The notes beneath the pieces were generated by a model. The model was not told the origin of the DNA. It searched no databases and saw only the letters and a list, made by a program, of their open reading frames with translations. Shown piece by piece: positions 1 to 64,000 of a stretch of 64,000 nt of DNA. The position numbers and the translations under genes are program-made. This DNA comes from a virus: IMG/VR virus record IMGVR_UViG_3300046168_000050. One strand, 5' to 3'. Position 1 is the stretch's first letter; the number at the start of each line of letters is the position of its first letter.

Positions 1-780
1 ATCATTATTAAAAGTAAATCCCCAAGCAAAATTATGAGCTGTCAAATTTAAATTTACGGAATCGTAGCTTGCTGTACTGATGTCATACGCAGTACTTAAA
101 GAGTACTGCCAGATTCGACTTGAACTTGCTGAACCATTCCAAGCCACAGTATAGAGTTTAGTTCCGTCACCGTTAAATCTTGAGGCAGTAGGGTATGTGA
201 ATTGACTAAAAGAGTATGTTTTACTGTCATATGTATTAGTACTTACATCATATGCTGTGGAAAGACTATATTGATATATATCTCCACTACTATTATGTGC
301 AGTTACATATGCTTTAGTACCATTGTTATTAAATATTGTACTATAAGCTGTAAGGAATCCTGAGTATTGTGCATTTGAAACGCTATCATACGTAGCATTA
401 GCTACATCATAGTAAGTTGTATTTGCGGCACTGTTTGTAAAAGTACCATCTCCAGTTGCGCTTGGAGTTAAATTAGCAGAAGAATAGGAAATAGGCTTTT
501 CATCATAGAAGTCATAGTTAGTTCCGTTTGAATTAACGTCCCAGTTACCTTTACTACTTATCCCAATTTGAGGCACCTCTTTATATGCTTGAAGAATAGG
601 AACAGGAGTAGAAGCTTTTGATAGTGTTATATTAGTTGTTTGATTTGAATCCATAGAAGCTGTAAGAGATCCAATTGTTTCTCCACCAGCGCTTACTTCA
701 CTTGTAAATGCAATTGACCCATCATCTTCAATATTAATATTTCTAGCTAGTTTTGCAAGATTAAAATTCTTAGTTGCCAT
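1..780 (-). CDS. Beta-propeller fibre/adhesin protein, 3'-truncated by the window edge; paralog of 10613..14314 (absent from the supplied ORF track)
   Basis: Hand translation from ATG at 780, overlapping the end of the portal gene: MATKNFNLAKLARNINIEDDG...YKEVPQIGISSKGNWDVNSNGTNYDFYDEKP...LTPSATGDGTFTNS, then YSLSTAYDxST / FNxxGTKxY repeats. Open to base 1. The N-terminal block is near-identical to that of 10613..14314. Confidence 0.9.
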   Translation of the reverse strand, partial: MATKNFNLAKLARNINIEDDGSIAFTSEVSAGGETIGSLTASMDSNQTTNITLSKASTPVPILQAYKEVPQIGISSKGNWDVNSNGTNYDFYDEKPISYSSANLTPSATGDGTFTNSAANTTYYDVANATYDSVSNAQYSGFLTAYSTIFNNNGTKAYVTAHNSSGDIYQYSLSTAYDVSTNTYDSKTYSFSQFTYPTASRFNGDGTKLYTVAWNGSASSSRIWQYSLSTAYDISTASYDSVNLNLTAHNFAWGFTFNND

Positions 781-2293
781 CTGCATCCTCTTCATTATCA
801 TCTGGAATTTCACCTGATGACTTTTCTTGTGCTATCTGATCTTTCATCTCTTTCATCGCATCATCATCTAGTAAGAGAACGTTTTTCATTACATATTCTT
901 TAGAGAAGAATTCACCAACATACTGCTGCATTGTATCTAGAGTCTGTAATTTTTCTCTAAGTAACTCTGCATCTCTTAATTCAGAGAAATGATTATCTCT
1001 AATATAATCAACTACAATGTCGTTCTTCCAATTATCCCAATCTTCTTCGGTAATGACACCTTTAAGCATTAACTGCTTCTTAAGAACACCTAAGAATAAG
1101 CTTGAAAACTTATTACGCAATCTATCAATAAACTTCTGAAACTTAAGCTCATCTCTATTTATCTCAGAAGCTCTACCTAGTAATCCAGCTGCTTGATCTT
1201 GTTCTAGGCGAGAAACAGGAACATTAAGAGCTTTATACATCTTCTTCTGGAAGTATAAGATATCATCAATCTGGCCTAGATTCTCACCACCTGGTAAAGT
1301 AGTAATCTCTGTACCTCTACCACCTTCCCTGCGCGGCAACCAGAAGTCTTCGAGCATGGACATATGCTTTCGATCATCTCTGATCTTACCTGTATCAGCG
1401 TCGTACACAAGTTTATTACGATAGCGAGACATAATATCTTTCATATATGTTTCAGCTTTGCCTCTTGGCAAGTTGCCTACATCAATATAAAAGATTCTAC
1501 GTTCAGGTGCTCTAGCTAGTCTGTAAATAACTAACGAGTCTTCCATCATCCGCAATTGGTTAATCGGCTTTAAAGCTTTATGAAGATGCGATACAATTCT
1601 CTTACGATCGATATCGAGCAAGCCAGAAGTAACATAAGACACAGCATCATTTGATAGCTTTACGCCTTGATTCGTTCCACCAGCCTTTTCTTGGTAGATA
1701 TAAAATTCATTTACGCTCTCTACTAATGAAGCGCCAGTAACTTCGTCTTTTTTCTTTTTTACTTCTTTTACCTTACGAATCTTAGCAGCATCAATTGGTC
1801 TTATTTCTTGAATACCTGCTTTAGGTTGAGATTCATTAATAACAAGGTGGTGATATACTCTACCATCAATATACCATCTTCTAAATATATCATGACCTAA
1901 CTCTTTGAAGTTAAGCATAGAACAAACATCTTCAAACTCTGTAGTAATTACTTTCTTAAGTTGATCACTAAGACCCTCAACATGATCTAAGATGAGAGTA
2001 ACTGGTAGTTCATTCTCACCTGATACGATAGATTCGTTTACAATATCATCAATAGCAGCATCTACTTCAGGATGATAAGATACAGCCCGGTATTGTCTAA
2101 TATTCTGAATATTATCTTTTGCGTGTTCGCCGCCATCTACGTTGACATAAGTGCCATAATGCGAACCGGCTGCTGTAACATATCCAGCTCCGTCCTCATC
2201 TACAGGGGGAACAATAGAACGAAGTTTATCATCGGACTTATCTTTTGCCCGCTTAATTTCAAATCCAAAAAGTCTTATACTATCATCAGCCAT
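770..2293 (-). CDS. gp20: Portal vertex protein (T4 gp20 family)
   Basis: Motifs YRLARAPERRIFYIDVGNLP, MLEDFWLPRREGGRGTEITTLPGG, RDELKFQKFI; lies downstream of gp19. Confidence 0.98.
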   Translation of the reverse strand: MADDSIRLFGFEIKRAKDKSDDKLRSIVPPVDEDGAGYVTAAGSHYGTYVNVDGGEHAKDNIQNIRQYRAVSYHPEVDAAIDDIVNESIVSGENELPVTLILDHVEGLSDQLKKVITTEFEDVCSMLNFKELGHDIFRRWYIDGRVYHHLVINESQPKAGIQEIRPIDAAKIRKVKEVKKKKDEVTGASLVESVNEFYIYQEKAGGTNQGVKLSNDAVSYVTSGLLDIDRKRIVSHLHKALKPINQLRMMEDSLVIYRLARAPERRIFYIDVGNLPRGKAETYMKDIMSRYRNKLVYDADTGKIRDDRKHMSMLEDFWLPRREGGRGTEITTLPGGENLGQIDDILYFQKKMYKALNVPVSRLEQDQAAGLLGRASEINRDELKFQKFIDRLRNKFSSLFLGVLKKQLMLKGVITEEDWDNWKNDIVVDYIRDNHFSELRDAELLREKLQTLDTMQQYVGEFFSKEYVMKNVLLLDDDAMKEMKDQIAQEKSSGEIPDDNEEDADGN

Positions 2294-2313
2294 GTTCGTT
2301 CCTAAAATTAGTT

Positions 2314-2340
2314 ATAGAGGGGCCTTTAAAGCCCCTCTAT
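2314..2340 (-). terminator. Perfect 10-bp hairpin after gp19 (probable terminator or attenuator)
   Basis: ATAGAGGGGC-7 nt loop-GCCCCTCTAT, followed on the minus strand by AACTAATTTT (weak U tract). Confidence 0.65.
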
Positions 2341-2341
2341 C

Positions 2342-2349
2342 TATTTATA
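2342..2349 (-). promoter_or_regulatory. T4-type late promoter for gp20
   Basis: TATAAATA on the minus strand in the gp19-gp20 gap. Confidence 0.85.
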
Positions 2350-2354
2350 GTGCT

Positions 2355-2882
2355 TTAAGAAGTAGTCGCTGCTTCCCAATATTGCACTTGGAATTCAACT
2401 GTAAATCTTTCAATTTCATTCTCTGAAGCATAGCTCAGATCAATTGGAGATAACCCTGTAGGGAAACATCCTCTGAAATTATAAGTTTTAGCGGTTGTGC
2501 CGTCTTTGTTAAGCTGTTCAACAATCAGGTCTGCCTCATAGTCAACAGGATTAGTAAGACCTGTATTTGCACTATGGGCATTCATTCCGTTCATCCAACG
2601 TTCCATCGCATCCCGGACATTAAAATCTGTGTCGTTAATAATAGTTGGAGTCCACACATCAAATGTACGATCCCCAGCCATTTTTAATTGACGACCACGG
2701 AAAGGAACAATAATTGTACCTACTGTTGATGCAGGCAACTGAGCTGCCTCACATAAGAACGATGTAAGTTCTACATCGCCGCCAGCATAACCTGGAAAGT
2801 TAATAGTGGCTTTAAAGAGATTAGGTCTCGCTCCACCACCACGTAACTTGGCTTTAAAATCATCTACGCCTAGTACTGCCAT
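2355..2882 (-). CDS. gp19: Tail tube protein (gp19)
   Basis: GGGARPNLF, PFRGRQLKMAGDRTF, IERFTVEFQVQYWE; follows the sheath gene. Confidence 0.97.
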   Translation of the reverse strand: MAVLGVDDFKAKLRGGGARPNLFKATINFPGYAGGDVELTSFLCEAAQLPASTVGTIIVPFRGRQLKMAGDRTFDVWTPTIINDTDFNVRDAMERWMNGMNAHSANTGLTNPVDYEADLIVEQLNKDGTTAKTYNFRGCFPTGLSPIDLSYASENEIERFTVEFQVQYWEAATTS

Positions 2883-2893
2883 TTTTTATCTCC

Positions 2894-4492
2894 TTATACC
2901 TGCAATCCGGCTACTTCTTCGAAGTCGACACCGGTTCTAACAGCTACAAAGTTTAGTGTAATGTAGTTAATAGAGCGGGCAGGCTTAATGAAGATATTCG
3001 CAATGAATTCATTTCTATCTACCACAGTGGCAGTGTTGTTTGTTTCATCACACACAACTCTGAAATCTGTGATACCTCTTCTTCCTTTGACTTCTCTTAG
3101 GAATGGCTCTACAATGTTTACAAACTCGGCTCTTGTGAACTCATCATTGAATTCAAAGATCGTGTTTCTTGCCGCAAGTGCAATTGCGCGCTCAACAGTG
3201 TTAAACAATCTACGCACATTAATTCTGTCAAATGCAGAAGGCCGTGACATATTTGTTTTATCACCATATAGCAACACACCTTGACCCGGAAGGTTTGCAA
3301 TCGGATTAACATTTGCTTTGTATAGAGCATCTCTTTCAGCTTTCGAAGGGCTGTATGAAAGAGCAGTAATACCTAAATAAGCACCTCTACGTGACCCTGC
3401 TGGTGAGTACCATGGACCGGCATCTCTATCAGAAGCTGCCATAATACCTGCAGTAGAAGATGCTGCTGGAATTTGGATATATTTATCATTGTACTTGTCA
3501 TACACTTTAAGATAATTATTATCGATAAACAGGTATGAAGTATCAGAGAAAGTAGCAGCAGTAGTTAGTGCATTAGCATTAGGTGTAGATGAGTTAACAA
3601 TATCTGCTCTTGCTGGAGATGTTACGACAACGCAATCTTTACGTAGTGTACCAGCTGTAGATACTAAATCATTTACTACAGTAGTTTGATCTGATCTAGT
3701 GGCCATACCTGGCGCGATAAGAAAGTCTACTTCGATATTATCTTTATCTTCAAATAGATCAAATCCTAAAGCAACTTCTGCTGTACCTAATGCAGCGCTG
3801 TTAACACCGTTAGCTAAAGACAAATTGTCTGCTGAATCTGTTACGGTATTCATCCAGATATATTCTGAAGACCGGTTGATAACATTTTTTATATAGTTAG
3901 TTGAACCATCATCATTCACGGCATTTGCATTTTCAGATACAAATGGGAATGTCTCTAGTACAGTATTTACCGATCCGGAGATATCTCCATCCTCATCAAC
4001 AACTACTACATGCTGTTCATTAGCAGTCGGCGCAGCATCAAATTTAGCAGCATATGCCCAACCATCCCAGGTTAGCGGTCCAGCCACTGATACTTTTAAT
4101 GAATTACCAAGGGCCCCAGCATATTTTGCAAAGACTTTACCAGTCCATGTGCCAGCTTCCCATGTATCATGATTTTTAATCAGCGCGGCGGTGCCGCTTG
4201 CGTCGGTTGCATTCCTTGCAGCAGAGGTTACTGCCCTTACTACCTGCAAAGAGCTAGAATATTTTAGAAAATGTGCAGCAGAATGAAAATCTACTGAATG
4301 TGTATCGTCTGGGTTTCCAAACTGTTCAGCCAGCCCCGCTTCGTTAGATATAAGCGTGACGCTTTCAGCTGGTCCCCAGCGAAAGTTACCTACAACCGCG
4401 CCAGTAGTAGATTGAACATTAGGCACACCGCCTGTAAGATCAACCTCTTTGACTACGATTGCCGGCGACTCCGAGGGAGTAAATAATGCCAT
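2894..4492 (-). CDS. gp18: Tail sheath protein (gp18)
   Basis: SPAIVVKEVDLT, PWYSPAG, SAFDRINVRRLF, FIKPARSINYITLNFVA. Confidence 0.98.
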   Translation of the reverse strand: MALFTPSESPAIVVKEVDLTGGVPNVQSTTGAVVGNFRWGPAESVTLISNEAGLAEQFGNPDDTHSVDFHSAAHFLKYSSSLQVVRAVTSAARNATDASGTAALIKNHDTWEAGTWTGKVFAKYAGALGNSLKVSVAGPLTWDGWAYAAKFDAAPTANEQHVVVVDEDGDISGSVNTVLETFPFVSENANAVNDDGSTNYIKNVINRSSEYIWMNTVTDSADNLSLANGVNSAALGTAEVALGFDLFEDKDNIEVDFLIAPGMATRSDQTTVVNDLVSTAGTLRKDCVVVTSPARADIVNSSTPNANALTTAATFSDTSYLFIDNNYLKVYDKYNDKYIQIPAASSTAGIMAASDRDAGPWYSPAGSRRGAYLGITALSYSPSKAERDALYKANVNPIANLPGQGVLLYGDKTNMSRPSAFDRINVRRLFNTVERAIALAARNTIFEFNDEFTRAEFVNIVEPFLREVKGRRGITDFRVVCDETNNTATVVDRNEFIANIFIKPARSINYITLNFVAVRTGVDFEEVAGLQV

Positions 4493-4554
4493 TGTTCGTT
4501 CCTTTTCCAGTAATCGAATTATAAGTTTTACATAATACGGAATTCAATTACTGT

Positions 4555-4562
4555 TATTTATA
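4555..4562 (-). promoter_or_regulatory. T4-type late promoter for gp18, followed by a leader stem-loop (arms 4508-4520 and 4541-4553)
   Basis: TATAAATA on the minus strand; CAGTAATTGAATT pairs with AATTCGATTACTG (13 bp, one G-U). Confidence 0.85.
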
Positions 4563-4573
4563 ATTTATTTTAT

Positions 4574-6169
4574 TTAGTAAAAGTTATCGTTAAAATTGTG
4601 TTCAATTGCCCATGGCTCTCTAGGATCTACGGTTCTTTCTACTTCTTCTAGTCCGTCATCAACGAATCCAAACGGAACCATGTCATTATCAATTTCTTGC
4701 ATTCTATTTTTATACATCATTTCTTTTAGATTAATATCAGTAATTTCGCCAAACTGGCTTGAAAGAGAAAAATATCCAAACATTACAAGATTCATCATTA
4801 GATCGTCATGATTACCATCAGATGCTTCATATGATTGCCCTTTAGCAATAAATGTCGATATTTCTAAAATAGTATTTTCGTCTACTATATCCAGTTTTTG
4901 TGTTTCTAATATGTCCTTTATAGTAGAGCATCCTAGTCTTTTAACTTTTCTATTCATTTCAATACCCAGAGCATTTGCCTTAATAGCAGACTCTACGTGC
5001 ATATTTTCATATTCAAAATCATAATATAATCCATTACAGACTACTGCCCCTTGATCATTAGCCTCAATAACGACATAAGCATCATTGTAGACTTTAGCAT
5101 ATTTATAAATAATGTTTGGGAAGAGAATAGGTGAAATAGTATTATTGCGATAAACAGCAACCTGTTTAAAAGGTCTTGTGCTAATATCGATCACATTAAA
5201 TGTAGAATAATCCTGTCCTCTTCCCTTCGATACATCAACAGTCATAATATAATCATGATCTTTTTGTGTTTCTTCATATATGTAAACACTATTACCTTCT
5301 AGCATCGACTTGGGCGGATTAGCTCTTAGAGCCATTAATGTTTCTGCATTAATTAGAGTATCACCTGTACCAAAAAATGTATTACCGAACTCCTGATCAA
5401 ATTGCAGCTGCGAAGTGTTAGAAATGGTTTGCAGTTTCCACTCGTCATCTCGACCTGGTACATCCCACCAATCTACTCTGAATGGCGTATATTCATTTAC
5501 ACCTTGAATAGCTCCTGTCCATATCTTTTCAAATATATTGCCGATACCATTAGCAGTAGAAGTAATAATAACCTTTGTATCTTTACCAGAAGAAATAACA
5601 GGATATGTTGATGTATAAAACTCTGCTGCTCTTTCAACAAATGCAAACTCGTCAAGGTACAATAAGTTAACTGACATACCACGAATAGACGATCCGGACG
5701 TAGCTGCTGCAATAATTCTACTATTATTTGAAAACTCTATAGATCTTTTATTAAGAGCTCTACAACCAGGTTGTAAAAAGAAAGGAAGATTCTCTAGCAT
5801 AAGAGTAATACGTGCTAACATCTCACCGGCAGTCGCGCCTTTATTTGCAAGAATCGCAACAGTTTTTTCTGGATTAAATAGTACATACCATAAGAGATAT
5901 GCGACTGAAGATATAGATTTACCTGATTGTCTACAAGCCAATACTATATTAAATCTATTGTCATTAAATTTCTTAAACATCTTTTCTTGATATGGATAAA
6001 GTTCAAACGGAACTAATCCTTTATCAAGTGATATAATTTTACAGTAGGTTGAAGCAAAGTAACCAGGGTCTTTCATACACTTAGCATATTCAGCTACTTC
6101 AGCGGTGGTCCAATTATGGGTAATACCATCTCTTTTTACATTGATATTACCATTGTAAGAATCAGTCAT
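4574..6169 (-). CDS. gp17: Terminase large subunit (gp17); probable start at 6169 (MTDSYNGN) rather than 6193
   Basis: Walker A RQSGKS, Walker B LLYLDEFAF, ITSTANG coupling motif, RNase H-like DVSKGRGQDYS and HDDLMM; ATG 6169 overlaps the end of gp16. Confidence 0.98.
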   Translation of the reverse strand: MTDSYNGNINVKRDGITHNWTTAEVAEYAKCMKDPGYFASTYCKIISLDKGLVPFELYPYQEKMFKKFNDNRFNIVLACRQSGKSISSVAYLLWYVLFNPEKTVAILANKGATAGEMLARITLMLENLPFFLQPGCRALNKRSIEFSNNSRIIAAATSGSSIRGMSVNLLYLDEFAFVERAAEFYTSTYPVISSGKDTKVIITSTANGIGNIFEKIWTGAIQGVNEYTPFRVDWWDVPGRDDEWKLQTISNTSQLQFDQEFGNTFFGTGDTLINAETLMALRANPPKSMLEGNSVYIYEETQKDHDYIMTVDVSKGRGQDYSTFNVIDISTRPFKQVAVYRNNTISPILFPNIIYKYAKVYNDAYVVIEANDQGAVVCNGLYYDFEYENMHVESAIKANALGIEMNRKVKRLGCSTIKDILETQKLDIVDENTILEISTFIAKGQSYEASDGNHDDLMMNLVMFGYFSLSSQFGEITDINLKEMMYKNRMQEIDNDMVPFGFVDDGLEEVERTVDPREPWAIEHNFNDNFY

Positions 6170-6521
6170 CCTTCTTGTAATCACTAATGTCAACTATATT
6201 TTCCTCATCATCTTGTTGCCGCAACATTCGTTGCAGTTCACTTGTAGAACCAATAAACACATTATTGGTAGTTTGACCTGGTAATTCCTTTACCTCATCA
6301 GTTTTATCGAAGTCTTTTTTCTTCTTATGAAGATCCATAAGTGATCCATTAATATCACCAACATTTTTCATCATATTAGAAAGAACCTCAAAAGCTCTAG
6401 GATGTTCAGTAGCTCTAGCTACTTCCATCATATCATCTAAAGCTTCAGAGCCTTTGTTTAAAAGATCGTGGTATATTCTTCTTGAGTATTCAAAGTCATT
6501 TTCTGCATTATCTTGAGTCAT
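6162..6521 (-). CDS. gp16: Terminase small subunit (gp16)
   Basis: EHPRAFEV and NNVFIGSTSELQ motifs; directly upstream of gp17. Confidence 0.95.
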   Translation of the reverse strand: MTQDNAENDFEYSRRIYHDLLNKGSEALDDMMEVARATEHPRAFEVLSNMMKNVGDINGSLMDLHKKKKDFDKTDEVKELPGQTTNNVFIGSTSELQRMLRQQDDEENIVDISDYKKDD

Positions 6522-6525
6522 ATCA

Positions 6526-7536
6526 TTACACTATATTAATAATCCCGGCCATTGAATCATGGGATGTACATTGGTATCTTAATCTTAACGGAGCAGACAT
6601 TGAAGGCACTATCGTAACGTTTCCTGTTGCATTACTATCTCTATTATTTGTTACTCCTGTATCATAGGAATTACCATCGCTATCCTGTATCTCTAGCGGA
6701 TGAGCTCCTGTATTATTAATAAATATGTATGCATCACCTCTTCTTAAATATAAAGTGGGGTTATTTTCAGATGTTGGAAAAAATCTGTTTCTTGTATCAG
6801 TAAATATATACGCTGAAGTACCTGAAGCTCCTAGATTAAACGCATGCACATTAGCGAATCCATTCATATTCAAATCTCCCCCTAGAGCTGGAGAGGAATC
6901 TTCTACAATGTTAGCTAAACTTAAAGATAATACCACCGCTGAATCAACTTGATCTGCGCCGATCTGCCTTGCTTGTATATAAGCTGAATCGATTAATCCC
7001 GTGACCGAAGCCGAATCTAAAGACTGTCTAAGTTGAACATAGTTTGAATCAATTAAAGCAATCGTATCAGCCTGAAAATCACCTGCAAACGTATATTTCC
7101 TTTGTTTTAAAATTACATAATCTGAATCTACAGTGCCTTTTACTTCATCTTCATAATACGTTGTATAGTCCGGAGCTCTTAACGCAACATAAGCAGAATC
7201 AACCCGCGTAGATAAAAATGTATTTCCTACGTGCGAATCTATAATACCTACAGCGTCGGTAGAATCAAACTTGGTATAACCTTCTCCTGCGATTAAAGAG
7301 GAAACCGCCGCAGGGTTTGTTGCGTATGTATTGATATAACTGCTGTCAATTAAATTAATAATTTCTGATGAATCTAATAGTAATTGAAATGCTTCTGCGG
7401 AATCAAGAGCTACAGTTCTAGCAATAGTGGCTATACCGGCCGAATCAACAATTCTGCTGTCTAGCTCGCTGAAGTTAGTATCCATCTCTGTGTGAGTAAG
7501 AGCTGAACCCTTTGTGCTTCTTAATGTAATTGCCAT
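6526..7536 (-). CDS. Virion fibre-like protein: N-terminal anchor, DS-rich helical repeats, C-terminal cupredoxin-like domain
   Basis: N-terminus MAITLRSTKGSALTHTEMDTNF; 17 DS dipeptides in 336 aa; C-terminal AHPL...YQCTSHDSMAG. Confidence 0.7.
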   Translation of the reverse strand: MAITLRSTKGSALTHTEMDTNFSELDSRIVDSAGIATIARTVALDSAEAFQLLLDSSEIINLIDSSYINTYATNPAAVSSLIAGEGYTKFDSTDAVGIIDSHVGNTFLSTRVDSAYVALRAPDYTTYYEDEVKGTVDSDYVILKQRKYTFAGDFQADTIALIDSNYVQLRQSLDSASVTGLIDSAYIQARQIGADQVDSAVVLSLSLANIVEDSSPALGGDLNMNGFANVHAFNLGASGTSAYIFTDTRNRFFPTSENNPTLYLRRGDAYIFINNTGAHPLEIQDSDGNSYDTGVTNNRDSNATGNVTIVPSMSAPLRLRYQCTSHDSMAGIINIV

Positions 7537-7537
7537 G

Positions 7538-8372
7538 TTATCCCTCGATGCTAAAATAATCGGTTATTACATAACCGTTAAGTACATAAGATCTATTATC
7601 TTTTTCTTCTATGACTTCAGTGAATCCGAAGTCGCTATCTGCTAAACCTATAGCTGTTAATGGGTCCGGAGTAACCGTAACTCTTCCTGAGAAATCTTCT
7701 CCTGACACACCAGCATTCATATCATATATGTTATTTATAGACTTCCTAATAACGTTCTTAGGCAGTATGGGTCCCATAAAAATTTATCCTCATATCAAAT
7801 GTAAGAGTATATAAAATAGTTCTTCTTTGCTCTAAAGCCCCTTCATAGTCATCAGAAAAATCAACACCATTTAAAGCAATAGGAACGTCTTCTTTAATAT
7901 CAGGGTAATCAGTAAATGGCTTTAGTGTTAGTGTATATTGAGGATTAAAATATGGTAAAACTTGCTCAACTACTTGCAATGCATCATCTTGTGTTTTGGC
8001 GTATATATTTAATTGAAACCCTAAATTATATGGCACATATGAATAAAACTTATTTCTAAGAGCATTAGAAGTGCCTGCCTGCTGAAAATTATTAGTTTTC
8101 TGTAGCTGCCTACCTTGATCGTATGCAATAGAAACAATCTCAAAAGACATCCGAGGTAACTTCATTGCTACTTGAGTATTAGCATCTAAGTCTGGGTTTT
8201 CTCTAATTCGTTCTAAGAACTTGTTTTTAGGCGCATAAGATAACGGAACTTTAACCTGAGAAATAACTTGATTAGAAGAATTTTTACGAATGACATAAAT
8301 ATTATTAAACAGCGCACCGAATACTGCAACGCTTTTTCTTAACCGCTCATGATAGAAATGATTACCAAGCAT
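7538..8372 (-). CDS. gp15: Tail sheath stabiliser/terminator (gp15), interrupted by one extra base near 7773-7775 (joins ORFs 7758..8372 and 7538..7777)
   Basis: VPLSYAPKNKFL, LPRMSFE, EQVLPYFNP. The span of 835 nt is 3n+1, and removing one G from TATGGGACC restores the conserved FYGP and the C-terminal DFGF. Confidence 0.93.
7732..7739 (-). promoter_or_regulatory. Possible internal late promoter in gp15 serving 6526..7536 and gp16/17
   Basis: Exact TATAAATA on the minus strand ~200 nt upstream of 7536; could be a chance match in AT-rich DNA. Confidence 0.4.
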
Positions 8373-8374
8373 AA

Positions 8375-8614
8375 TTAACCCTTGTATATCTTCTGTAGAA
8401 CGTCTTCGAACTCTTCTACTTTGGTTAAACGATTAGGCCAGAGAATATAATCTTTCTCTGGATTCTTTTTTAAATTATTCAAAAGCGGAACAATAGCGTT
8501 ATATAGATTATTTAGTCGCTCTTCATAACCAGAAGCTTCTGAACTTACTTTTTGTACTGCTTCTATTCGATCTTCATCGACCGCAGTAAATCCGAAATCA
8601 AACATATCAGCCAC
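8375..8614 (-). CDS. Small hypothetical protein between gp14 and gp15 (probable start GTG 8614 or ATG 8605)
   Basis: FDFGFTAVDED...PLLNNLKKNPEKDYILWPNR; fills the gap exactly and overlaps the gp14 stop. Confidence 0.8.
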   Translation of the reverse strand: MADMFDFGFTAVDEDRIEAVQKVSSEASGYEERLNNLYNAIVPLLNNLKKNPEKDYILWPNRLTKVEEFEDVLQKIYKG

Positions 8615-9482
8615 TCGGATCACCAAATGGATTTGATTCTGTAAAGTCTAAAAAGCTATCTCCAATAGTATTAAAGTCGTCATTTTGTTCATTCGCAGAT
8701 ATTTGATTATCTTCAGTAACAGCTGTTACAGTTGCAACTGAGGTAAGACTTGATATCTGTAATGCAGTAGTAAACTCGTGATATAAACCATCACTGGCTC
8801 CTACATGGATTAGGCCAAGAACGTTATCTGAATCAGACCATTTAGAGATCTCCCCTTGCATGGTCACGCCGGTAGAAAAGGTCTGAGTAGCTGTCTCACC
8901 AATAATAAATCCATTGCTGGCAGAATCTAAAGTGAGCAGATACTCATATGCATGCGCTCTTTCAATAACATCAATTGCATCGATACCGGTATCAAGATCT
9001 TCATCGTTATACTCGAACAATTCTGTTCTTAACTTATATGTGGGTAGATTGCTTAACTGATAGAATGGTTGTTCGTGCTCAACTTGCATAATCTGAAATA
9101 GTTTATTAGACAGTGGAAGATAAATTAAATCACCCTCTAGAGGTCTTACGCTACTAAGCTCATTATCGTACCTTGCGACCGAATTAGCCCAGCGCTTTCG
9201 CGATACAACAAATGTTGCTTGGTCTCTTATCTCTACTCCAAACTTAGTAAATAAATCTCCCTCACCATCAAAACCTTCTACGTTCTCTATGTACATTTCA
9301 ATCTTATATGAAGAATTAAATCTAGAAGGTACGTCATCGCCTAAGATTTTATCTTCATTAACAATATCTCTTGGGAGATAATAAACATCTTGACCATAGA
9401 TTTTTAAAGATTCTATTATAATATCTTCATATAAATCTTGTTCAGATCTTACTTTTTGACTGAAATAGTGATTAGTTGCCAT
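8607..9482 (-). CDS. gp14: Neck/head-completion protein gp14
   Basis: YGQDVYYLPR, FTKFGVEIRDQATF, PFYQL, C-terminal FTESNPFG. Confidence 0.96.
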   Translation of the reverse strand: MATNHYFSQKVRSEQDLYEDIIIESLKIYGQDVYYLPRDIVNEDKILGDDVPSRFNSSYKIEMYIENVEGFDGEGDLFTKFGVEIRDQATFVVSRKRWANSVARYDNELSSVRPLEGDLIYLPLSNKLFQIMQVEHEQPFYQLSNLPTYKLRTELFEYNDEDLDTGIDAIDVIERAHAYEYLLTLDSASNGFIIGETATQTFSTGVTMQGEISKWSDSDNVLGLIHVGASDGLYHEFTTALQISSLTSVATVTAVTEDNQISANEQNDDFNTIGDSFLDFTESNPFGDPSG

Positions 9483-9485
9483 TAA

Positions 9486-10238
9486 CTACCCCATAAAGAA
9501 ATCAGCCGGCAATTCATGCTCTAGTCTGATTTTCTCTCTTAATTGAGCTATCTCTTGAGTAGCATCTTCAAATATCTGTCTACCATTTAGCTGCACTCCG
9601 CCCGGAAGTACCATACCTTCAAATTTAATAAGGTTAGATCCCCATTGCTGTTTAATGAGTGCTGTAGTATATTCCTTTAACCACATGTCATTATAAATCG
9701 CAGCATGACTAGAGCCACTTATGATCTGATAACATTCGGCAATCAAATAATCATCTTCTTTAATATCACCATCAGAAAAGTCGCCGTGAATATATAAGCG
9801 GTTCTGGTTACGCACATAGCTGACCTGAGGGTTACCGGTTAACTTCATGTCAAGGACTGACAAATACTGTTGCATTTGTTCATAGTAACCTAAATCGCCA
9901 ATAAAACTGTGAAGATCAGCAATATCATTAAGATGCATCTGATATTTTATATCAAAGAAATTTCTACCGGCACTACCTGATGGAATTCTAAATAATCTTT
10001 GTACTTGAATAATATCTGATGATATATTAATATATTCATTAGTCACATCATCAGCTGTGACTTGATGTTTAAAAAAAGTCCTAAACGTGCCTTCAGAGTG
10101 AAATTCTCTAAAGTATTGCAGCGCCTCATCAAGGCGATCCTCTAATTGATCTGGGTCAACGTTAATTTCAATTACTGGTTCACCCAGCCGGCGAAGACAA
10201 TATTCAATAAGAGTTGCTCTTGAAGTAGGGACAGCCAT
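9486..10238 (-). CDS. gp13: Neck protein gp13
   Basis: YCLRRLGEPVIEINV, WLKEYTTALIKQQWGSNLIKF, LPGGVQLNG. Confidence 0.97.
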   Translation of the reverse strand: MAVPTSRATLIEYCLRRLGEPVIEINVDPDQLEDRLDEALQYFREFHSEGTFRTFFKHQVTADDVTNEYINISSDIIQVQRLFRIPSGSAGRNFFDIKYQMHLNDIADLHSFIGDLGYYEQMQQYLSVLDMKLTGNPQVSYVRNQNRLYIHGDFSDGDIKEDDYLIAECYQIISGSSHAAIYNDMWLKEYTTALIKQQWGSNLIKFEGMVLPGGVQLNGRQIFEDATQEIAQLREKIRLEHELPADFFMG

Positions 10239-10263
10239 ATGATATTCCTAAATTACTTGATAC

Positions 10264-10289
10264 TATTTATAATATTAGCACTATTTATA
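10264..10289 (-). promoter_or_regulatory. Tandem late promoters for gp13 (10264-10271 and 10282-10289)
   Basis: Two TATAAATA copies 18 bp apart, within a duplicated ACTATTTATAATA. Confidence 0.85.
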
Positions 10290-10291
10290 AT

Positions 10292-10320
10292 AAAAAAAAT
10301 GGCAGCCAAAGCCGCCATTT
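10292..10320 (-). terminator. Rho-independent terminator closing the fibre gene cluster
   Basis: Minus strand AAATGGCGGC-TTTG-GCTGCCATTT followed by further Ts. Confidence 0.85.
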
Positions 10321-10339
10321 AAAATAGTGTAAGACAGTT

Positions 10340-10561
10340 TTACTCTCCTGATTCTTCTTCTGGCTTTAGTGACTCTGTAAGAGCAGCGCTAAAGACTCGT
10401 TGAGCGGCCTTTAATTGTTCAGTTTGAAACGAAAGATCGTTAAGTTTATTTGAAATATCTCTTAATTGAGAGATCGCATATTTCTGTTCATTGTTAAGAC
10501 TATCAATTTCATATTCCTTATCGTTTACCACGACTGTAGGAACTTTATTCTCTTCTGTCAT
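10340..10561 (-). CDS. Small coiled-coil protein (resembles DUF6447-type fibre-associated proteins)
   Basis: VVVNDKEYEIDSL followed by a heptad-like helix; SD AGGAGA upstream. Confidence 0.7.
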   Translation of the reverse strand: MTEENKVPTVVVNDKEYEIDSLNNEQKYAISQLRDISNKLNDLSFQTEQLKAAQRVFSAALTESLKPEEESGE

Positions 10562-10612
10562 TATTATCTCCTAGGACATTATATAGTTAATATGGTATAT
10601 ATTATTATTATT

Positions 10613-13600
10613 TTATAGCACTCTTGCTTTTAAATTTGCTGATATCTTTGATGTTAAATCCACTGAGTTTGTAGTAGTAAACTCTACATCGTACTCAGTA
10701 CCATGTATCGCCTGTTTGTACTTTGATGCCGCATTATAATTAATCGTAACACCATCTGATATTGGGCTAGTACCTGAAGTAGCATATGGTGCAATCATCA
10801 AGTCGAGAGTATTAGCACTGTCTTGGCTAAAGTGGTATCCATCAGCTACTGCATCCAACTGAGCTTTATTCATTCTGTTGAATGACTGAGTGCCAAGAGC
10901 TTCTTGAAGAGTTGCGTGCTCATTATTATTGGTACCGTTTACCCAAGTTTCAGATGTTCCGAAACCTGTAGTAGTAGTAGTAAAAGAATTTGCGCCATAA
11001 TTTGATCCGCCAGAAGATTTACTTTTAGTAACATATAATTTCTTTCCGCTGTTTGCCCAACACATTGCAGTGATGGTTGTACTTGATCCACCTAGATCAA
11101 GCCCCGGCTGAAAAGATATATTATTATAAGAAGCTGTGCTTGGATCCCAAGCGGTAGATAAATCATACTCTCTTATATAATAGGTATTTGGAGATCCGTC
11201 ATATAATAGAAGATACATTTTTAAACCATCATCATTAAATAGAATATCTCTTCCAGAGTTACTATTTAAAAACGCAGATGTTACTCCTATATAACTACCT
11301 GTTGTTATATCCCAAGGTGTTGTTAAATTCCAAGAATAGATAGTGGAATTATATCGTAAAATATACACCTTTGAACCATCAGATTTAAAGAAAAGACCAT
11401 ATGATTCATACGTAGGCCCTGCAGAATAATTTTCGGTTGCTGTGTGTGATGCTGTTGATACATCCCATGCAGTACTTAATGCATACTCGCTTATAGTGGC
11501 TGTACTTTGAGGATTTAATACATACATTTTTGTACCATCCGGCTTAAAGAAAAGACCCCAAGGATGTGTAAGCCCAGTCAGTGTATATGAAACATTGTTA
11601 TAAGCACCAGTACTAAGATCGAATGGTGTAGACATATCAAACTGAAACACCTTATCTTCTTGATATCCAGTAATATAAAACTTTGTGCCATCTGAACTAA
11701 CTGCTATACCCTGTTCAGCTTCTTCGCTTGTATCAGCTGTAGTATCGAAATTTTTATTATCATAGGTTTCATTAGCAAGACCGTATCCTACCACACTTCC
11801 GCCATCATTATTATACTGCCAAGTGCCAGAGTTGTTTCGGGCAATCTTTCTTACACCATCTGAACCTTTAGCAACGCTCCAGCTTGTTCGGTTGTCTGTT
11901 GAAACTGCATAGAAGATATCTCCATCGTTTTTGGTTTCGTCAGCTGTCATTGAATTAATATCTAGCCAGGTTGATGAATTGATTTGACCAGAAGAAGAAT
12001 CTGTCAATGCGGGAGAGTATGTAGAGTATGGATGTGTCGCGGAACCAGTTGAAAATTGGTATATTGCTTTTTGATTTGCTGATGTTAAAGATGCACCATT
12101 AGAAGTAGTATAGACAAAAAATCTATTTCCATTATCTGCCCATTGTATTGAATTTGGATTTCTTGCGGTGATGTTATGTGGTGCTCCGGTGGTGCCAGTA
12201 ATTACTGTATCTATATGATGTGTTTGAGATGTTTCTGTCATTGTAGTTATATCAAACGGTGTACTTAAAGTAAAATGTTGTAAATTATCATTAGTTTCAT
12301 TTTCAACTATCATACTCGTTCCATCGGCTGACAGGGCTAAACATTGTAAATAATTACTAGAAAAATTAATATTTGATTGAACACGAGTACCTGCGGTACT
12401 AAGATCCCATGCAGTAGATAAAGGCCAAGAATAAACACTAGGAGTAGTTCCATTTGTGATATATACCATAGTTCCATCATTTTTAAATATTACGCCCGAA
12501 TTTCCAGATGAAAGATTAGTATTTAATGTTTTACTTGACCCACTATAAGTTAAAGTGTCCACCCGAAAAGCATATTGCGGATAATTAGGATCATTATAAA
12601 ATTCTGCCATTGTCGAACTATTGGAATGAACAGTATAGAGTTTCATTCCATCAGTACTCCAAGTGAAACCTGCTATGCGAGTGGAAGGCGCATTAGATAA
12701 ATAGTGACCACCGCTTATAGTATCAGTTAAACTTATAGTACTTAAGTCCCATGCGGTAGATATTGCTCTTTCATATATTTTACCATCATTATGCTGTGTA
12801 TAAAATAACTTAGTTCCATCGGAACTTATAACAAAATCTATGAGAGAAGATATAGAATTAAATGCATCAGTTGTGTGATTTACAACATCAGATAAATTTT
12901 TTCCATAAATTGTCCCATAACTACTGCTAAATCCACTTAGTTCAATACCGGATCCATCAGACTTACCTTGGGCACCAAATAGCTGCCAAGAAGAAATCGC
13001 AGAAGTGTCTGCAAATGCCGTGACTGACTTATATGTTCCTGAAGTACCAGTAATTACAGCTGATCCAGAATTGCCGACTACTTTCTTACCTACGTCTGCA
13101 GCATTAAATGCTGCAGTAGTACCAGTTGTATAGTTGTAAATATAAGTTCCAGACCACCCATATAGTAGAGCCCCATCAGAGCTAAATCTGGTATCTGTGG
13201 TGTGACTTGAATTTCCTTGCCAAGTAAAGGAAGTTCCAGAACTTAAACTTGATAAATCATAACCTGGAGACATAGTAAAATACTTACTAGTTGTACTACC
13301 ATAAGCATCAGAGGCTATTACCAAAGTACCATCAGGGGAAATAGTAACAGCTTGTGTTCGAGATATAAGAGTGCTTGAAGTTGTTCCACTTAGAGATGCA
13401 GTTGTAATATCCCATGCAGTGGTCATAGTAAATTCTCTTAGCACAGCACTTCCAGCAGCACCATCTTGAACTTGATACCCAGTTAACCCGTTAGGTTGAA
13501 TAAACAAACTAGCCATAGTATCCACAAAAATAGCAGAAGAAGCACCATGATAGGATGCGGTACTAAGATCATACGCAGTAGACATCTTCCATTGATAGAT

Positions 13601-14314
13601 TATATCGTTTTGATAGTCTCCAAAATATAAATCATATCCAGAATTAGTTATGTGTAAAGGGCAATAGTGAGCAATAGTACCTACAATTTTACTAGACATA
13701 TCTAATGTATTTGCAGGAGTAGTATTTAGGGTACTTAAATCGTGTGGTGTACTCATAGTATATTGATAAACAGTTTTTGCATATCCGCTTTGAGTTGTGC
13801 CAGATACCATATACACATGATTACCAGTGGGATCAAATTCTACTACCTGCCAAGAACCTCCACTACCTTGACCTGCTATACTTGGAGAAGTAGAATTAAG
13901 ACTAACGGTGCTCGACATTTGATAACCGACTACTATAGCATTACTATTAGTAAAAGTACCATCACCTGTTGCACTAGGGGTTAATGTTGAACTAGCATAG
14001 GTTGAATAGGGTTTCTCATCATAAAAGTCATAATTAGCTCCGTTTGAATTAACATCCCAGGAAGATTTACTGCTAATTCCTATCTGAGGTACTTCTTTGA
14101 ATACTGATACAAAAGGAACCGTGTTGGCTGCAGAGGATAATGATATCGAAGATGTTTGATTTGAGTCAAACGATTGAGTTAGTGTACCTAAAGTACCTTC
14201 TGTGGATATCGTACTAGCCGCTATTTTTCCACTAGCGTTAAATGATAATACCTGACCTTCTGTGCCGTCATCTAAGACGTTTGCTAAGTCACCTAATTTT
14301 CTATTGATACTCAT
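10613..14314 (-). CDS. Large fibre/adhesin with several beta-propeller-like repeat blocks
   Basis: 1233 aa, S/T/G-rich; ~50-aa repeats of F.xDGTKxY...YxLSTAWDxST in three blocks. Confidence 0.8.
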   Translation of the reverse strand: MSINRKLGDLANVLDDGTEGQVLSFNASGKIAASTISTEGTLGTLTQSFDSNQTSSISLSSAANTVPFVSVFKEVPQIGISSKSSWDVNSNGANYDFYDEKPYSTYASSTLTPSATGDGTFTNSNAIVVGYQMSSTVSLNSTSPSIAGQGSGGSWQVVEFDPTGNHVYMVSGTTQSGYAKTVYQYTMSTPHDLSTLNTTPANTLDMSSKIVGTIAHYCPLHITNSGYDLYFGDYQNDIIYQWKMSTAYDLSTASYHGASSAIFVDTMASLFIQPNGLTGYQVQDGAAGSAVLREFTMTTAWDITTASLSGTTSSTLISRTQAVTISPDGTLVIASDAYGSTTSKYFTMSPGYDLSSLSSGTSFTWQGNSSHTTDTRFSSDGALLYGWSGTYIYNYTTGTTAAFNAADVGKKVVGNSGSAVITGTSGTYKSVTAFADTSAISSWQLFGAQGKSDGSGIELSGFSSSYGTIYGKNLSDVVNHTTDAFNSISSLIDFVISSDGTKLFYTQHNDGKIYERAISTAWDLSTISLTDTISGGHYLSNAPSTRIAGFTWSTDGMKLYTVHSNSSTMAEFYNDPNYPQYAFRVDTLTYSGSSKTLNTNLSSGNSGVIFKNDGTMVYITNGTTPSVYSWPLSTAWDLSTAGTRVQSNINFSSNYLQCLALSADGTSMIVENETNDNLQHFTLSTPFDITTMTETSQTHHIDTVITGTTGAPHNITARNPNSIQWADNGNRFFVYTTSNGASLTSANQKAIYQFSTGSATHPYSTYSPALTDSSSGQINSSTWLDINSMTADETKNDGDIFYAVSTDNRTSWSVAKGSDGVRKIARNNSGTWQYNNDGGSVVGYGLANETYDNKNFDTTADTSEEAEQGIAVSSDGTKFYITGYQEDKVFQFDMSTPFDLSTGAYNNVSYTLTGLTHPWGLFFKPDGTKMYVLNPQSTATISEYALSTAWDVSTASHTATENYSAGPTYESYGLFFKSDGSKVYILRYNSTIYSWNLTTPWDITTGSYIGVTSAFLNSNSGRDILFNDDGLKMYLLLYDGSPNTYYIREYDLSTAWDPSTASYNNISFQPGLDLGGSSTTITAMCWANSGKKLYVTKSKSSGGSNYGANSFTTTTTGFGTSETWVNGTNNNEHATLQEALGTQSFNRMNKAQLDAVADGYHFSQDSANTLDLMIAPYATSGTSPISDGVTINYNAASKYKQAIHGTEYDVEFTTTNSVDLTSKISANLKARVL

Positions 14315-14362
14315 TTATTCTACTAAGTCCCAGCTTGTTGTTTCTTCTAATATAGTTTTCAT
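14315..14362 (-). other. 15-codon mini-ORF MKTILEETTSWDLVE (probable deletion remnant or translational coupler)
   Basis: ATG lies 2 nt after the upstream stop and its TAA directly abuts the next ATG; fills the 50-nt gap. Confidence 0.55.
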
Positions 14363-14364
14363 AT

Positions 14365-17300
14365 TTAGCCCTTTACAATCAACTTCGTGGAAGACACTGC
14401 GGTACCAGCAAACACAGAAGGGCTATCAGGTGTGATGCTTAATGTTCCATCGGTTTGAACATAGTAAGCTTTACCCGCCGTTAAGCCTGACTGAGCATCA
14501 TCCACAGAGCCAACGATTTGAATTGTGGCATCCGCAGAATCTAAGTAAGCACCATCTGAAATGCCTATATAATTAGTAGATGTTAGATTAGTTACGGATC
14601 CCCCGGCGTTTTGAAATACAATCGCTGTACCATACTGATTATTGTCATTATTTTCATAAGCAATAACCATCTTTTTATTAAAGGAATCATAAGATACCCA
14701 AGGACCTACAGCAAAATCAGTATCAAAAACAGTAGCGGTACCGAAAGTTATTGAGCTAGCACCAACTGAACCGTTAATCAAAGTACCGGCATTAGAATTG
14801 CTAGCATCAAAAAACGAAATTGTTATTTTTTCAGCATTAGCATCATAAGCAGCATTGTAATTTTTGCCGTTACCGTTATGGAAAACTACCGGAGATGAAA
14901 GGGTAATTGACGTTCCGCTAACTGTGCCAATTCGATAAGTACCTTTACCTGAGTTATTAGCATCACGGTATATAACAACCATCTTCTGTGCATTTGCTGC
15001 GTATACAATCGCATTCTCATAAGTATAATTACTTGTAGTTGCAGCCGAACCAAAAGTTATTGAAGTACCACTTATTGTACCTACTTTAGCGGTACAGTTA
15101 TTGTTATTACCAACATCAAGGAAAAAGACAACAATTTTCTGAGCGTTTTCATCATAAGCAAGTTCTGGCGCCTGTATGTATGAACTTTGAAATACAGCAT
15201 GACTCCCAAAACTAATGGAAGTTCCAGTTACAGTGCCTACAACAGCGCCTCCATAATTATTATTACCAATATCGCGATAAGTAAATACTACTTTTTGGGC
15301 ATTTGCATCGTAAACTACATTGACATCATATGGATTTGGCCCAGTTAACGTAGAAGCAGTTCCAAAACTAATTGAATTTGAACTAACCGTTCCCACAATG
15401 GCTGTTAATTTGGCATTGATGCTGTCTCGATATCCTATGACTACCTTTTGAGCATTTGCATCGTAAGTAGTGCATGTATAATCAGTACTTTGGCCCGACA
15501 GATTGTTGTTAAAAACAACTGGTGTTCCAAAGGTAATTGACGTTCCACTAACTTCACCGACAACAGCCGTTCCACGATAAGAATTTCCTCCGTCGGCATA
15601 GCATATAACTATGCGATTTGCATTAACATCATAGGTTGACGCAAACTGGGAAATCTCTGCACTTTCAAATATAGTAGGGCTACCTATACTTTCCGTAGGA
15701 GTGGTTTCAGAGACTACACTTACAGTACCATCGGAATTAATAACAACTAAATTACCATTTGCTAATGCGCCAGATGCAATTGCATTTAAGGTACTAACGC
15801 TAACAGCAGGAGTTCTTGCTGCAACGTAGTCAGAATCTATCAAATTAATTGTTGCAGCTGAGTCTAATCCTAGAGTTGCCTCTGTTACAATTCCGTGATC
15901 GACAACTTCAATTCTATCGCTGTCTACGATGTTATTTATAAATGTAATTGAGCTACCACTATCTACTGTTGTATAATCATCACCACTTAATAATTTAATG
16001 CCGTTAAGATATACTGCTTCTTTACCTGGAGTATATGTTAAACTAGATACAATATTACCAGATACATTACCGCTTACACCCTTTGTATAGTTAGTAGCGC
16101 TGTAAGGAGTAGCGAATGCTACACCATGCTCAATAACTTCTACAACATCATTAAGAGTCGCTCCAGTGGCTAATACTACTGATGTACCATTAGTTGCAGT
16201 ATAGTCATCAGCTGATAGCTTAGCTCCATTCAAGAATACAGTAATATGACCTGCAGTATAATTAAGAGGAAATGCGGTCTGGCCAGCGGTTGCTGTAAAT
16301 TTAGTTTCAGTAAGAGGATCTTGAGCTGATCTCAAAGGTCCACCAAAGTTAATAATCTCAACATGATCATTTAAAGCTAGTGCATTTGTCATTACTACTG
16401 ATGTACCATCAGTCGCTGTAAAATCTGTACGTTTTACGCCGTTAACAAACACACCAATCTTACCTGCTGTATATGCAGGAAGTGCAGGAGAACTAGAAGC
16501 ATTAAATGTTGTTAACCCAGCTGTTGCAGTGTAGATAGTAGTTGAATAATCTTCTACATAAGAAGCAGCAACATTAACACTGCCGCCGCCGGTAATATTA
16601 ATAGTTTTAGTAGCACCGGACCCAGATGCAGTTACAGCAGATCCAGTAAAGTTAAGAGTAGTAGCTGCTGTTGAGAGGGATGAGCCTTCATCTTGAATTG
16701 TAAGAGCACTACCGCCACCTCCACCTCCGCCAGAATTAGCTTCTCTCAAAGCAACATAAGCAGAATCAACTGTTGAAGTAATAAGAGCAATAGTAGAAGC
16801 AGAATCTGTACCAGCAGTGGTTCTGGCTTGAACATAAGCAGAATCAACTAGAGTAGTAACTCTTGCGTTCGTATAGTAAAGGTTAGAAGAGTCTTCGCTT
16901 AAATCACTTGTAGTAAAACCAGTTAAGTTTCTAGCATTAGTCTGCACAGAGCTGCCCATATTAGCATGCGCAGAACATTGATAATGCAGTACCAAAGGAG
17001 TAGCATCTGTAATAGTAATATCCGTATAAGCGCCGGCGTTACCAGCAGTACCTGATGCTGTTACATTAGTAGTATATGCGGTATTCTTACCTACGTCATA
17101 ATAGAACCTTAAAGGATGACCACTGTTTGTGGCACTAGCTTGGTCAAATCTGTATGTACGACCAGGAGTAAGAGTTAAGAATGGCGCTTCTACTCCATCT
17201 ATAACAAAACCATTACTAGACCCCGTTCCGTTATATCTATGAGCTGCAGTCTTAGACGCTACAGTAACAGTAAATACTTTTGTAGTGGTAGAGTGGGGGG

Positions 17301-18298
17301 AATTAAGATGACTAAATCCTTTTACTGCTCCTAATGCAGCAGAGTCTGCAGTGAGTGTAGTAGCAGTCAAATTACCTTCAAGCATACCGGCAACAAATGT
17401 CTCAGATCCAACTGTCCATTTATCAGTAGTTTCGTTCCAGACAAGAGTTTTATTAGCTGATGTTCCTCTTTCAATCTCAATGCCAGCATCTTGAGAAGGG
17501 GTGCCAGACTCGTCATGGTTAAGAGTGATAATGTTATCGCCAATATGAACTGTATTAGAATTTACTGTAGTTGTAGTTCCTGATACTGTAAGGTTCCCAC
17601 TGACAATCATATTGTTAAATGTAACGTTATCGCTTGTAGCTACTGACTGACCTATAGATATTTGACCAGAAGATACTGTTATCCCAGTACCAGCAGTAAA
17701 ATGAGCTCTTACTTCTGCAGCACTAGGTCCTGTATAAGTTAAGATACCATTACTATTGTTGTAGGCTAAAGATCCATCACCACCCGCATCAGTAACAGAT
17801 ATTAATCCTCTCGCCGCAGCAGAGTCAACAAAGTCAGTCCCTAGTGTTGGAAGAGTTGGAGTATTGGTAAAGTTAGAGTAATTAAGATAATATGAACCAG
17901 CGTTGCCTGCCTAGTGTATCTGCATCGATAGTTAGTGCATTAATAAAGGCTGCATCAACATCTGCCGTAATAACAGATGATACATTTGTGGAGTCAAGTA
18001 TATTAGGTTTATTGCCGAGGTTGTTATAGTTAAGATAGTAAGCGCTATTCTGTCCCCCAAGAGTGTCTGCATCGATAGTTAGTGCATTAATAAAGGCTGC
18101 ATCAACATCTGAAGTGATAATAGCAGAAACTGCGGCAGAATCTGTTCCAGTGGCTGGAGCATTAGCAAGGTTGTTATAGTCTAAATAATAGCTACTATCT
18201 TTACCGCCCAGCTTAATTGCATCTACACCTGAGTCGGTTAGATCACCGGATGCTAGTACCTTAGCTAAAAATCCTGATAAATTACGTGCCTGACTCAT
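14365..18298 (-). CDS. Mosaic tail fibre (~1310 aa), interrupted by one extra base near 17905-17910 (joins ORFs 17882..18298 and 14365..17610)
   Basis: Span 3934 nt is 3n+1. Removing one base gives TLGGNAGSYYLNYSNFTNTPTLPTLGTDFVDSA..., collinear with paralog 26050..28539. Contains DS repeats, a cupredoxin-like domain, three TATAG/LNG/DYTAT modules and VGTVSGTSISFG propeller repeats. Confidence 0.85.
17919..18111. repeat. 46-bp exact direct repeat (17919-17964 and 18066-18111), 147-bp (49-aa) period
   Basis: TCTGCATCGATAGTTAGTGCATTAATAAAGGCTGCATCAACATCTG twice; encodes DVDAAFINALTIDAD. Confidence 0.9.
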
Positions 18299-18327
18299 CT
18301 TGAACTTTCTTTAGTTTTAATTTATAG

Positions 18328-18335
18328 TATTTATA
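18328..18335 (-). promoter_or_regulatory. T4-type late promoter
   Basis: TATAAATA 30 nt upstream of ATG 18298. Confidence 0.8.
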
Positions 18336-18343
18336 AGAGAAGA

Positions 18344-20860
18344 TTAACCTTCTAATGAAGCTGTTGGTGGTGTGAAGTTTGCGGTGTATCTTGCTAGACC
18401 TTTGGTAACTCTTAGGTCTTGGATATAGCCATTAAATCCATAGTTTCCTGATGCTGTAGCTCCAATAGTATTATCAGTAGCTGTACCCCATTCCGTATTG
18501 TCAGTTTCCTGGTTACCTTGCGAACCATTGATATAACACTTACATTGGTTACTATATATACCTGTTCTTACAAAAGCAACGTGTACCCAATTTCCTGCTG
18601 TAGGCATATTAGCATAACACGTGCTACCCATAGTGTTAGTGTCTCCATCACTATTACCAGAGTCAATTTGTCCTCCGCCCAACTTAACAGCGTATTTATT
18701 CCCTGCACTGGTGCTAGACCCAAAAATATGATACCTGCTTGAATATGAAGGGTAGCTTGCTGTATATATCCAAAACTCTACAGTGTACGGATCGTAACCA
18801 AACGCAAATAAATCATCTGGTAAATTAGTAATATAATCACCCGTTCCATCAAAATACATTGACTTAGTATTACTAAACTTGGCCTGAGTAGTTGAACCAG
18901 TAGTATTGCCAACCAGTTTTAGATTAGAACTTTGAGATTTATCTATGATAGAGGCGTCTGTGCCTTTGACGTGTAGCTCTGCACCTGATGAAGATCGTGA
19001 CGAAGTAGGAACTGTAGATGATCCGCTTGGCGTTCCCGTCTGCACTAAAAAATCTGAAATGTAGCCCGTCCAATCCAAATTATTAGTCCAAGACGATCCT
19101 AAATTGCCAATTGTAAGATCAGTATTTGGAGCTGAGTAACCTGATAACGATTTTGAAGATTCTTCAACTCCGTTTATAAACATCTTTGCAGTACTTGACG
19201 TGACTTGTAGCTCGACAAAATACCAAACATTTCTAAGTGCAAAAACCCCAGTATCCGTATCTCCGCTATCGACAGAATATTTAATTGGAGTGTTAGTACC
19301 CCCGTAAAGAAAAATACCTACTCTGCCGCCACTACCAGCACCTTGTCCAAAAACGGCTCCGATTTCGTCGGTACTTGATCTAGTAGAATAGAACCAGCAA
19401 CTAACTGTAAAATTTGTTGATCCACTAGGTATTTTACCCGCAGAAGTTTCTAATCTATCATCAGTACCATCAAAATATACAGACCCACCGTCATCTGTTG
19501 CTGAGTATTCGGTGTAGTCGTATGGAGAGAGTGGTGCAGTTTTTATTGTGCCACTTATTGATGGATATGAATTGCTGGCTACCGAAGATGTTGAATAAGA
19601 TAGATACGGTAAATGACAACTTAAAAAAGTTGTATTACTATCGGTTGCAAGCTTTTCGCTTACGCTTGAAGAACTTTGTGCATTTGTAGAAATCCGTAAA
19701 TCCCTAAGATACCCACCAAAGTAATCACTGGAATCGACACGCCCTATGATATAATTAGACGTAGAACTTACGTTTGAACTGTTTGACCAACTTCCTACGG
19801 ACGAACCGTTTACATATATTGTTACAGTGCCAGAACTTCTTATAATTTGAACCCATTTCCATTGATTAACATCAATATTTGCACCCGAAGTAGTGTAAAT
19901 AGTTCCTGACCAAATAAGAGTTAATTCTGTGTCACCAGAGCGACTACTTAAACTAAAAGTTCCAGAAGAATTATAAGCCCCTCTTGAGATAATTCCGTTC
20001 CAAGCTTGGCTATCAATTTTACACCAAAACTCAATACTGCAATCACCTGATCCAATTGGTGGCATCGAAGCTATTTCTAACTTTGAACTAGCTGACCTAG
20101 AAAAAGATGTTGCATAACCGCCGCTGCGATACGGGCTAAACGTACCAGCGTGAGCATCACCATTTACAGTAATAGTATGATTATTTGAAGATGCATCCGT
20201 AATGTTATTGTTATCAGAAGTTCCATCTGCGGTAGCTAATAGAGTAGTGTAATTACTATTAGTAATTGTTGTAATAAAATTTAATGTAAAGCTATTAGCA
20301 CTGGTACCTTGGTTAATACCATCGCTAGCTGTAAAGGTTAGCTCAAAGGTTCCTGCATACGCTTCTGTGGATGATGGAGTAATAGTAAATTTATTTACAT
20401 CAGAATCAGTACCTTGTGCTACAGTCGCGGTTGTACCACCACCGTTAGTCAAGCTTCCGCTCGTTACGCTATAGCCATATGTTAATGGCACATCTTCTGG
20501 ATCTGATGCAGTAATAGTAATAACAGTTCCTGTTCCGTCTGTAGCAAGAGTAAACGGAGTAGATCCTCCATCAGAGTCCTGTACTGAAGTAATAGAAGGA
20601 TTAGTATTTACTAGGCTTACCGAATACCATCCTGTACCGTTGCTCACATACATTCTGTTTGACCCGGTAACAAATGCTTGATCTCCTGCAGATACTCCTG
20701 ATAATGGAAGATCTGTAGTAGAGTCATAAGTAGTAATAGAACTACCTCCAGCTGAAGAAGCTCTAGCCCAAGCACCAGATGTACTATTATAAGTCCATGT
20801 ATTACCACCTAGAGTAGCACTCTGACCATTTGTTGGACTGTCTGGAAAATTTATTGCCAT
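18344..20860 (-). CDS. Fibre/adhesin with an Ig/cadherin-like domain and three LamG/ConA-like lectin domains
   Basis: MAINFPDSP N-terminus; DPED...ASDGI domain; three copies of the F(T/S)(V/I)EFW...W.H...Y(I/V)NG...GYIxDLR pattern; ends ARYTANFTPPT. Confidence 0.85.
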   Translation of the reverse strand: MAINFPDSPTNGQSATLGGNTWTYNSTSGAWARASSAGGSSITTYDSTTDLPLSGVSAGDQAFVTGSNRMYVSNGTGWYSVSLVNTNPSITSVQDSDGGSTPFTLATDGTGTVITITASDPEDVPLTYGYSVTSGSLTNGGGTTATVAQGTDSDVNKFTITPSSTEAYAGTFELTFTASDGINQGTSANSFTLNFITTITNSNYTTLLATADGTSDNNNITDASSNNHTITVNGDAHAGTFSPYRSGGYATSFSRSASSKLEIASMPPIGSGDCSIEFWCKIDSQAWNGIISRGAYNSSGTFSLSSRSGDTELTLIWSGTIYTTSGANIDVNQWKWVQIIRSSGTVTIYVNGSSVGSWSNSSNVSSTSNYIIGRVDSSDYFGGYLRDLRISTNAQSSSSVSEKLATDSNTTFLSCHLPYLSYSTSSVASNSYPSISGTIKTAPLSPYDYTEYSATDDGGSVYFDGTDDRLETSAGKIPSGSTNFTVSCWFYSTRSSTDEIGAVFGQGAGSGGRVGIFLYGGTNTPIKYSVDSGDTDTGVFALRNVWYFVELQVTSSTAKMFINGVEESSKSLSGYSAPNTDLTIGNLGSSWTNNLDWTGYISDFLVQTGTPSGSSTVPTSSRSSSGAELHVKGTDASIIDKSQSSNLKLVGNTTGSTTQAKFSNTKSMYFDGTGDYITNLPDDLFAFGYDPYTVEFWIYTASYPSYSSRYHIFGSSTSAGNKYAVKLGGGQIDSGNSDGDTNTMGSTCYANMPTAGNWVHVAFVRTGIYSNQCKCYINGSQGNQETDNTEWGTATDNTIGATASGNYGFNGYIQDLRVTKGLARYTANFTPPTASLEG

Positions 20861-20904
20861 TTGTTATGCCTTAATTTAGTTTTAAAAGGTGTGTCGCTCA
20901 TAAA

Positions 20905-21704
20905 TTAATCCTTAATACCCATATACTTAGTATTAACACAGTCAGCTTTACCAAATATACGTTCGGCAGTTTTATCTGCATTTTTACAATACTTGTCTGC
21001 CATCTGATCAACGAACTCTTCGTAATCATTGCTGTGTGGTAAATGGCCTTCGCTAATACGATTTGCCGTATGCTGAACGTACCCGCTTACCTCTGTTAGG
21101 GCGACTTGAGGATGAACTCCGTATTGCGTCAAATACTCAATAGTAGCTGTTGAGGCTCTACCGCCATCTAACAAATTTCTATACATTAGTTCAAAACCAC
21201 GCCTAACGTGGTGACGCTTTTCTTCTGCTTCAAAAGCCTCTTCGCTAAACTCTTCAATTTTATGAGTTTCTTTAATGCTTTCGTAGCTGTCTATCAGCGT
21301 GGCAATATCTTTAATACTACCGTTAATTTTGTTTTCAATCGATATAAGAGAGTGTCGCTTGTGTCTAAGCTTGGCCTCTGCAACTATATCATTTAGTCCC
21401 TTCTAGCTCTAAAATTTCTACTCTTAATTCAGCGTGTGTGACTTGTGCTTCTGACAAGCGCCATTTTGCGTTTCTCAACTTCAGCCGTAATCTGACGCAG
21501 CATACGCATAGGGCTGTGACCGTTCAGCATTGTAAGGGTCATCATATTGATAGTGGTCTGACTGTTTTGACGATCAAAAGCCCTTGTTGCTTGGTCAATC
21601 ATAGGTAGCTTTTCTGCTACCCGTGCAGCGGCTACCTGATTTATGTTTTCAGAAGCTTCGACGGGAAGACTGAACGTAATCGGTTTTGTAACGACTTGGT
21701 TCAT
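20905..21704 (-). CDS. Helical hypothetical protein (~265 aa), interrupted by two extra bases near 21456 and 21399 (joins ORFs 21429..21704 and 20905..21186)
   Basis: Span 800 nt is 3n+2. The corrected read is continuous: KRKMALSEAQVTHAELRVEILELEGLNDIVAEAKLRHKRH...EEKRHHVRRGFELMYRNLL. Confidence 0.75.
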
Positions 21705-23332
21705 CAGGATGCCGCCCCTGATGATGAAGCACTCGCAACTGCCACTGATCTTAAATCCCCAAAGTCAGTAGCATTTCCAGTAGTTTGAATTGTTACTCGA
21801 TCTAATATATTCGTTGCTGAAGTGTTTCCTCCCCCAACAAAAACGGCATAAGTGCCATCTGAACAAGCTGAAAGTTCTTCTCTTGGCGAAGTCAAATCTC
21901 CAAAATCAGTTGTCCCACCAGACGTTCCTATAGTCATATATTCAATACTGTTTACCTCTCCACCAGAGCCTTTTCCCCCACCTCTTAAAGCACGAGTATC
22001 ATCAGAGGTTGCACTTGTTTCATAATTTGTTCCACCACTAAGATTTCCAAAGCTGGTAGCATTTCCCGCTGAAGCAATAGTAATGTAGTCAATAAGAGTT
22101 GATGGGCCACTGCCACCTTGACCACCTATAAACAAACCATAAGTATCGTTAGACGCTGCGGCTAATCGCTGGCGGCCAATACTTAAATTACCAAAATCAG
22201 TAGCGTCTCCAGTGGTTGCAATCGTGACATATTGCAATGTGTTAATGTAACCGCCATTTGAGCCGCCACCAAAAACACCACGACTACCATCAGACGCTGC
22301 CGCTAATTGGTTTTGACTTTCATCAAGATCACCAAAATCAGTAGCATTTCCAGTTGTAGCTGATGTTACATAATCAATTGTATTTGATACACTTCCAGTA
22401 GTACCACCGCCGCAAATCGACGCTTGATCCGTTGCTACAAGCATGCCGCCTCAGAACGTCCAACTGCTTGCGCTTTGATCGCCAAAGTCTGCTGCGTTTG
22501 CAGCACTTGCTATTGTATAAGTAGTCAATATCTGCAGGTATAGAAGTATTGGCTTTGCACTAAGAAGGTTACGCCCCTTTCGCACCGTGATTGACGGGTA
22601 ACATCTAAGAGCTCAGTGTCACAATGCGTGTCGTCGTAGAAATCCCGTCAGACGCACTTAGCCTTACCTTCACATCTCCAGCGTGACTGGTATTTGTCGT
22701 CGGATCGAACGTAAATACGCCAGTAGTGTGGTTTATACGACGTAGCATTTGCTAACTGATTGGGTAGAGCGTTAGAGGCAGTGGGATAGGCTATGCCATA
22801 GGTTATATCCAAAGCCTTCTGGGTCGTCAGCTACCATCGTGACAGTACTTGTTGAGCCATCGCCATGTTCAAACTCTAGGGTAGATCGCTGGCTCAGTAG
22901 TGACATTACAGGGCTTTCGTCCACGCCAGCGCTTACCCGCTTCCACTCTGTAGTTGTACGAATGTATAATTGATCAGCGGCTAGATCATAAGCAAGATCA
23001 CCTTCTGATGGAGAGGACACAGCGTCTATCGCGGTCTTGTTAGCATAGGATGTTACGCCACCGGCTTCACCACTATTACCAGCTGGACCACTAATACCTA
23101 CCCATTGAGAAGATGATCCGTCATTATAATAAACATATAAGGAGCCATCAGTACTATTAAACCACTGATCACCAGCTACAGCACCTGAAGGAGCGGTGTC
23201 TGAAACTGTAACATTTGTTGTATTATCACCACTAACATCCCACTTACTTGTAGTGGAATTATATGTATATACAGCACCGTTAATTGTCTGAGTATCACCG
23301 TTACTAGGACTATCTGGAAAATTTATTGCCAT
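21704..23332 (-). CDS. Fibre with a C-terminal kelch-like (GNATDFGDL) repeat propeller; multiple indels between ~22440 and 22910
   Basis: Fragments in shifting frames give MAINFPDSP...QWV...DPEGF(D)ITYGIAYP...FTFDPTT...LSASDGI...DIDY.TIASAANAADFGD, then ~43-aa IDYVT.ATTGNATDFGDL repeats; same layout as the flanking paralogs. Confidence 0.7.
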
Positions 23333-25890
23333 TCTATTAACCTTCTAATGAAGCTGTTGGTGGTGTAAAGTTTGCGGTGTATCTTGCTAAACCATCAGTG
23401 ACACGAACATCTTGGATATAGCCCTCAAAGGCATAGTTGCCTGATGTCAAAAATGCTGCTATTATCCAATTTGATGATCCAGCATCTATATTGGTAGCCG
23501 AACTAAGTGTATCTTCTAATGTTCCATTTATATAAAACTTATAAGTACTCGCACTTGAATCTCTTACCAGAGAAATGTGACTCCAAGCATTCGTTGTGAT
23601 AGAACCAAAGTTACCGTTATAAAAATAAGTGCCATTATTAGACGAACTCATCGCAGCAGCTATATTTCCACTTTGATGATAAAATTGTAATCCGTAGCCC
23701 TTACTAAACGGCATCAAAAGATTTGTATCTTGAGTTGGATACATCCAAAACTCAACCGTATAGTCCTTAGAAAATATAGAATCATCGGCAGGAATACTTA
23801 TATAATCTCCAGTTCCATCAAAATACATTGACTTAGAACCGGCAAACTTAACCTGAGTCGTTGAACCAGTACTATTACCAAACATCTTTAAATTAGAACT
23901 TTGAGATTTATCTATGATCGAAGCGTCTGTGCCTTTGATGTGCAAAGCAGAATTACTGTCAGTAGACATCAAGGCAGTAGGTACAGAACTTTCAGAAGCA
24001 GTGCCACCAATGACATACTGGAAATCAGCTATATATCCCCCTAGAAAGTTTTCAACACCACTAGACCCATTTGAAGCCGCCCCTACAATTAGGGTTCTAT
24101 TAGGATTCCCAAGGTCAGGCATACTTTGTGTGCCAATAGTATCACCGTTTACCTTGAAGGTTACTGTGCTGCTGCTGCAAGTAAGTTCGTAGTAATACCA
24201 TATTTTTTCGCTTGGAATAAAGTCGAATATTTTCTTAGCGTAAGACCCACTGTTCATATACTCTAGAACAGGCTTGTTGCCGTGTTGGTTCATCCATTTT
24301 AAACCAAACCCACCGGGGGTGTTAAAATAATAGTTACTAAAGTACCCATAAGCATTATTAGATGACGTAATTAACTCATTATGATAAACCCAAAATTTTA
24401 CTGTCCAATCTGAAGTGCCTAACGTAAAATCATTATGGTCTGCTACGGTTATACACCCCCCACTATTGTAACTTGCCCTATCAAAATAAACAGATCCACC
24501 GTGATCTGCTGAAGCATATTCTAAATTGTCATATTGAGTGTATGGTTTTGTGGAAACATTATTATATGCACTAACCGTATAATTATTTGATGAGCCATCG
24601 CCAAAATACGGAAGGTGTGCAGTTAATAACCATGTATCACTATCGGCAACTGCTCTTTCTGTTGGAACAGTTGTTGGAGAGGATATAGCAGCGGTTTTTA
24701 CATGAACATCCGTAATATATCCTTCAAAATCTAATCCAGTTGTACCATTATCATAGAAATGTCTGATACCAATGGAAGGAGCATTTGTATGTGTATAAAG
24801 AGCATAAGTCATATCACTGTTTTGCACGACTAGTGATCCATTAATATACATATAAGTGACGTTACTTGTTCTATTAATTAATATATAAGACCATTCATTT
24901 AAACTCACTGGGTTTGTACTCATCATAGATCTGTGGGTAGATCCATCACTGTGGCGCCACACTAATTTTGTAGAACCCTCAAGATATAAGTCGTGCCAAC
25001 CAGCTTGGAGGTTATTTGAGACATTAGTACTATATATCCACTTATCATTGCCCGCTGTTGGATATATCCATGCACCAATACTAAAATCTGCATTTGCTCC
25101 AGCTAAAGTAGATTTTGTACCTTCAATTGTAATTCTTTCGCTTCCGCCAGTTCCAAAATAAGCGCTGTACCCACCATGCCGATACGGGCTAAACGTACCA
25201 GCATAAGCATCTCCAGTTACTGTAATGCTATGGTTATTTGAAGACGTATCAGCTATGTTATTGTTATCAGAAGTTCCAGTTGCTGTCGCTAACAAAGTTG
25301 TATACTTACTATTAGTAACTATAGTAATAAAATTCAATGTAAAGCTATTAGCGCTCGTTGCAGTATTAATTCCATCTGAAGCTGTAAATGTCAAACTAAA
25401 TGTACCAGCATAAGCTTCGGTAGTAGAGGGCGTAACTGTAAACTTGTTAGTATTAGACCCTGTACCTTGTACAACAGTTGCAGTTGTACCTCCACCATTG
25501 CTTAGAGAACCGCTAGTAACAGAATAGGTATAAGTTAATGGTACATCTTCTGGATCAGTTGCAGTAATTGTTATAACACTAGCTGATCCATCAGTTGATA
25601 AGGTAAATGGTGTAGTATTAGAACTAGCATCTGCTACACTTGTAATATTAGGGTTAGTATTTACTAACGATATAGAATACCAGCCTGTTCCATTAAAAAT
25701 ATAAAACCGATTTACTGCAGTCACATAAGCTTGATCTCCAGCTGTATTTCCAGTCAATGGTAGATTATCAATTGTATCATATATTGATACAGAAGACCCA
25801 TCACTGCCGGCAGCACCGGTAGGGCCTTTTAGGCCAACTGGATTACTCAATACCCATTGAGAAGATGATCCGTCATTATAATAAACATAT
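23099..25890. repeat. 40-bp exact direct repeat shared by two fibre genes (23099-23138 and 25851-25890)
   Basis: TACCCATTGAGAAGATGATCCGTCATTATAATAAACATAT twice; encodes YVYYNDGSSSQWV. Confidence 0.9.
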
Positions 25891-26048
25891 GTTCTAAGAA
25901 CCGTTGAATCAAACCACAAATCACCCGCACTGGGCCCAGACGGCGCTGTATCTGATACAGTGATAGAGCCACCTCCCCCAGTAGCTCCTGCCGCTAAACC
26001 CTTGGTGACTCTTTTTGCTTTTACTTGAGAATATCTATTGTTTGCCAT
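23337..26048 (-). CDS. Fibre/adhesin with three LamG/ConA-like domains; paralog of 18344..20860
   Basis: Shares the WYS.SLVNTNP...AGTFSPYR block, KGTDASIIDKSQSSNLK and the identical C-terminus GLARYTANFTPPTASLEG; the lectin cores diverge. Confidence 0.85.
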   Translation of the reverse strand: MANNRYSQVKAKRVTKGLAAGATGGGGSITVSDTAPSGPSAGDLWFDSTVLRTYVYYNDGSSSQWVLSNPVGLKGPTGAAGSDGSSVSIYDTIDNLPLTGNTAGDQAYVTAVNRFYIFNGTGWYSISLVNTNPNITSVADASSNTTPFTLSTDGSASVITITATDPEDVPLTYTYSVTSGSLSNGGGTTATVVQGTGSNTNKFTVTPSTTEAYAGTFSLTFTASDGINTATSANSFTLNFITIVTNSKYTTLLATATGTSDNNNIADTSSNNHSITVTGDAYAGTFSPYRHGGYSAYFGTGGSERITIEGTKSTLAGANADFSIGAWIYPTAGNDKWIYSTNVSNNLQAGWHDLYLEGSTKLVWRHSDGSTHRSMMSTNPVSLNEWSYILINRTSNVTYMYINGSLVVQNSDMTYALYTHTNAPSIGIRHFYDNGTTGLDFEGYITDVHVKTAAISSPTTVPTERAVADSDTWLLTAHLPYFGDGSSNNYTVSAYNNVSTKPYTQYDNLEYASADHGGSVYFDRASYNSGGCITVADHNDFTLGTSDWTVKFWVYHNELITSSNNAYGYFSNYYFNTPGGFGLKWMNQHGNKPVLEYMNSGSYAKKIFDFIPSEKIWYYYELTCSSSTVTFKVNGDTIGTQSMPDLGNPNRTLIVGAASNGSSGVENFLGGYIADFQYVIGGTASESSVPTALMSTDSNSALHIKGTDASIIDKSQSSNLKMFGNSTGSTTQVKFAGSKSMYFDGTGDYISIPADDSIFSKDYTVEFWMYPTQDTNLLMPFSKGYGLQFYHQSGNIAAAMSSSNNGTYFYNGNFGSITTNAWSHISLVRDSSASTYKFYINGTLEDTLSSATNIDAGSSNWIIAAFLTSGNYAFEGYIQDVRVTDGLARYTANFTPPTASLEG

Positions 26049-26049
26049 A

Positions 26050-28539
26050 TTAGTTCTCTATCAATACCCATCCGTTAGTTGCATTATAATAAACAAACCC
26101 TATTCCTGCTCTATCAAAGTCAATAATAAAGTCAGAATCACCTGCTTGTATTTTACTGCCATTCCTTGCTACAGTAATATTATTTGTACCAGCGTTACCT
26201 TCACCGTCAATAATTCTTATTTCATCTCCCATTGATGGTCCAGCTGGTAACGTTACTTGAACGGTGCCAGTTGAAACGTCGATGAATAATTTATCACCAG
26301 CCGATGCATTAACATTTGTACTCGAAGCATTCCACACACTAGATTGTAGCATATGATATGAAGCAACATTAATATAATCTGCAGAATCAGCTGCAGATGC
26401 CAATACAATAGAGCTACCATTCGTTGCTGTATAATCCGCATCATCTAATAAGATACCGTTTAAAAATACCTGAGTATTACCAGCGCTATAATCTAAATTT
26501 GTTCCATTTTCATCAGACCCAGTAAAAGTGGTTTGACCTGAGTCAGCAATGAAGCTAAACGTATTTATACCACCTGCAGAAACCTTACCTCCACTAAAGG
26601 ACGTAACCGCAAGTTCGTTTCCTGAATCTGCGCCTGTATTAAGAACTACACTAGTGCCATTTGAAGCTGTATAGTCAACTGTTTCTTTTAGCATAAAGCC
26701 GTTAAGATGTATTAATACATTACCAGGAGAATAGCTTAATGTGGTCCCGTTGACGTCAGCGCCAGTAAATGTAGTCTGTCCTGCGGTCGCAGTGTAGTTA
26801 AATTTATTAATATTAAGAGCCGCAGTAAACGCAGTTCTTGCAGATACATAATCACTGTCGACAGTATTAGCAATGAGAGAAATAGTTTGAGCAGAATCGA
26901 CTGTACCAGATCCTCCTCCACCGCCAGAGTTAGCTTCTCTTAATGCGACATATGCAGAATCAACCGTAGTTGTAATAAGAGCAATAGTTGCAGCAGAATC
27001 TACACCACCTGCCGTAATATCAGATGTAAGCGCTAATGTGCCAGAAGTAGTTGGAAGAGTAATATCAACATTGCCTGAGTAAGCTGAATGAGCGGCTGAC
27101 TTAAGTCTAGTTCTATGCGCATTAGAGGTTTCACAGTAGAAATCTGCATAGGCTACACTTCCCGTGCCGGAGCGAATAGTTATGCCGCCGTCAGCTATGG
27201 TTACACCGCCTGTTGATCCATTTCCATCAATAGTAAGAGCTGAATCATCTAAAATTCCAGCTAGGAAGCTATGATTAACTTTTACTGTAACATCTGAATC
27301 AGATCTAGGCGTTGTATAATAAAGATTAGTAGAACCTTCTGAAAGGGCGTCTGTTGTATGATTTGAAATACTAGAAACCGTACCAGTTACATTTCCAGTA
27401 ACATTGCCGGTCAATGTTCCAACATTAAGATTTGCAAGAGTAAATCCTGTACCTGATCTATTTACAACGTTAGGAGGTAAAGAAGAATCAAAGGCCGAAT
27501 CAATTAGCCCATTAAAAATATAAAATTCACTATTCGTGGCATCTCTAAAGAAACCGGTATGTTCCCTGGTGGCGCCATTATCAGGTGAATAATGGCCTAT
27601 AAATCCAATATCTACTACATCAGATTGCTCATTACTATCTGCAAGATGTAATAGCGGATCAACTACTGTATATACTACAGAGTTAACACTAGTAGTTGTG
27701 CCATTAACAGTTAAATTGTTAGCAGTAACATTAGAGAATGTAACGGAATCAGTGGTACCAACGGCTTGACCAATAGCTATCTCGCCAGAAGCAATAGTAA
27801 CTCCGGTTCCAGCCGTAAAATGTGCCCTTGCTTCCGCCGCGCTGGGGCCTGTATACGTTAAAACTCCTGTAGAGTTATTATAAGCTAGTGATCCATCTCC
27901 ACCAGCATCAGTTACAGAAATAAGTTTTCGTGCTTCTGCCGAATCTACAAAATCGGTGCCGAGGGTAGGTAGTGTAGGCGTGTTAGTAAAGTTATTATAG
28001 TCTAGATGATAGGCGCTGTTATTACCACCTAGCGTATCTGCATCAATAGTTAAAGCATTAATATATGCCGCATTGACTGTAGATGTAATTTGTCCTTGAA
28101 CTGCTGTAGAGTCATGTGTGTCTGCAGCAGCAATAAGTAGATTAACTTGAGCCGAATCAACAAAATCTGTTCCTAGTGTAGGAATAGTAGGAGTGTTCGT
28201 AAAGTTAGCGTAGTTTAAAAGATATCCCGTGGTCAATCCACCAACGGTATCGGCGTCAATGGTTAAAGCATTAATGAATGCAGCATCAACGTCGGTAGAG
28301 ATAACGTTAGAAATAAATGCAGAATCTCTGAAGATATCAGCTTGTCTTGCCTGAATGTAAGCTGAATCAATTAGACCGACAATTGAGGCTGAATCAGTTC
28401 CAGTAACCTCTATACCACCTACAGTAGATCCGTCACCTACATATAGCTTGTTTGTATCGCTGGTAAAGACTGGTTCTCCGACCACTGGTGTGATCGTGAG
28501 TCTATCTGAATCAGTACCTCTTCTAAACTGTAATGGCAT
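26050..28539 (-). CDS. Tail fibre with an Mtd-N-like N-terminus, DS repeats, two ATAGQTTF modules and a C-terminal gp34-like domain
   Basis: MPLQFRRGT...GEPVFTSDTNKLYVGDG; ~21 DS; C-terminal AGDKLFIDVS...VTLP..P..GD.I.IID...NGW. Confidence 0.8.
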   Translation of the reverse strand: MPLQFRRGTDSDRLTITPVVGEPVFTSDTNKLYVGDGSTVGGIEVTGTDSASIVGLIDSAYIQARQADIFRDSAFISNVISTDVDAAFINALTIDADTVGGLTTGYLLNYANFTNTPTIPTLGTDFVDSAQVNLLIAAADTHDSTAVQGQITSTVNAAYINALTIDADTLGGNNSAYHLDYNNFTNTPTLPTLGTDFVDSAEARKLISVTDAGGDGSLAYNNSTGVLTYTGPSAAEARAHFTAGTGVTIASGEIAIGQAVGTTDSVTFSNVTANNLTVNGTTTSVNSVVYTVVDPLLHLADSNEQSDVVDIGFIGHYSPDNGATREHTGFFRDATNSEFYIFNGLIDSAFDSSLPPNVVNRSGTGFTLANLNVGTLTGNVTGNVTGTVSSISNHTTDALSEGSTNLYYTTPRSDSDVTVKVNHSFLAGILDDSALTIDGNGSTGGVTIADGGITIRSGTGSVAYADFYCETSNAHRTRLKSAAHSAYSGNVDITLPTTSGTLALTSDITAGGVDSAATIALITTTVDSAYVALREANSGGGGGSGTVDSAQTISLIANTVDSDYVSARTAFTAALNINKFNYTATAGQTTFTGADVNGTTLSYSPGNVLIHLNGFMLKETVDYTASNGTSVVLNTGADSGNELAVTSFSGGKVSAGGINTFSFIADSGQTTFTGSDENGTNLDYSAGNTQVFLNGILLDDADYTATNGSSIVLASAADSADYINVASYHMLQSSVWNASSTNVNASAGDKLFIDVSTGTVQVTLPAGPSMGDEIRIIDGEGNAGTNNITVARNGSKIQAGDSDFIIDFDRAGIGFVYYNATNGWVLIEN

Positions 28540-28564
28540 TTATTACCTCAATAAATTCTGCTTA

Positions 28565-28572
28565 TATTTATA
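28565..28572 (-). promoter_or_regulatory. T4-type late promoter
   Basis: TATAAATA upstream of ATG 28539, with SD GAGGT. Confidence 0.8.
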
Positions 28573-28575
28573 AGT

Positions 28576-29403
28576 CTATATGGCGCCCATATCTAATGTA
28601 AATCCTACAGGACTCAATATTGTCCCAAAATCAAAAACTTGATTAGCTGTAGAAGCAATCGTTACTCTCTTATTATTAACATCTGTTGTGATATCAATTC
28701 CTGTACCGCCAGCAAATGTAACTGTATCACCACCTGTGGTAGCATCTACTGATAAGTCACCAACTACTGCTACTGTACCGAAGTTATTAACAAAGTCTCC
28801 TGATCTAATTGCAACGTAAGCCGAGTCAACAATAGTAGCAACATAATTTTCTTTAATTAAATTTTGTACAAAGGCGCTATCAACAATTCCCGCTACTTCA
28901 TTTGAATCAACTGGGCCTACTGTATTAGCAGCAATTCCACCAATAAATGCTGAGTCAGGAATAATAGGAGCGTTAGTAAAGTTATTATAGTTAAGATAAT
29001 ATGTACCATCTTGCCCATCTAATGTTCCGGCATTAACATCTAATAAATTTACAAATGATTGATCGACATGGCTATCAATTATACTATTAATAGCGGCAGA
29101 ATCTAATCCCACCGAGCCCCTATTTACAAATGTAAGGGTGCCAGAACCATTAGTAGTTAAAACCTGGTTAGCGGCGCCATCTGTAGCGGGAAGTGAATAG
29201 TTGCCGACAGTGAGATTATCTGTCGTAAGGGTATTAAAATGAGCTGAATCATTACTCTGAAAATGCTGTACCGTATTACCAGATGTCTTATAGTACAAGC
29301 GGCCATCAGCATAGTTGATAGCTACTTCGCCGTACTCGAGGTCCGTATTAAGAGGTATGCGTCCAGCAACACTGGACTTTTTCAGTTTAATGTTAGTCGA
29401 CAT
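28576..29403 (-). CDS. Short fibre/adaptor protein
   Basis: MSTNIKLKKSS...GEVAINYADGRLYYK N-terminal domain; 7 DS; ends FDFGTI...LDMGAI. Confidence 0.75.
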   Translation of the reverse strand: MSTNIKLKKSSVAGRIPLNTDLEYGEVAINYADGRLYYKTSGNTVQHFQSNDSAHFNTLTTDNLTVGNYSLPATDGAANQVLTTNGSGTLTFVNRGSVGLDSAAINSIIDSHVDQSFVNLLDVNAGTLDGQDGTYYLNYNNFTNAPIIPDSAFIGGIAANTVGPVDSNEVAGIVDSAFVQNLIKENYVATIVDSAYVAIRSGDFVNNFGTVAVVGDLSVDATTGGDTVTFAGGTGIDITTDVNNKRVTIASTANQVFDFGTILSPVGFTLDMGAI

Positions 29404-29431
29404 TTTAATCCCTAAAAAGGAGTTTATTTAA

Positions 29432-29459
29432 AGTCGGACAACTAAAAAGCTATCCGACT
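29432..29459 (-). promoter_or_regulatory. Intergenic 12-bp RNA hairpin (terminator or translational control element)
   Basis: Minus strand AGTCGGATAGCT-TTTT-AGTTGTCCGACT; the two non-Watson-Crick pairs are G-U only on the transcribed strand. Confidence 0.65.
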
Positions 29460-29476
29460 ATATTAATATTATATAT

Positions 29477-32400
29477 CTAGTAAGTACCACCATCAATTGT
29501 AGAAAGTGCTACGTCACCATTAGTAAGTGTAAACTGTCTTGTACCTTCACCTGCACTATCAGCGTATGCACCAAAGCTTGCTACACCTTTAGATGTTCTT
29601 GTAGCATTTCTACCAGTAACAGTAATAGTAGAACCCGAACCCGAGGTACTAATACCTTGAGGCCAGTCACCTACAATATTAAGTGTTTCACCTAGTGTTT
29701 GTTGTAAACTGGTACCTGCACCAGGAGCTCCTGTACCCGTGCTACCAGTTCCGAAAGTAATATCATTTGAAGTTACTACACCAGTATTAACTGTAAAGTT
29801 AGTAGAATTAAAGCTAGCTGCACCCTTTTGGCTGGCAGATGCTATAGCAGCGCTAATAGTTAATGCAGTACCGGTCGCCGCAGTAGTAATAGTGTTATGA
29901 GTGGTTTCCCCTTGGATAGTAAACGTTTCGCCAAGAGTTGCAGCCGCTGTACCGGTTTGCCCGGAAAGCGTAATATCATCTGCACTAATAATACCAGAAG
30001 AAGAACTAAAATGTGTGGCATTAAAGGTTGCAATACCTTTTGTAGAACCATCAGCAGCAGCGTCCGTGCCGGCAACTGTAATAATACCACTGCCTGGAGT
30101 GATACTAATACCAGTACCAGCTGTTAAGATATCTTCCATGTCTGAATCGACACGAGCAGTTGTATAATAAAGGTTAGAGAGACCTTCGCTTAAGCTATCA
30201 GTAGTTCTTTGAGCAAACTGAGTATTAAAGTTATCACTCGGACCAACAATGGTATCAGCTGTGATAGTGCCTACTCTAAGATCTGCAAATTGATATGAAG
30301 CAGCTGATACGTTAATTTCTGTATCAGGGTCTGTAGAATCTAAGCCTGGTTGATTTAAATTATCAAAGAGCTGATAAGTTCCGCTAGTGGCGTCTCTTAC
30401 AAGACCAGTGTGTCTTTTTGTGCTACCGCCATCATCTGAATAATGACCTAAGAAACCAATATCAATTGTGTCTGATGTCTCGTTGCCATTAGCAAGTTGG
30501 ATCATAGCATCGCTAACAGCTAATGTAGTTGTATTGATTACCGTGTTAGTACCATGTACTGTTAAGTCACCATCAATAATAACATTACTGGTAAAGTTAG
30601 CACCTGAGAATGTTACAGAGTCAGTAGTACCTACTGCTTGTCCAATTGCAAAGGTACCAGTACCTGATGTATATGTTACACCAGTTCCAGCGGCAAAATG
30701 AGCTCTTACTTCAGCCGGGCTAGGTCCCGTGTAGGTAATAGCGCCAGTTGAGTTGTTATAAGCTAAAGATCCATCACCACCTGCATCAGTAACAGAAATA
30801 GCTTGTCTGGCCGGAGATGTAACTCTTGCATTTGTAAAGTAAAGATTAGTCGAGCCTTCAGCTACGCTGTCGGTATCGAAATCAATACTTCCGCCTAGTG
30901 ATATTGTATTGCCTAAAATCTCAATAGTTGAGTTAGCTAATTCAGCATTACTAATTTCGTTATTAGCAAATGTAACAGAATGGCCAGTAAGATCTAATGT
31001 AGTAGCAAGTTCACTATCGGAAATACCACCAGTCTTAACTGCGACATGACCAGATGCGACTTCAAAGTTATCAGTACTAAATGATGCCGTACCAAGATTA
31101 GAACTTGTTGCCTCTTCAGTAGCAATTGTAACAGTACCAGAAGTTACAGAAGTTGTAATACCTTCTCCACCGGCAATGTCAATTGTTCCACCAAGCGATA
31201 TAGGCGTTGTATTAGCATCATCACCAGTAAATGTTGTAGTTGAATTTACAAGCTTGCTGTTTACAATTGCCCCTGCTAACTGAGTATTTGAAACACCGCC
31301 GGCGGCAATAGTAACTGCGCCTGAAGATACCGCAAAATCAGCTGCAGCAAAACTAGCAATACCTTTTGCACTGGTGCTAGCATCTGTTCCAGATATTGTA
31401 ATAGTATTATTTGAAACTGCTGTAGCAATACCTGTACCACCAGTAAAAGTGAGTTCAGAATCTAGTAGGTTAACATTATCATCGGTACCAGTATCAGCTT
31501 TAATTGTAAGATCAGTAGAAATAGAAGCTGTTGTAGCATTAGTAACTCTACCTTGAGCATCAATAGTAAGTACGGGAATTAACGCTGCAGTACCATATGT
31601 ACCAGCTGTCACAGCGGTATTGTCTAGGTCAAATGTTACCTCGTCAGTGCCTACTGTAGAGGTTAGCCCAGTTCCGCCTGTAAATGTTAATGTGTCTGAT
31701 AACAAGTCCACGGCATTGTTGTTAGTACCATCAGTGATATCTAACGTAGTAGCAATATTAACTGTACTTGCTGCTGTTAAGCGGCCGAAAGTATCTACTG
31801 TGAATGTAGGAATTGCCGTAGTTGAACCATATGATCCAGCTGATACCGCAGTTGCATCTAAGGCATAAGATACTGTATTATTACTAATAGTAGCTGTTAC
31901 ATGACCTGCAGCGCCTGTAAAGTTTAGAGCAGAGTCAAGAAGATTTACTGTATCACTGTCAGCAGTATCGCCACGAATAGTGAGATCAGTTGAAATATTA
32001 AGTGTACCAGCAGCAGTTAAGCGACCTTGTTGATCTACAGTAAACGTTGGAATAGCAGAAGCAGAGCCATAAGAACCTGGAGTTACTGCTGTGTTAGATA
32101 GAGTTACAATTAATTCATCAGCAGCATGAGAGGTTTCGATACCTGTGCCACCAGATAAGGTAAGAGTGTCTCCTAAGTCAACTGCCGTACCAGTACCTGC
32201 ATCAGAAGCAATACCAATAGTACTATTATCAAGTTGACTGTTGCCAATTGAGTTAATAGTAACTTCACCAGTACCTGATACGTCAAAGTCAGCTGATGCA
32301 AACGATGCAACACCAACCGCTGAAGTTGTAGCTAAGTCACCGCTAATAGTTACTGTATTGTTAGTAACAGTAGTTGAAATACCGCTTGTACCCAAGAAGC

Positions 32401-32917
32401 TAAGATCAGAATCAGCGATATTAACTACATCAGTACCAGTATCACCCGCAATGTCAATAGTCTTGGCACCAGCAATAAAGTCAACATATTCTTTTGTGGT
32501 AAGAGAGTTTGTGCCAAAGCCTGATCTATCTTTATATCCAGCTGGAACGTTAACTGCGCCTGTACCGTTGGGGGTTAGGGTAAGAGCAGTGTCAGCAGCT
32601 GTAATGGAGATAGTTGATCCGTCAATGTCAATATTATCAACTTTTAAGTTATCTATTTTACTGTTAGCGTCAACTAAAAGTGCACTCGAGGCTGTAAGTA
32701 CACCTAAAGCATGATCTAGTTTATCAGTAAAATATGAACCGCCAATAACTTCAATATTGGCTGCTACACCTGCCGTTTCAGTTCCTGTGCCGATATATAG
32801 TCTATCACCACCGGATACAACTGAATGGTCAGCATAGCTGTATGCCATTTCTCCGTTTCGTAAAGCCGATGGGGCGCCACTAGTACCCGATCTTTTTATC
32901 TTAATTATAGATGCCAT
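29477..32917 (-). CDS. Long repetitive tail fibre
   Basis: MASIIKIKRSG N-terminal domain; repeats of V(T/S)(P/A)G(S/T)YG...IP.(F/L)T(V/I)D..GR.T.A and G(V/I)ASF....F.V..G.V; ends IDGGTY. Confidence 0.85.
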   Translation of the reverse strand: MASIIKIKRSGTSGAPSALRNGEMAYSYADHSVVSGGDRLYIGTGTETAGVAANIEVIGGSYFTDKLDHALGVLTASSALLVDANSKIDNLKVDNIDIDGSTISITAADTALTLTPNGTGAVNVPAGYKDRSGFGTNSLTTKEYVDFIAGAKTIDIAGDTGTDVVNIADSDLSFLGTSGISTTVTNNTVTISGDLATTSAVGVASFASADFDVSGTGEVTINSIGNSQLDNSTIGIASDAGTGTAVDLGDTLTLSGGTGIETSHAADELIVTLSNTAVTPGSYGSASAIPTFTVDQQGRLTAAGTLNISTDLTIRGDTADSDTVNLLDSALNFTGAAGHVTATISNNTVSYALDATAVSAGSYGSTTAIPTFTVDTFGRLTAASTVNIATTLDITDGTNNNAVDLLSDTLTFTGGTGLTSTVGTDEVTFDLDNTAVTAGTYGTAALIPVLTIDAQGRVTNATTASISTDLTIKADTGTDDNVNLLDSELTFTGGTGIATAVSNNTITISGTDASTSAKGIASFAAADFAVSSGAVTIAAGGVSNTQLAGAIVNSKLVNSTTTFTGDDANTTPISLGGTIDIAGGEGITTSVTSGTVTIATEEATSSNLGTASFSTDNFEVASGHVAVKTGGISDSELATTLDLTGHSVTFANNEISNAELANSTIEILGNTISLGGSIDFDTDSVAEGSTNLYFTNARVTSPARQAISVTDAGGDGSLAYNNSTGAITYTGPSPAEVRAHFAAGTGVTYTSGTGTFAIGQAVGTTDSVTFSGANFTSNVIIDGDLTVHGTNTVINTTTLAVSDAMIQLANGNETSDTIDIGFLGHYSDDGGSTKRHTGLVRDATSGTYQLFDNLNQPGLDSTDPDTEINVSAASYQFADLRVGTITADTIVGPSDNFNTQFAQRTTDSLSEGLSNLYYTTARVDSDMEDILTAGTGISITPGSGIITVAGTDAAADGSTKGIATFNATHFSSSSGIISADDITLSGQTGTAAATLGETFTIQGETTHNTITTAATGTALTISAAIASASQKGAASFNSTNFTVNTGVVTSNDITFGTGSTGTGAPGAGTSLQQTLGETLNIVGDWPQGISTSGSGSTITVTGRNATRTSKGVASFGAYADSAGEGTRQFTLTNGDVALSTIDGGTY

Positions 32918-33225
32918 TAATAAAAGCCCCCGTCTTGACTTATTTCTACATTACCCAGTTCATTTCCTGCTGCCCATTTGTCACTCGCCGAATCATAGAT
33001 AATTAATGAACCATCTGCTAAACTTGTAAAGTCTACATTTAAATTTTCAAACCTAACCTTACTAAAGGATAGGTTCCCTGCGCCATCTGTTGTCATTACA
33101 GATCCCGCTGAGTCTGCATCTACAGTCGGATAACTTAACTCTCCAACTTGCAGCGAACCGCGAAATACTGCAGAGTCCGTGACATCTAAACCGGTTTTTA
33201 TGACAAACTTTTGTTTAATCGCCAT
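32917..33225 (-). CDS. Small fibre adaptor protein
   Basis: MAIKQKFVIKTGL...VMTTDGAGNLSF...QDGGFY; TAATG-coupled to the next gene. Confidence 0.75.
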   Translation of the reverse strand: MAIKQKFVIKTGLDVTDSAVFRGSLQVGELSYPTVDADSAGSVMTTDGAGNLSFSKVRFENLNVDFTSLADGSLIIYDSASDKWAAGNELGNVEISQDGGFY

Positions 33226-33262
33226 ATGCTTAGAGACTCCTATTCATGACAAATATTACCTT

Positions 33263-33270
33263 TATTTATA
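33263..33270 (-). promoter_or_regulatory. T4-type late promoter
   Basis: TATAAATA in the intergenic gap; SD AGGAG downstream. Confidence 0.8.
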
Positions 33271-33281
33271 TGTTTTTTCTT

Positions 33282-34199
33282 TTATGCTTCAATGTTTATT
33301 CTTTTTGCCTTGACTATTGTATTAACGTAATACGGTGTAACAATTAACTCAAATTGCTCATCTTGTATCCGCGCATCAATTATTCCTAAATCAGAGTCAG
33401 TTTGCAGCACGCCATATTCAGTCATATAAACATTAGTATTATCATGTGTAAATAAAACTTCAGAAGAATAATACTTATTGTTATCAGTTTCATGAAGCGA
33501 TATTAAATATTTAAGTGACCTATATTGGTCTGCAGAAAAAGTATCAACTACATAGTCAGCAGTAGTTAATCCTGGTTCTGGCATATCTGCATCTAATTCA
33601 AATAAAGACGCTCCTTTAGCCCTCTCCAAAACATATGCCGAATCAAAAAAGTTTTCTAATCCTGGCGCCGTCTGAGTAGAATCATAAATATAATTATCAC
33701 CTCGAATCCAGTCATTAATTGTGTCAATAGTTCTGGCTGAATCAAATTTAGATAAAGGAACTAATTGGCTTGAATCCACTGGCTGGCCAGGAACAGGTGC
33801 GGGCCCTACAGAAAGTGTTCCACCGCCTCCATCTGCTAGGACGGTTCCTCCTAAGAAGATTGTCTCACCAGCTAGAAATAATTCTTTAAATCTTTTTGTA
33901 GGAGAACCTAAATTGTAAGCAATGTCAGTATCAGGTACCATATTACCGGTAACAATAGTACCACCAGAATCTACATTATCAGTGATTCCTGACAAAACAA
34001 TATTTGTAGGCTTATTAGTGAGGTTTTCATAGTTTCGATAAAACCCCGGAGAATCTCCACCTAAGGTAGCCGCGTCATAAAAAACCTGATCAACAGATTT
34101 TATAGGAGTACCAACCATCACCTTTTTTACAATGGTAGTGCTTTCAGATACTCTTATCTCGGGGTTTTGATTTACCTTTACTACATATTTGTCAGACAT
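33282..34199 (-). CDS. Virion structural/fibre adaptor protein
   Basis: YNLGSPTKRFKELFL fibre motif; C-terminal DTF...YRSLKY...SSEV...MTEYG domain. Confidence 0.7.
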   Translation of the reverse strand: MSDKYVVKVNQNPEIRVSESTTIVKKVMVGTPIKSVDQVFYDAATLGGDSPGFYRNYENLTNKPTNIVLSGITDNVDSGGTIVTGNMVPDTDIAYNLGSPTKRFKELFLAGETIFLGGTVLADGGGGTLSVGPAPVPGQPVDSSQLVPLSKFDSARTIDTINDWIRGDNYIYDSTQTAPGLENFFDSAYVLERAKGASLFELDADMPEPGLTTADYVVDTFSADQYRSLKYLISLHETDNNKYYSSEVLFTHDNTNVYMTEYGVLQTDSDLGIIDARIQDEQFELIVTPYYVNTIVKAKRINIEA

Positions 34200-34203
34200 T
34201 CAC

Positions 34204-34557
34204 TCACCTAGTTACAGAAGGAGTCACTTGGGCTCTTCCTTCTAATATCCGCTCGATAATTGTATTATTGTCTGAATCCTGATATTGTAGCTCCACATCA
34301 TAAACATAGCGACCGGCTTTCAATGCATCTGTTTGAGTGTTTGAAAGACTTAAAGTAATTTTGCCATCAGTAGCAGGGGTAGCTACAATACCTGTAAAGT
34401 CTACCGTGTCTGCACTATCACTGTTATAGGATTTTTTGAGTTTAGCGGATACTGTATGATTAGTCAGGTCCTTTGTCGAACCATCTAATGCAACTAGATG
34501 TACTTCTATTGCTACATCGGCCCCTTGGTCGATGGTAAATTCTTCATACTGGGCCAT
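34204..34557 (-). CDS. Small Ig-like (BppU-like) virion protein typical of T4-like fibre clusters
   Basis: IDQGAD...DLTNHT...GKITLSL...LKAGRYVYDVEL...RILEG...VTPSVT. Confidence 0.75.
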   Translation of the reverse strand: MAQYEEFTIDQGADVAIEVHLVALDGSTKDLTNHTVSAKLKKSYNSDSADTVDFTGIVATPATDGKITLSLSNTQTDALKAGRYVYDVELQYQDSDNNTIIERILEGRAQVTPSVTR

Positions 34558-34615
34558 AGAATTCCTCGCTGATTCATTTGTCGGTACACTATCGCACCCT
34601 GCCGCTATTTGATGT

Positions 34616-34623
34616 TATTTATA
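34616..34623 (-). promoter_or_regulatory. T4-type late promoter with a ~55-nt leader
   Basis: TATAAATA on the minus strand; SD GAGGA before ATG 34557. Confidence 0.8.
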
Positions 34624-34627
34624 CTTT

Positions 34628-35092
34628 TTAAATGTTGAAGGGTCTAACTATTTTAAAATGAGTACCTAACGTTTCTAAGGTTAACTCAGTGCCACAATAT
34701 CTTAACCAATATGCTAAAAATGTTCTGTTATCGAAAAAAGGTACAGCTGCTTCTATATTAGAGCATTTAGTCTGCCAAACATTATTTACAAAAATAGAAA
34801 CCATTATGTCATCTTTTTTAGCAAACAAAACATCGTAATTTTGAGCTGCATTTATCGAATATTCAATACTAGTATATCCATACTGCTCTTCTACAGTAGC
34901 GCCTCTGATAAAAGATTGCATGACATCTCTAAATCCATCGACTGTGGTAGCACCCGATCTTTCAAATTCCTTTTTCATATTTTGTGTATTATTAAACCTC
35001 TCCTCAAGCCTTATAAAAAAATCAATCATAGTATGATCAAAATTTGTACTTGGGGTATTTAAAAAATTATTAACGTCATTCTCTAAAGACAT
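34628..35092 (-). CDS. Hypothetical protein
   Basis: 154-aa ORF in operon, SD AGGT; no recognisable motif. Confidence 0.65.
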   Translation of the reverse strand: MSLENDVNNFLNTPSTNFDHTMIDFFIRLEERFNNTQNMKKEFERSGATTVDGFRDVMQSFIRGATVEEQYGYTSIEYSINAAQNYDVLFAKKDDIMVSIFVNNVWQTKCSNIEAAVPFFDNRTFLAYWLRYCGTELTLETLGTHFKIVRPFNI

Positions 35093-35102
35093 TATCTACC
35101 TA

Positions 35103-36854
35103 CTATGCTTGGTTAAAAGAAAACTCTACTGTAACATCTTGTCCTGTGTCTCCACTAGCAAATCTATCCCCAGTATAAGTAACTGGACCTGATACACTTG
35201 AGGAAGAGGATGTTGCAGCATCTCTAAAGATATACGCATGAACTTCCGGAGACCATGCGAAACTTTGTACTGTATAAGAATCACTAGTATGAGAGCTTAA
35301 AGGAAAAGTAAAAATCCCTTGTTTATTAGACCACTTAAGTTTAAAAACAATGTTACCTAAAGCGTTGGGTTTAAGTGTCGGTTGTGATTGCCGGCCTCCA
35401 ATCATGTCTCCAGAAGATGTGTACCCTCCATTAGAATTTTCATTGTAAAGGCTTATAAAAAAATAAAAACTCGCGCCGGTGACCCAGGTGGTAGGGTCTG
35501 TTCCGGAAGGTACGCTGGTACTTTGAGATAAATTTACTCTATTAGTAATTGCAGATAAGTTTATTTCCGGTCTCCACCCCTCATATATTCCTGCTCCTGA
35601 TCCTAATCTAGGCAACTGAGATTGATAGTTTTCTCTATACGGTATAATAGTTTTAACTGCAAGTAAATCAGTTGTAGAGGTATCAAATCTAATAGTGCGA
35701 GATCCATTATATTTCATGGAATATATGTCTGATGATGTTGTATTAGTAATTTTCATAGGAGTTTGTCCTAAGAATCCCCAAGGATCAGGATTATCAGCTG
35801 GATAGAATGTATACGGGTAATTACCTACTGGAATGCCTCCAGAAGCTGCTCCATAAAACTCAGAAAAACTAGATTGCGCTTCAGAGGCTTTATTTATTAA
35901 TGCTCTTACATCTTCATCATTTATAGTTACTGTAGTTTCGCCGACACCTTCATCTAAATACGCTATTATGACTGCTCCTGAGTGCCCCGAACCGCTATAG
36001 TTTGTACCACCTTCAGCGGCAACTCCCCCTCCACCGGCACCATAAGCTAGCCCAGGCGAAGCTGACCCGGCCTGTCCGCTACTATGTTGAACGCCGCGAC
36101 CTCCTTGGAAAGTATTAGATACTGCTACTTGGCCATTTTTTAAAGTAAATTCATTAGGAAAAGCTGGTGCAGATGAGTATTGACCAAAGTGCGGACCTCC
36201 AGCCCCTCCGATCTCTATACCATTTAATCCAGACACAGATTGACCAACTAAGTTTGCAGAACCTCCACCTTTTGCGCCTGATCCATCACCACCTCTAGTT
36301 AAAAGAGTGGATCCTCCACCAGTATAATTATCCATACCGCCTGATCCAACTCCTCCGTTACTCTCATGAGCATAACCCCAACCATTTACATAAACATCGC
36401 TGTTGTCACCGTTAGCTGGATCTGTAGCAGATCCATAACCACGCTCTCCTCCAGATGCGCTAATAGTTGTTCCAACATTAGGATCAAAAGTTGTAGTACC
36501 ACCAGACCGGCCTGATCTTCTACCTCCACCACCGGCGGCAGATACACTAGCACCTCCAGAACCAATAGTAACAGAAAAACTTGATATACCAGAAGATCTA
36601 TAATAAGTTCTTACTGCAGTACCTCCAGCACCGCCTCCTGTAGCAACCTTTTCTCTACCGGCATCTGTACTAGCTGCCCCACCACTACCGCCACCTCCAA
36701 TAGCAAAGACTTTAATGGACGTCCAATCATTATTAGTTCTTAAGTTATAAGAGCCGCTAGCAGAGAATATTCCAACCGCTACCGCACCAGTAAATCCTGC
36801 TGCTTCTTGATGTATGTTATTAAGAGAGATAGGTCCAGATTCTTGTAAAGCCAT
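35103..36854 (-). CDS. Fibre-tip adhesin-like protein with a glycine-rich domain
   Basis: MALQESGPISL N-terminus, GGGGSGG/GGGAGG loops, SFSEFYG motif; lies downstream of the S74-bearing fibre. Confidence 0.7.
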   Translation of the reverse strand: MALQESGPISLNNIHQEAAGFTGAVAVGIFSASGSYNLRTNNDWTSIKVFAIGGGGSGGAASTDAGREKVATGGGAGGTAVRTYYRSSGISSFSVTIGSGGASVSAAGGGGRRSGRSGGTTTFDPNVGTTISASGGERGYGSATDPANGDNSDVYVNGWGYAHESNGGVGSGGMDNYTGGGSTLLTRGGDGSGAKGGGSANLVGQSVSGLNGIEIGGAGGPHFGQYSSAPAFPNEFTLKNGQVAVSNTFQGGRGVQHSSGQAGSASPGLAYGAGGGGVAAEGGTNYSGSGHSGAVIIAYLDEGVGETTVTINDEDVRALINKASEAQSSFSEFYGAASGGIPVGNYPYTFYPADNPDPWGFLGQTPMKITNTTSSDIYSMKYNGSRTIRFDTSTTDLLAVKTIIPYRENYQSQLPRLGSGAGIYEGWRPEINLSAITNRVNLSQSTSVPSGTDPTTWVTGASFYFFISLYNENSNGGYTSSGDMIGGRQSQPTLKPNALGNIVFKLKWSNKQGIFTFPLSSHTSDSYTVQSFAWSPEVHAYIFRDAATSSSSSVSGPVTYTGDRFASGDTGQDVTVEFSFNQA

Positions 36855-37198
36855 TACACATACCTCATATATTCTTCATCTGAATCCCAAACTCTACTCA
36901 ACGCCCAAGAAGTAGACGAACTATCCCAGATATAATCTTCTGTTGCTGTTCCCGGATAAGCAACAGGAGCAATATACTCATAAGTAGATGAATCTAATAT
37001 ATAGCCCCCTACAGGAGAGGTTGCCCAATATACAGCTTGTAAGTTAGTATCATAATACTTACCTATTTCACCTGATCCTTGTACATCAGAGTCTAAGACT
37101 GCCCAATCTATAAACGATGCAACAGATCCTAAAGAATCTACATCAATAATATTTTCAATAATATTAGTATGAGTGTTAATAACTAAAGCAGTTTTCAC
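36854..37198 (-). CDS. Small fibre-associated protein
   Basis: EIGKYYD...APVAYP...YIWDSSSTSW pattern; 5 DS in 114 aa; coupled to both neighbours. Confidence 0.65.
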   Translation of the reverse strand: MKTALVINTHTNIIENIIDVDSLGSVASFIDWAVLDSDVQGSGEIGKYYDTNLQAVYWATSPVGGYILDSSTYEYIAPVAYPGTATEDYIWDSSSTSWALSRVWDSDEEYMRYV

Positions 37199-37199
37199 G

Positions 37200-40100
37200 T
37201 TATCTACCTTGCAATTCTTTTTTTAGTTTATCTATCTGAACTTGTTGATCTTTAATAGCTTCAATTAGTAAAGGAACTATTCTTTCGTATCTAACCGTCA
37301 GGTAATCTTCACCTGACTTAGAGTTACCATCTTCATCTGTATCAAATGGAGCTGAAGTTACAGCATCCGGAATTACTTTTTGGATTTCTTGAGCAATAAC
37401 ACCATGTTCATCTTTTGATTCCGGAGTAAAGCCTACAGCTGTTGCAGCTTCCTCGTTCCAGGTATAACTATAACCACCAATGCTTTTTAATTTTCTAATA
37501 GGATCAGAAATAACTGCTATATTTTCTTTTAATCTCTCATCTGAAGAATAAGCTGTAATATTACCTGTAGCAGAGAAAGAACCGGTATATGAGCCGGACA
37601 TTTTTACTTCATCGGCTGCTACAGTAATACCATTTCCTGCTCCTACATTAATAGTTCTATTAACGTTTAGTGTGCCTCCGCCGGTTAATCCATTACCGGC
37701 AGTAACTCCTGTATTAGTCTCAAACGTTAAATCAAACGGATCTGTATTAGAACCTGGATTAGTGTCCGTCCAGATAATCCTAACTCCGCCACCTTCTCTA
37801 AATTTCCACTCTTTATTGTGTGAAATAGTAACTTCAGTACCATCATGATCTTCAACTTGAAATGTAGTTAATTGGTTTGTGTCCGTTACAGTTTCTGTGG
37901 CAGTACTAATACCAGTAACATGTCCATATGTATCTAACATAATATCTTGAATATATGTTCTACCACTATTATTCGAAGATCCTTGGTCGGATGTATCTGT
38001 GTGACTGATAGTCATTCTGTCACTAGCAGCATCAGAAGCAAGAGTAATACCTCCTCCTGCTCTAATATAGAAAATATCATCATTAACACCCGCTGTAATA
38101 ACGTCTAGATCAGAGCCATCAGCTGCTTCCGGTATAATTCTTTTAAATATACTCTGAAGAGAACCTCTATCTACATTAGTAAAAGTAAGCTGATCATCAG
38201 CTGTCTTTTCTATTTGCATCCCCGTCCCTTGCTCAAAATGCAAGGTGTCGCCAGAAGTTATAGTACCTGTTTCGCCTCCATTACCTTCTAAAAACGACCA
38301 TGAAACATAGTTATCAAAAGTGCCTAGTGCAGGAATCATAACTGTTTTTGTATTAACACCTGTAACATGCCCTCTTGCGTTTGAAGTAAGACTGTCAATA
38401 GCCGTAAACGTACCTCCAAATGCAGGAGCACTTGCATTATTTGTATTAGTTCTTGTTATATTATCATGGTCGATAGTTAATGTTTGATTAGTACTCTGAT
38501 TAGTTGTAAATGTCCTATCTGTTTCATCAAAGTGAAGGTCACTGCCAGCTGCTAATGTAATAGTAGCATCACCTACAGTCACTGAACCCGAAACTATATC
38601 AGTAATGTGACCGTATGTGTCTAAAGAGATATCTTGAATAAAGCTGTTGCCTGTATTATTAACTGATCCTTGAGAAGAAGTGTCGGTATGAGCAAATTCA
38701 CCTGTAGAGCTATTATATGATAATCCCCCGCCCGCATTTAACCAACCAGCGGTTGCTACTCTTGTATAAACAGGGTCGTTACCTTCACCAACCTGCCAGT
38801 AATCATTAGCTTCATTCCACCTTAATTGTACGTTGGTACTATTACCTCTTTCAATCTCAATACCACCGTTCTGTGTTGGAGTATTAGCTGCATTAGAGTT
38901 AAGCAAAATAATATTGTCAGCAATAGCTACAGTCTCAGTGTTAACTGTAGTAGTGGTGCCAGATATTGTTAGATTTCCATCAATAACCGCATTACCAGTA
39001 ACATCTAAGTTACGGCCTACAAATACATCTTGACCTGTGGTAAGGTCTGTAGTTACAGTAACACTGCTTGGTAAACCCACGGTGGCAGAAGATCCTTCAC
39101 CTGGCGTGTGACTTACTTCTATTTCATTGGCAGTACCTGAGATACCAGACATATAATTACCGGTAGTTTCAGTACCTAGAATTACACCATTATCTTTAAT
39201 GGTAACAACTCCGTTAGATACAGAGAAGTTATCAGTACTAAATGAAGCTACACCTTTATTAGTGCTTGTCGCAAGCTCTGCTGATATAGTTACTTTATTA
39301 TTAGTTACTGCAGCGTTAATACCTTCACCTTCAGAAAACCTAAGTTTGTCATTTAAAAGATCAACTGCATCAGAATCTAAACTATCATCGCTTATAGTAA
39401 GTGTAGTAGCAATACTTACCGGAGTTACGTTAGTAAGTCTACCTTTACCATCTACAGTAAATGATGGAATAGAAGTTGTAGATCCATATGAACCAGCTGT
39501 TACTGTTGTATCATCTAATACAAAATCAAGAGTGCCATCTCCGTCTTGATATGTGACTGTAATATCTGTTTCAGTATTACCGGTAACCATGGCGCCAACC
39601 ATGTCCTGAATAGCTTCATCGCTAATAGTGATAGTAGCTCCAGTGGTAAAATCAGTAGTGTCTAGATTAGCGTATGCAACTAATCGGCTTGGAGTTGCAG
39701 CGTTGTTATAAGACGCTTCCCAATAATCGCTAGTTTCATTCCATTGGATTACGGCGCTATCTTGTGTACCTCTATCAATGGAAATACCAGCATTGGCCGA
39801 AGGAGCTCCAGTTGTACCATCTAAAAGTTCAACAAAAGCTGAAGCCAATTTTTGAGCGCCAGTTATAATAAAATCACCGCCGATTGTAAAGTTTCCACCT
39901 ATTCCAAGATCATTAGTTATAGTAACATTATTAGGTAAACCTACGGTCACTGTCCCGTTAGTTCTAGAAACCTCTACTTCATTAGTTGTTCCGTCTATTC
40001 CTAAAACCGCGCCGGTTGTAAGGTTAGCCAGGGTTACATTGCCATTAGATACAGCAAAATCTCCGTTATCAAACTTGGCAGCGCCTATATTAGTATCAGA

Positions 40101-41228
40101 CGCAAGTTCTCCGGCAATAGTAATAGTATTATTTGCTACAGTAGTATTAATACCTTCACCTGCAGCCAGGGTAAGTGTTTCTCCTAAATTAACGGCATTA
40201 GTAGTACCGGCTTCTGATGCTATGTTAATAAAACTATTATCAATTTGGTTATTGCCAATTGAATTAATAGTAACAACACCAGTATTAACGTCAAAGTCGC
40301 TTGAAGAAAATGATGCAATACCTATATTGCTATTGGTAGCATGTTCCCCGGCTATAGTAATTTGGTTATTTGATACGGTTGTATTAATACCTTCTCCAGC
40401 AGAGAAAGTAATAGTATTACCTAGTGATATTTCGTCAGTTGTCCCGCTCTCAGCCGCAATTTTTAATGCCCATCCAGTTGATGTTGCATTACCAGTGATA
40501 TCTAAGTCTCCACCAATATCAAAATTGCCTGTAATATAGGCACTATCTTCTACTGTAAGGGCATCAGTCATTAAGGTGGGAGCATTAACGGTCAGCTGGC
40601 TGTCAATAGTAGTTACATCTAATGTAGTAACACCATCTACGTCTAGGTTACCTACGACAGCAGCATTATTTGCAATTGTAGCAGAATCCGCTAATAGATT
40701 ATCAGTATTTAATGTGCCATCAAAATAACCGTGTCTCCACTGCTGCGTGGAGCTACCTAAATCAAATGCATTAGTTGTGTTCGGAATAACATTCGAGTTA
40801 ATATCTGCATCAAATACAACGTTATCGGTATTATCATCACCTAATGTAACAGTACCAGATGAGCCAGCTTTCATATTCACTACGCCGTCAACGGTAAGAG
40901 TGCCATCTATTTGAAGGTTACCTCCAATGTCAACATTACTTTGCATGTAAACATCACCGGCAAATATATTATCATACGTGCTATCAAATGCTCTAATACG
41001 TGGAGTAACTACTTCAATAATATCAGCAGAATCGAGTCTTGCTTCATGCTCCTTCAAAGCTTCAGCTACTGTAGGATAAGTTCCAGTAAATGTGCTTCTT
41101 CCGGCTGTCTGATTTACATTAGTAAGACTGACACTTCCTACTGAGTCGATAAGTTGGTTAAACCTAAGACGCTGCGTGTTAATAGTATCTGTGGCTAGAT
41201 TAACTTTTGCTATTTTAGCATTAGGCAT
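37200..41228 (-). CDS. Long tail fibre with a C-terminal peptidase S74 intramolecular chaperone
   Basis: YSSDERLKENI cleavage motif, GVIAQEIQKVIPDAV, VRYERIVPLLIEAIK coiled coil; internal AGEGIN.TV.NN and LDTYGH(I/V)T repeats. Confidence 0.9.
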   Translation of the reverse strand: MPNAKIAKVNLATDTINTQRLRFNQLIDSVGSVSLTNVNQTAGRSTFTGTYPTVAEALKEHEARLDSADIIEVVTPRIRAFDSTYDNIFAGDVYMQSNVDIGGNLQIDGTLTVDGVVNMKAGSSGTVTLGDDNTDNVVFDADINSNVIPNTTNAFDLGSSTQQWRHGYFDGTLNTDNLLADSATIANNAAVVGNLDVDGVTTLDVTTIDSQLTVNAPTLMTDALTVEDSAYITGNFDIGGDLDITGNATSTGWALKIAAESGTTDEISLGNTITFSAGEGINTTVSNNQITIAGEHATNSNIGIASFSSSDFDVNTGVVTINSIGNNQIDNSFINIASEAGTTNAVNLGETLTLAAGEGINTTVANNTITIAGELASDTNIGAAKFDNGDFAVSNGNVTLANLTTGAVLGIDGTTNEVEVSRTNGTVTVGLPNNVTITNDLGIGGNFTIGGDFIITGAQKLASAFVELLDGTTGAPSANAGISIDRGTQDSAVIQWNETSDYWEASYNNAATPSRLVAYANLDTTDFTTGATITISDEAIQDMVGAMVTGNTETDITVTYQDGDGTLDFVLDDTTVTAGSYGSTTSIPSFTVDGKGRLTNVTPVSIATTLTISDDSLDSDAVDLLNDKLRFSEGEGINAAVTNNKVTISAELATSTNKGVASFSTDNFSVSNGVVTIKDNGVILGTETTGNYMSGISGTANEIEVSHTPGEGSSATVGLPSSVTVTTDLTTGQDVFVGRNLDVTGNAVIDGNLTISGTTTTVNTETVAIADNIILLNSNAANTPTQNGGIEIERGNSTNVQLRWNEANDYWQVGEGNDPVYTRVATAGWLNAGGGLSYNSSTGEFAHTDTSSQGSVNNTGNSFIQDISLDTYGHITDIVSGSVTVGDATITLAAGSDLHFDETDRTFTTNQSTNQTLTIDHDNITRTNTNNASAPAFGGTFTAIDSLTSNARGHVTGVNTKTVMIPALGTFDNYVSWSFLEGNGGETGTITSGDTLHFEQGTGMQIEKTADDQLTFTNVDRGSLQSIFKRIIPEAADGSDLDVITAGVNDDIFYIRAGGGITLASDAASDRMTISHTDTSDQGSSNNSGRTYIQDIMLDTYGHVTGISTATETVTDTNQLTTFQVEDHDGTEVTISHNKEWKFREGGGVRIIWTDTNPGSNTDPFDLTFETNTGVTAGNGLTGGGTLNVNRTINVGAGNGITVAADEVKMSGSYTGSFSATGNITAYSSDERLKENIAVISDPIRKLKSIGGYSYTWNEEAATAVGFTPESKDEHGVIAQEIQKVIPDAVTSAPFDTDEDGNSKSGEDYLTVRYERIVPLLIEAIKDQQVQIDKLKKELQGR

Positions 41229-41436
41229 TTGCGAAACTTTCTGTTAATTTTTGTAGCATCATCTTTATATCCTGTACGTCTGATTTTAGAGCTTCAATCT
41301 CTTGGCGCTGCTGTAATTCACGATCTCTTTTTTCAATAAACGCATTAGTATTATCTTTATTTATATTCAAAATCATACCAGTACTTTTATCTCTTGCAAG
41401 ATCTGGATAACCATCTACAGAAATATAACCACTCAT
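41221..41436 (-). CDS. Small coiled-coil protein following the DUF4815-like gene
   Basis: V.GYPDLARD..TG.ILN...EIEALKSDVQDIKMML; contains a TATAAATA at 41358-41365. Confidence 0.8.
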   Translation of the reverse strand: MSGYISVDGYPDLARDKSTGMILNINKDNTNAFIEKRDRELQQRQEIEALKSDVQDIKMMLQKLTESFANA

Positions 41437-43094
41437 TATACAGTTGCAATAGTTCTAAGATTTTTAAATAGCGGAATATGAGTAGATTTACTACTGTTCA
41501 TTGTAATTTTAATCTGATATTTGCTAAATAAAGGTAAATCATACTTATTAAACTCATAGGTTCTTGGCATATTGTCTCTTGGCTGGTCTGCATAATTAGA
41601 CACGTCCGGAGTATTAATAGTCTTACTAAACTCTACCCAATTATTAGCTTCAATATTGGTATCATCTCCACTTGTTCTGTACCAAACAGAAAAATCACTG
41701 AATTGCGGCCTAATAGCATCTATTAGCACTCGCAATGATGTTGCTGCAAGCTCAAGACTATAAACAATAGAAAGATGTTTTGCCGCCGTAGTTCCGCCGT
41801 TTGGTTCCGTTTCAAGAGTAAATGGTACAGTAGAGATAAGGTTTCTATTGGGAGTAGTTGTAGCAGCTTGGTAGTCAATAAAATTACTAGTAATACGCAT
41901 TGCTGCAGCGTGCTCATTAATATAAGGAGACGTGTATTTATGTTGAGTAGTAAAGCCAACTCTAATTTTAGTAGAGGGATTACCTGAATTATGATCTGTT
42001 TCAGATTGCGCGCTAGCAATCACTGCCGGGTTTTTAAATCCTTGAACATAATTCTTTTTAATTCTAACATCTGCAATATTAGAATATGCGGTTTCATTAC
42101 CACCGAAAGATTTAGATGCTAAAAAATCACCTACTGCAAACATGTTTGTTTTAGGAGGAGTAACTGCAGGTAAAATTGTTTGAAACTGATCGACAACATA
42201 TTGCTCAGTTGCTAGTACTCCAGCTCCGCCGGCTCTAATGGACGCAGTAGCATTAGCAGATCCACCACAATTAAATGTGTAACCATAAGGATCAGCCGCA
42301 GTAATAGTTTTAGTGCCATACAAATTAGATCCGGTTATACCATTAATAGTATCACTGCTGTCAAATCCATTTGACCCTTTAGATAAGACTACTTTATCAC
42401 CAACTTGAAATCCATGAGCAGGATGAACTACATCTACTAATTTACTTCCCGCCGTAAAAATAAAAGGGTCTGCCGGATATTTAGTGTTATCATCAATTAG
42501 TGTCTGTTCAGTTAATCTTTTTGCTGGTGGAGCGTCTGCGTGAAAAACGGCAAAACTATTTTGCTGAGTAAATTCAGCTCTGTAAACTTTATATGCTAAA
42601 TCTTTCTCATTGTCTGGCCGCCAAGAAGTACCGTTTGATGACTCGTAAAATGCGCCGCGTTCAATGGTAGACGAAAAGAATTCTGTTGTCGAGTTAGTAA
42701 GATGTTCGCCGTTTTTACCTACCCAAATTTTATACTGATCTGCAGAAGCGCCGGTACTAATAACAAGCGCAAGTAATGTATTACCTGCTATATAGACAGG
42801 CTCTCTAAAACTAAATTTAACTTCAGCAGCAGAGGCAAAGTTTGTATTAGCAGCCGCAGCAACAGTTGAGGCTGCAACCGTTACCTTTGTACCTTGAATA
42901 AATTTCTTAGCACTTGGCGCTCCTGATTCGGCACAAGGTCTCAATTCAATAGAAACTGGTTGAGCAGAAGAGCCTGTTGGAGCTTGAGCAAAGAAAAGAC
43001 CTACTCCAGTAAGAACTGATCCGACAGGCTCATCAACCACAAACGTCTGTGCTGATGGGTTGAGCTGTTCACTTAATTGTAATTTACCTGACAT
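41436..43094 (-). CDS. C-terminal part of a DUF4815/VrlC-like baseplate-associated structural protein
   Basis: PSAQTF, F.F.EPVY, FYESSNGTSW..D...DLAYKVYRAEF, ends FKNLRTIATV. Confidence 0.8.
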   Translation of the reverse strand: MSGKLQLSEQLNPSAQTFVVDEPVGSVLTGVGLFFAQAPTGSSAQPVSIELRPCAESGAPSAKKFIQGTKVTVAASTVAAAANTNFASAAEVKFSFREPVYIAGNTLLALVISTGASADQYKIWVGKNGEHLTNSTTEFFSSTIERGAFYESSNGTSWRPDNEKDLAYKVYRAEFTQQNSFAVFHADAPPAKRLTEQTLIDDNTKYPADPFIFTAGSKLVDVVHPAHGFQVGDKVVLSKGSNGFDSSDTINGITGSNLYGTKTITAADPYGYTFNCGGSANATASIRAGGAGVLATEQYVVDQFQTILPAVTPPKTNMFAVGDFLASKSFGGNETAYSNIADVRIKKNYVQGFKNPAVIASAQSETDHNSGNPSTKIRVGFTTQHKYTSPYINEHAAAMRITSNFIDYQAATTTPNRNLISTVPFTLETEPNGGTTAAKHLSIVYSLELAATSLRVLIDAIRPQFSDFSVWYRTSGDDTNIEANNWVEFSKTINTPDVSNYADQPRDNMPRTYEFNKYDLPLFSKYQIKITMNSSKSTHIPLFKNLRTIATV

Positions 43095-43118
43095 TTAAAT
43101 TTCTTTCTATATAGTAAG

Positions 43119-43934
43119 TTAGAACCAACTATTGGTATCCATCCAACTGCTAGTAGTAGTAGTAGTAGTAGTTGGTCTAGCACTAGGTCTAGCGGATGAG
43201 GTCCAAGTGTCTCCAAAAAAACCACCGGCGCCGGCATCCGAAATGCTTGGACCTGTATCAGTAGAACCAAAAAAATACTCATAATCCGTGCTTATACTCG
43301 GACCTGTATCATTATCATTACCTGAAGTAATTGTTGGGCCTGGCGCTGGGGGCGGATCATCTTCCCACACTTCATATTCTACTTCTACGTCAACACTATA
43401 AGTTTCCATTGAATAATTAATAAACTGGCCAATCGAAGAGTATTCTGCCGTAGCATGAGATAGGGCCGCCGCTTTATCAGTTGTAGAAATATTAATAGCT
43501 AAAAGAGGAATACTGTTATCACCCCCATTGTAGCTATAATTTGTTGATCCTGTACCACATCTCCAGCTGTAAGTTGAATTACTTTGTAAAAAAAGCACTC
43601 CTTCCAATTCACCTGAAGCAGTAGTAGTAAGAGGAGTGCCAGAAGGTCCTCCGAGATCTGAAGGAAACTGCGTCTCAAACAAATATTTATCGCCTGGATT
43701 TCTAAACACAGAACTACGAGCTGAAGCATTAAAATCATTAATACTAAAACTTGTATTAGCAAATGCTGTCACGTCTCTATTTTGTAAAAATAACCAATGA
43801 TTATCATTAGGTCTTAAACCTGAAAACTTAAAGTAAATAAAACGAGATCTAAATGCAGGATTAAAATCATATCCGTTATCTAATTCTCTTACTCTAGATT
43901 CTTGTTCTATTTTTGTTGCTGTTACCCAGGGCAT
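43119..43934 (-). CDS. Middle part of a DUF4815/VrlC-like structural protein with a low-complexity tail
   Basis: RSRFIYFKFSGLRPN, LTTTASGELEG; C-terminal P/T/G-rich linker containing (AGT)7. Confidence 0.7.
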   Translation of the reverse strand: MPWVTATKIEQESRVRELDNGYDFNPAFRSRFIYFKFSGLRPNDNHWLFLQNRDVTAFANTSFSINDFNASARSSVFRNPGDKYLFETQFPSDLGGPSGTPLTTTASGELEGVLFLQSNSTYSWRCGTGSTNYSYNGGDNSIPLLAINISTTDKAAALSHATAEYSSIGQFINYSMETYSVDVEVEYEVWEDDPPPAPGPTITSGNDNDTGPSISTDYEYFFGSTDTGPSISDAGAGGFFGDTWTSSARPSARPTTTTTTTSSWMDTNSWF

Positions 43935-46867
43935 TATGCTTCCTCGTTCTGATTACCTTGAGAAAGAACAACCGTATCACCTTGTGTAGTGAGCGATTCA
44001 TTATGCTCTCCTACATGGTTAACGTCAACTTCTCTTCTCATTTCATATGTATCAACTGCCGGCTCAACGAATCCTGAACCAATAAACTTAACAAGTTCAA
44101 ATCTATTTACACTTTGATATCCAGTTGCCTTGTCCTGATTGACCATAACAGTTTCAGTAAAGTTTGGCCAAATAGTACTACCATGCAGAGCCACTCCGCT
44201 TGATGCAGCAGAATCATATTTAAGGCCAATATCTCTCCAGTATCTCATCGGCGCTAGGACGCCAGATTTCTTACGAATAGCAGCCTTGTAATCATTATCT
44301 GTTACTTTAGATTGAATGTTATTAGTAAACGTGTCTCCTGTCATTCCTTGTTTCACACGATCAGGTATAACTGTCCGTTCTAGTTCAATTTCAGCAAGTG
44401 AAAGCGAAGTTAACTCTTCTACATTTTCCACACGTCTTTCAATCTTGCGGATATCTGACATTTTATAACCACGGTTATCATACTTAGACTGCATAAGGTC
44501 GCGCTCATTAAGATGATAAGGAGCCAACATAATTCTATGTAATCTCATAGACGAAGAAGGAACTCCTTCAGGATCACTGGGAGATAAGCTTGTTACTCCC
44601 GTATGCACTTCAAGATTACCATTATTATTAATAGCTACTATATCTACTCTAGGCTCCCATATAGACACCTCACCAATATCAATCGTATCAGTATTTCTTG
44701 GAACATATTGAATTACTGCTCCTGTACCAGCAAAATCGTCACCGGTATTATCTTTTACAGATCTTAGATCCATAACGTCTGATAGCCTTACAGTAGCACC
44801 TGTTTCAGTATTATAATATGGAATCTTATCGTATTCTAAATCTGGATAAGATGCGCCGCCAGCAAAATAATCTCCGGTAGTATGATCAAAGCTATCAAAG
44901 GTAACGACTACATTACCTGAAGGGGCAGCGGCACCACCTTTAAGTTTACCAGATCCTACAGTATAGAAATTATCGCGCTGGCCGTTATCGAAAATAAATC
45001 TATGAGTAATGTCCTCACTTGTCGTGCTATCTACGACGCTTTTAAATTTATAAATGTCATGATGAGAAAGTGTAAATTTACCCCCAGAAAGCGCTAGCGT
45101 TTGAGTTCGGTCAACAACAAGAGTTTTAGTTTTTCTTACTGCAGTTTTTCTTTCATATCCAAACAATCTAACTGATCCATTAGTAAGGCCAGTAATAGTT
45201 GCTGAAGACGTAGGAGTACCTGATACTGTAGGAGGAGAAATAAGATTATTATTATTTGCCACTTCTTCTACAATCCATTGCTCTTGATCAGCAAATGTAT
45301 TTCCGCCTGTAGAGAACGTAGCTGAATTATTGGACGCAGTGGCTGTATATACTTTACCTATATTTAAAGTTACAGATCCATCTTTAACTGTATTAATTCT
45401 TCCAGGTAAAGGAAATAATAGATTATTTTCTAACTTATCAATAATATCATAGTTGCTATTAATAGCCACAATGTTACCATAGCTATTAGCACTAGTACCT
45501 ACGCTACGAGCATTTCTTAGTGAGTTAGAGCCGTACATTTCAACATCAAAAACGTGTAATCTAAAATCATTATCGAACTCATCAATATTTCTAATTCTAG
45601 CTCTACCTATAGAACTACCGCTTGTTGCAGTGCCGCTATAGATTCCTACAGAATCATATCCGTTAATTACATCAAGAAGACCTTTAGTATTAGCACCATC
45701 AGTTAAAAAGTAATTACCATATCTCGCTGAAATAAATTCATTATTTTTAGTTGTTATGTCGTCTACAAGATTTCTTGGTTTAGCTACTTTAATAGGAGCT
45801 AAGTTTTGCTTGTCATATCTCTTTCCGTTAACAAAGGCTGTACCATCTGAAACTTGGTACCAAAGATAATCTGAACTATCTGGCTTAGTTGAGATAGTAA
45901 GGTCAAGGGAACCAAGCCTTTCATCCACAATAAAGTTGCCATTAGTATCATTAGCTCTGTTGTATATAATACCACCTAGAGTTGATAACACATTATCCGC
46001 GGTTTGTACATTGGTGACATAACCTTGATTAAGTTTCATAAGCGGATAAAATGTTTTACCGGCAGTTTTATCTGCTTCTTTTTTTAGCGTAAGGGTAATT
46101 CTTAGTCTATCAGCTCCCGGAGAAGTTAAGTTAGGAGTAGCGCCGGAGTTGTCATATAATGCAACATTATCAGATGTGTTGTAAATTTCTTGTGTAACTT
46201 CAAAACCCACAGTACCATTAAACTGAGGGTTAAACTTGTCTAGTACCAGTGACTGTTTTTCTACGAACAAAATATGTCCGGCGGCAAAGGTATTAAATTC
46301 AGGAACTTCTAAGAATGAGGCATTACCAATAGCATCTTGCACCTGTTCATCCGTAGATACACTCAGCTCGTAAGAAGTGGATCTAATGGTAGCTGTTAAT
46401 GTATCAGCTGGATTAAATTTAACAGAAACTGTAGTATCTTCAGAGGTAGTAGAATTAGCGTCGATATATTTTACTAGTAAAGTATTATAAACATCTGTAC
46501 CAACAGAGCTATTTACAGAAGTAGAAGGAATAACAGCTTTTATTATAGCCTTTACGCCATTTTGATTAGAGAATGTTTCCCCGACAAATACATCATAGCC
46601 CACTGGAAGTGTAGATACCCGTACGAAACCAATAGGATCGTTTGCACTGTTTGATGTGCCGTAAGAAGTATTAAATAACCCACCAGGAGTAAAAATAAAT
46701 TTAGCAATACGCTCAATTTCTTTTTGAATAATCGTCTGAGATTGAGTTAATTCTCTTGCCTGCAGAGCTCTTCCGTTATTAAAAAGAATTCTATGATAGT
46801 GATCGCTATCACGATAATCATCGTTGTAGGAGCCAAGAAATGTATTTTCGTTTACCGTAGTTGCCAT
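43934..46867 (-). CDS. N-terminal part of a DUF4815/VrlC-like structural protein
   Basis: YNDDY...HRILFNNGRALQARELTQSQTI, SPGADRL, FDNGQRDNFY, DNRGYKMSDIRKIERRVENVE. Confidence 0.85.
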   Translation of the reverse strand: MATTVNENTFLGSYNDDYRDSDHYHRILFNNGRALQARELTQSQTIIQKEIERIAKFIFTPGGLFNTSYGTSNSANDPIGFVRVSTLPVGYDVFVGETFSNQNGVKAIIKAVIPSTSVNSSVGTDVYNTLLVKYIDANSTTSEDTTVSVKFNPADTLTATIRSTSYELSVSTDEQVQDAIGNASFLEVPEFNTFAAGHILFVEKQSLVLDKFNPQFNGTVGFEVTQEIYNTSDNVALYDNSGATPNLTSPGADRLRITLTLKKEADKTAGKTFYPLMKLNQGYVTNVQTADNVLSTLGGIIYNRANDTNGNFIVDERLGSLDLTISTKPDSSDYLWYQVSDGTAFVNGKRYDKQNLAPIKVAKPRNLVDDITTKNNEFISARYGNYFLTDGANTKGLLDVINGYDSVGIYSGTATSGSSIGRARIRNIDEFDNDFRLHVFDVEMYGSNSLRNARSVGTSANSYGNIVAINSNYDIIDKLENNLLFPLPGRINTVKDGSVTLNIGKVYTATASNNSATFSTGGNTFADQEQWIVEEVANNNNLISPPTVSGTPTSSATITGLTNGSVRLFGYERKTAVRKTKTLVVDRTQTLALSGGKFTLSHHDIYKFKSVVDSTTSEDITHRFIFDNGQRDNFYTVGSGKLKGGAAAPSGNVVVTFDSFDHTTGDYFAGGASYPDLEYDKIPYYNTETGATVRLSDVMDLRSVKDNTGDDFAGTGAVIQYVPRNTDTIDIGEVSIWEPRVDIVAINNNGNLEVHTGVTSLSPSDPEGVPSSSMRLHRIMLAPYHLNERDLMQSKYDNRGYKMSDIRKIERRVENVEELTSLSLAEIELERTVIPDRVKQGMTGDTFTNNIQSKVTDNDYKAAIRKKSGVLAPMRYWRDIGLKYDSAASSGVALHGSTIWPNFTETVMVNQDKATGYQSVNRFELVKFIGSGFVEPAVDTYEMRREVDVNHVGEHNESLTTQGDTVVLSQGNQNEEA

Positions 46868-46876
46868 GATTTATCC

Positions 46877-48376
46877 TTATAGTCTTACTACAACTTTAAT
46901 ATCTTCTGTTTGCTGAGGATCCCGGGCAGTAGCTGATTGATTGCTAACAAACAAAACTTCACCAGAAAATCTATCAACATCTGGAGCAATGTTAGCGGAA
47001 TCAATAGTTAAACTACCTGATATTTTGCCAGGAACAGTAACAGCTTCACCATCTACAAACGCGGTAAATCCAGTTTCTTCTGTCTGATGATACCAAATAG
47101 TAGCGCTGTCGTCGTTCCATGCCATGTAACCTTGGGCGTTACTATCTGTACCAAATATAATAGGATCATCATCAAATTCTAACTGATATTCGCCTGACGC
47201 CTGTAGATAATCTCCATCACCAAACGCCAAGTTAGCTCTCATTTTCTTAAGAGCTGTTCCTGCTTCTGCAGTAAATAATGTGCCATTAGCACTGTCTTTA
47301 ATATTCTTGATTAATCCGATTTGCCTATAGTCCTGATCAACCGGCCATGTGGGGCTGTTATTAACATTAACGCCACCAACAGGCTTAATATTGAACATCA
47401 GAGATGTTGACCTGAGATCTTTTCTTGCATCAGCTCCAGTTCCTGCTATGGGGCCAAAAACAGGAGCAATAACAGCATCGGTACCACCAGCTTGTAGATT
47501 AGTAGCACTTACGTTTATATTAGCATAATCATAACCAGATCCCTGATCTGCTACAAAGGAAATAGCTCCAGCATCTGGGCTATCACCAACTTCTACGGCT
47601 GCAATTGAATTATTAATTGGATTTAAAATAGCATAAGCTTTTGCGTTAACACCATTTCCCACGACAGTAAGAGCCGGGCCTACCTTTTGCCCGGAAGAAT
47701 GAACAGTGCCCGTGTAAGGTCCGCCAGGAGTGATTACTCGATATCCTATAATTTGTCCAGGTACTGCAGCATTTTGAACTGAAAGCTGAGAGAATCTAGG
47801 GTCTGTTAATTCAGCTGAATCTACGAACTCTACAGGCATAAAATTAGTTGTTAAAAAATTATTAGCAGCTGCAGTCGTAATAGTATACATGTATTTCCAC
47901 ACATAACCATCTGTTTCAGGTGCAAGAGTTATATTAGTATGATCCGGTTTTACTGTAGAAGTTTTAGGAGTACCGTCACTGTTTTTACCTTTGCGCAAAC
48001 AAATGTAAACTTTGTTTTCATCTGTTCTTATATAGTAAGTATTTTGAGGCTGGCCTGATATAGCATCGCTGTACTGATAATATTCTTTATTAGGCGACCA
48101 GTCATAGTCTGGCCCACCTGGAATTACGAATGAAAGATTTTCTGCAGCTTTGACTGATTGTAAATTATATCTAAATAATCTTTCTTCTCTGTCGTGGTTG
48201 TCAGCAGCTGTAGTATTAGGTACTACATCGGTTTGAGCCTCTGCTTGCCATTGTTGCGATCTACCTACTCCAATATAATAGTAATTATTGGAGTCACCAA
48301 TATTAGCTGTGTTAAACTCGTCAAAAATAGTTTGAGCTAATTGTAATTTAATTTTATCTGTAATTATCGCTGCCAT
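46877..48376 (-). CDS. gp8: Baseplate wedge subunit gp8
   Basis: MAAIITDKIK, KVYICL, DGYVWKYMYTI, YRQIGLIKN, QTEDIKVVVRL. Confidence 0.92.
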   Translation of the reverse strand: MAAIITDKIKLQLAQTIFDEFNTANIGDSNNYYYIGVGRSQQWQAEAQTDVVPNTTAADNHDREERLFRYNLQSVKAAENLSFVIPGGPDYDWSPNKEYYQYSDAISGQPQNTYYIRTDENKVYICLRKGKNSDGTPKTSTVKPDHTNITLAPETDGYVWKYMYTITTAAANNFLTTNFMPVEFVDSAELTDPRFSQLSVQNAAVPGQIIGYRVITPGGPYTGTVHSSGQKVGPALTVVGNGVNAKAYAILNPINNSIAAVEVGDSPDAGAISFVADQGSGYDYANINVSATNLQAGGTDAVIAPVFGPIAGTGADARKDLRSTSLMFNIKPVGGVNVNNSPTWPVDQDYRQIGLIKNIKDSANGTLFTAEAGTALKKMRANLAFGDGDYLQASGEYQLEFDDDPIIFGTDSNAQGYMAWNDDSATIWYHQTEETGFTAFVDGEAVTVPGKISGSLTIDSANIAPDVDRFSGEVLFVSNQSATARDPQQTEDIKVVVRL

Positions 48377-48388
48377 TGTTATACCCTA

Positions 48389-49348
48389 TTAAGAAATTGT
48401 ATAGCCTTCACCACCAATAACGCTCCACTGAGAGCCATTCCAAATAATCATAACCGTATCATTTGGTGATAGTGCAATACTAGTTCCTTGAGAAAAATTA
48501 GTTGGAGTAACCGTTGTGGTATTAGCTCCGTCATGGGTAAATACCTTTACTTCACCCGTTGTTAATCCATTATCTACTGTAGCAACAATATTAGCTGTTG
48601 CTGTACTTTGAATATAACTTATATTTTGAGCTACAGTGCCTGTTGAGCTAATAGTACCTGAAGAATAAGCAAGTTTACTAACTCTTACTGAACCAGCTCC
48701 TTTGGGATTAAGCTCTAAATTAATATTAGTGTCTGCAGATCCCTCTGTAGAAATAATAGGAGAATCAGGAGAAGCTTTGCTCTCAATCCTTAATCTATTT
48801 CTAGCATTTACTGTATCAGTAAACGATATGACTGGATGCCCATTCGAATCTGCTAACCATTCATGAACGTTAGCTCTTTTTAGCGTAGGTAGATTTAAAG
48901 TTTTATTTGTAAGAGACTGTGTATCAGTAGTACCGACAACTACCCCGGCTGGAATAGTTTTACGACTGGCTGCCCCATCAATAATTCCTGAAGCATTAGA
49001 TAGAATAAAACTAGAAGTAGCAAGTCCAGATAATGTATTATCATCAGCGCTAATGGTTTTGTTCGTAAGTGTTTGAGTGGCCGTATCAACTACTACGTTA
49101 CCAGCTGAATCAGGAAAATCAATATTAATTGTCGAAGCCGGATCAGCAGCTCCTACCTGCGTAATAAAGCTGCTTCCTACGATAGAAATACCGCTGTCCG
49201 TAAGTCGTGTAACATTACCTAAAGTTGCACCACCAAACTGGTTGTACAACTCTGTAAAATTATTATTAATTTTATTGCCAGCAGCTCTAAGGGTATCGCC
49301 TGTACCATCATTAGCCGCCGAGCCAACATTAATTGCTTCTTGAACCAT
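48389..49348 (-). CDS. Baseplate wedge/fibre connector with a gp9/gp10-type N-terminus
   Basis: INVGSAANDGTGDTLRAAGNKINNNFTELY; TQ.LTNKT fibre repeats. Confidence 0.8.
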   Translation of the reverse strand: MVQEAINVGSAANDGTGDTLRAAGNKINNNFTELYNQFGGATLGNVTRLTDSGISIVGSSFITQVGAADPASTINIDFPDSAGNVVVDTATQTLTNKTISADDNTLSGLATSSFILSNASGIIDGAASRKTIPAGVVVGTTDTQSLTNKTLNLPTLKRANVHEWLADSNGHPVISFTDTVNARNRLRIESKASPDSPIISTEGSADTNINLELNPKGAGSVRVSKLAYSSGTISSTGTVAQNISYIQSTATANIVATVDNGLTTGEVKVFTHDGANTTTVTPTNFSQGTSIALSPNDTVMIIWNGSQWSVIGGEGYTIS

Positions 49349-49372
49349 ATCTGTGCCTTAATTGATTAACAT

Positions 49373-49380
49373 TATTTATA
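49373..49380 (-). promoter_or_regulatory. T4-type late promoter
   Basis: TATAAATA 25 nt upstream of ATG 49348. Confidence 0.8.
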
Positions 49381-49392
49381 TAGGTAATTAGT

Positions 49393-50428
49393 CTAATTCG
49401 CTGAATCATATTGAGTATCGTATATACCTTTATCAAATGTTTGTGTATATGTTTTAAGTTTAGTAGCACTTGAATCCTCGTCAAAGCTAACAAGAGTAAC
49501 GACATCAGAGTCATCCATAGTAAGTGAGTTAGGTGACAACAATTCAGCAAACGTATAATTATCAATATCGCCTAGTACCACATCTTTTGCAATGGATACA
49601 AATGTATCAACATCTTGGCGATGTACGGTGAATGTTGCATCACCATGATTAAGTAGAGTAATATCTTTATCAGCTCTAATATCAAACGATGCTACAACCT
49701 GAATAGAAATAAATTCTGCTGGTTTTTCACCGACATCATCTTGTAATACTGGCAGAGGATTTATATTAGCCGCTTCTATTACTAATTCTGAGCCAATAAA
49801 AAATCCAGCAGGGTGTACAAATAATTTATATGTATCTATCCACTTACCTACAGGAATTGTGCTGCGAAGAAGTATTGAAAGAGTTTGATATAATTTATCA
49901 TTTGTTATATAGCGTAAAGATTCCGGGCCAAGATTTGAAGCCCTCTCTTTAACTTGTTCGCCCCGCAGTGTTAACGCTGTCTTTCTCGAGGTCAATGGCC
50001 GGGCCAACTCTAAAAACATTTTCTTTAGGATAAATTACTTCTGGATCTACGCCAAAAAAACCTCTAAAAAATTGCTCGATACTATACTTAGTGCCTTTAG
50101 ACCTATATAGTGTATTAGAAAACTTTACTGCTTCTCTTTTATTAATAAATCCACCAAAATATGCTTCCCCTAAGAGCAGTTCATCTTCAAGAAAAGGAAG
50201 TTGCATCTTAGGAATAGAAGTAGCATCTCGAGTAGAATAAATTCTATTTAAAATACCATTAGGATTTGAATCTTTTTCCATCCATTCATAGTAAGATTCA
50301 AACAATTCTATAAGATTAGGATTGTCCTGAACTATATGGTCAGGTAATACTTTTTTAACCTCAGCCCTATGAAAAGGAAGAGCCTTGCGATTATTGTCAA
50401 GTAATGTAAGATCTCTTTTATGTGACAT
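49393..50428 (-). CDS. gp7: Short gp7-like baseplate wedge subunit, interrupted by one extra base near the CCCC at 49961-49964 (joins ORFs 49949..50428 and 49393..50019)
   Basis: ELFESYYEW, YRSKGTKYSIEQFFRGFFG in the first part; YQTLSILL...YKLFVHPAGF in the second; span 1036 nt is 3n+1; directly follows gp6. Confidence 0.8.
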
Positions 50429-52437
50429 TAGTTAAGAGCATTCGTTGATACGGCTTTAGATGTTGATGCATCAGCATCATATACTAAAAGGTCGTTTCTG
50501 GTTGGAGTAATAGCACTTTGATTTGCAGGAACGGCTGCTAGTTTTACATACTCAAATCCTCCGATAATAGCTTGAGGATTAAAATAATTTACTGTTACTG
50601 TACCTAATACTGAATCAAACGACCCAATGTTATCGACAATAACTTCTGTACCAGATGCTTGTACAATTTCTAAATTATTGGTAGATAATTTGTTGCGAAT
50701 AATACAAGTTTTATTATTGTATATAAAAGCGCTACTTGTAATAATATATTCATCGTCATCCTTAGTGGCAATAGAAACTGGAAATTTCATTGTCTGTGAT
50801 GTTGATATAGAAGCACTTAGGAGCTCTGATCTTACAGTATTAAAATTAGAAGAAGTAGCATATTCATTATTAATAAGAAATGTAGTGGCCTTATCATATT
50901 GGCCAGAAGTTACTAATTTTACTATATAATTTAATGTATTAGAATCATTAGAAATTCTGTTTGTTGTTATATTATTAATAACAGCTATAAGATTAGGAGA
51001 AGAAGGAATAAACCTTTGCTGCATTCGAACGTTAGCTCTACTTGATAGCACCGCTGTACTAACATCGTCTACTAATGTTAATAGGTTAGATCTTCTAAAT
51101 GATTGCCCAAATCCTCCTACCGTATCAGCAAAATAAGCGGCAATTGTAGAAGTAACATTAGAAGTTATAGAATTTAAAGTTTGTTCTGTAAGAGATGAGT
51201 TAAACTGGAAAAATGTATCAAGTTCAATAAATGTAGTGACAGGATCAGCAAACCTAATATTAAACCCTGCGATCGCAAGTTGTTCTGCTAATGTTTCAAT
51301 ACTTATTTTAGTGTTAGCTTTTGTAGAAGCATCAACATCATCTTCAAATAGTATAGAGGTAAACACTGCACCGAATTCAGGCTCAATAGCATCTTGGCCA
51401 CCAAACGTGGTAATATCTTTAATAAGTGTAGAATATTGTTTTAAAATTAACGAAGTATAATCAGATGCGGTAACCATTCTATTCTGGGTCGCATACTGAA
51501 AAGGCGCATTTTTTTTAATAGAAGAAATACTTTCTTTTGCGTCACCACCAGTTGAAGCTGTAAAGGTCGTGGTATTTAAAGTGGTGGTAATACCTCCAGC
51601 CGTAAGCTGAGACACGGGTGAAAACGTTGCCGCACCATTTGCTATTTTTCCATTTGTTGACACATACTGAATTTCAATTCTATTACCAGCCACTGGCGCA
51701 ATACCAAATGTTTCTCCATCACCAAAAGAAAGCTCAAAGTTTCCATTAGGGGATTCTCTAAGAATGTAAATAGTAGTTCTAGCTGATATCGTTCTAGTAT
51801 TAATAATATTTGTATATGTAGAAAAATCATTACCAGTGGTATCGGTATATACTTTTACGATAGCAGTATCAGCATCTAAATTAGCATCTGGAATAACGTA
51901 AACAGGATTATCAATTACTTCACCTACAAGGAAAGTTTTAGTTTTTATATCACCCTCATATATTGTAATTTGGTTGGACCCTGATGAAGTTTTAAACTCA
52001 TAAAATCCAGTACCATCATCTTCAGCTTCTATTGTTTCAATAGTTGAAAATGTATAGGTTACATTATCAACTTCGCTTGTAAACTTGGTATATGCCGGTA
52101 AATTAATCTTTTTGCTTCTTGTCGTTTCAGTATTTGTAAAATAGATTCTTATTTTAGCTTGAGAAGATGTCTTAGTATCCGGAACATAACCAATACCTTC
52201 TGATAAAGACACGGCAGAGCTTCTAAGTTGTGCAGTACTTAAGTAAGATTCATTTAATGCAAAGTTAGCAATAAGTCCATTAATATGTGTATTATACGCT
52301 AACACGTCAAGAATATTAGATAGCGCAGCACCTTCAAAATTATAGTCACTGAATTCATCTTGATTCGCAAGATAAGATTTTAAATTATTTTTAATATTAT
52401 TAAAATCTAATGCTGTTGATTTAATAGTTGTTGCCAT
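50428..52437 (-). CDS. gp6: Baseplate wedge subunit gp6
   Basis: LDFNNIKNNLKSYL, FSDYNFEG, LDVLAYNTH, FGDG, QNRMVTASDY. Confidence 0.96.
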   Translation of the reverse strand: MATTIKSTALDFNNIKNNLKSYLANQDEFSDYNFEGAALSNILDVLAYNTHINGLIANFALNESYLSTAQLRSSAVSLSEGIGYVPDTKTSSQAKIRIYFTNTETTRSKKINLPAYTKFTSEVDNVTYTFSTIETIEAEDDGTGFYEFKTSSGSNQITIYEGDIKTKTFLVGEVIDNPVYVIPDANLDADTAIVKVYTDTTGNDFSTYTNIINTRTISARTTIYILRESPNGNFELSFGDGETFGIAPVAGNRIEIQYVSTNGKIANGAATFSPVSQLTAGGITTTLNTTTFTASTGGDAKESISSIKKNAPFQYATQNRMVTASDYTSLILKQYSTLIKDITTFGGQDAIEPEFGAVFTSILFEDDVDASTKANTKISIETLAEQLAIAGFNIRFADPVTTFIELDTFFQFNSSLTEQTLNSITSNVTSTIAAYFADTVGGFGQSFRRSNLLTLVDDVSTAVLSSRANVRMQQRFIPSSPNLIAVINNITTNRISNDSNTLNYIVKLVTSGQYDKATTFLINNEYATSSNFNTVRSELLSASISTSQTMKFPVSIATKDDDEYIITSSAFIYNNKTCIIRNKLSTNNLEIVQASGTEVIVDNIGSFDSVLGTVTVNYFNPQAIIGGFEYVKLAAVPANQSAITPTRNDLLVYDADASTSKAVSTNALN

Positions 52438-52878
52438 TTATCTTAACCTTGAAAGTGTTGTAGATAGAGTAACTTGCTCTCTTGAATTTACTACTTGGAA
52501 TACTATAGTAGTACTAACGCTATTTCGATCTGAATTAGATACAACTTTAATATCTAATATCAAAGCTCTAGGTTCATATGCTTCTATAGCTTCTTTTATT
52601 GTTCTTTTTATTGCTGATGTTGTTGTACCATCTGCCATTTCAAATAACATAGCCGAAACATTACCGCCAAAATATGGCTGAAATGGTTTTTCATAGTGAT
52701 TAGTTAAAACAATATTCTTTACTGATTGTTTCACCGCTGCCGCATCAATCTTTTTATATATCTCACCATTAGGTTTTGCGGTAAAGGAAATATCAATATC
52801 AGAAAACTTCTTTGATCTAGATACAATAATACTTGCATCTAGATTTCTGTCTTCAACTGATAAAACTCTATTAGTCAT
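52438..52878 (-). CDS. gp25: Baseplate wedge subunit gp25
   Basis: AVKQSVKNIVLT..YEKPFQPYFG, IEAYEPR, LSRLR. Confidence 0.95.
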   Translation of the reverse strand: MTNRVLSVEDRNLDASIIVSRSKKFSDIDISFTAKPNGEIYKKIDAAAVKQSVKNIVLTNHYEKPFQPYFGGNVSAMLFEMADGTTTSAIKRTIKEAIEAYEPRALILDIKVVSNSDRNSVSTTIVFQVVNSREQVTLSTTLSRLR

Positions 52879-52896
52879 TTTAGCCCGTTTTTTCTT

Positions 52897-52904
52897 TATT
52901 TATA
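52897..52904 (-). promoter_or_regulatory. T4-type late promoter for gp25
   Basis: TATAAATA 19 nt upstream of ATG 52878. Confidence 0.8.
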
Positions 52905-52907
52905 CGT

Positions 52908-55418
52908 CTAAGGGGCGGCATTTGCTCGAACATAATTAAACCAATAACCATCTTGCTGACGAATACTTCCAACCTCACGCCCCGCAAAATGGGTGTTATC
53001 GTAACTCCATACTCTTCTAGCACCAATATCAACGTGTAGAATGGTATTACCGAATCCAAAGCCTTTAAATCCTGCTTTAGTTGCAGCTGCTACTAGCTTA
53101 TCTTTTTGTGCATTACTCATTCCTGTAATACTAATATCTAATGCCTTTCCGAACCAGTGCTGATTATATCCATTATCTACTTTGGCAACTTTTCTTGAGG
53201 TGTTAGCTTTAGGCAACGCATCATTGATAATAAGCTTGCCACCATAATATTGCTGCATAAGTGTGTATTGATTGGCAAGTAGTGCTGCCATATTATCTAC
53301 CGCACCCGGCGATATACTTGGATGGGTTTTATCGCCTTGCCTAGTTATATAAGGATTATTAGCCGGACTTAAATTAATACCATAATCGCCACCTTTCGAA
53401 AGAACTCCATCAAATTCTGATTTAAATCTGCTCTGAGATAAAACTTCTACCAGGTCTCCGGATGTAAGATCGTTATTATTAAATTCTGTTTTAACTTTGC
53501 GATTAAATGTGCCGATCCAGTTCTTATCAATTTCAGGGAGAGTTATAATAATTCTGCTAGACAATAACTCTTTACCTGAATCTGGATTAATATCAATGGT
53601 ATCATATGACAATATAAGTTCATCATAAACCGCATTGTCTTTTAAGAATACAGCAATATCAAACGTTCTTTGTATGCTTGATTTGCCACTATTATCGACC
53701 ACATTATATACAACTGTACGGCCTTTGAGCTTAAGATCATTTAAAGAATCTGGAGTGATTGTTTCAGAAGGACCTGGCTTGTATATACTTTCTGCAACTT
53801 CTAAAGTTACATCTTTAAATTCACTATCATTATCCCGTACTAATTTTATGATCCGCGCATGAATGTACAAATACTTTGCTATTTCTACTCTTACGGCTTG
53901 ATCTCTAATAAAGTCAATGTTAGTAGGATCATCTGTACCTAAAAATTTAGAAAGAGTAATACCTTCTGCTAATTTAGTAGAGGCACTAATAGATTTTTGT
54001 CTATAAGGATTATAAACTTCTTCAGGTAATACATGAGGATTAGCTCTCTTCGGAAGAAACGCTGACAATTTATTATTTGTCTGAGAACCAATTCTATCTA
54101 ATTCAGAGTGAGATGAAACAGGGGTAGCATCGCTTGAAAGAATTCTTCCTGTACCCTTTGGAATAGGTGAGTTCCACTCACCGCATATTATTCCTTCTGC
54201 CAAAAGATATGATACAAATGAGCTATTAGACCTGTTGGCCGGATCTCTTAATCGCGATCTAGCCTTGTCAGCATTGATATTAGAATTAGATATGCCTCCA
54301 GTATCAACACTTCTATCTAGATAATTTTTAATAAAGTCTCCTACATCAATCTTTACTCTGTTTATACCGCCCGCTGACTTAGTGAGATAATCGTCAATGA
54401 TAGAGTCGCTAGGTTTAGTAATGGCAGGGGTTGCTGTATTCGTAATAGTTCCTGCTGACCCAACACCTCCTCCAGTACTTGGATCCGCATAGTTCTGAGA
54501 CTGTGCTACTGTAGCTGTAGTAGCGGTGCCATCTAAGTCTCCATGAAATGTTGGTGCTGTTACTCCTGCTTCAAACACAGCTCCTTTACCTGAGAATACC
54601 ATGTTAGGATTACCAATAGTACCTGACTTAGCAGTAACTGCCATAGAGTTAGCAAACTGGTTCATATTGTTAGAAGATACAGTAAGCTTATCTTCTGCAG
54701 TAATTTTGGTATCATCGCTTGTAGAATATCTTGCAGAGCCTTCTACTCTGTTGATATATTCGCCTTTAATACTTTGCTTCTTACCAGCAAGAAAAGTATT
54801 AGTGACAGCTTGAGTAACTGCTTTTACATAAGAACCGCCAACAAGCTTTTCAATATTGCCTGCAATAGATTCTTTTATATGACCTAGAATCTTTTCTGTT
54901 TTATTACCTCTTACAGTAACATTATAGTTTAAACAGTCAATATTATAGTCACCCGTAACTTTAAGATTAAGATTGCCCTTGTATATAATTTGTCCTTCAC
55001 CTTCTACAATAGTAACTTGATCTCCGCCTGTTACATTAATTTGGTTATCTAATGCCGATATCTTAATGCTACCATCTTTGGTGAGCTCTATACCTGCTCC
55101 AGTGTTATGTTTTATTAGCACCCGCTCAGCACCTGGTGTATCATCAGTTTCAATGATATGCCCTGAAATAGTTTCTTGAATTTGGCATAAAGGATATTCG
55201 GAGGCAATTATTTCATCTGACTCGGATTCTAATACAGCAGCAGCGGCTTTGCCTTTAAAAAACAATTCGTGTTTTCTAGAACCAGTCGCCCCATAGTTAA
55301 CACTAGAGGAATTAAAATATTCGGCTTTAGGATATTCACCACGAGGATCCTCATGCTGAACTTGAGAACGATCTTCTATTTCTTTTTCAATATCGCTTTC
55401 CGTATAAATCTCAGGCAT
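52908..55418 (-). CDS. gp5: gp5 C-terminal (beta-helix spike) part fused to M15-family peptidase domain(s)
   Basis: YP....ETISGHIIETDDTPGAERVLIKHNTG and V.G 8-residue repeats; C-terminal QHWFGKALD...ILHVDIG Zn-peptidase motif. Confidence 0.85.
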   Translation of the reverse strand: MPEIYTESDIEKEIEDRSQVQHEDPRGEYPKAEYFNSSSVNYGATGSRKHELFFKGKAAAAVLESESDEIIASEYPLCQIQETISGHIIETDDTPGAERVLIKHNTGAGIELTKDGSIKISALDNQINVTGGDQVTIVEGEGQIIYKGNLNLKVTGDYNIDCLNYNVTVRGNKTEKILGHIKESIAGNIEKLVGGSYVKAVTQAVTNTFLAGKKQSIKGEYINRVEGSARYSTSDDTKITAEDKLTVSSNNMNQFANSMAVTAKSGTIGNPNMVFSGKGAVFEAGVTAPTFHGDLDGTATTATVAQSQNYADPSTGGGVGSAGTITNTATPAITKPSDSIIDDYLTKSAGGINRVKIDVGDFIKNYLDRSVDTGGISNSNINADKARSRLRDPANRSNSSFVSYLLAEGIICGEWNSPIPKGTGRILSSDATPVSSHSELDRIGSQTNNKLSAFLPKRANPHVLPEEVYNPYRQKSISASTKLAEGITLSKFLGTDDPTNIDFIRDQAVRVEIAKYLYIHARIIKLVRDNDSEFKDVTLEVAESIYKPGPSETITPDSLNDLKLKGRTVVYNVVDNSGKSSIQRTFDIAVFLKDNAVYDELILSYDTIDINPDSGKELLSSRIIITLPEIDKNWIGTFNRKVKTEFNNNDLTSGDLVEVLSQSRFKSEFDGVLSKGGDYGINLSPANNPYITRQGDKTHPSISPGAVDNMAALLANQYTLMQQYYGGKLIINDALPKANTSRKVAKVDNGYNQHWFGKALDISITGMSNAQKDKLVAAATKAGFKGFGFGNTILHVDIGARRVWSYDNTHFAGREVGSIRQQDGYWFNYVRANAAP

Positions 55419-56980
55419 TATATTATATCTTTTCTTTCTAGGGGAGGATTAACACTAGGATCATAGTCTAGATTATTTTGTCTTTTAAACGAATTTTTAA
55501 TAAAAGAATCTACATCAAAATGTGGACCAGGCTGATTAACGTTTATTTGACTTATACCAAATACTTGCACTCCAGGCTTTACGAGATATAAGCTTTTTAA
55601 GAATTTTTTAAGAGTTTTCATTTGTTGATCGGTGTAAGAATTTGAGCTATAATAATCTCTATAGTTTATTCCTCTACCAGCTTCTCTATCTATACCTCCG
55701 ACTAAACCAATAACAATAGATCTCTTATGGTGATCGTTGACTAGTAGCCTATTAGGTGGAGTTTCATTATCAGCAGGAAGACCTCTCTGTAAATCACCGG
55801 ATCTTGTAAATACATAATGATATCCTATACCATTTCTACCAGCATCGATTGCTTTTTGGTGTAAGCTATACGCATTTGCTAATACGTCGGTCGTAGTATT
55901 GGTGCTAATAATGATTACTTCAGTAATATCTCTATCAATATTACTTACTTCATTAAGTATCTCTCTTTCACTGAACATATTATTTTTAAAATAAGAATTC
56001 GGAGTATCTCTTCCTTTCCACTCATTTTTAAGTTTAGACAAGTCAATGCCAGGAACTGAACTAACAGGAATATTTTCTACTAGATTTTTACTTGCAGAAA
56101 CGTCTATGATAATTAAAGCTTTATATATTTCATCCGCGGTTTTATTACTCATCGATGATATTAGATCAACAGCTTTAATATAATTTTTATTGGCTATTAG
56201 GGATATAATTTTTACTTTGTTATTTTCGAAAGATCTACTAAATTCCGGAGAGGTGAGCTGTAAAACAGCATTTTCAGTTATCTTAAGATTATCCTCTACT
56301 ATGTTATCCATAATAGAATTATAGCCGGCAGTATTCTTTGCAATAACTTTTCCTGCGGACGATAAAAACTCGGAAACTGCATTAGATTTTAATGCACTTA
56401 AAGAATTAGTAACAGAAAAAATATTATTAAAAGAAGAAGTAAGAAAGTTCTGTGCATAAATCTCATAATCATCCATAGGATTAAGAGATCCTGTAGAGCT
56501 AAGGGGGCTTGAGAGATCTATATTTCTTCCTACTATTGCCTTTATTTGATCGCTAGTTGCTCCTACAGCAGTAGTAAGTGCCTGAGCCATCGCTTCAGGG
56601 GATCCTGATGAAACAACGTCATCTAATAGACTACCTGTTGTTAAATCATTGCTTCCTGTTATTGTAGTAAGATCACTTTGGCTTCCTACTTCTTTGACTA
56701 AAGTCGAAGACAATTCAGAATTGTTAACCGAAGTAAGCTCTGTTAAAACTAGATTAGTAGTAACCTGAGTAGGAGTAGAGCCGGCAACATTACTAACAAC
56801 ATCATTAATACCAGTAAGAGAAGAGAATCCATTAAAATTATCTCCAGGATTAACACCAGCCTTTGAGACTTTACTAATGGCTGCCTGTGTTTGTAGCTGA
56901 TTAAGAATTGTGTTAGTATTCTCAATATTTTGAGCTCTTCTAAGATTTGAAAATATGCTATGAATAAATTCAGATGACAT
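55418..56980 (-). CDS. Baseplate hub-associated protein with a C-terminal amidase_2/PGRP-fold domain, probably non-catalytic
   Basis: GIGYHYVFTRSGDLQRG, SIVIGLVGG, YTDQQMKTL, P.FDV match the T7-lysozyme-type fold, but the His ligands are absent. Confidence 0.75.
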   Translation of the reverse strand: MSSEFIHSIFSNLRRAQNIENTNTILNQLQTQAAISKVSKAGVNPGDNFNGFSSLTGINDVVSNVAGSTPTQVTTNLVLTELTSVNNSELSSTLVKEVGSQSDLTTITGSNDLTTGSLLDDVVSSGSPEAMAQALTTAVGATSDQIKAIVGRNIDLSSPLSSTGSLNPMDDYEIYAQNFLTSSFNNIFSVTNSLSALKSNAVSEFLSSAGKVIAKNTAGYNSIMDNIVEDNLKITENAVLQLTSPEFSRSFENNKVKIISLIANKNYIKAVDLISSMSNKTADEIYKALIIIDVSASKNLVENIPVSSVPGIDLSKLKNEWKGRDTPNSYFKNNMFSEREILNEVSNIDRDITEVIIISTNTTTDVLANAYSLHQKAIDAGRNGIGYHYVFTRSGDLQRGLPADNETPPNRLLVNDHHKRSIVIGLVGGIDREAGRGINYRDYYSSNSYTDQQMKTLKKFLKSLYLVKPGVQVFGISQINVNQPGPHFDVDSFIKNSFKRQNNLDYDPSVNPPLERKDII

Positions 56981-56982
56981 TA

Positions 56983-57915
56983 TTATAATCCACTAATTGA
57001 ATTGTTGAGCGCGTTATTATAGTCTTCATACGCAAGCCTGGCGAGCTCTTCTCGTTTTTTTAACTTCTTAGTTTTTTGTGCTGGATTCTCATACTTATCT
57101 AAAAACACCCACGTAGAATTTCTATTGCTAATACCGCCTTCAAAAGTAGTTGTATTAATAAGTTTTGAATAAGTACTAGCAAATGCTGCACCATTAGTTG
57201 CTGTGTCTTTTTGGCCTCTAAGCTCGTGTAAAATAAACTCTAGTTGTAGAAAGAAGTCATCTGGCTGCTTGTGGCTTAACTCTGCAAAGGCTCTTAATTT
57301 ATCCTGACGATAGCCTGCATTTGCTGAATTATTCCATTGTGCAAGTCCCCATGAATTTTCACCTACTACGTCAGTAGGCCTTGAAGGATCAAGCGCGCTT
57401 TCAGCCTGCAGATTACCAACGATACCAGCTGCAGCTATAGGTGATAGCCGATTAGCCACAAAAAACTGAGTAATAATAACTCTTTTTTGTGCTATACTAG
57501 TATCGTCTCTATAGCTTTGTTTTAATTCAATAGGAATAAATACGCCATCTCTACCGACATTATTGTCAGCAAGACTCGCAGCATTACCTGATAGTCCTGC
57601 AAGCTTTTGTTGTATCTTTGATGGTCTTTCAAATTTATTTAATGATCCGAGTATAATAGGTGACTGTGATAAAGCACCGTCAGCAAATATCCCAAAAACT
57701 GTACTTGATGGAAGTATCTGAGGTATTTTACCCATACCTGATATTGCGGCTTCAGTAGTAGGTAGCATGCAATCAGCCCATGGAAGATCTTCAAAAGCAA
57801 CATTAGGACCATGGATACCATGTATTCTAATTTTAGCTTTGCCTACAGCGGCACGTTGAGAACTAACGCCAACGACTGTTCCTAGAAACCATCTTATATT
57901 ATCGCCGTAATACAT
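56983..57915 (-). CDS. gp5: gp5 N-terminal OB-fold fused to a phage tail lysozyme (Phage_lysozyme2-type) domain
   Basis: WFLGTV...KIRIHGIH...DLPWA...VFGIFADG..SQSPIILGS; AAGIVGNLQAES, GLAQW, QLEFILHEL, YENP. Confidence 0.88.
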   Translation of the reverse strand: MYYGDNIRWFLGTVVGVSSQRAAVGKAKIRIHGIHGPNVAFEDLPWADCMLPTTEAAISGMGKIPQILPSSTVFGIFADGALSQSPIILGSLNKFERPSKIQQKLAGLSGNAASLADNNVGRDGVFIPIELKQSYRDDTSIAQKRVIITQFFVANRLSPIAAAGIVGNLQAESALDPSRPTDVVGENSWGLAQWNNSANAGYRQDKLRAFAELSHKQPDDFFLQLEFILHELRGQKDTATNGAAFASTYSKLINTTTFEGGISNRNSTWVFLDKYENPAQKTKKLKKREELARLAYEDYNNALNNSISGL

Positions 57916-57917
57916 TT

Positions 57918-59327
57918 TTATCCTTTAATAAAATTCGGTCTAGATATTCTGGCGCATTGAATAGAAATATTATGCGTCCTTTCTGGAATATCAAGAATAT
58001 GTCTTTTTGCAAGCATTACGTGCCTACCCGAATTAGTGGTGCTTTTCTTTACTATTGTATTTAGTGAAGATGGAGATTCGCCTAAAATAGTAACAGAAAG
58101 TTGATTACCTACACTTAGCAATACATTCTCAGATGAATTAGTTTTAGGTAAAAACAAAAACCCTGGCATTTCTAGGTTATAGATATTTTTAGTAAGATAT
58201 AATAAAAGCGCATTTCTAAATTCTGGTAGGACTGCTTCAAAATAAGTTGACTCTTGGTTAAAGCTATTTACCGGAGTTAAAGGGTAGTTAGATGTAGAAA
58301 TGGTTGAAATTATTTTTGAATTCATTTCTCCCAATGTTTTTTCTGTTGCCCCACTAGGATCTACAATAAAGTTTTCATCGATAAGTTTAGTAAATTCTTT
58401 TTCGTCAATAATATTATTATTCTCAAGCATAGTTATAACAGAGTTAACTATAGAATAATGTCTTGTGTCATCTTTTGATTCATCACCTAAAACTACATAG
58501 TTATGTAATATACCACCTGCTCCCTGTTCTACGAGGCTAAGTGTATCTTCTAATGCAGATCCAGAATAGCTTTTTAGTGCAGAAGATATTGCCGCAAAGT
58601 TATTTAAAGGAGCATTCGTCTGCCCTTGAGAATATACGAATGGCAAGCTTTCGTTAAACGACTGCCTTGTTAATATGGACTCAAGGTCTGCCAATATAAG
58701 TTTATCTGAATATAAAGAAGAATAAAGAAAATATGGACAACCAGTAGTAGTAGTCATTTTACTTAAAACTGTCAAACATGCCTGCATAGGAGAAAGGTAT
58801 GGCACTACGTATTTAAAAGCAGATTGATGTGAAGGTTTACTAAAGTTAGTATCCAATTCTATTCCAAGATTATCTTGTAGAATAGACTGGATTATTTGCT
58901 CACCTGTACCGGTATATCCTTTGCTTATCTTTTGAACTTTATCATAATAACCTATGTCTTCAATTAAATCGAACACGAAAACGTTAGTAAAGTCGTTATA
59001 AGTTTCAGCAGAAGCAATAGATCTAATAATAAATGTCTTTGTTATATTTTTAATATACGATGCTGGATATCCAAATTCAATAACTATTTTTTCTGAGCCT
59101 TTAATGCCAGGAAAATCAAGCAAGCCGAAGTCATCAACAAGTACTAATTTACCTGTGAGGTACGGCATTGAGATGTGCTCAAACATACTAAGTTCGACTG
59201 ACGTTTGAATAATATCAATCTCATCAGTAACAGTGCCTGAATTTATTTTAAAATTATAGCCAGGTATTTTTAACGAGAGCTTTGTTAAATCAAAGGTTTC
59301 TGGCGTAAAGTTGGTGTTTGGATTCAT
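57918..59327 (-). CDS. Baseplate hub protein (gp27-like)
   Basis: MFEHISMPYLTGKLVLVD, I.GSEKI.I, YVVPYLSPMQA, SGRHVMLAKRH; positioned between gp53 and gp5. Confidence 0.65.
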   Translation of the reverse strand: MNPNTNFTPETFDLTKLSLKIPGYNFKINSGTVTDEIDIIQTSVELSMFEHISMPYLTGKLVLVDDFGLLDFPGIKGSEKIVIEFGYPASYIKNITKTFIIRSIASAETYNDFTNVFVFDLIEDIGYYDKVQKISKGYTGTGEQIIQSILQDNLGIELDTNFSKPSHQSAFKYVVPYLSPMQACLTVLSKMTTTTGCPYFLYSSLYSDKLILADLESILTRQSFNESLPFVYSQGQTNAPLNNFAAISSALKSYSGSALEDTLSLVEQGAGGILHNYVVLGDESKDDTRHYSIVNSVITMLENNNIIDEKEFTKLIDENFIVDPSGATEKTLGEMNSKIISTISTSNYPLTPVNSFNQESTYFEAVLPEFRNALLLYLTKNIYNLEMPGFLFLPKTNSSENVLLSVGNQLSVTILGESPSSLNTIVKKSTTNSGRHVMLAKRHILDIPERTHNISIQCARISRPNFIKG

Positions 59328-60388
59328 TGAACAAGAAGCCTCTGGTATTCGTCTTGAATTCGCCTTGCAACCTCTGGCGTAAATATTTTAATTTGTGACA
59401 GATTATCATTGTTTTCTATAAAGAGTTGTTGTATAGTTTTACCAGTATATCCAAGATTATTTAAAGTAAAGGGAAGATTATCTACGCCTCCATCAATTTG
59501 CCTTGGAAGATCTACTATATTACCATTAGCGTCTTCATAATGATGCACGCTTTCATACTGCGCAAATGATTGTTGAGCCACAATCCCAAAACTATCCGGA
59601 TCTGCAGCGGGAGAACCTGTCCAAAGTCCTATGTCTTTTTCGCCCTTTTGAGACCAAAGTTCTTGAGAGCCTCCTGGCAATCCGTAGCTAGATAGAGTGA
59701 CAATACCAGTGGCTCTAACTCCTCGTGCTAATTCAGGAGCAGAGAAAGTTATAGTAGGAGCAGATTTATAATCATCTCCGCCATCAATAACTGCTACGCC
59801 TGACACTTCTCCATCTTCATTTAACTCTGGCACCGCTACAGCTCCACCGCCGCCTCCACCCGAAAATGAAATAGTAGGAATATCTGTATAACCAGATCCT
59901 CCATTAGTAATAGCTATAGAAGCAACTTCAACAATAGGCTTAACAATAAGATGCCCAAGGTCTAAGTCCTTTTTAATAATTTTACCCTTGAAAGGTGGAT
60001 TATCAAATGTCCCATCAATATCTTTTTTTGCAATAAGATCATTAACAAAAAACTCTGACTGAAGATTCGAATTTGTTTTAATTGTAGTATTAGGATAATA
60101 TAACTTAAGATAATCATATACTTCAGATGGAGTAAACGGCCAACCTTGCGTTCTTAATTTTTCATTTAATAAATAGAACTGCCAATAATAATCGGTAGTT
60201 CCATATAAGTTTTGAGATAATACATCGGGTCTCTCGCCGTTCGGAATAACTATTTCGGTATATACCCCTATTTGATCAGACAGTTGATCTATAATATCAA
60301 TATAAGTCGTTAAATTTTGAAACGCTGCTTGCGAATTCTCGTTACCGAAATTATAAGCAACAAGTGGAAAGTTCGTAAAAAAAGTCAT
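59324..60388 (-). CDS. gp53: Baseplate wedge subunit gp53 with an internal GSGY-repeat insertion
   Basis: FFTNFPLVAYNF, GERPDVLSQNLYGTTDYYW, GWP, HHYED. Confidence 0.9.
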   Translation of the reverse strand: MTFFTNFPLVAYNFGNENSQAAFQNLTTYIDIIDQLSDQIGVYTEIVIPNGERPDVLSQNLYGTTDYYWQFYLLNEKLRTQGWPFTPSEVYDYLKLYYPNTTIKTNSNLQSEFFVNDLIAKKDIDGTFDNPPFKGKIIKKDLDLGHLIVKPIVEVASIAITNGGSGYTDIPTISFSGGGGGGAVAVPELNEDGEVSGVAVIDGGDDYKSAPTITFSAPELARGVRATGIVTLSSYGLPGGSQELWSQKGEKDIGLWTGSPAADPDSFGIVAQQSFAQYESVHHYEDANGNIVDLPRQIDGGVDNLPFTLNNLGYTGKTIQQLFIENNDNLSQIKIFTPEVARRIQDEYQRLLVQ

Positions 60389-61443
60389 TATCCAGCTCCT
60401 GCACCTGTTAAGTAATCATTATAATCGTGACCATCATTTTCAACATCGTTTCTATTAAGAGTTCTTTCTTCAACAAAATTTAGACTAATATCTACTTCTT
60501 GAGGATTTCCATCTGTATGAAATGCCATTGCATTAGGGTTATAAACTGCATCAAAGCCTTGAAGAAAACATGGCAACAAACCAGTTGCTACTTGCTTAGT
60601 TTCTCCTGGTATCCCAGCATTTAAAAAGTTTCCATATTCCATTGTTATATTAAATTTAGATGGATATTTTAAAGTAAGACTTGTTCCTTGAGCCTGGCTT
60701 ATCGGCACGCCTATGTCTGGGTACATTGCAACTCTAAACCATTTTATCATTTTTTTAATAACTTCTGACTCTTTTGCTGAAGTAGGAATTAATTTAAATT
60801 GAAACCTAAACGTTCTAAGCCCCACACCGTTTAAAATATTTCTATTATTTGGATTGATGGTCACTCCAGTAGAAGTAGCAATCGCCCCTGCTATTTGAGG
60901 CGCACCAAATCTTTTAGCTGTTCTTTGCACCGCCGCGGCAGCGCCGGCGTCACCTAGATCACCAAATGCCGCTGCTGCAATATCACTCATGATACTTTTA
61001 AGAGCTTCTCCACCTAAAGCAACGGCACCAGTCCCGGCAGCAACACCTTGCATAGCAGTAGCACCAATTGCACCTAATTCTAAAGAACCGTACTGAATAT
61101 TATCCTGAACTTGAATTGATTGCGGTAGATAGAGAATAGCCTCACCTTTATTAATAGTTTTATTGGATTTTCCTTTTACGGTTTGATGTTCACTTCCAGT
61201 AAGACCAGATGTTAATATATCTTGTATAGAATTAAATTCATCTGCTGCAGCAATTCCCGCAATAGGAGCCGCGTCTACTCCTAAGGAAGCTAGGCCCTGA
61301 TTAGCAAGACTCGACAAACTCTGATAGTCTTCATCAAAGGCTTCGAACCGAATAAAACCTCTATAATCATCTTTATTTTCTAGAGGAAAAACAAATTGTG
61401 GACTATATGTATTGATAGTAAATGGATATGGATCATTGGGCAT
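60388..61443 (-). CDS. gp48: Baseplate tail-tube cap gp48
   Basis: ILYLP, NPN....L.GVGLRTFRFQFKLIP.SAKES, LNFVEERTL. Confidence 0.88.
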   Translation of the reverse strand: MPNDPYPFTINTYSPQFVFPLENKDDYRGFIRFEAFDEDYQSLSSLANQGLASLGVDAAPIAGIAAADEFNSIQDILTSGLTGSEHQTVKGKSNKTINKGEAILYLPQSIQVQDNIQYGSLELGAIGATAMQGVAAGTGAVALGGEALKSIMSDIAAAAFGDLGDAGAAAAVQRTAKRFGAPQIAGAIATSTGVTINPNNRNILNGVGLRTFRFQFKLIPTSAKESEVIKKMIKWFRVAMYPDIGVPISQAQGTSLTLKYPSKFNITMEYGNFLNAGIPGETKQVATGLLPCFLQGFDAVYNPNAMAFHTDGNPQEVDISLNFVEERTLNRNDVENDGHDYNDYLTGAGAG

Positions 61444-61454
61444 ATTTGCAAGCC

Positions 61455-61484
61455 TATAAATAGAATTTTATGAGATTATTTATA
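61455..61484. promoter_or_regulatory. Crossed divergent late promoters: plus-strand TATAAATA 61455-61462 (for gp4) and minus-strand TATAAATA 61477-61484 (for gp48)
   Basis: Both exact consensus, in the 40-bp gap at the strand switch. Confidence 0.88.
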
Positions 61485-61996
61485 TGGCTTATTCAGGTAA
61501 ATACATAGTAAAACATAGAACTAAATATAAGGGTGATCCAGACAAGGTAACCTTTAGATCCATGTGGGAAAGATATTGTTTTGTATGGTGCGATAATAAT
61601 CCTAACATAAAAAATTGGTCTTCAGAAGAAGTAGTTGTACCATATTTATGGGAAGTAGATAAAAAATACCATCGCTATTTTACTGATTTAAAAATAACCT
61701 TTAAAGACAATAGGACTATACTTGTAGAAATAAAGCCAGATAAAGAAACGAAACCACCTAAGCGGCCTGATAAATCAAAACGCTATATAGGTGAGGCAAT
61801 GACTTACGTTAAAAATATGAACAAGTGGAAAGCAGCAAATGAGTATGCCAAAGATCGTGGATGGGAATTCCAAATATGGACTGAAAAGACTCTTACTGAA
61901 ATGGGTATCATGCCTTCGCAGAGTAAAAAAGGTGCGTTGAAGCCCCTTAGGCCGATAAAGCCTATCAGTAGAAAAAAAGTCTTAAAAAAGAGATAA
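61484..61996 (+). CDS. gp4: Head completion nuclease gp4
   Basis: KYKGDP....RSMWE, WSSEE, HRYFTD, VEIKP, N..KWKAA, F.IWTE. Confidence 0.95.
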   Translation: MAYSGKYIVKHRTKYKGDPDKVTFRSMWERYCFVWCDNNPNIKNWSSEEVVVPYLWEVDKKYHRYFTDLKITFKDNRTILVEIKPDKETKPPKRPDKSKRYIGEAMTYVKNMNKWKAANEYAKDRGWEFQIWTEKTLTEMGIMPSQSKKGALKPLRPIKPISRKKVLKKR

Positions 61997-62005
61997 ATAA
62001 GCTAC

Positions 62006-62590
62006 ATGAGCAACTTATTTCAAAAAATAGAACAAGACGCCTTTAGGGCAGGTATTACGCCACGCACAAGTCAGTCGCGTGACTGGTTTCGTCGTAAGGT
62101 ACAAGGTATCAGACGAATCAATAGAAATCAATTAATGAAAGATGAGCAACTATCTCTCGGCAGCAGACGTCTTATTGGATCAATGCAGATGTTTTTCTAT
62201 GATCCTAAGCATAAAGATAAACTCCCGTTCTATGATAGCTTTCCGCTTACTATTGTATTAAGCCCTGCACCAAAAGGATTTATGGGACTTAATTTGCATT
62301 ATATACCACCTACGCTGAGAGCAAAGTTTTTAGACTCTTTATTGGATATTACAAATAATAATAAGTATGACGAGACAACTAAATTTAACGTTACATATAA
62401 TACATTAAAGAGAGCATCTAAGTTTAAATATTTTAAGCCGTGTATCAAACATTATCTTGCGGGAAACGTGAGAAGTAGATTTGCTGAAGTACACGCGCCC
62501 GAGTGGGAGATCGCAGCGTTTCTTCCAACCGCTGATTGGCAAAAAACAAGTGCTGCAGCTGTTTATTCTTCTTCAAGGAAAATGATCTAA
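62006..62590 (+). CDS. gp2: DNA end protector protein gp2
   Basis: FFYDPKHKDKLPFYDSFPL, GLNLHY, KPCIKHYL, FLPTA. Confidence 0.95.
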   Translation: MSNLFQKIEQDAFRAGITPRTSQSRDWFRRKVQGIRRINRNQLMKDEQLSLGSRRLIGSMQMFFYDPKHKDKLPFYDSFPLTIVLSPAPKGFMGLNLHYIPPTLRAKFLDSLLDITNNNKYDETTKFNVTYNTLKRASKFKYFKPCIKHYLAGNVRSRFAEVHAPEWEIAAFLPTADWQKTSAAAVYSSSRKMI

Positions 62591-63303
62591 TGATAGATAA
62601 ATTTAAAGGGCTTATATCTAAAAGAGATGGCATGGCTAGGTCAAGTGTATTCCAGGTCATACTTCCTTCTATCAACGGAGTAAGAGGAGAAGAAGTAAAC
62701 CTCTTATGCAAAGATGTACAGTTACCAGGCAGACAGATACTAACTAGTGAGCGGCGGATCGGCATGCAAGTTGAGAAAGTTCCGTACGGGTATGCAATAA
62801 CAGATACAAGTATGACATTCCACGTGATGAATGACTATGGTATTAGAAAGTATTTTGAGACATGGCAAAACTTGGCAGTTAATCAAGAAACAAAGGAAGT
62901 AGGATACCAAAGAGGGAAAGAGGGTTATGCCAAACCTGTTCTAATTAAGCAACTTAAAAAGGGATTTGGTCTTCCAGTGTATTCTACACCACTTGGGCTA
63001 CCAAAACTGCCGGCAGAAATTCAAAGCCGATTGCCTAAAATCGGACCATTTGATTTTGCACAAGGTGAACTTGATTTAGATTTTGTTACAAAAGATCAAG
63101 TCGTTTATAGTTGCAGACTCATAGATGCTTTCCCGACATCAATGAATGCTATACAATTAAATAACGAGTTAGACGGTTTAGTTGAGCTTAACGTTCAGTT
63201 ATCTTATACTAACTGGGAACCAGTAGAATTTGGCGTTCAAAATGCCACTGAGAAATTTATTAAAACACAAATAGGGACCGCACTTAGCAGAGCATTTTCG
63301 TAA
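62590..63303 (+). CDS. Tail-tube-like baseplate protein (gp54/gp19-like tube initiator); probable start at 62590
   Basis: GMARSSVF.V, LCKDVQLPGR, YFETWQ, LIDAFP.SMNAIQL; TAATG overlap with the gp2 stop. Confidence 0.8.
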   Translation: MIDKFKGLISKRDGMARSSVFQVILPSINGVRGEEVNLLCKDVQLPGRQILTSERRIGMQVEKVPYGYAITDTSMTFHVMNDYGIRKYFETWQNLAVNQETKEVGYQRGKEGYAKPVLIKQLKKGFGLPVYSTPLGLPKLPAEIQSRLPKIGPFDFAQGELDLDFVTKDQVVYSCRLIDAFPTSMNAIQLNNELDGLVELNVQLSYTNWEPVEFGVQNATEKFIKTQIGTALSRAFS

Positions 63304-63315
63304 AGGATGAAATGA

Positions 63316-64000
63316 ATGGCACTACCCAAATTAAATGATGTACCAAAGTATGAAATCACTATTCCATCAACAGACAAAAAGGTATATTTTAGACCGTTTT
63401 TAGTTAAAGAACAAAAGGTTCTGCTAATAGCATTAGAGTCTCAAGATGAAAAACAGATATTACAGGCAGTAGTAGATACTATTAAGGCCTGTATATATGA
63501 AGATATTGAAATCGATAAGTTAGCAATATTTGATCTTGAATATATTTTTCTACAAATCAGGGGAAAAAGTGTAGGTGAGAGCGCTGATCTTATAATGAAG
63601 TGCAGAGAATGCGACCACGAAAATAAAGTTAAAGTAGATCTAGAAGATATAAAAATTAAAAAGGGACCTGACAAAAAATTTGTTCTTAATGACCAGTTTA
63701 CTATAGAAATGAAATATCCATCCTATGAGATTATTTTAAGAGAAGATATGAATACAGATTCGGCTGTAGAAAATATTTACAACACTGTTTTGTTATGCAT
63801 GAGTTGTCTCTATACGGAAGATGATATTATTAGGTTTGAGGAATATACTGATGAAGATAAAAAAGAATTTATGGAAAGTCTTACGTCTGAACAATTTGAT
63901 AAAATTGTAACATTTGTTAGTAATCTTCCTGCAATAACATATGATTTAGAGTATGACTGTGAATCGTGCGAACATAGTAATAAAGAAATATTAAGAGGAA
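63316..64000 (+). CDS. gp26: Baseplate hub assembly protein gp26, truncated by the window edge (absent from the supplied ORF track)
   Basis: Hand translation MALPKLNDVPKYEITIPST...FRPFLVKEQKVLLIALES...FDLEYIFLQIRGKSVGE...CRECDHEN...CESCEHSN. Confidence 0.93.
   Translation, partial: MALPKLNDVPKYEITIPSTDKKVYFRPFLVKEQKVLLIALESQDEKQILQAVVDTIKACIYEDIEIDKLAIFDLEYIFLQIRGKSVGESADLIMKCRECDHENKVKVDLEDIKIKKGPDKKFVLNDQFTIEMKYPSYEIILREDMNTDSAVENIYNTVLLCMSCLYTEDDIIRFEEYTDEDKKEFMESLTSEQFDKIVTFVSNLPAITYDLEYDCESCEHSNKEILRG

Follow-up and report, generated by a model that had tools for sequence, protein, structure and literature searches.

The LtfC-type collar is a dodecameric ring that captures the N-terminal strands of fibres, and in T5 this ring encircles the non-contractile tail tip. 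In phage DT57C, LtfC captures the N-terminal strands of LtfA and LtfB hangs on LtfA, the three genes (gp109, gp108 and gp107) being consecutive (PMC10713586). Branching is also found in the gp10-like complexes, i.e. T4 gp10 with gp11 and gp12, CBA120 TSP4/TSP2, G7C gp66 and the Klebsiella depolymerase pairs; in CBA120, XD2 and XD3 of TSP4 bind TSP2 and TSP1, and a TSP1 head lacking 13 N-terminal residues still binds XD3 (PMC8825819). The T4 long tail fibre (gp34, gp35, gp36, gp37) consists of trimeric segments from consecutive genes, connected from proximal to distal by serial non-covalent joints (PMC5537660).

Here we analysed a window of 64,000 nt (the whole stretch of DNA under study, IMG/VR record IMGVR_UViG_3300046168_000050), in which positions 10613-34557 (24 kb, all genes on the minus strand) make up the cluster of tail-fibre genes in an uncultured T4-like phage of marine origin, flanked by baseplate wedge genes and by the neck genes gp13 and gp14 (Table 1). 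The original prediction read these genes as a new docking code of matched gene ends and starts, and all the termini that it quoted are present in the minus-strand ORFs where it placed them. We give about even chances to the overall reading that this is the host-recognition region of an uncultured marine T4-like myophage, built from a few joint elements, with N-terminal docking of each protein on the preceding gene product and with two hubs. Since three elements fall in known fibre-attachment families, the supposed code for the most part puts known systems together in a new way, namely the LtfC collar, branching platforms like those of gp10 and anchors of the Mtd_N type. Two features seem not to have been described before: the stereotyped GG-x-Y/F joint at C-termini, and a limited grammar of junction types that recur.

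Table 1. Genes of the fibre cluster in transcription order, with positions in the window
Feature	Length (aa)	Position	Strand	Matches and termini
LtfC/p132-like fibre collar homologue	117	34204..34557	-	PHROG 1084 E 1e-23; PHROG 3304 E 1.2e-18
Connector	305	33282..34199	-	PHROG 967 E 6.3e-11
Small adaptor	102	32917..33225	-	starts MAIKQKFVIKTGL (F-x-VK-x-GL motif); ends QDGGFY
Fibre 1	1146	29477..32917	-	PHROG 15769 E 2e-32; starts MASIIKIKRS; ends IDGGTY
Fibre 2	275	28576..29403	-	PHROG tail-fibre N-terminal matches; starts MSTNIKLKKS; ends FDFG...LDMGAI
Fibre 3, candidate hub	829	26050..28539	-	Pfam Mtd_N E 2.5e-9; starts MPLQFRRGT
Lectin fibre	903	23337..26048	-	ConA-like lectin (Laminin_G_3) domains, Pfam E 1.4e-36; starts MANNRYSQVK
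186-aa protein	186	22772..23332	-	AINFPDSP-type N-terminus, also in 18344-20860
Lectin fibre	838	18344..20860	-	paralogue of 23337-26048, 44% identity over 862 aa
Frameshifted fibre gene, candidate second hub		14365..18298	-	PHROG 30742 E 5e-58; N-terminal anchor MSQARNL
Fibre-like protein	1233	10613..14314	-	N-terminus MSINRKLGDLA...

The first gene of the conserved cassette encodes a clear homologue of T5 p132 and DT57C LtfC. Its family profile matched 7QG9_R (E 6.2e-8) and 8HQZ_Q (E 4.7e-7) in the PDB along the full length of its one domain, C-terminal strand included, and the predicted model (pLDDT 93) is a compact beta-sandwich superposable on LtfC (Foldseek: 8HQZ_T, TMq 0.84, E 8e-8; T5 7QG9, TMq 0.77). 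As in T5 and DT57C, this gene heads the cassette and the next product has a strand-like N-terminus, which is of the IVKK type found in whichever gene comes after LtfC-like genes; moreover, consecutive genes would likewise encode consecutive parts of a branched structure, as with LtfB on LtfA in DT57C. In contrast to these phages, the tail here is contractile and T4-like, a small adaptor and a connector are encoded between collar and fibre, and the fibre anchor is Mtd_N-like instead of a T5 Ltf N-terminus.

The C-terminal TEYG domain of the connector (aa 196-305, DNA 33285-33614, with TEYG at aa 260) is probably like the C-terminal domain of gp9 and gp10: it scored 16.7 bits against Pfam T4_gp9_10_C, below the cut-off of 25, 4 of its 20 homologues matched (best E 1e-4), and a search of PDB sequences gave no match. 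The same domain is also found at the C-termini of other fibres. The predicted succession of a TEYG end and a QKFVIKTGL start is present here, and TEYG domains followed by an F-x-VK-x-GL start recur in five or more gene contexts, flanked by differing bodies.

The adaptor gene overlaps the ATG of the fibre 1 gene by 1 nt, and the C-terminal adaptor core (aa 37-102) is conserved, being matched at E 2.5e-12 by an HMM from 60 adaptors of other loci. Fibre 1 has an IKIKRS-type anchor of ~40 aa (DNA ~32789-32917) at one end and the IDGGTY residues (29480-29497) at the other, and the two successions QDGGFY to MASIIKIKRS and IDGGTY to MSTNIKLKKS had been taken as the same pair type occurring twice. The IKLKKS anchor of fibre 2 is homologous to that of fibre 1 (hhalign 95.7%, E 9.7e-9). 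This homology points to one joint type with two subtypes and not to a rich code, so that only subtle differences between the anchors could set the order of the fibres.

The succession of a GG-x-Y/F end, on a small protein or a fibre, and an IKIKRS or IKLKKS start on the next fibre was found at no fewer than 554 IMG/VR loci; among cultured phages, Melnitz, Mosig, P-HM1, P-SSM2 and DC31 have it. The cassette order was present in all 80 loci fetched from those confirmed; in Melnitz, Mosig and DC31 it reads LtfC-like gene, adaptor (GG-x-Y/F), fibre (IKIKRS...DGG-x-Y/F) and fibre (IKLKKS), and P-HM1 and P-SSM2 keep it only as far as the first fibre. Matched C- and N-terminal elements of consecutive genes are kept in very distant phages, with protein middles ranging from 306 to 1657 aa. 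The GG-x-Y/F end occurred in 77/77 upstream small ORFs and 71/72 complete fibres, with a third count of 51/68, compared with 1/593 of the other (control) ORFs of the same loci; this pairing is far beyond chance. The pentapeptide nearly always occupies the very last residues of the protein, it terminates at least three unrelated C-terminal sequence classes, and the Gly codons of its GG motif vary synonymously. The constraint on this end is at the protein level, and this selection is established by the analysis together with the conservation of the junctions and the domain identities.

Conserved ends may also be explained without any contact between consecutive fibres. It is unlikely, in our judgement, that each fibre uses its Mtd_N-like N-terminus to attach independently and without intermediates to the baseplate or neck; GG-x-Y/F would then cap the trimer or help it to fold at the distal, free tip, the beta-sandwich modules and XD1 (below) would be shaft or spacer, and the gene order would be inherited synteny. 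In cyanophage-type cassettes the DGGTY end is retained and the next gene encodes a 59-74-aa protein, without an IKLKKS fibre, so the motif may be a structural cap rather than a socket. The C-terminal core of the adaptor and one class of fibre 1 C-termini also look related by eye, by which the ending may be a domain feature, and XD1 is considered a spacer in CBA120 (PMC8825819). Against independent attachment, the pentapeptide terminates unrelated classes of C-termini. The adaptor (68-144 aa) is too small for a receptor-binding fibre, yet it is universal and tightly coupled to fibre 1, with gaps of -1 to ~30 nt and one of 72; moreover, separate sites on the virion would be needed for some ten fibre proteins. 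In three natural adaptor-fibre fusions (loci L101, L102 and L103), the LtfC-like gene is followed directly by a long fibre that has the adaptor core at its N-terminus, and neither the GG-x-Y/F end nor the IKRS start is present, as a detachable adaptor-fibre joint predicts.

Fibre 3 contains, in order, Mtd_N (28423-28530), a shaft, two modules (26590-26811 and 26353-26568) and, at the C-terminus, XD1 (26053-26334). Its N-terminus is a true Mtd_N domain, which scored 37.3 bits against a cut-off of 26.3 at the extreme N-terminus, and the N-terminal family profile matched Mtd structures at E 2.4e-21. This domain is shared with Mtd of Bordetella phage BPP-1, to which the bodies of the fibres here are unrelated; the IKIKRS/IKLKKS anchors gave no Pfam match and align with Mtd_N in register, at statistically weak scores (hhalign E 3-5e-3, probability 7-11%). 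The supposed pairing of the DFG/DMG end of fibre 2 with the MPLQFRRGT start of fibre 3 is seen here with both termini in place, but the pair did not recur outside close relatives. The C-terminal domain, previously called gp34-like, is instead XD1, a nine-stranded beta-sandwich type of ~95 aa, by both fold and sequence: in the model of fibre 3 (pLDDT 86) it matched CBA120 TSP4 residues 79-177 (Z 14.6, rmsd 2.0 over 97 aa, 27% identity), T4 gp9 (Z 12.4) and T4 gp10 residues 48-148 (Z 11.5), and its sequence matched 7REJ (phmmer E 2e-6).

The predicted ATAGQTTF modules, two in fibre 3 and three in the 14365-18298 gene, were recovered by jackhmmer (E 1e-16 to 1e-31). They appear to be beta-sandwiches of the T7 gp17-N and T4 gp10 XD2-XD3 kind, each of the matches being moderate. 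The module profile matched two tandem domains of the Klebsiella K1 depolymerase 9K4A (E 5.9e-10), a fibre of cyanophage P-SCSP1u, the N-terminus of the Kp7 tail adaptor (residues 9-74, E 6e-4) and, marginally, CBA120 TSP4 residues 203-249 inside XD2 (E 7e-3). Pfam Phage_T7_tail (PF03906) matched 5/26 module copies (best E 4.9e-5), and the modelled fold moderately resembles the anchor domains at the N-termini of podophage fibres (Z 6-9), among them residues 5-76 of T7 gp17. The module thus appears to belong to a fold and sequence family serving as fibre docking or anchor domains, and to be no new socket type but of the gp10-like or T7 gp17-like kind that had been cited as a separate precedent. 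In T7 itself, the fibre is anchored by its own gp17-N fold, which is no partner platform, and this fits independent attachment. As in the gp10-like complexes, XD1 is combined with probable tandem beta-sandwiches of ~70 aa, and genes for many receptor-binding proteins follow one another. In those complexes XD1, XD2 and XD3 are N-terminal and the partners are tailspikes, whereas here the order is module, module, XD1, at C-terminal or internal positions of long fibres, up to three modules occur per protein, and the candidate partners are long fibres tipped by lectin domains or repeats.

The second candidate hub had been described as one gene that starts with MSQARNL and carries three modules. The modules are there (16339-16545, 16123-16314 and 15892-16113), followed towards the C-terminus by 7-8 propeller-like repeats of ~48 aa each, but the frame is not open throughout: a 1-nt insertion (GGC-A-GGC, ~17906-17912) splits it into 17882-18298 and 14365-17610. 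An intact homologue is present in the close relative L099. Further propeller adhesins had been proposed to start with MSINRKL and MATKNFNL; the former start was found on the protein at 10613-14314, in which we detected no family match, no module and no internal repeats by BLAST, and the MATKNFNL gene lies outside 10613-34557, from position 780, and runs off the left end of the window.

Some N-termini recur on different bodies in relatives, MANNRYSQVK on three (L008, L099) and MSQARNL on two, the AINFPDSP type is also present in L008, L019 and L100, and gene content differs strongly among close relatives. Such swapping is also expected if gene ends and starts are kept mainly as homology for the exchange of fibre-body cassettes between co-infecting phages, without contact between the products, which we regard as quite improbable. 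The conservation acts on amino acids, with synonymous codon variation, and identity across the anchor is only 50-60%, too divergent to act as DNA homology family-wide; mosaicism at the anchor boundaries is itself expected from structural anchors. That the GG codons near the stop are a Shine–Dalgarno site for the next gene has hardly any probability, for although at most loci the stop of the adaptor gene overlaps the fibre 1 start or is no more than ~20 nt away from it, the Gly codons, for the most part GGT or GGC, are free to vary, contradicting this function, fibre 1 and fibre 2 are mostly 42-106 nt apart, and the flanking D/E and final Y/F are conserved as residues.

We therefore return to docking of consecutive products. 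Matched end and start motifs and known docking domains, recurring in hundreds of aquatic phages, suggest that the fibres probably join end to end and branch; from them we infer the physical contacts, the assembly order, the branching and the site of assembly on the virion. Each protein would be held on the virion by a conserved N-terminal segment docking on the C-terminal element of the preceding gene product, in the order collar, 305-aa connector, 102-aa adaptor, 1146-aa fibre, 275-aa fibre and perhaps onward. The joints would be made by the LtfC/p132-like collar, the connector with its probable gp9/gp10-like C-terminal domain, the adaptor with its free GG-x-Y/F C-terminus, fibres with a ~40-residue Mtd_N-like anchor (IKIKRS, IKLKKS or QFRRGT), and gp17-N/XD2-XD3 modules followed by XD1. 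Fibre 3, with two modules, and the 14365-18298 product, with three, may be hubs carrying further fibres with lectin or repeat tips, in the way that T4 gp10, CBA120 TSP4/TSP2 and G7C gp66 hold their partners. Serial joints are also a property of the T4 long tail fibre, but its joints have no sequence similarity to this cluster; here no hinge protein is evident and the joint motifs are stereotyped across hundreds of phages. Against the proposal that gene order mirrors assembly order, one locus or more (L071) has the genes in a different order. Overall, junction conservation, TEYG recurrence, swapped bodies and docking-family modules speak for the original prediction, whereas the capture of a short terminal peptide by each module, a new socket type, a rich code and the recurrence of the DFG/DMG pair are not supported.

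For aquatic T4-like myophages in general, we tentatively put forward as a possibility, though a doubtful one, that a small combinatorial grammar of orthogonal junctions determines how a tree of at least ten fibre proteins on the virion is ordered and branched. Candidate junctions are the LtfC-like collar with an IVKK-type strand, the TEYG domain with an F-x-VK-x-GL start, the free GG-x-Y/F carboxy-terminus with an IKIKRS/IKLKKS anchor, and XD2/3-like platforms with other types of N-terminal anchor. If true, such a junction grammar would let fibre architecture and exchangeable tips be read from gene ends in the genomes of uncultured phages.

Every gene between 8.6 and 61 kb of the window lies on the minus strand. 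Baseplate wedge proteins are encoded upstream of 35 kb, most of the large ORFs at 10.6-34.6 kb were labelled tail fibre proteins by PHROGs, and this interval takes the place that genes 9-12 and wac have in T4. The best match of the neck was phage C48C1, with only 48% identity, followed by Methylophilales phage Melnitz (44%) and cyanophages and, lower in the list, by Pelagibacter phage HTVC008M (39%); megablast of the window against phages gave no match. Gene content and neck matches together point to an uncultured marine T4-like myophage as the source. Upstream of the fibre cluster, beside the genes for the baseplate wedge, a second gp9/gp10-like connector is encoded.

Neck, fibre and connector genes of the window
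Feature	Coordinates	Strand	Length (aa)	Basis
Neck protein gp14	8607-9482	minus		Pfam and PHROGs
Neck protein gp13	9486-10238	minus		Pfam and PHROGs
Three-module fibre gene	14365-18298	minus		
Lectin fibre, first paralogue	18344-20860	minus		
Gene sharing its N-terminus with both lectin fibres	22772-23332	minus	186	
Lectin fibre, second paralogue	23337-26048	minus		
Fibre 3	26050-28539	minus	829	
Fibre 2	28576-29403	minus	275	
Fibre 1	29477-32917	minus	1146	
Adaptor	32917-33225	minus	102	
Connector with TEYG domain	33282-34199	minus	305	
LtfC-like collar gene	34204-34557	minus	117	
Second gp9/gp10-like connector	48389-49348	minus	319	PHROG 677 and 967

The original prediction proposed that consecutive fibre genes are linked by a docking code of C-terminal sockets and N-terminal plugs, and every terminus it quoted is present in the ORFs of the window. 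The pairing of a GG-x-Y/F end with an IKRS start proved real and widespread. Relatives of the N-terminal third of fibre 1 were found in Melnitz, Mosig, P-HM1, P-SSM2 and Limnohabitans phage DC31, and all five cultured phages have the same gene order of a ~115-aa protein, a 73-92-aa protein and a fibre. The 73-92-aa proteins have the C-terminus (N/S/A)G-x-F/Y, the first fibre starts like MASIIKIKRS and ends in (I/L)DGG-x-F/Y, and in Melnitz, Mosig and DC31 the next fibre has a MSTxIKLKKS-like start. When IMG/VR was scanned by pattern with the anchor alignment, at least 554 loci were confirmed, and 80 of them were fetched for the junction counts. In these, the upstream small ORF ended in [GCAS]G-x-[YF] in 77/77 cases, the motif closed 71 of the 72 complete fibre 1 proteins (306-1657 aa), and an IKLKKS-type start was present on the next gene in 51/68, compared with a GG-x-Y/F-type end on only 1 of 593 other ORFs. 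At least three unrelated sequence classes were seen in the last 70 residues of fibre 1, and all of them finish with the same pentapeptide. The sole exception to the end rule (L057:877-7240) is a 936-aa IKRS fibre with a different end, followed by a 1075-aa ORF ending DGGTY and then by an IKLKKS fibre; this fibre appears to be split or frameshifted.

No natural in-frame fusion of GG-x-Y/F to IKRS was found among ~180 loci, and a regex match in locus L003 was rejected as an unrelated motif match. The adaptor had only 6 near relatives in a word-indexed protein search, and its family is visible solely through genomic context. In a second sample of 15 loci, centred on the collar gene and without selection for IKRS, adaptor and fibre were present in 9, and a long fibre directly followed the collar gene in the other 6. 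Three of those 6 (L101, L102 and L103) carry the adaptor core at the N-terminus of the long fibre, with neither the GG-x-Y/F end nor the IKRS start. Thus, the two elements are present or absent together, as would be expected of a non-covalent joint. The suggestion that gene order mirrors assembly order does not hold everywhere, since in one locus (L071) an F-x-VK-x-GL fibre precedes the adaptor and the LtfC-like gene comes after fibre 2, beside gp13.

In the connector, residues 196-305, which form the TEYG domain, matched PHROG 967, ‘baseplate wedge tail fibre connector’ (E 6e-11) and, weakly and below the cut-off, Pfam T4_gp9_10_C; jackhmmer detected this domain as the C-terminal part of numerous unrelated fibres. 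The start M-A-...-F-x-VK-x-G-L was found on ten distinct genes among the ~180 loci, eight of them directly after a TEYG-domain C-terminus. The bodies upstream are 305-309-aa connectors, 157-aa and 529-aa IKLKKS fibres and 1012-1060-aa fibres, and those downstream are 102-aa adaptors and 750-974-aa fibres. Hence this proposed pair is recurrent too, across widely differing flanking bodies; after other TEYG-ending proteins, the next gene starts differently.

The first gene of the cassette (LtfC-like gene, adaptor, fibre 1 and fibre 2) is an LtfC/p132 homologue: its family profile matches T5 p132 (E 6e-8) and DT57C LtfC (E 5e-7), and its model (pLDDT 93) gave a TM of 0.84 when superposed on DT57C LtfC. 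In DT57C, consecutive genes encode LtfC (gp109), LtfA (gp108) and LtfB (gp107); a dodecameric LtfC ring takes up the N-terminal beta-strands of LtfA via sheet augmentation, and LtfB is thought to hang on LtfA (PMC10713586). This system is a direct precedent both for a small module that captures a short terminal segment and for consecutive genes that encode consecutive parts. A strand-like N-terminus, frequently of (I/L)V(K/R)(K/R)(I/V) type, tends to be present on the protein encoded directly after the LtfC-like one, and in the window the connector has such a segment at residues 22-30. The cassette stops directly upstream of gp13/gp14 in L021, L031, L044, L049, L053, L055, L059, L061 and L071-L077. 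Because this is the position of T4 fibritin (wac), its fibres might sit at the collar or neck and not at the baseplate. Presence of the cassette on another phage backbone, considered for L001 and L002, was dropped, as their upstream genes match the baseplate genes of the window. We found no description in the literature of the GG-x-Y/F joint or of an LtfC-headed cassette in T4-like phages; the building blocks are already known.

Fibre 3 carries two ATAGQTTF modules and an end domain that had been called gp34-like. This end domain is an XD1 domain instead: in the model of residues 575-829 (pLDDT 86) it matched CBA120 TSP4 XD1 (Z 14.6, 27% identity), T4 gp9 (Z 12.4) and residues 48-148 of T4 gp10 (Z 11.5), and a direct sequence match was also obtained (E 2e-6). 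The modelled ATAGQTTF module matched N-terminal anchor domains of podophage fibres with Z 6-9 (T7 gp17 residues 5-76, P-SCSP1u, LME-1 and Kp9). Its profile matched two tandem domains of a Klebsiella K1 depolymerase (113-172 and 188-245, E 5.9e-10), a cyanophage fibre, the N-terminus of the Kp7 tail adaptor and TSP4 residues 203-249, inside XD2 (E 7e-3); 5 of 26 module copies matched Pfam Phage_T7_tail. Thus, the modules are probably of the same gp10-type kind of docking domain that the original prediction had cited as its only precedent. In CBA120, TSP2 and TSP1 dock on XD2 and XD3, with XD1 regarded as a spacer (PMC8825819). In contrast to TSP4, the modules here are C-terminal or internal in long fibres, and XD1 comes after rather than before them. 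The five modules face about seven downstream fibre-like proteins with no obvious anchor of their own, numbers that are only suggestive of modules holding putative partners. The module was rejected as an N-terminal anchor of pelagiphage podovirus fibres, where strong matches are internal (HTVC109P aa 422-520, HTVC168P aa 467-661) and the N-terminal match is only weak.

Homology between the IKIKRS and IKLKKS starts spans ~40 residues (hhalign 95.7%), and both align in register, but weakly, with Mtd_N; the QFRRGT start of fibre 3 is a true Mtd_N domain. C-termini preceding Mtd_N-type genes are diverse, so the proposed pair of DFG/DMG with QFRRGT is not recurrent. Conserved N-termini are often found on exchanged bodies: MANNRYSQVK is the start of a lectin fibre in the window, of a glycine-rich protein in L008 and of yet another body in L099, and MSQARNL is present on two different bodies. 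PDB sequence searches with the adaptor, both fibre anchors, the TEYG domain and the whole connector gave nothing meaningful, and no Pfam family was found for the adaptor, the anchors or the connector. Another mode of fibre attachment, via loops of a triplex protein, is described for Pakpunavirus P7-1 (PMC13338283). Downstream of fibre 2, further stereotyped junctions were observed among L023, L028, L030, L034, L040, L051, L052 and L062-L064, namely a YSIIFGF fibre end before a MARQLVEKY start, a LFWSEAQA protein end before a Mtd_N-type gene and a KTLYGAGS fibre end before an N-F-P-x-N-P-S start. A hydrophobic fibre tail, A-x-A-M-A-I-(A/V)-(L/F)-G(G), is followed by a ~106-119-aa protein or directly by gp13 (L099:5001-8793, L105:3792-7307, L102:798-6554, L013:10919-11650), and could mark a chaperone or tip pair, or a neck contact.

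The three-module gene, which had been read as one gene, has its frame broken by a one-base insertion (GGC-A-GGC, ~17906-17912) within the third copy of a tandem repeat, TLGG-x-N-x-x-YYLNY (17840-17960). In L099, a close relative, the gene is uninterrupted (1143 aa) and its first 106 residues are identical; the insertion in the window may be a sequencing error, a real mutation or a programmed shift. The C-terminal part of the three-module gene (14365-15800) contains seven to eight ~48-aa repeats (Y-D-A-N-A-Q-K-V-V...G-T-S-I-T-F-G) that look propeller-like, so this module-bearing protein would have its own tip as well. The lectin paralogues are 44% identical across 862 aa and contain three Laminin_G_3 stretches apiece, and the 186-aa gene carries their common N-terminus. 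A ~45-aa shaft repeat (D-S-A-x-V...V-D-x-A-F-I-N-A..., 40-45% identity between copies) occurs in four fibre proteins: 17882-18298, fibre 3, fibre 2 and the connector. The MATKNFNL gene, predicted as a propeller adhesin, is present, but at position 780 and running off the left end of the window; the propeller fold predicted for 10613-14314 gained no support, BLAST showing no internal repeats there and the ESM Atlas giving no usable match.

Because of the conserved junction pairs and the homology to known attachment domains, serial, and probably branched, fibre assembly is the best reading of these sequences, held with evenly balanced confidence; the contacts, specificity and topology of the fibre proteins are what we infer. 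The sequence observation of the original prediction holds and extends to many other loci, and its interpretation has partial support. Alternatively, each fibre may attach on its own, with the terminal motif serving as a cap, which we consider unlikely; this reading fits the persistence of DGGTY without a neighbouring IKLKKS fibre, the homology of the two fibre anchors and the moderate module matches. A ribosome-binding (Shine-Dalgarno) role of the GG motif is ruled out, since codon counts show synonymous variation of its Gly codons.

In the abundant myophages of marine and fresh waters, which infect cyanobacteria, SAR11 and methylophiles, fibre clusters determine the host range, and these clusters have hardly any annotation. 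The conserved motifs at gene ends may be the places where fibre proteins join; in that case, fibre architecture would be predictable from metagenomes and exchangeable receptor-binding parts could be delimited. Such joints would offer defined splice points for fibre-tip swaps in cultured phages, e.g. Melnitz, Mosig and P-SSM2. Moreover, one gene cluster links the T5 LtfC collar, T4 gp10-type platforms and Mtd_N anchors, which were formerly studied separately.
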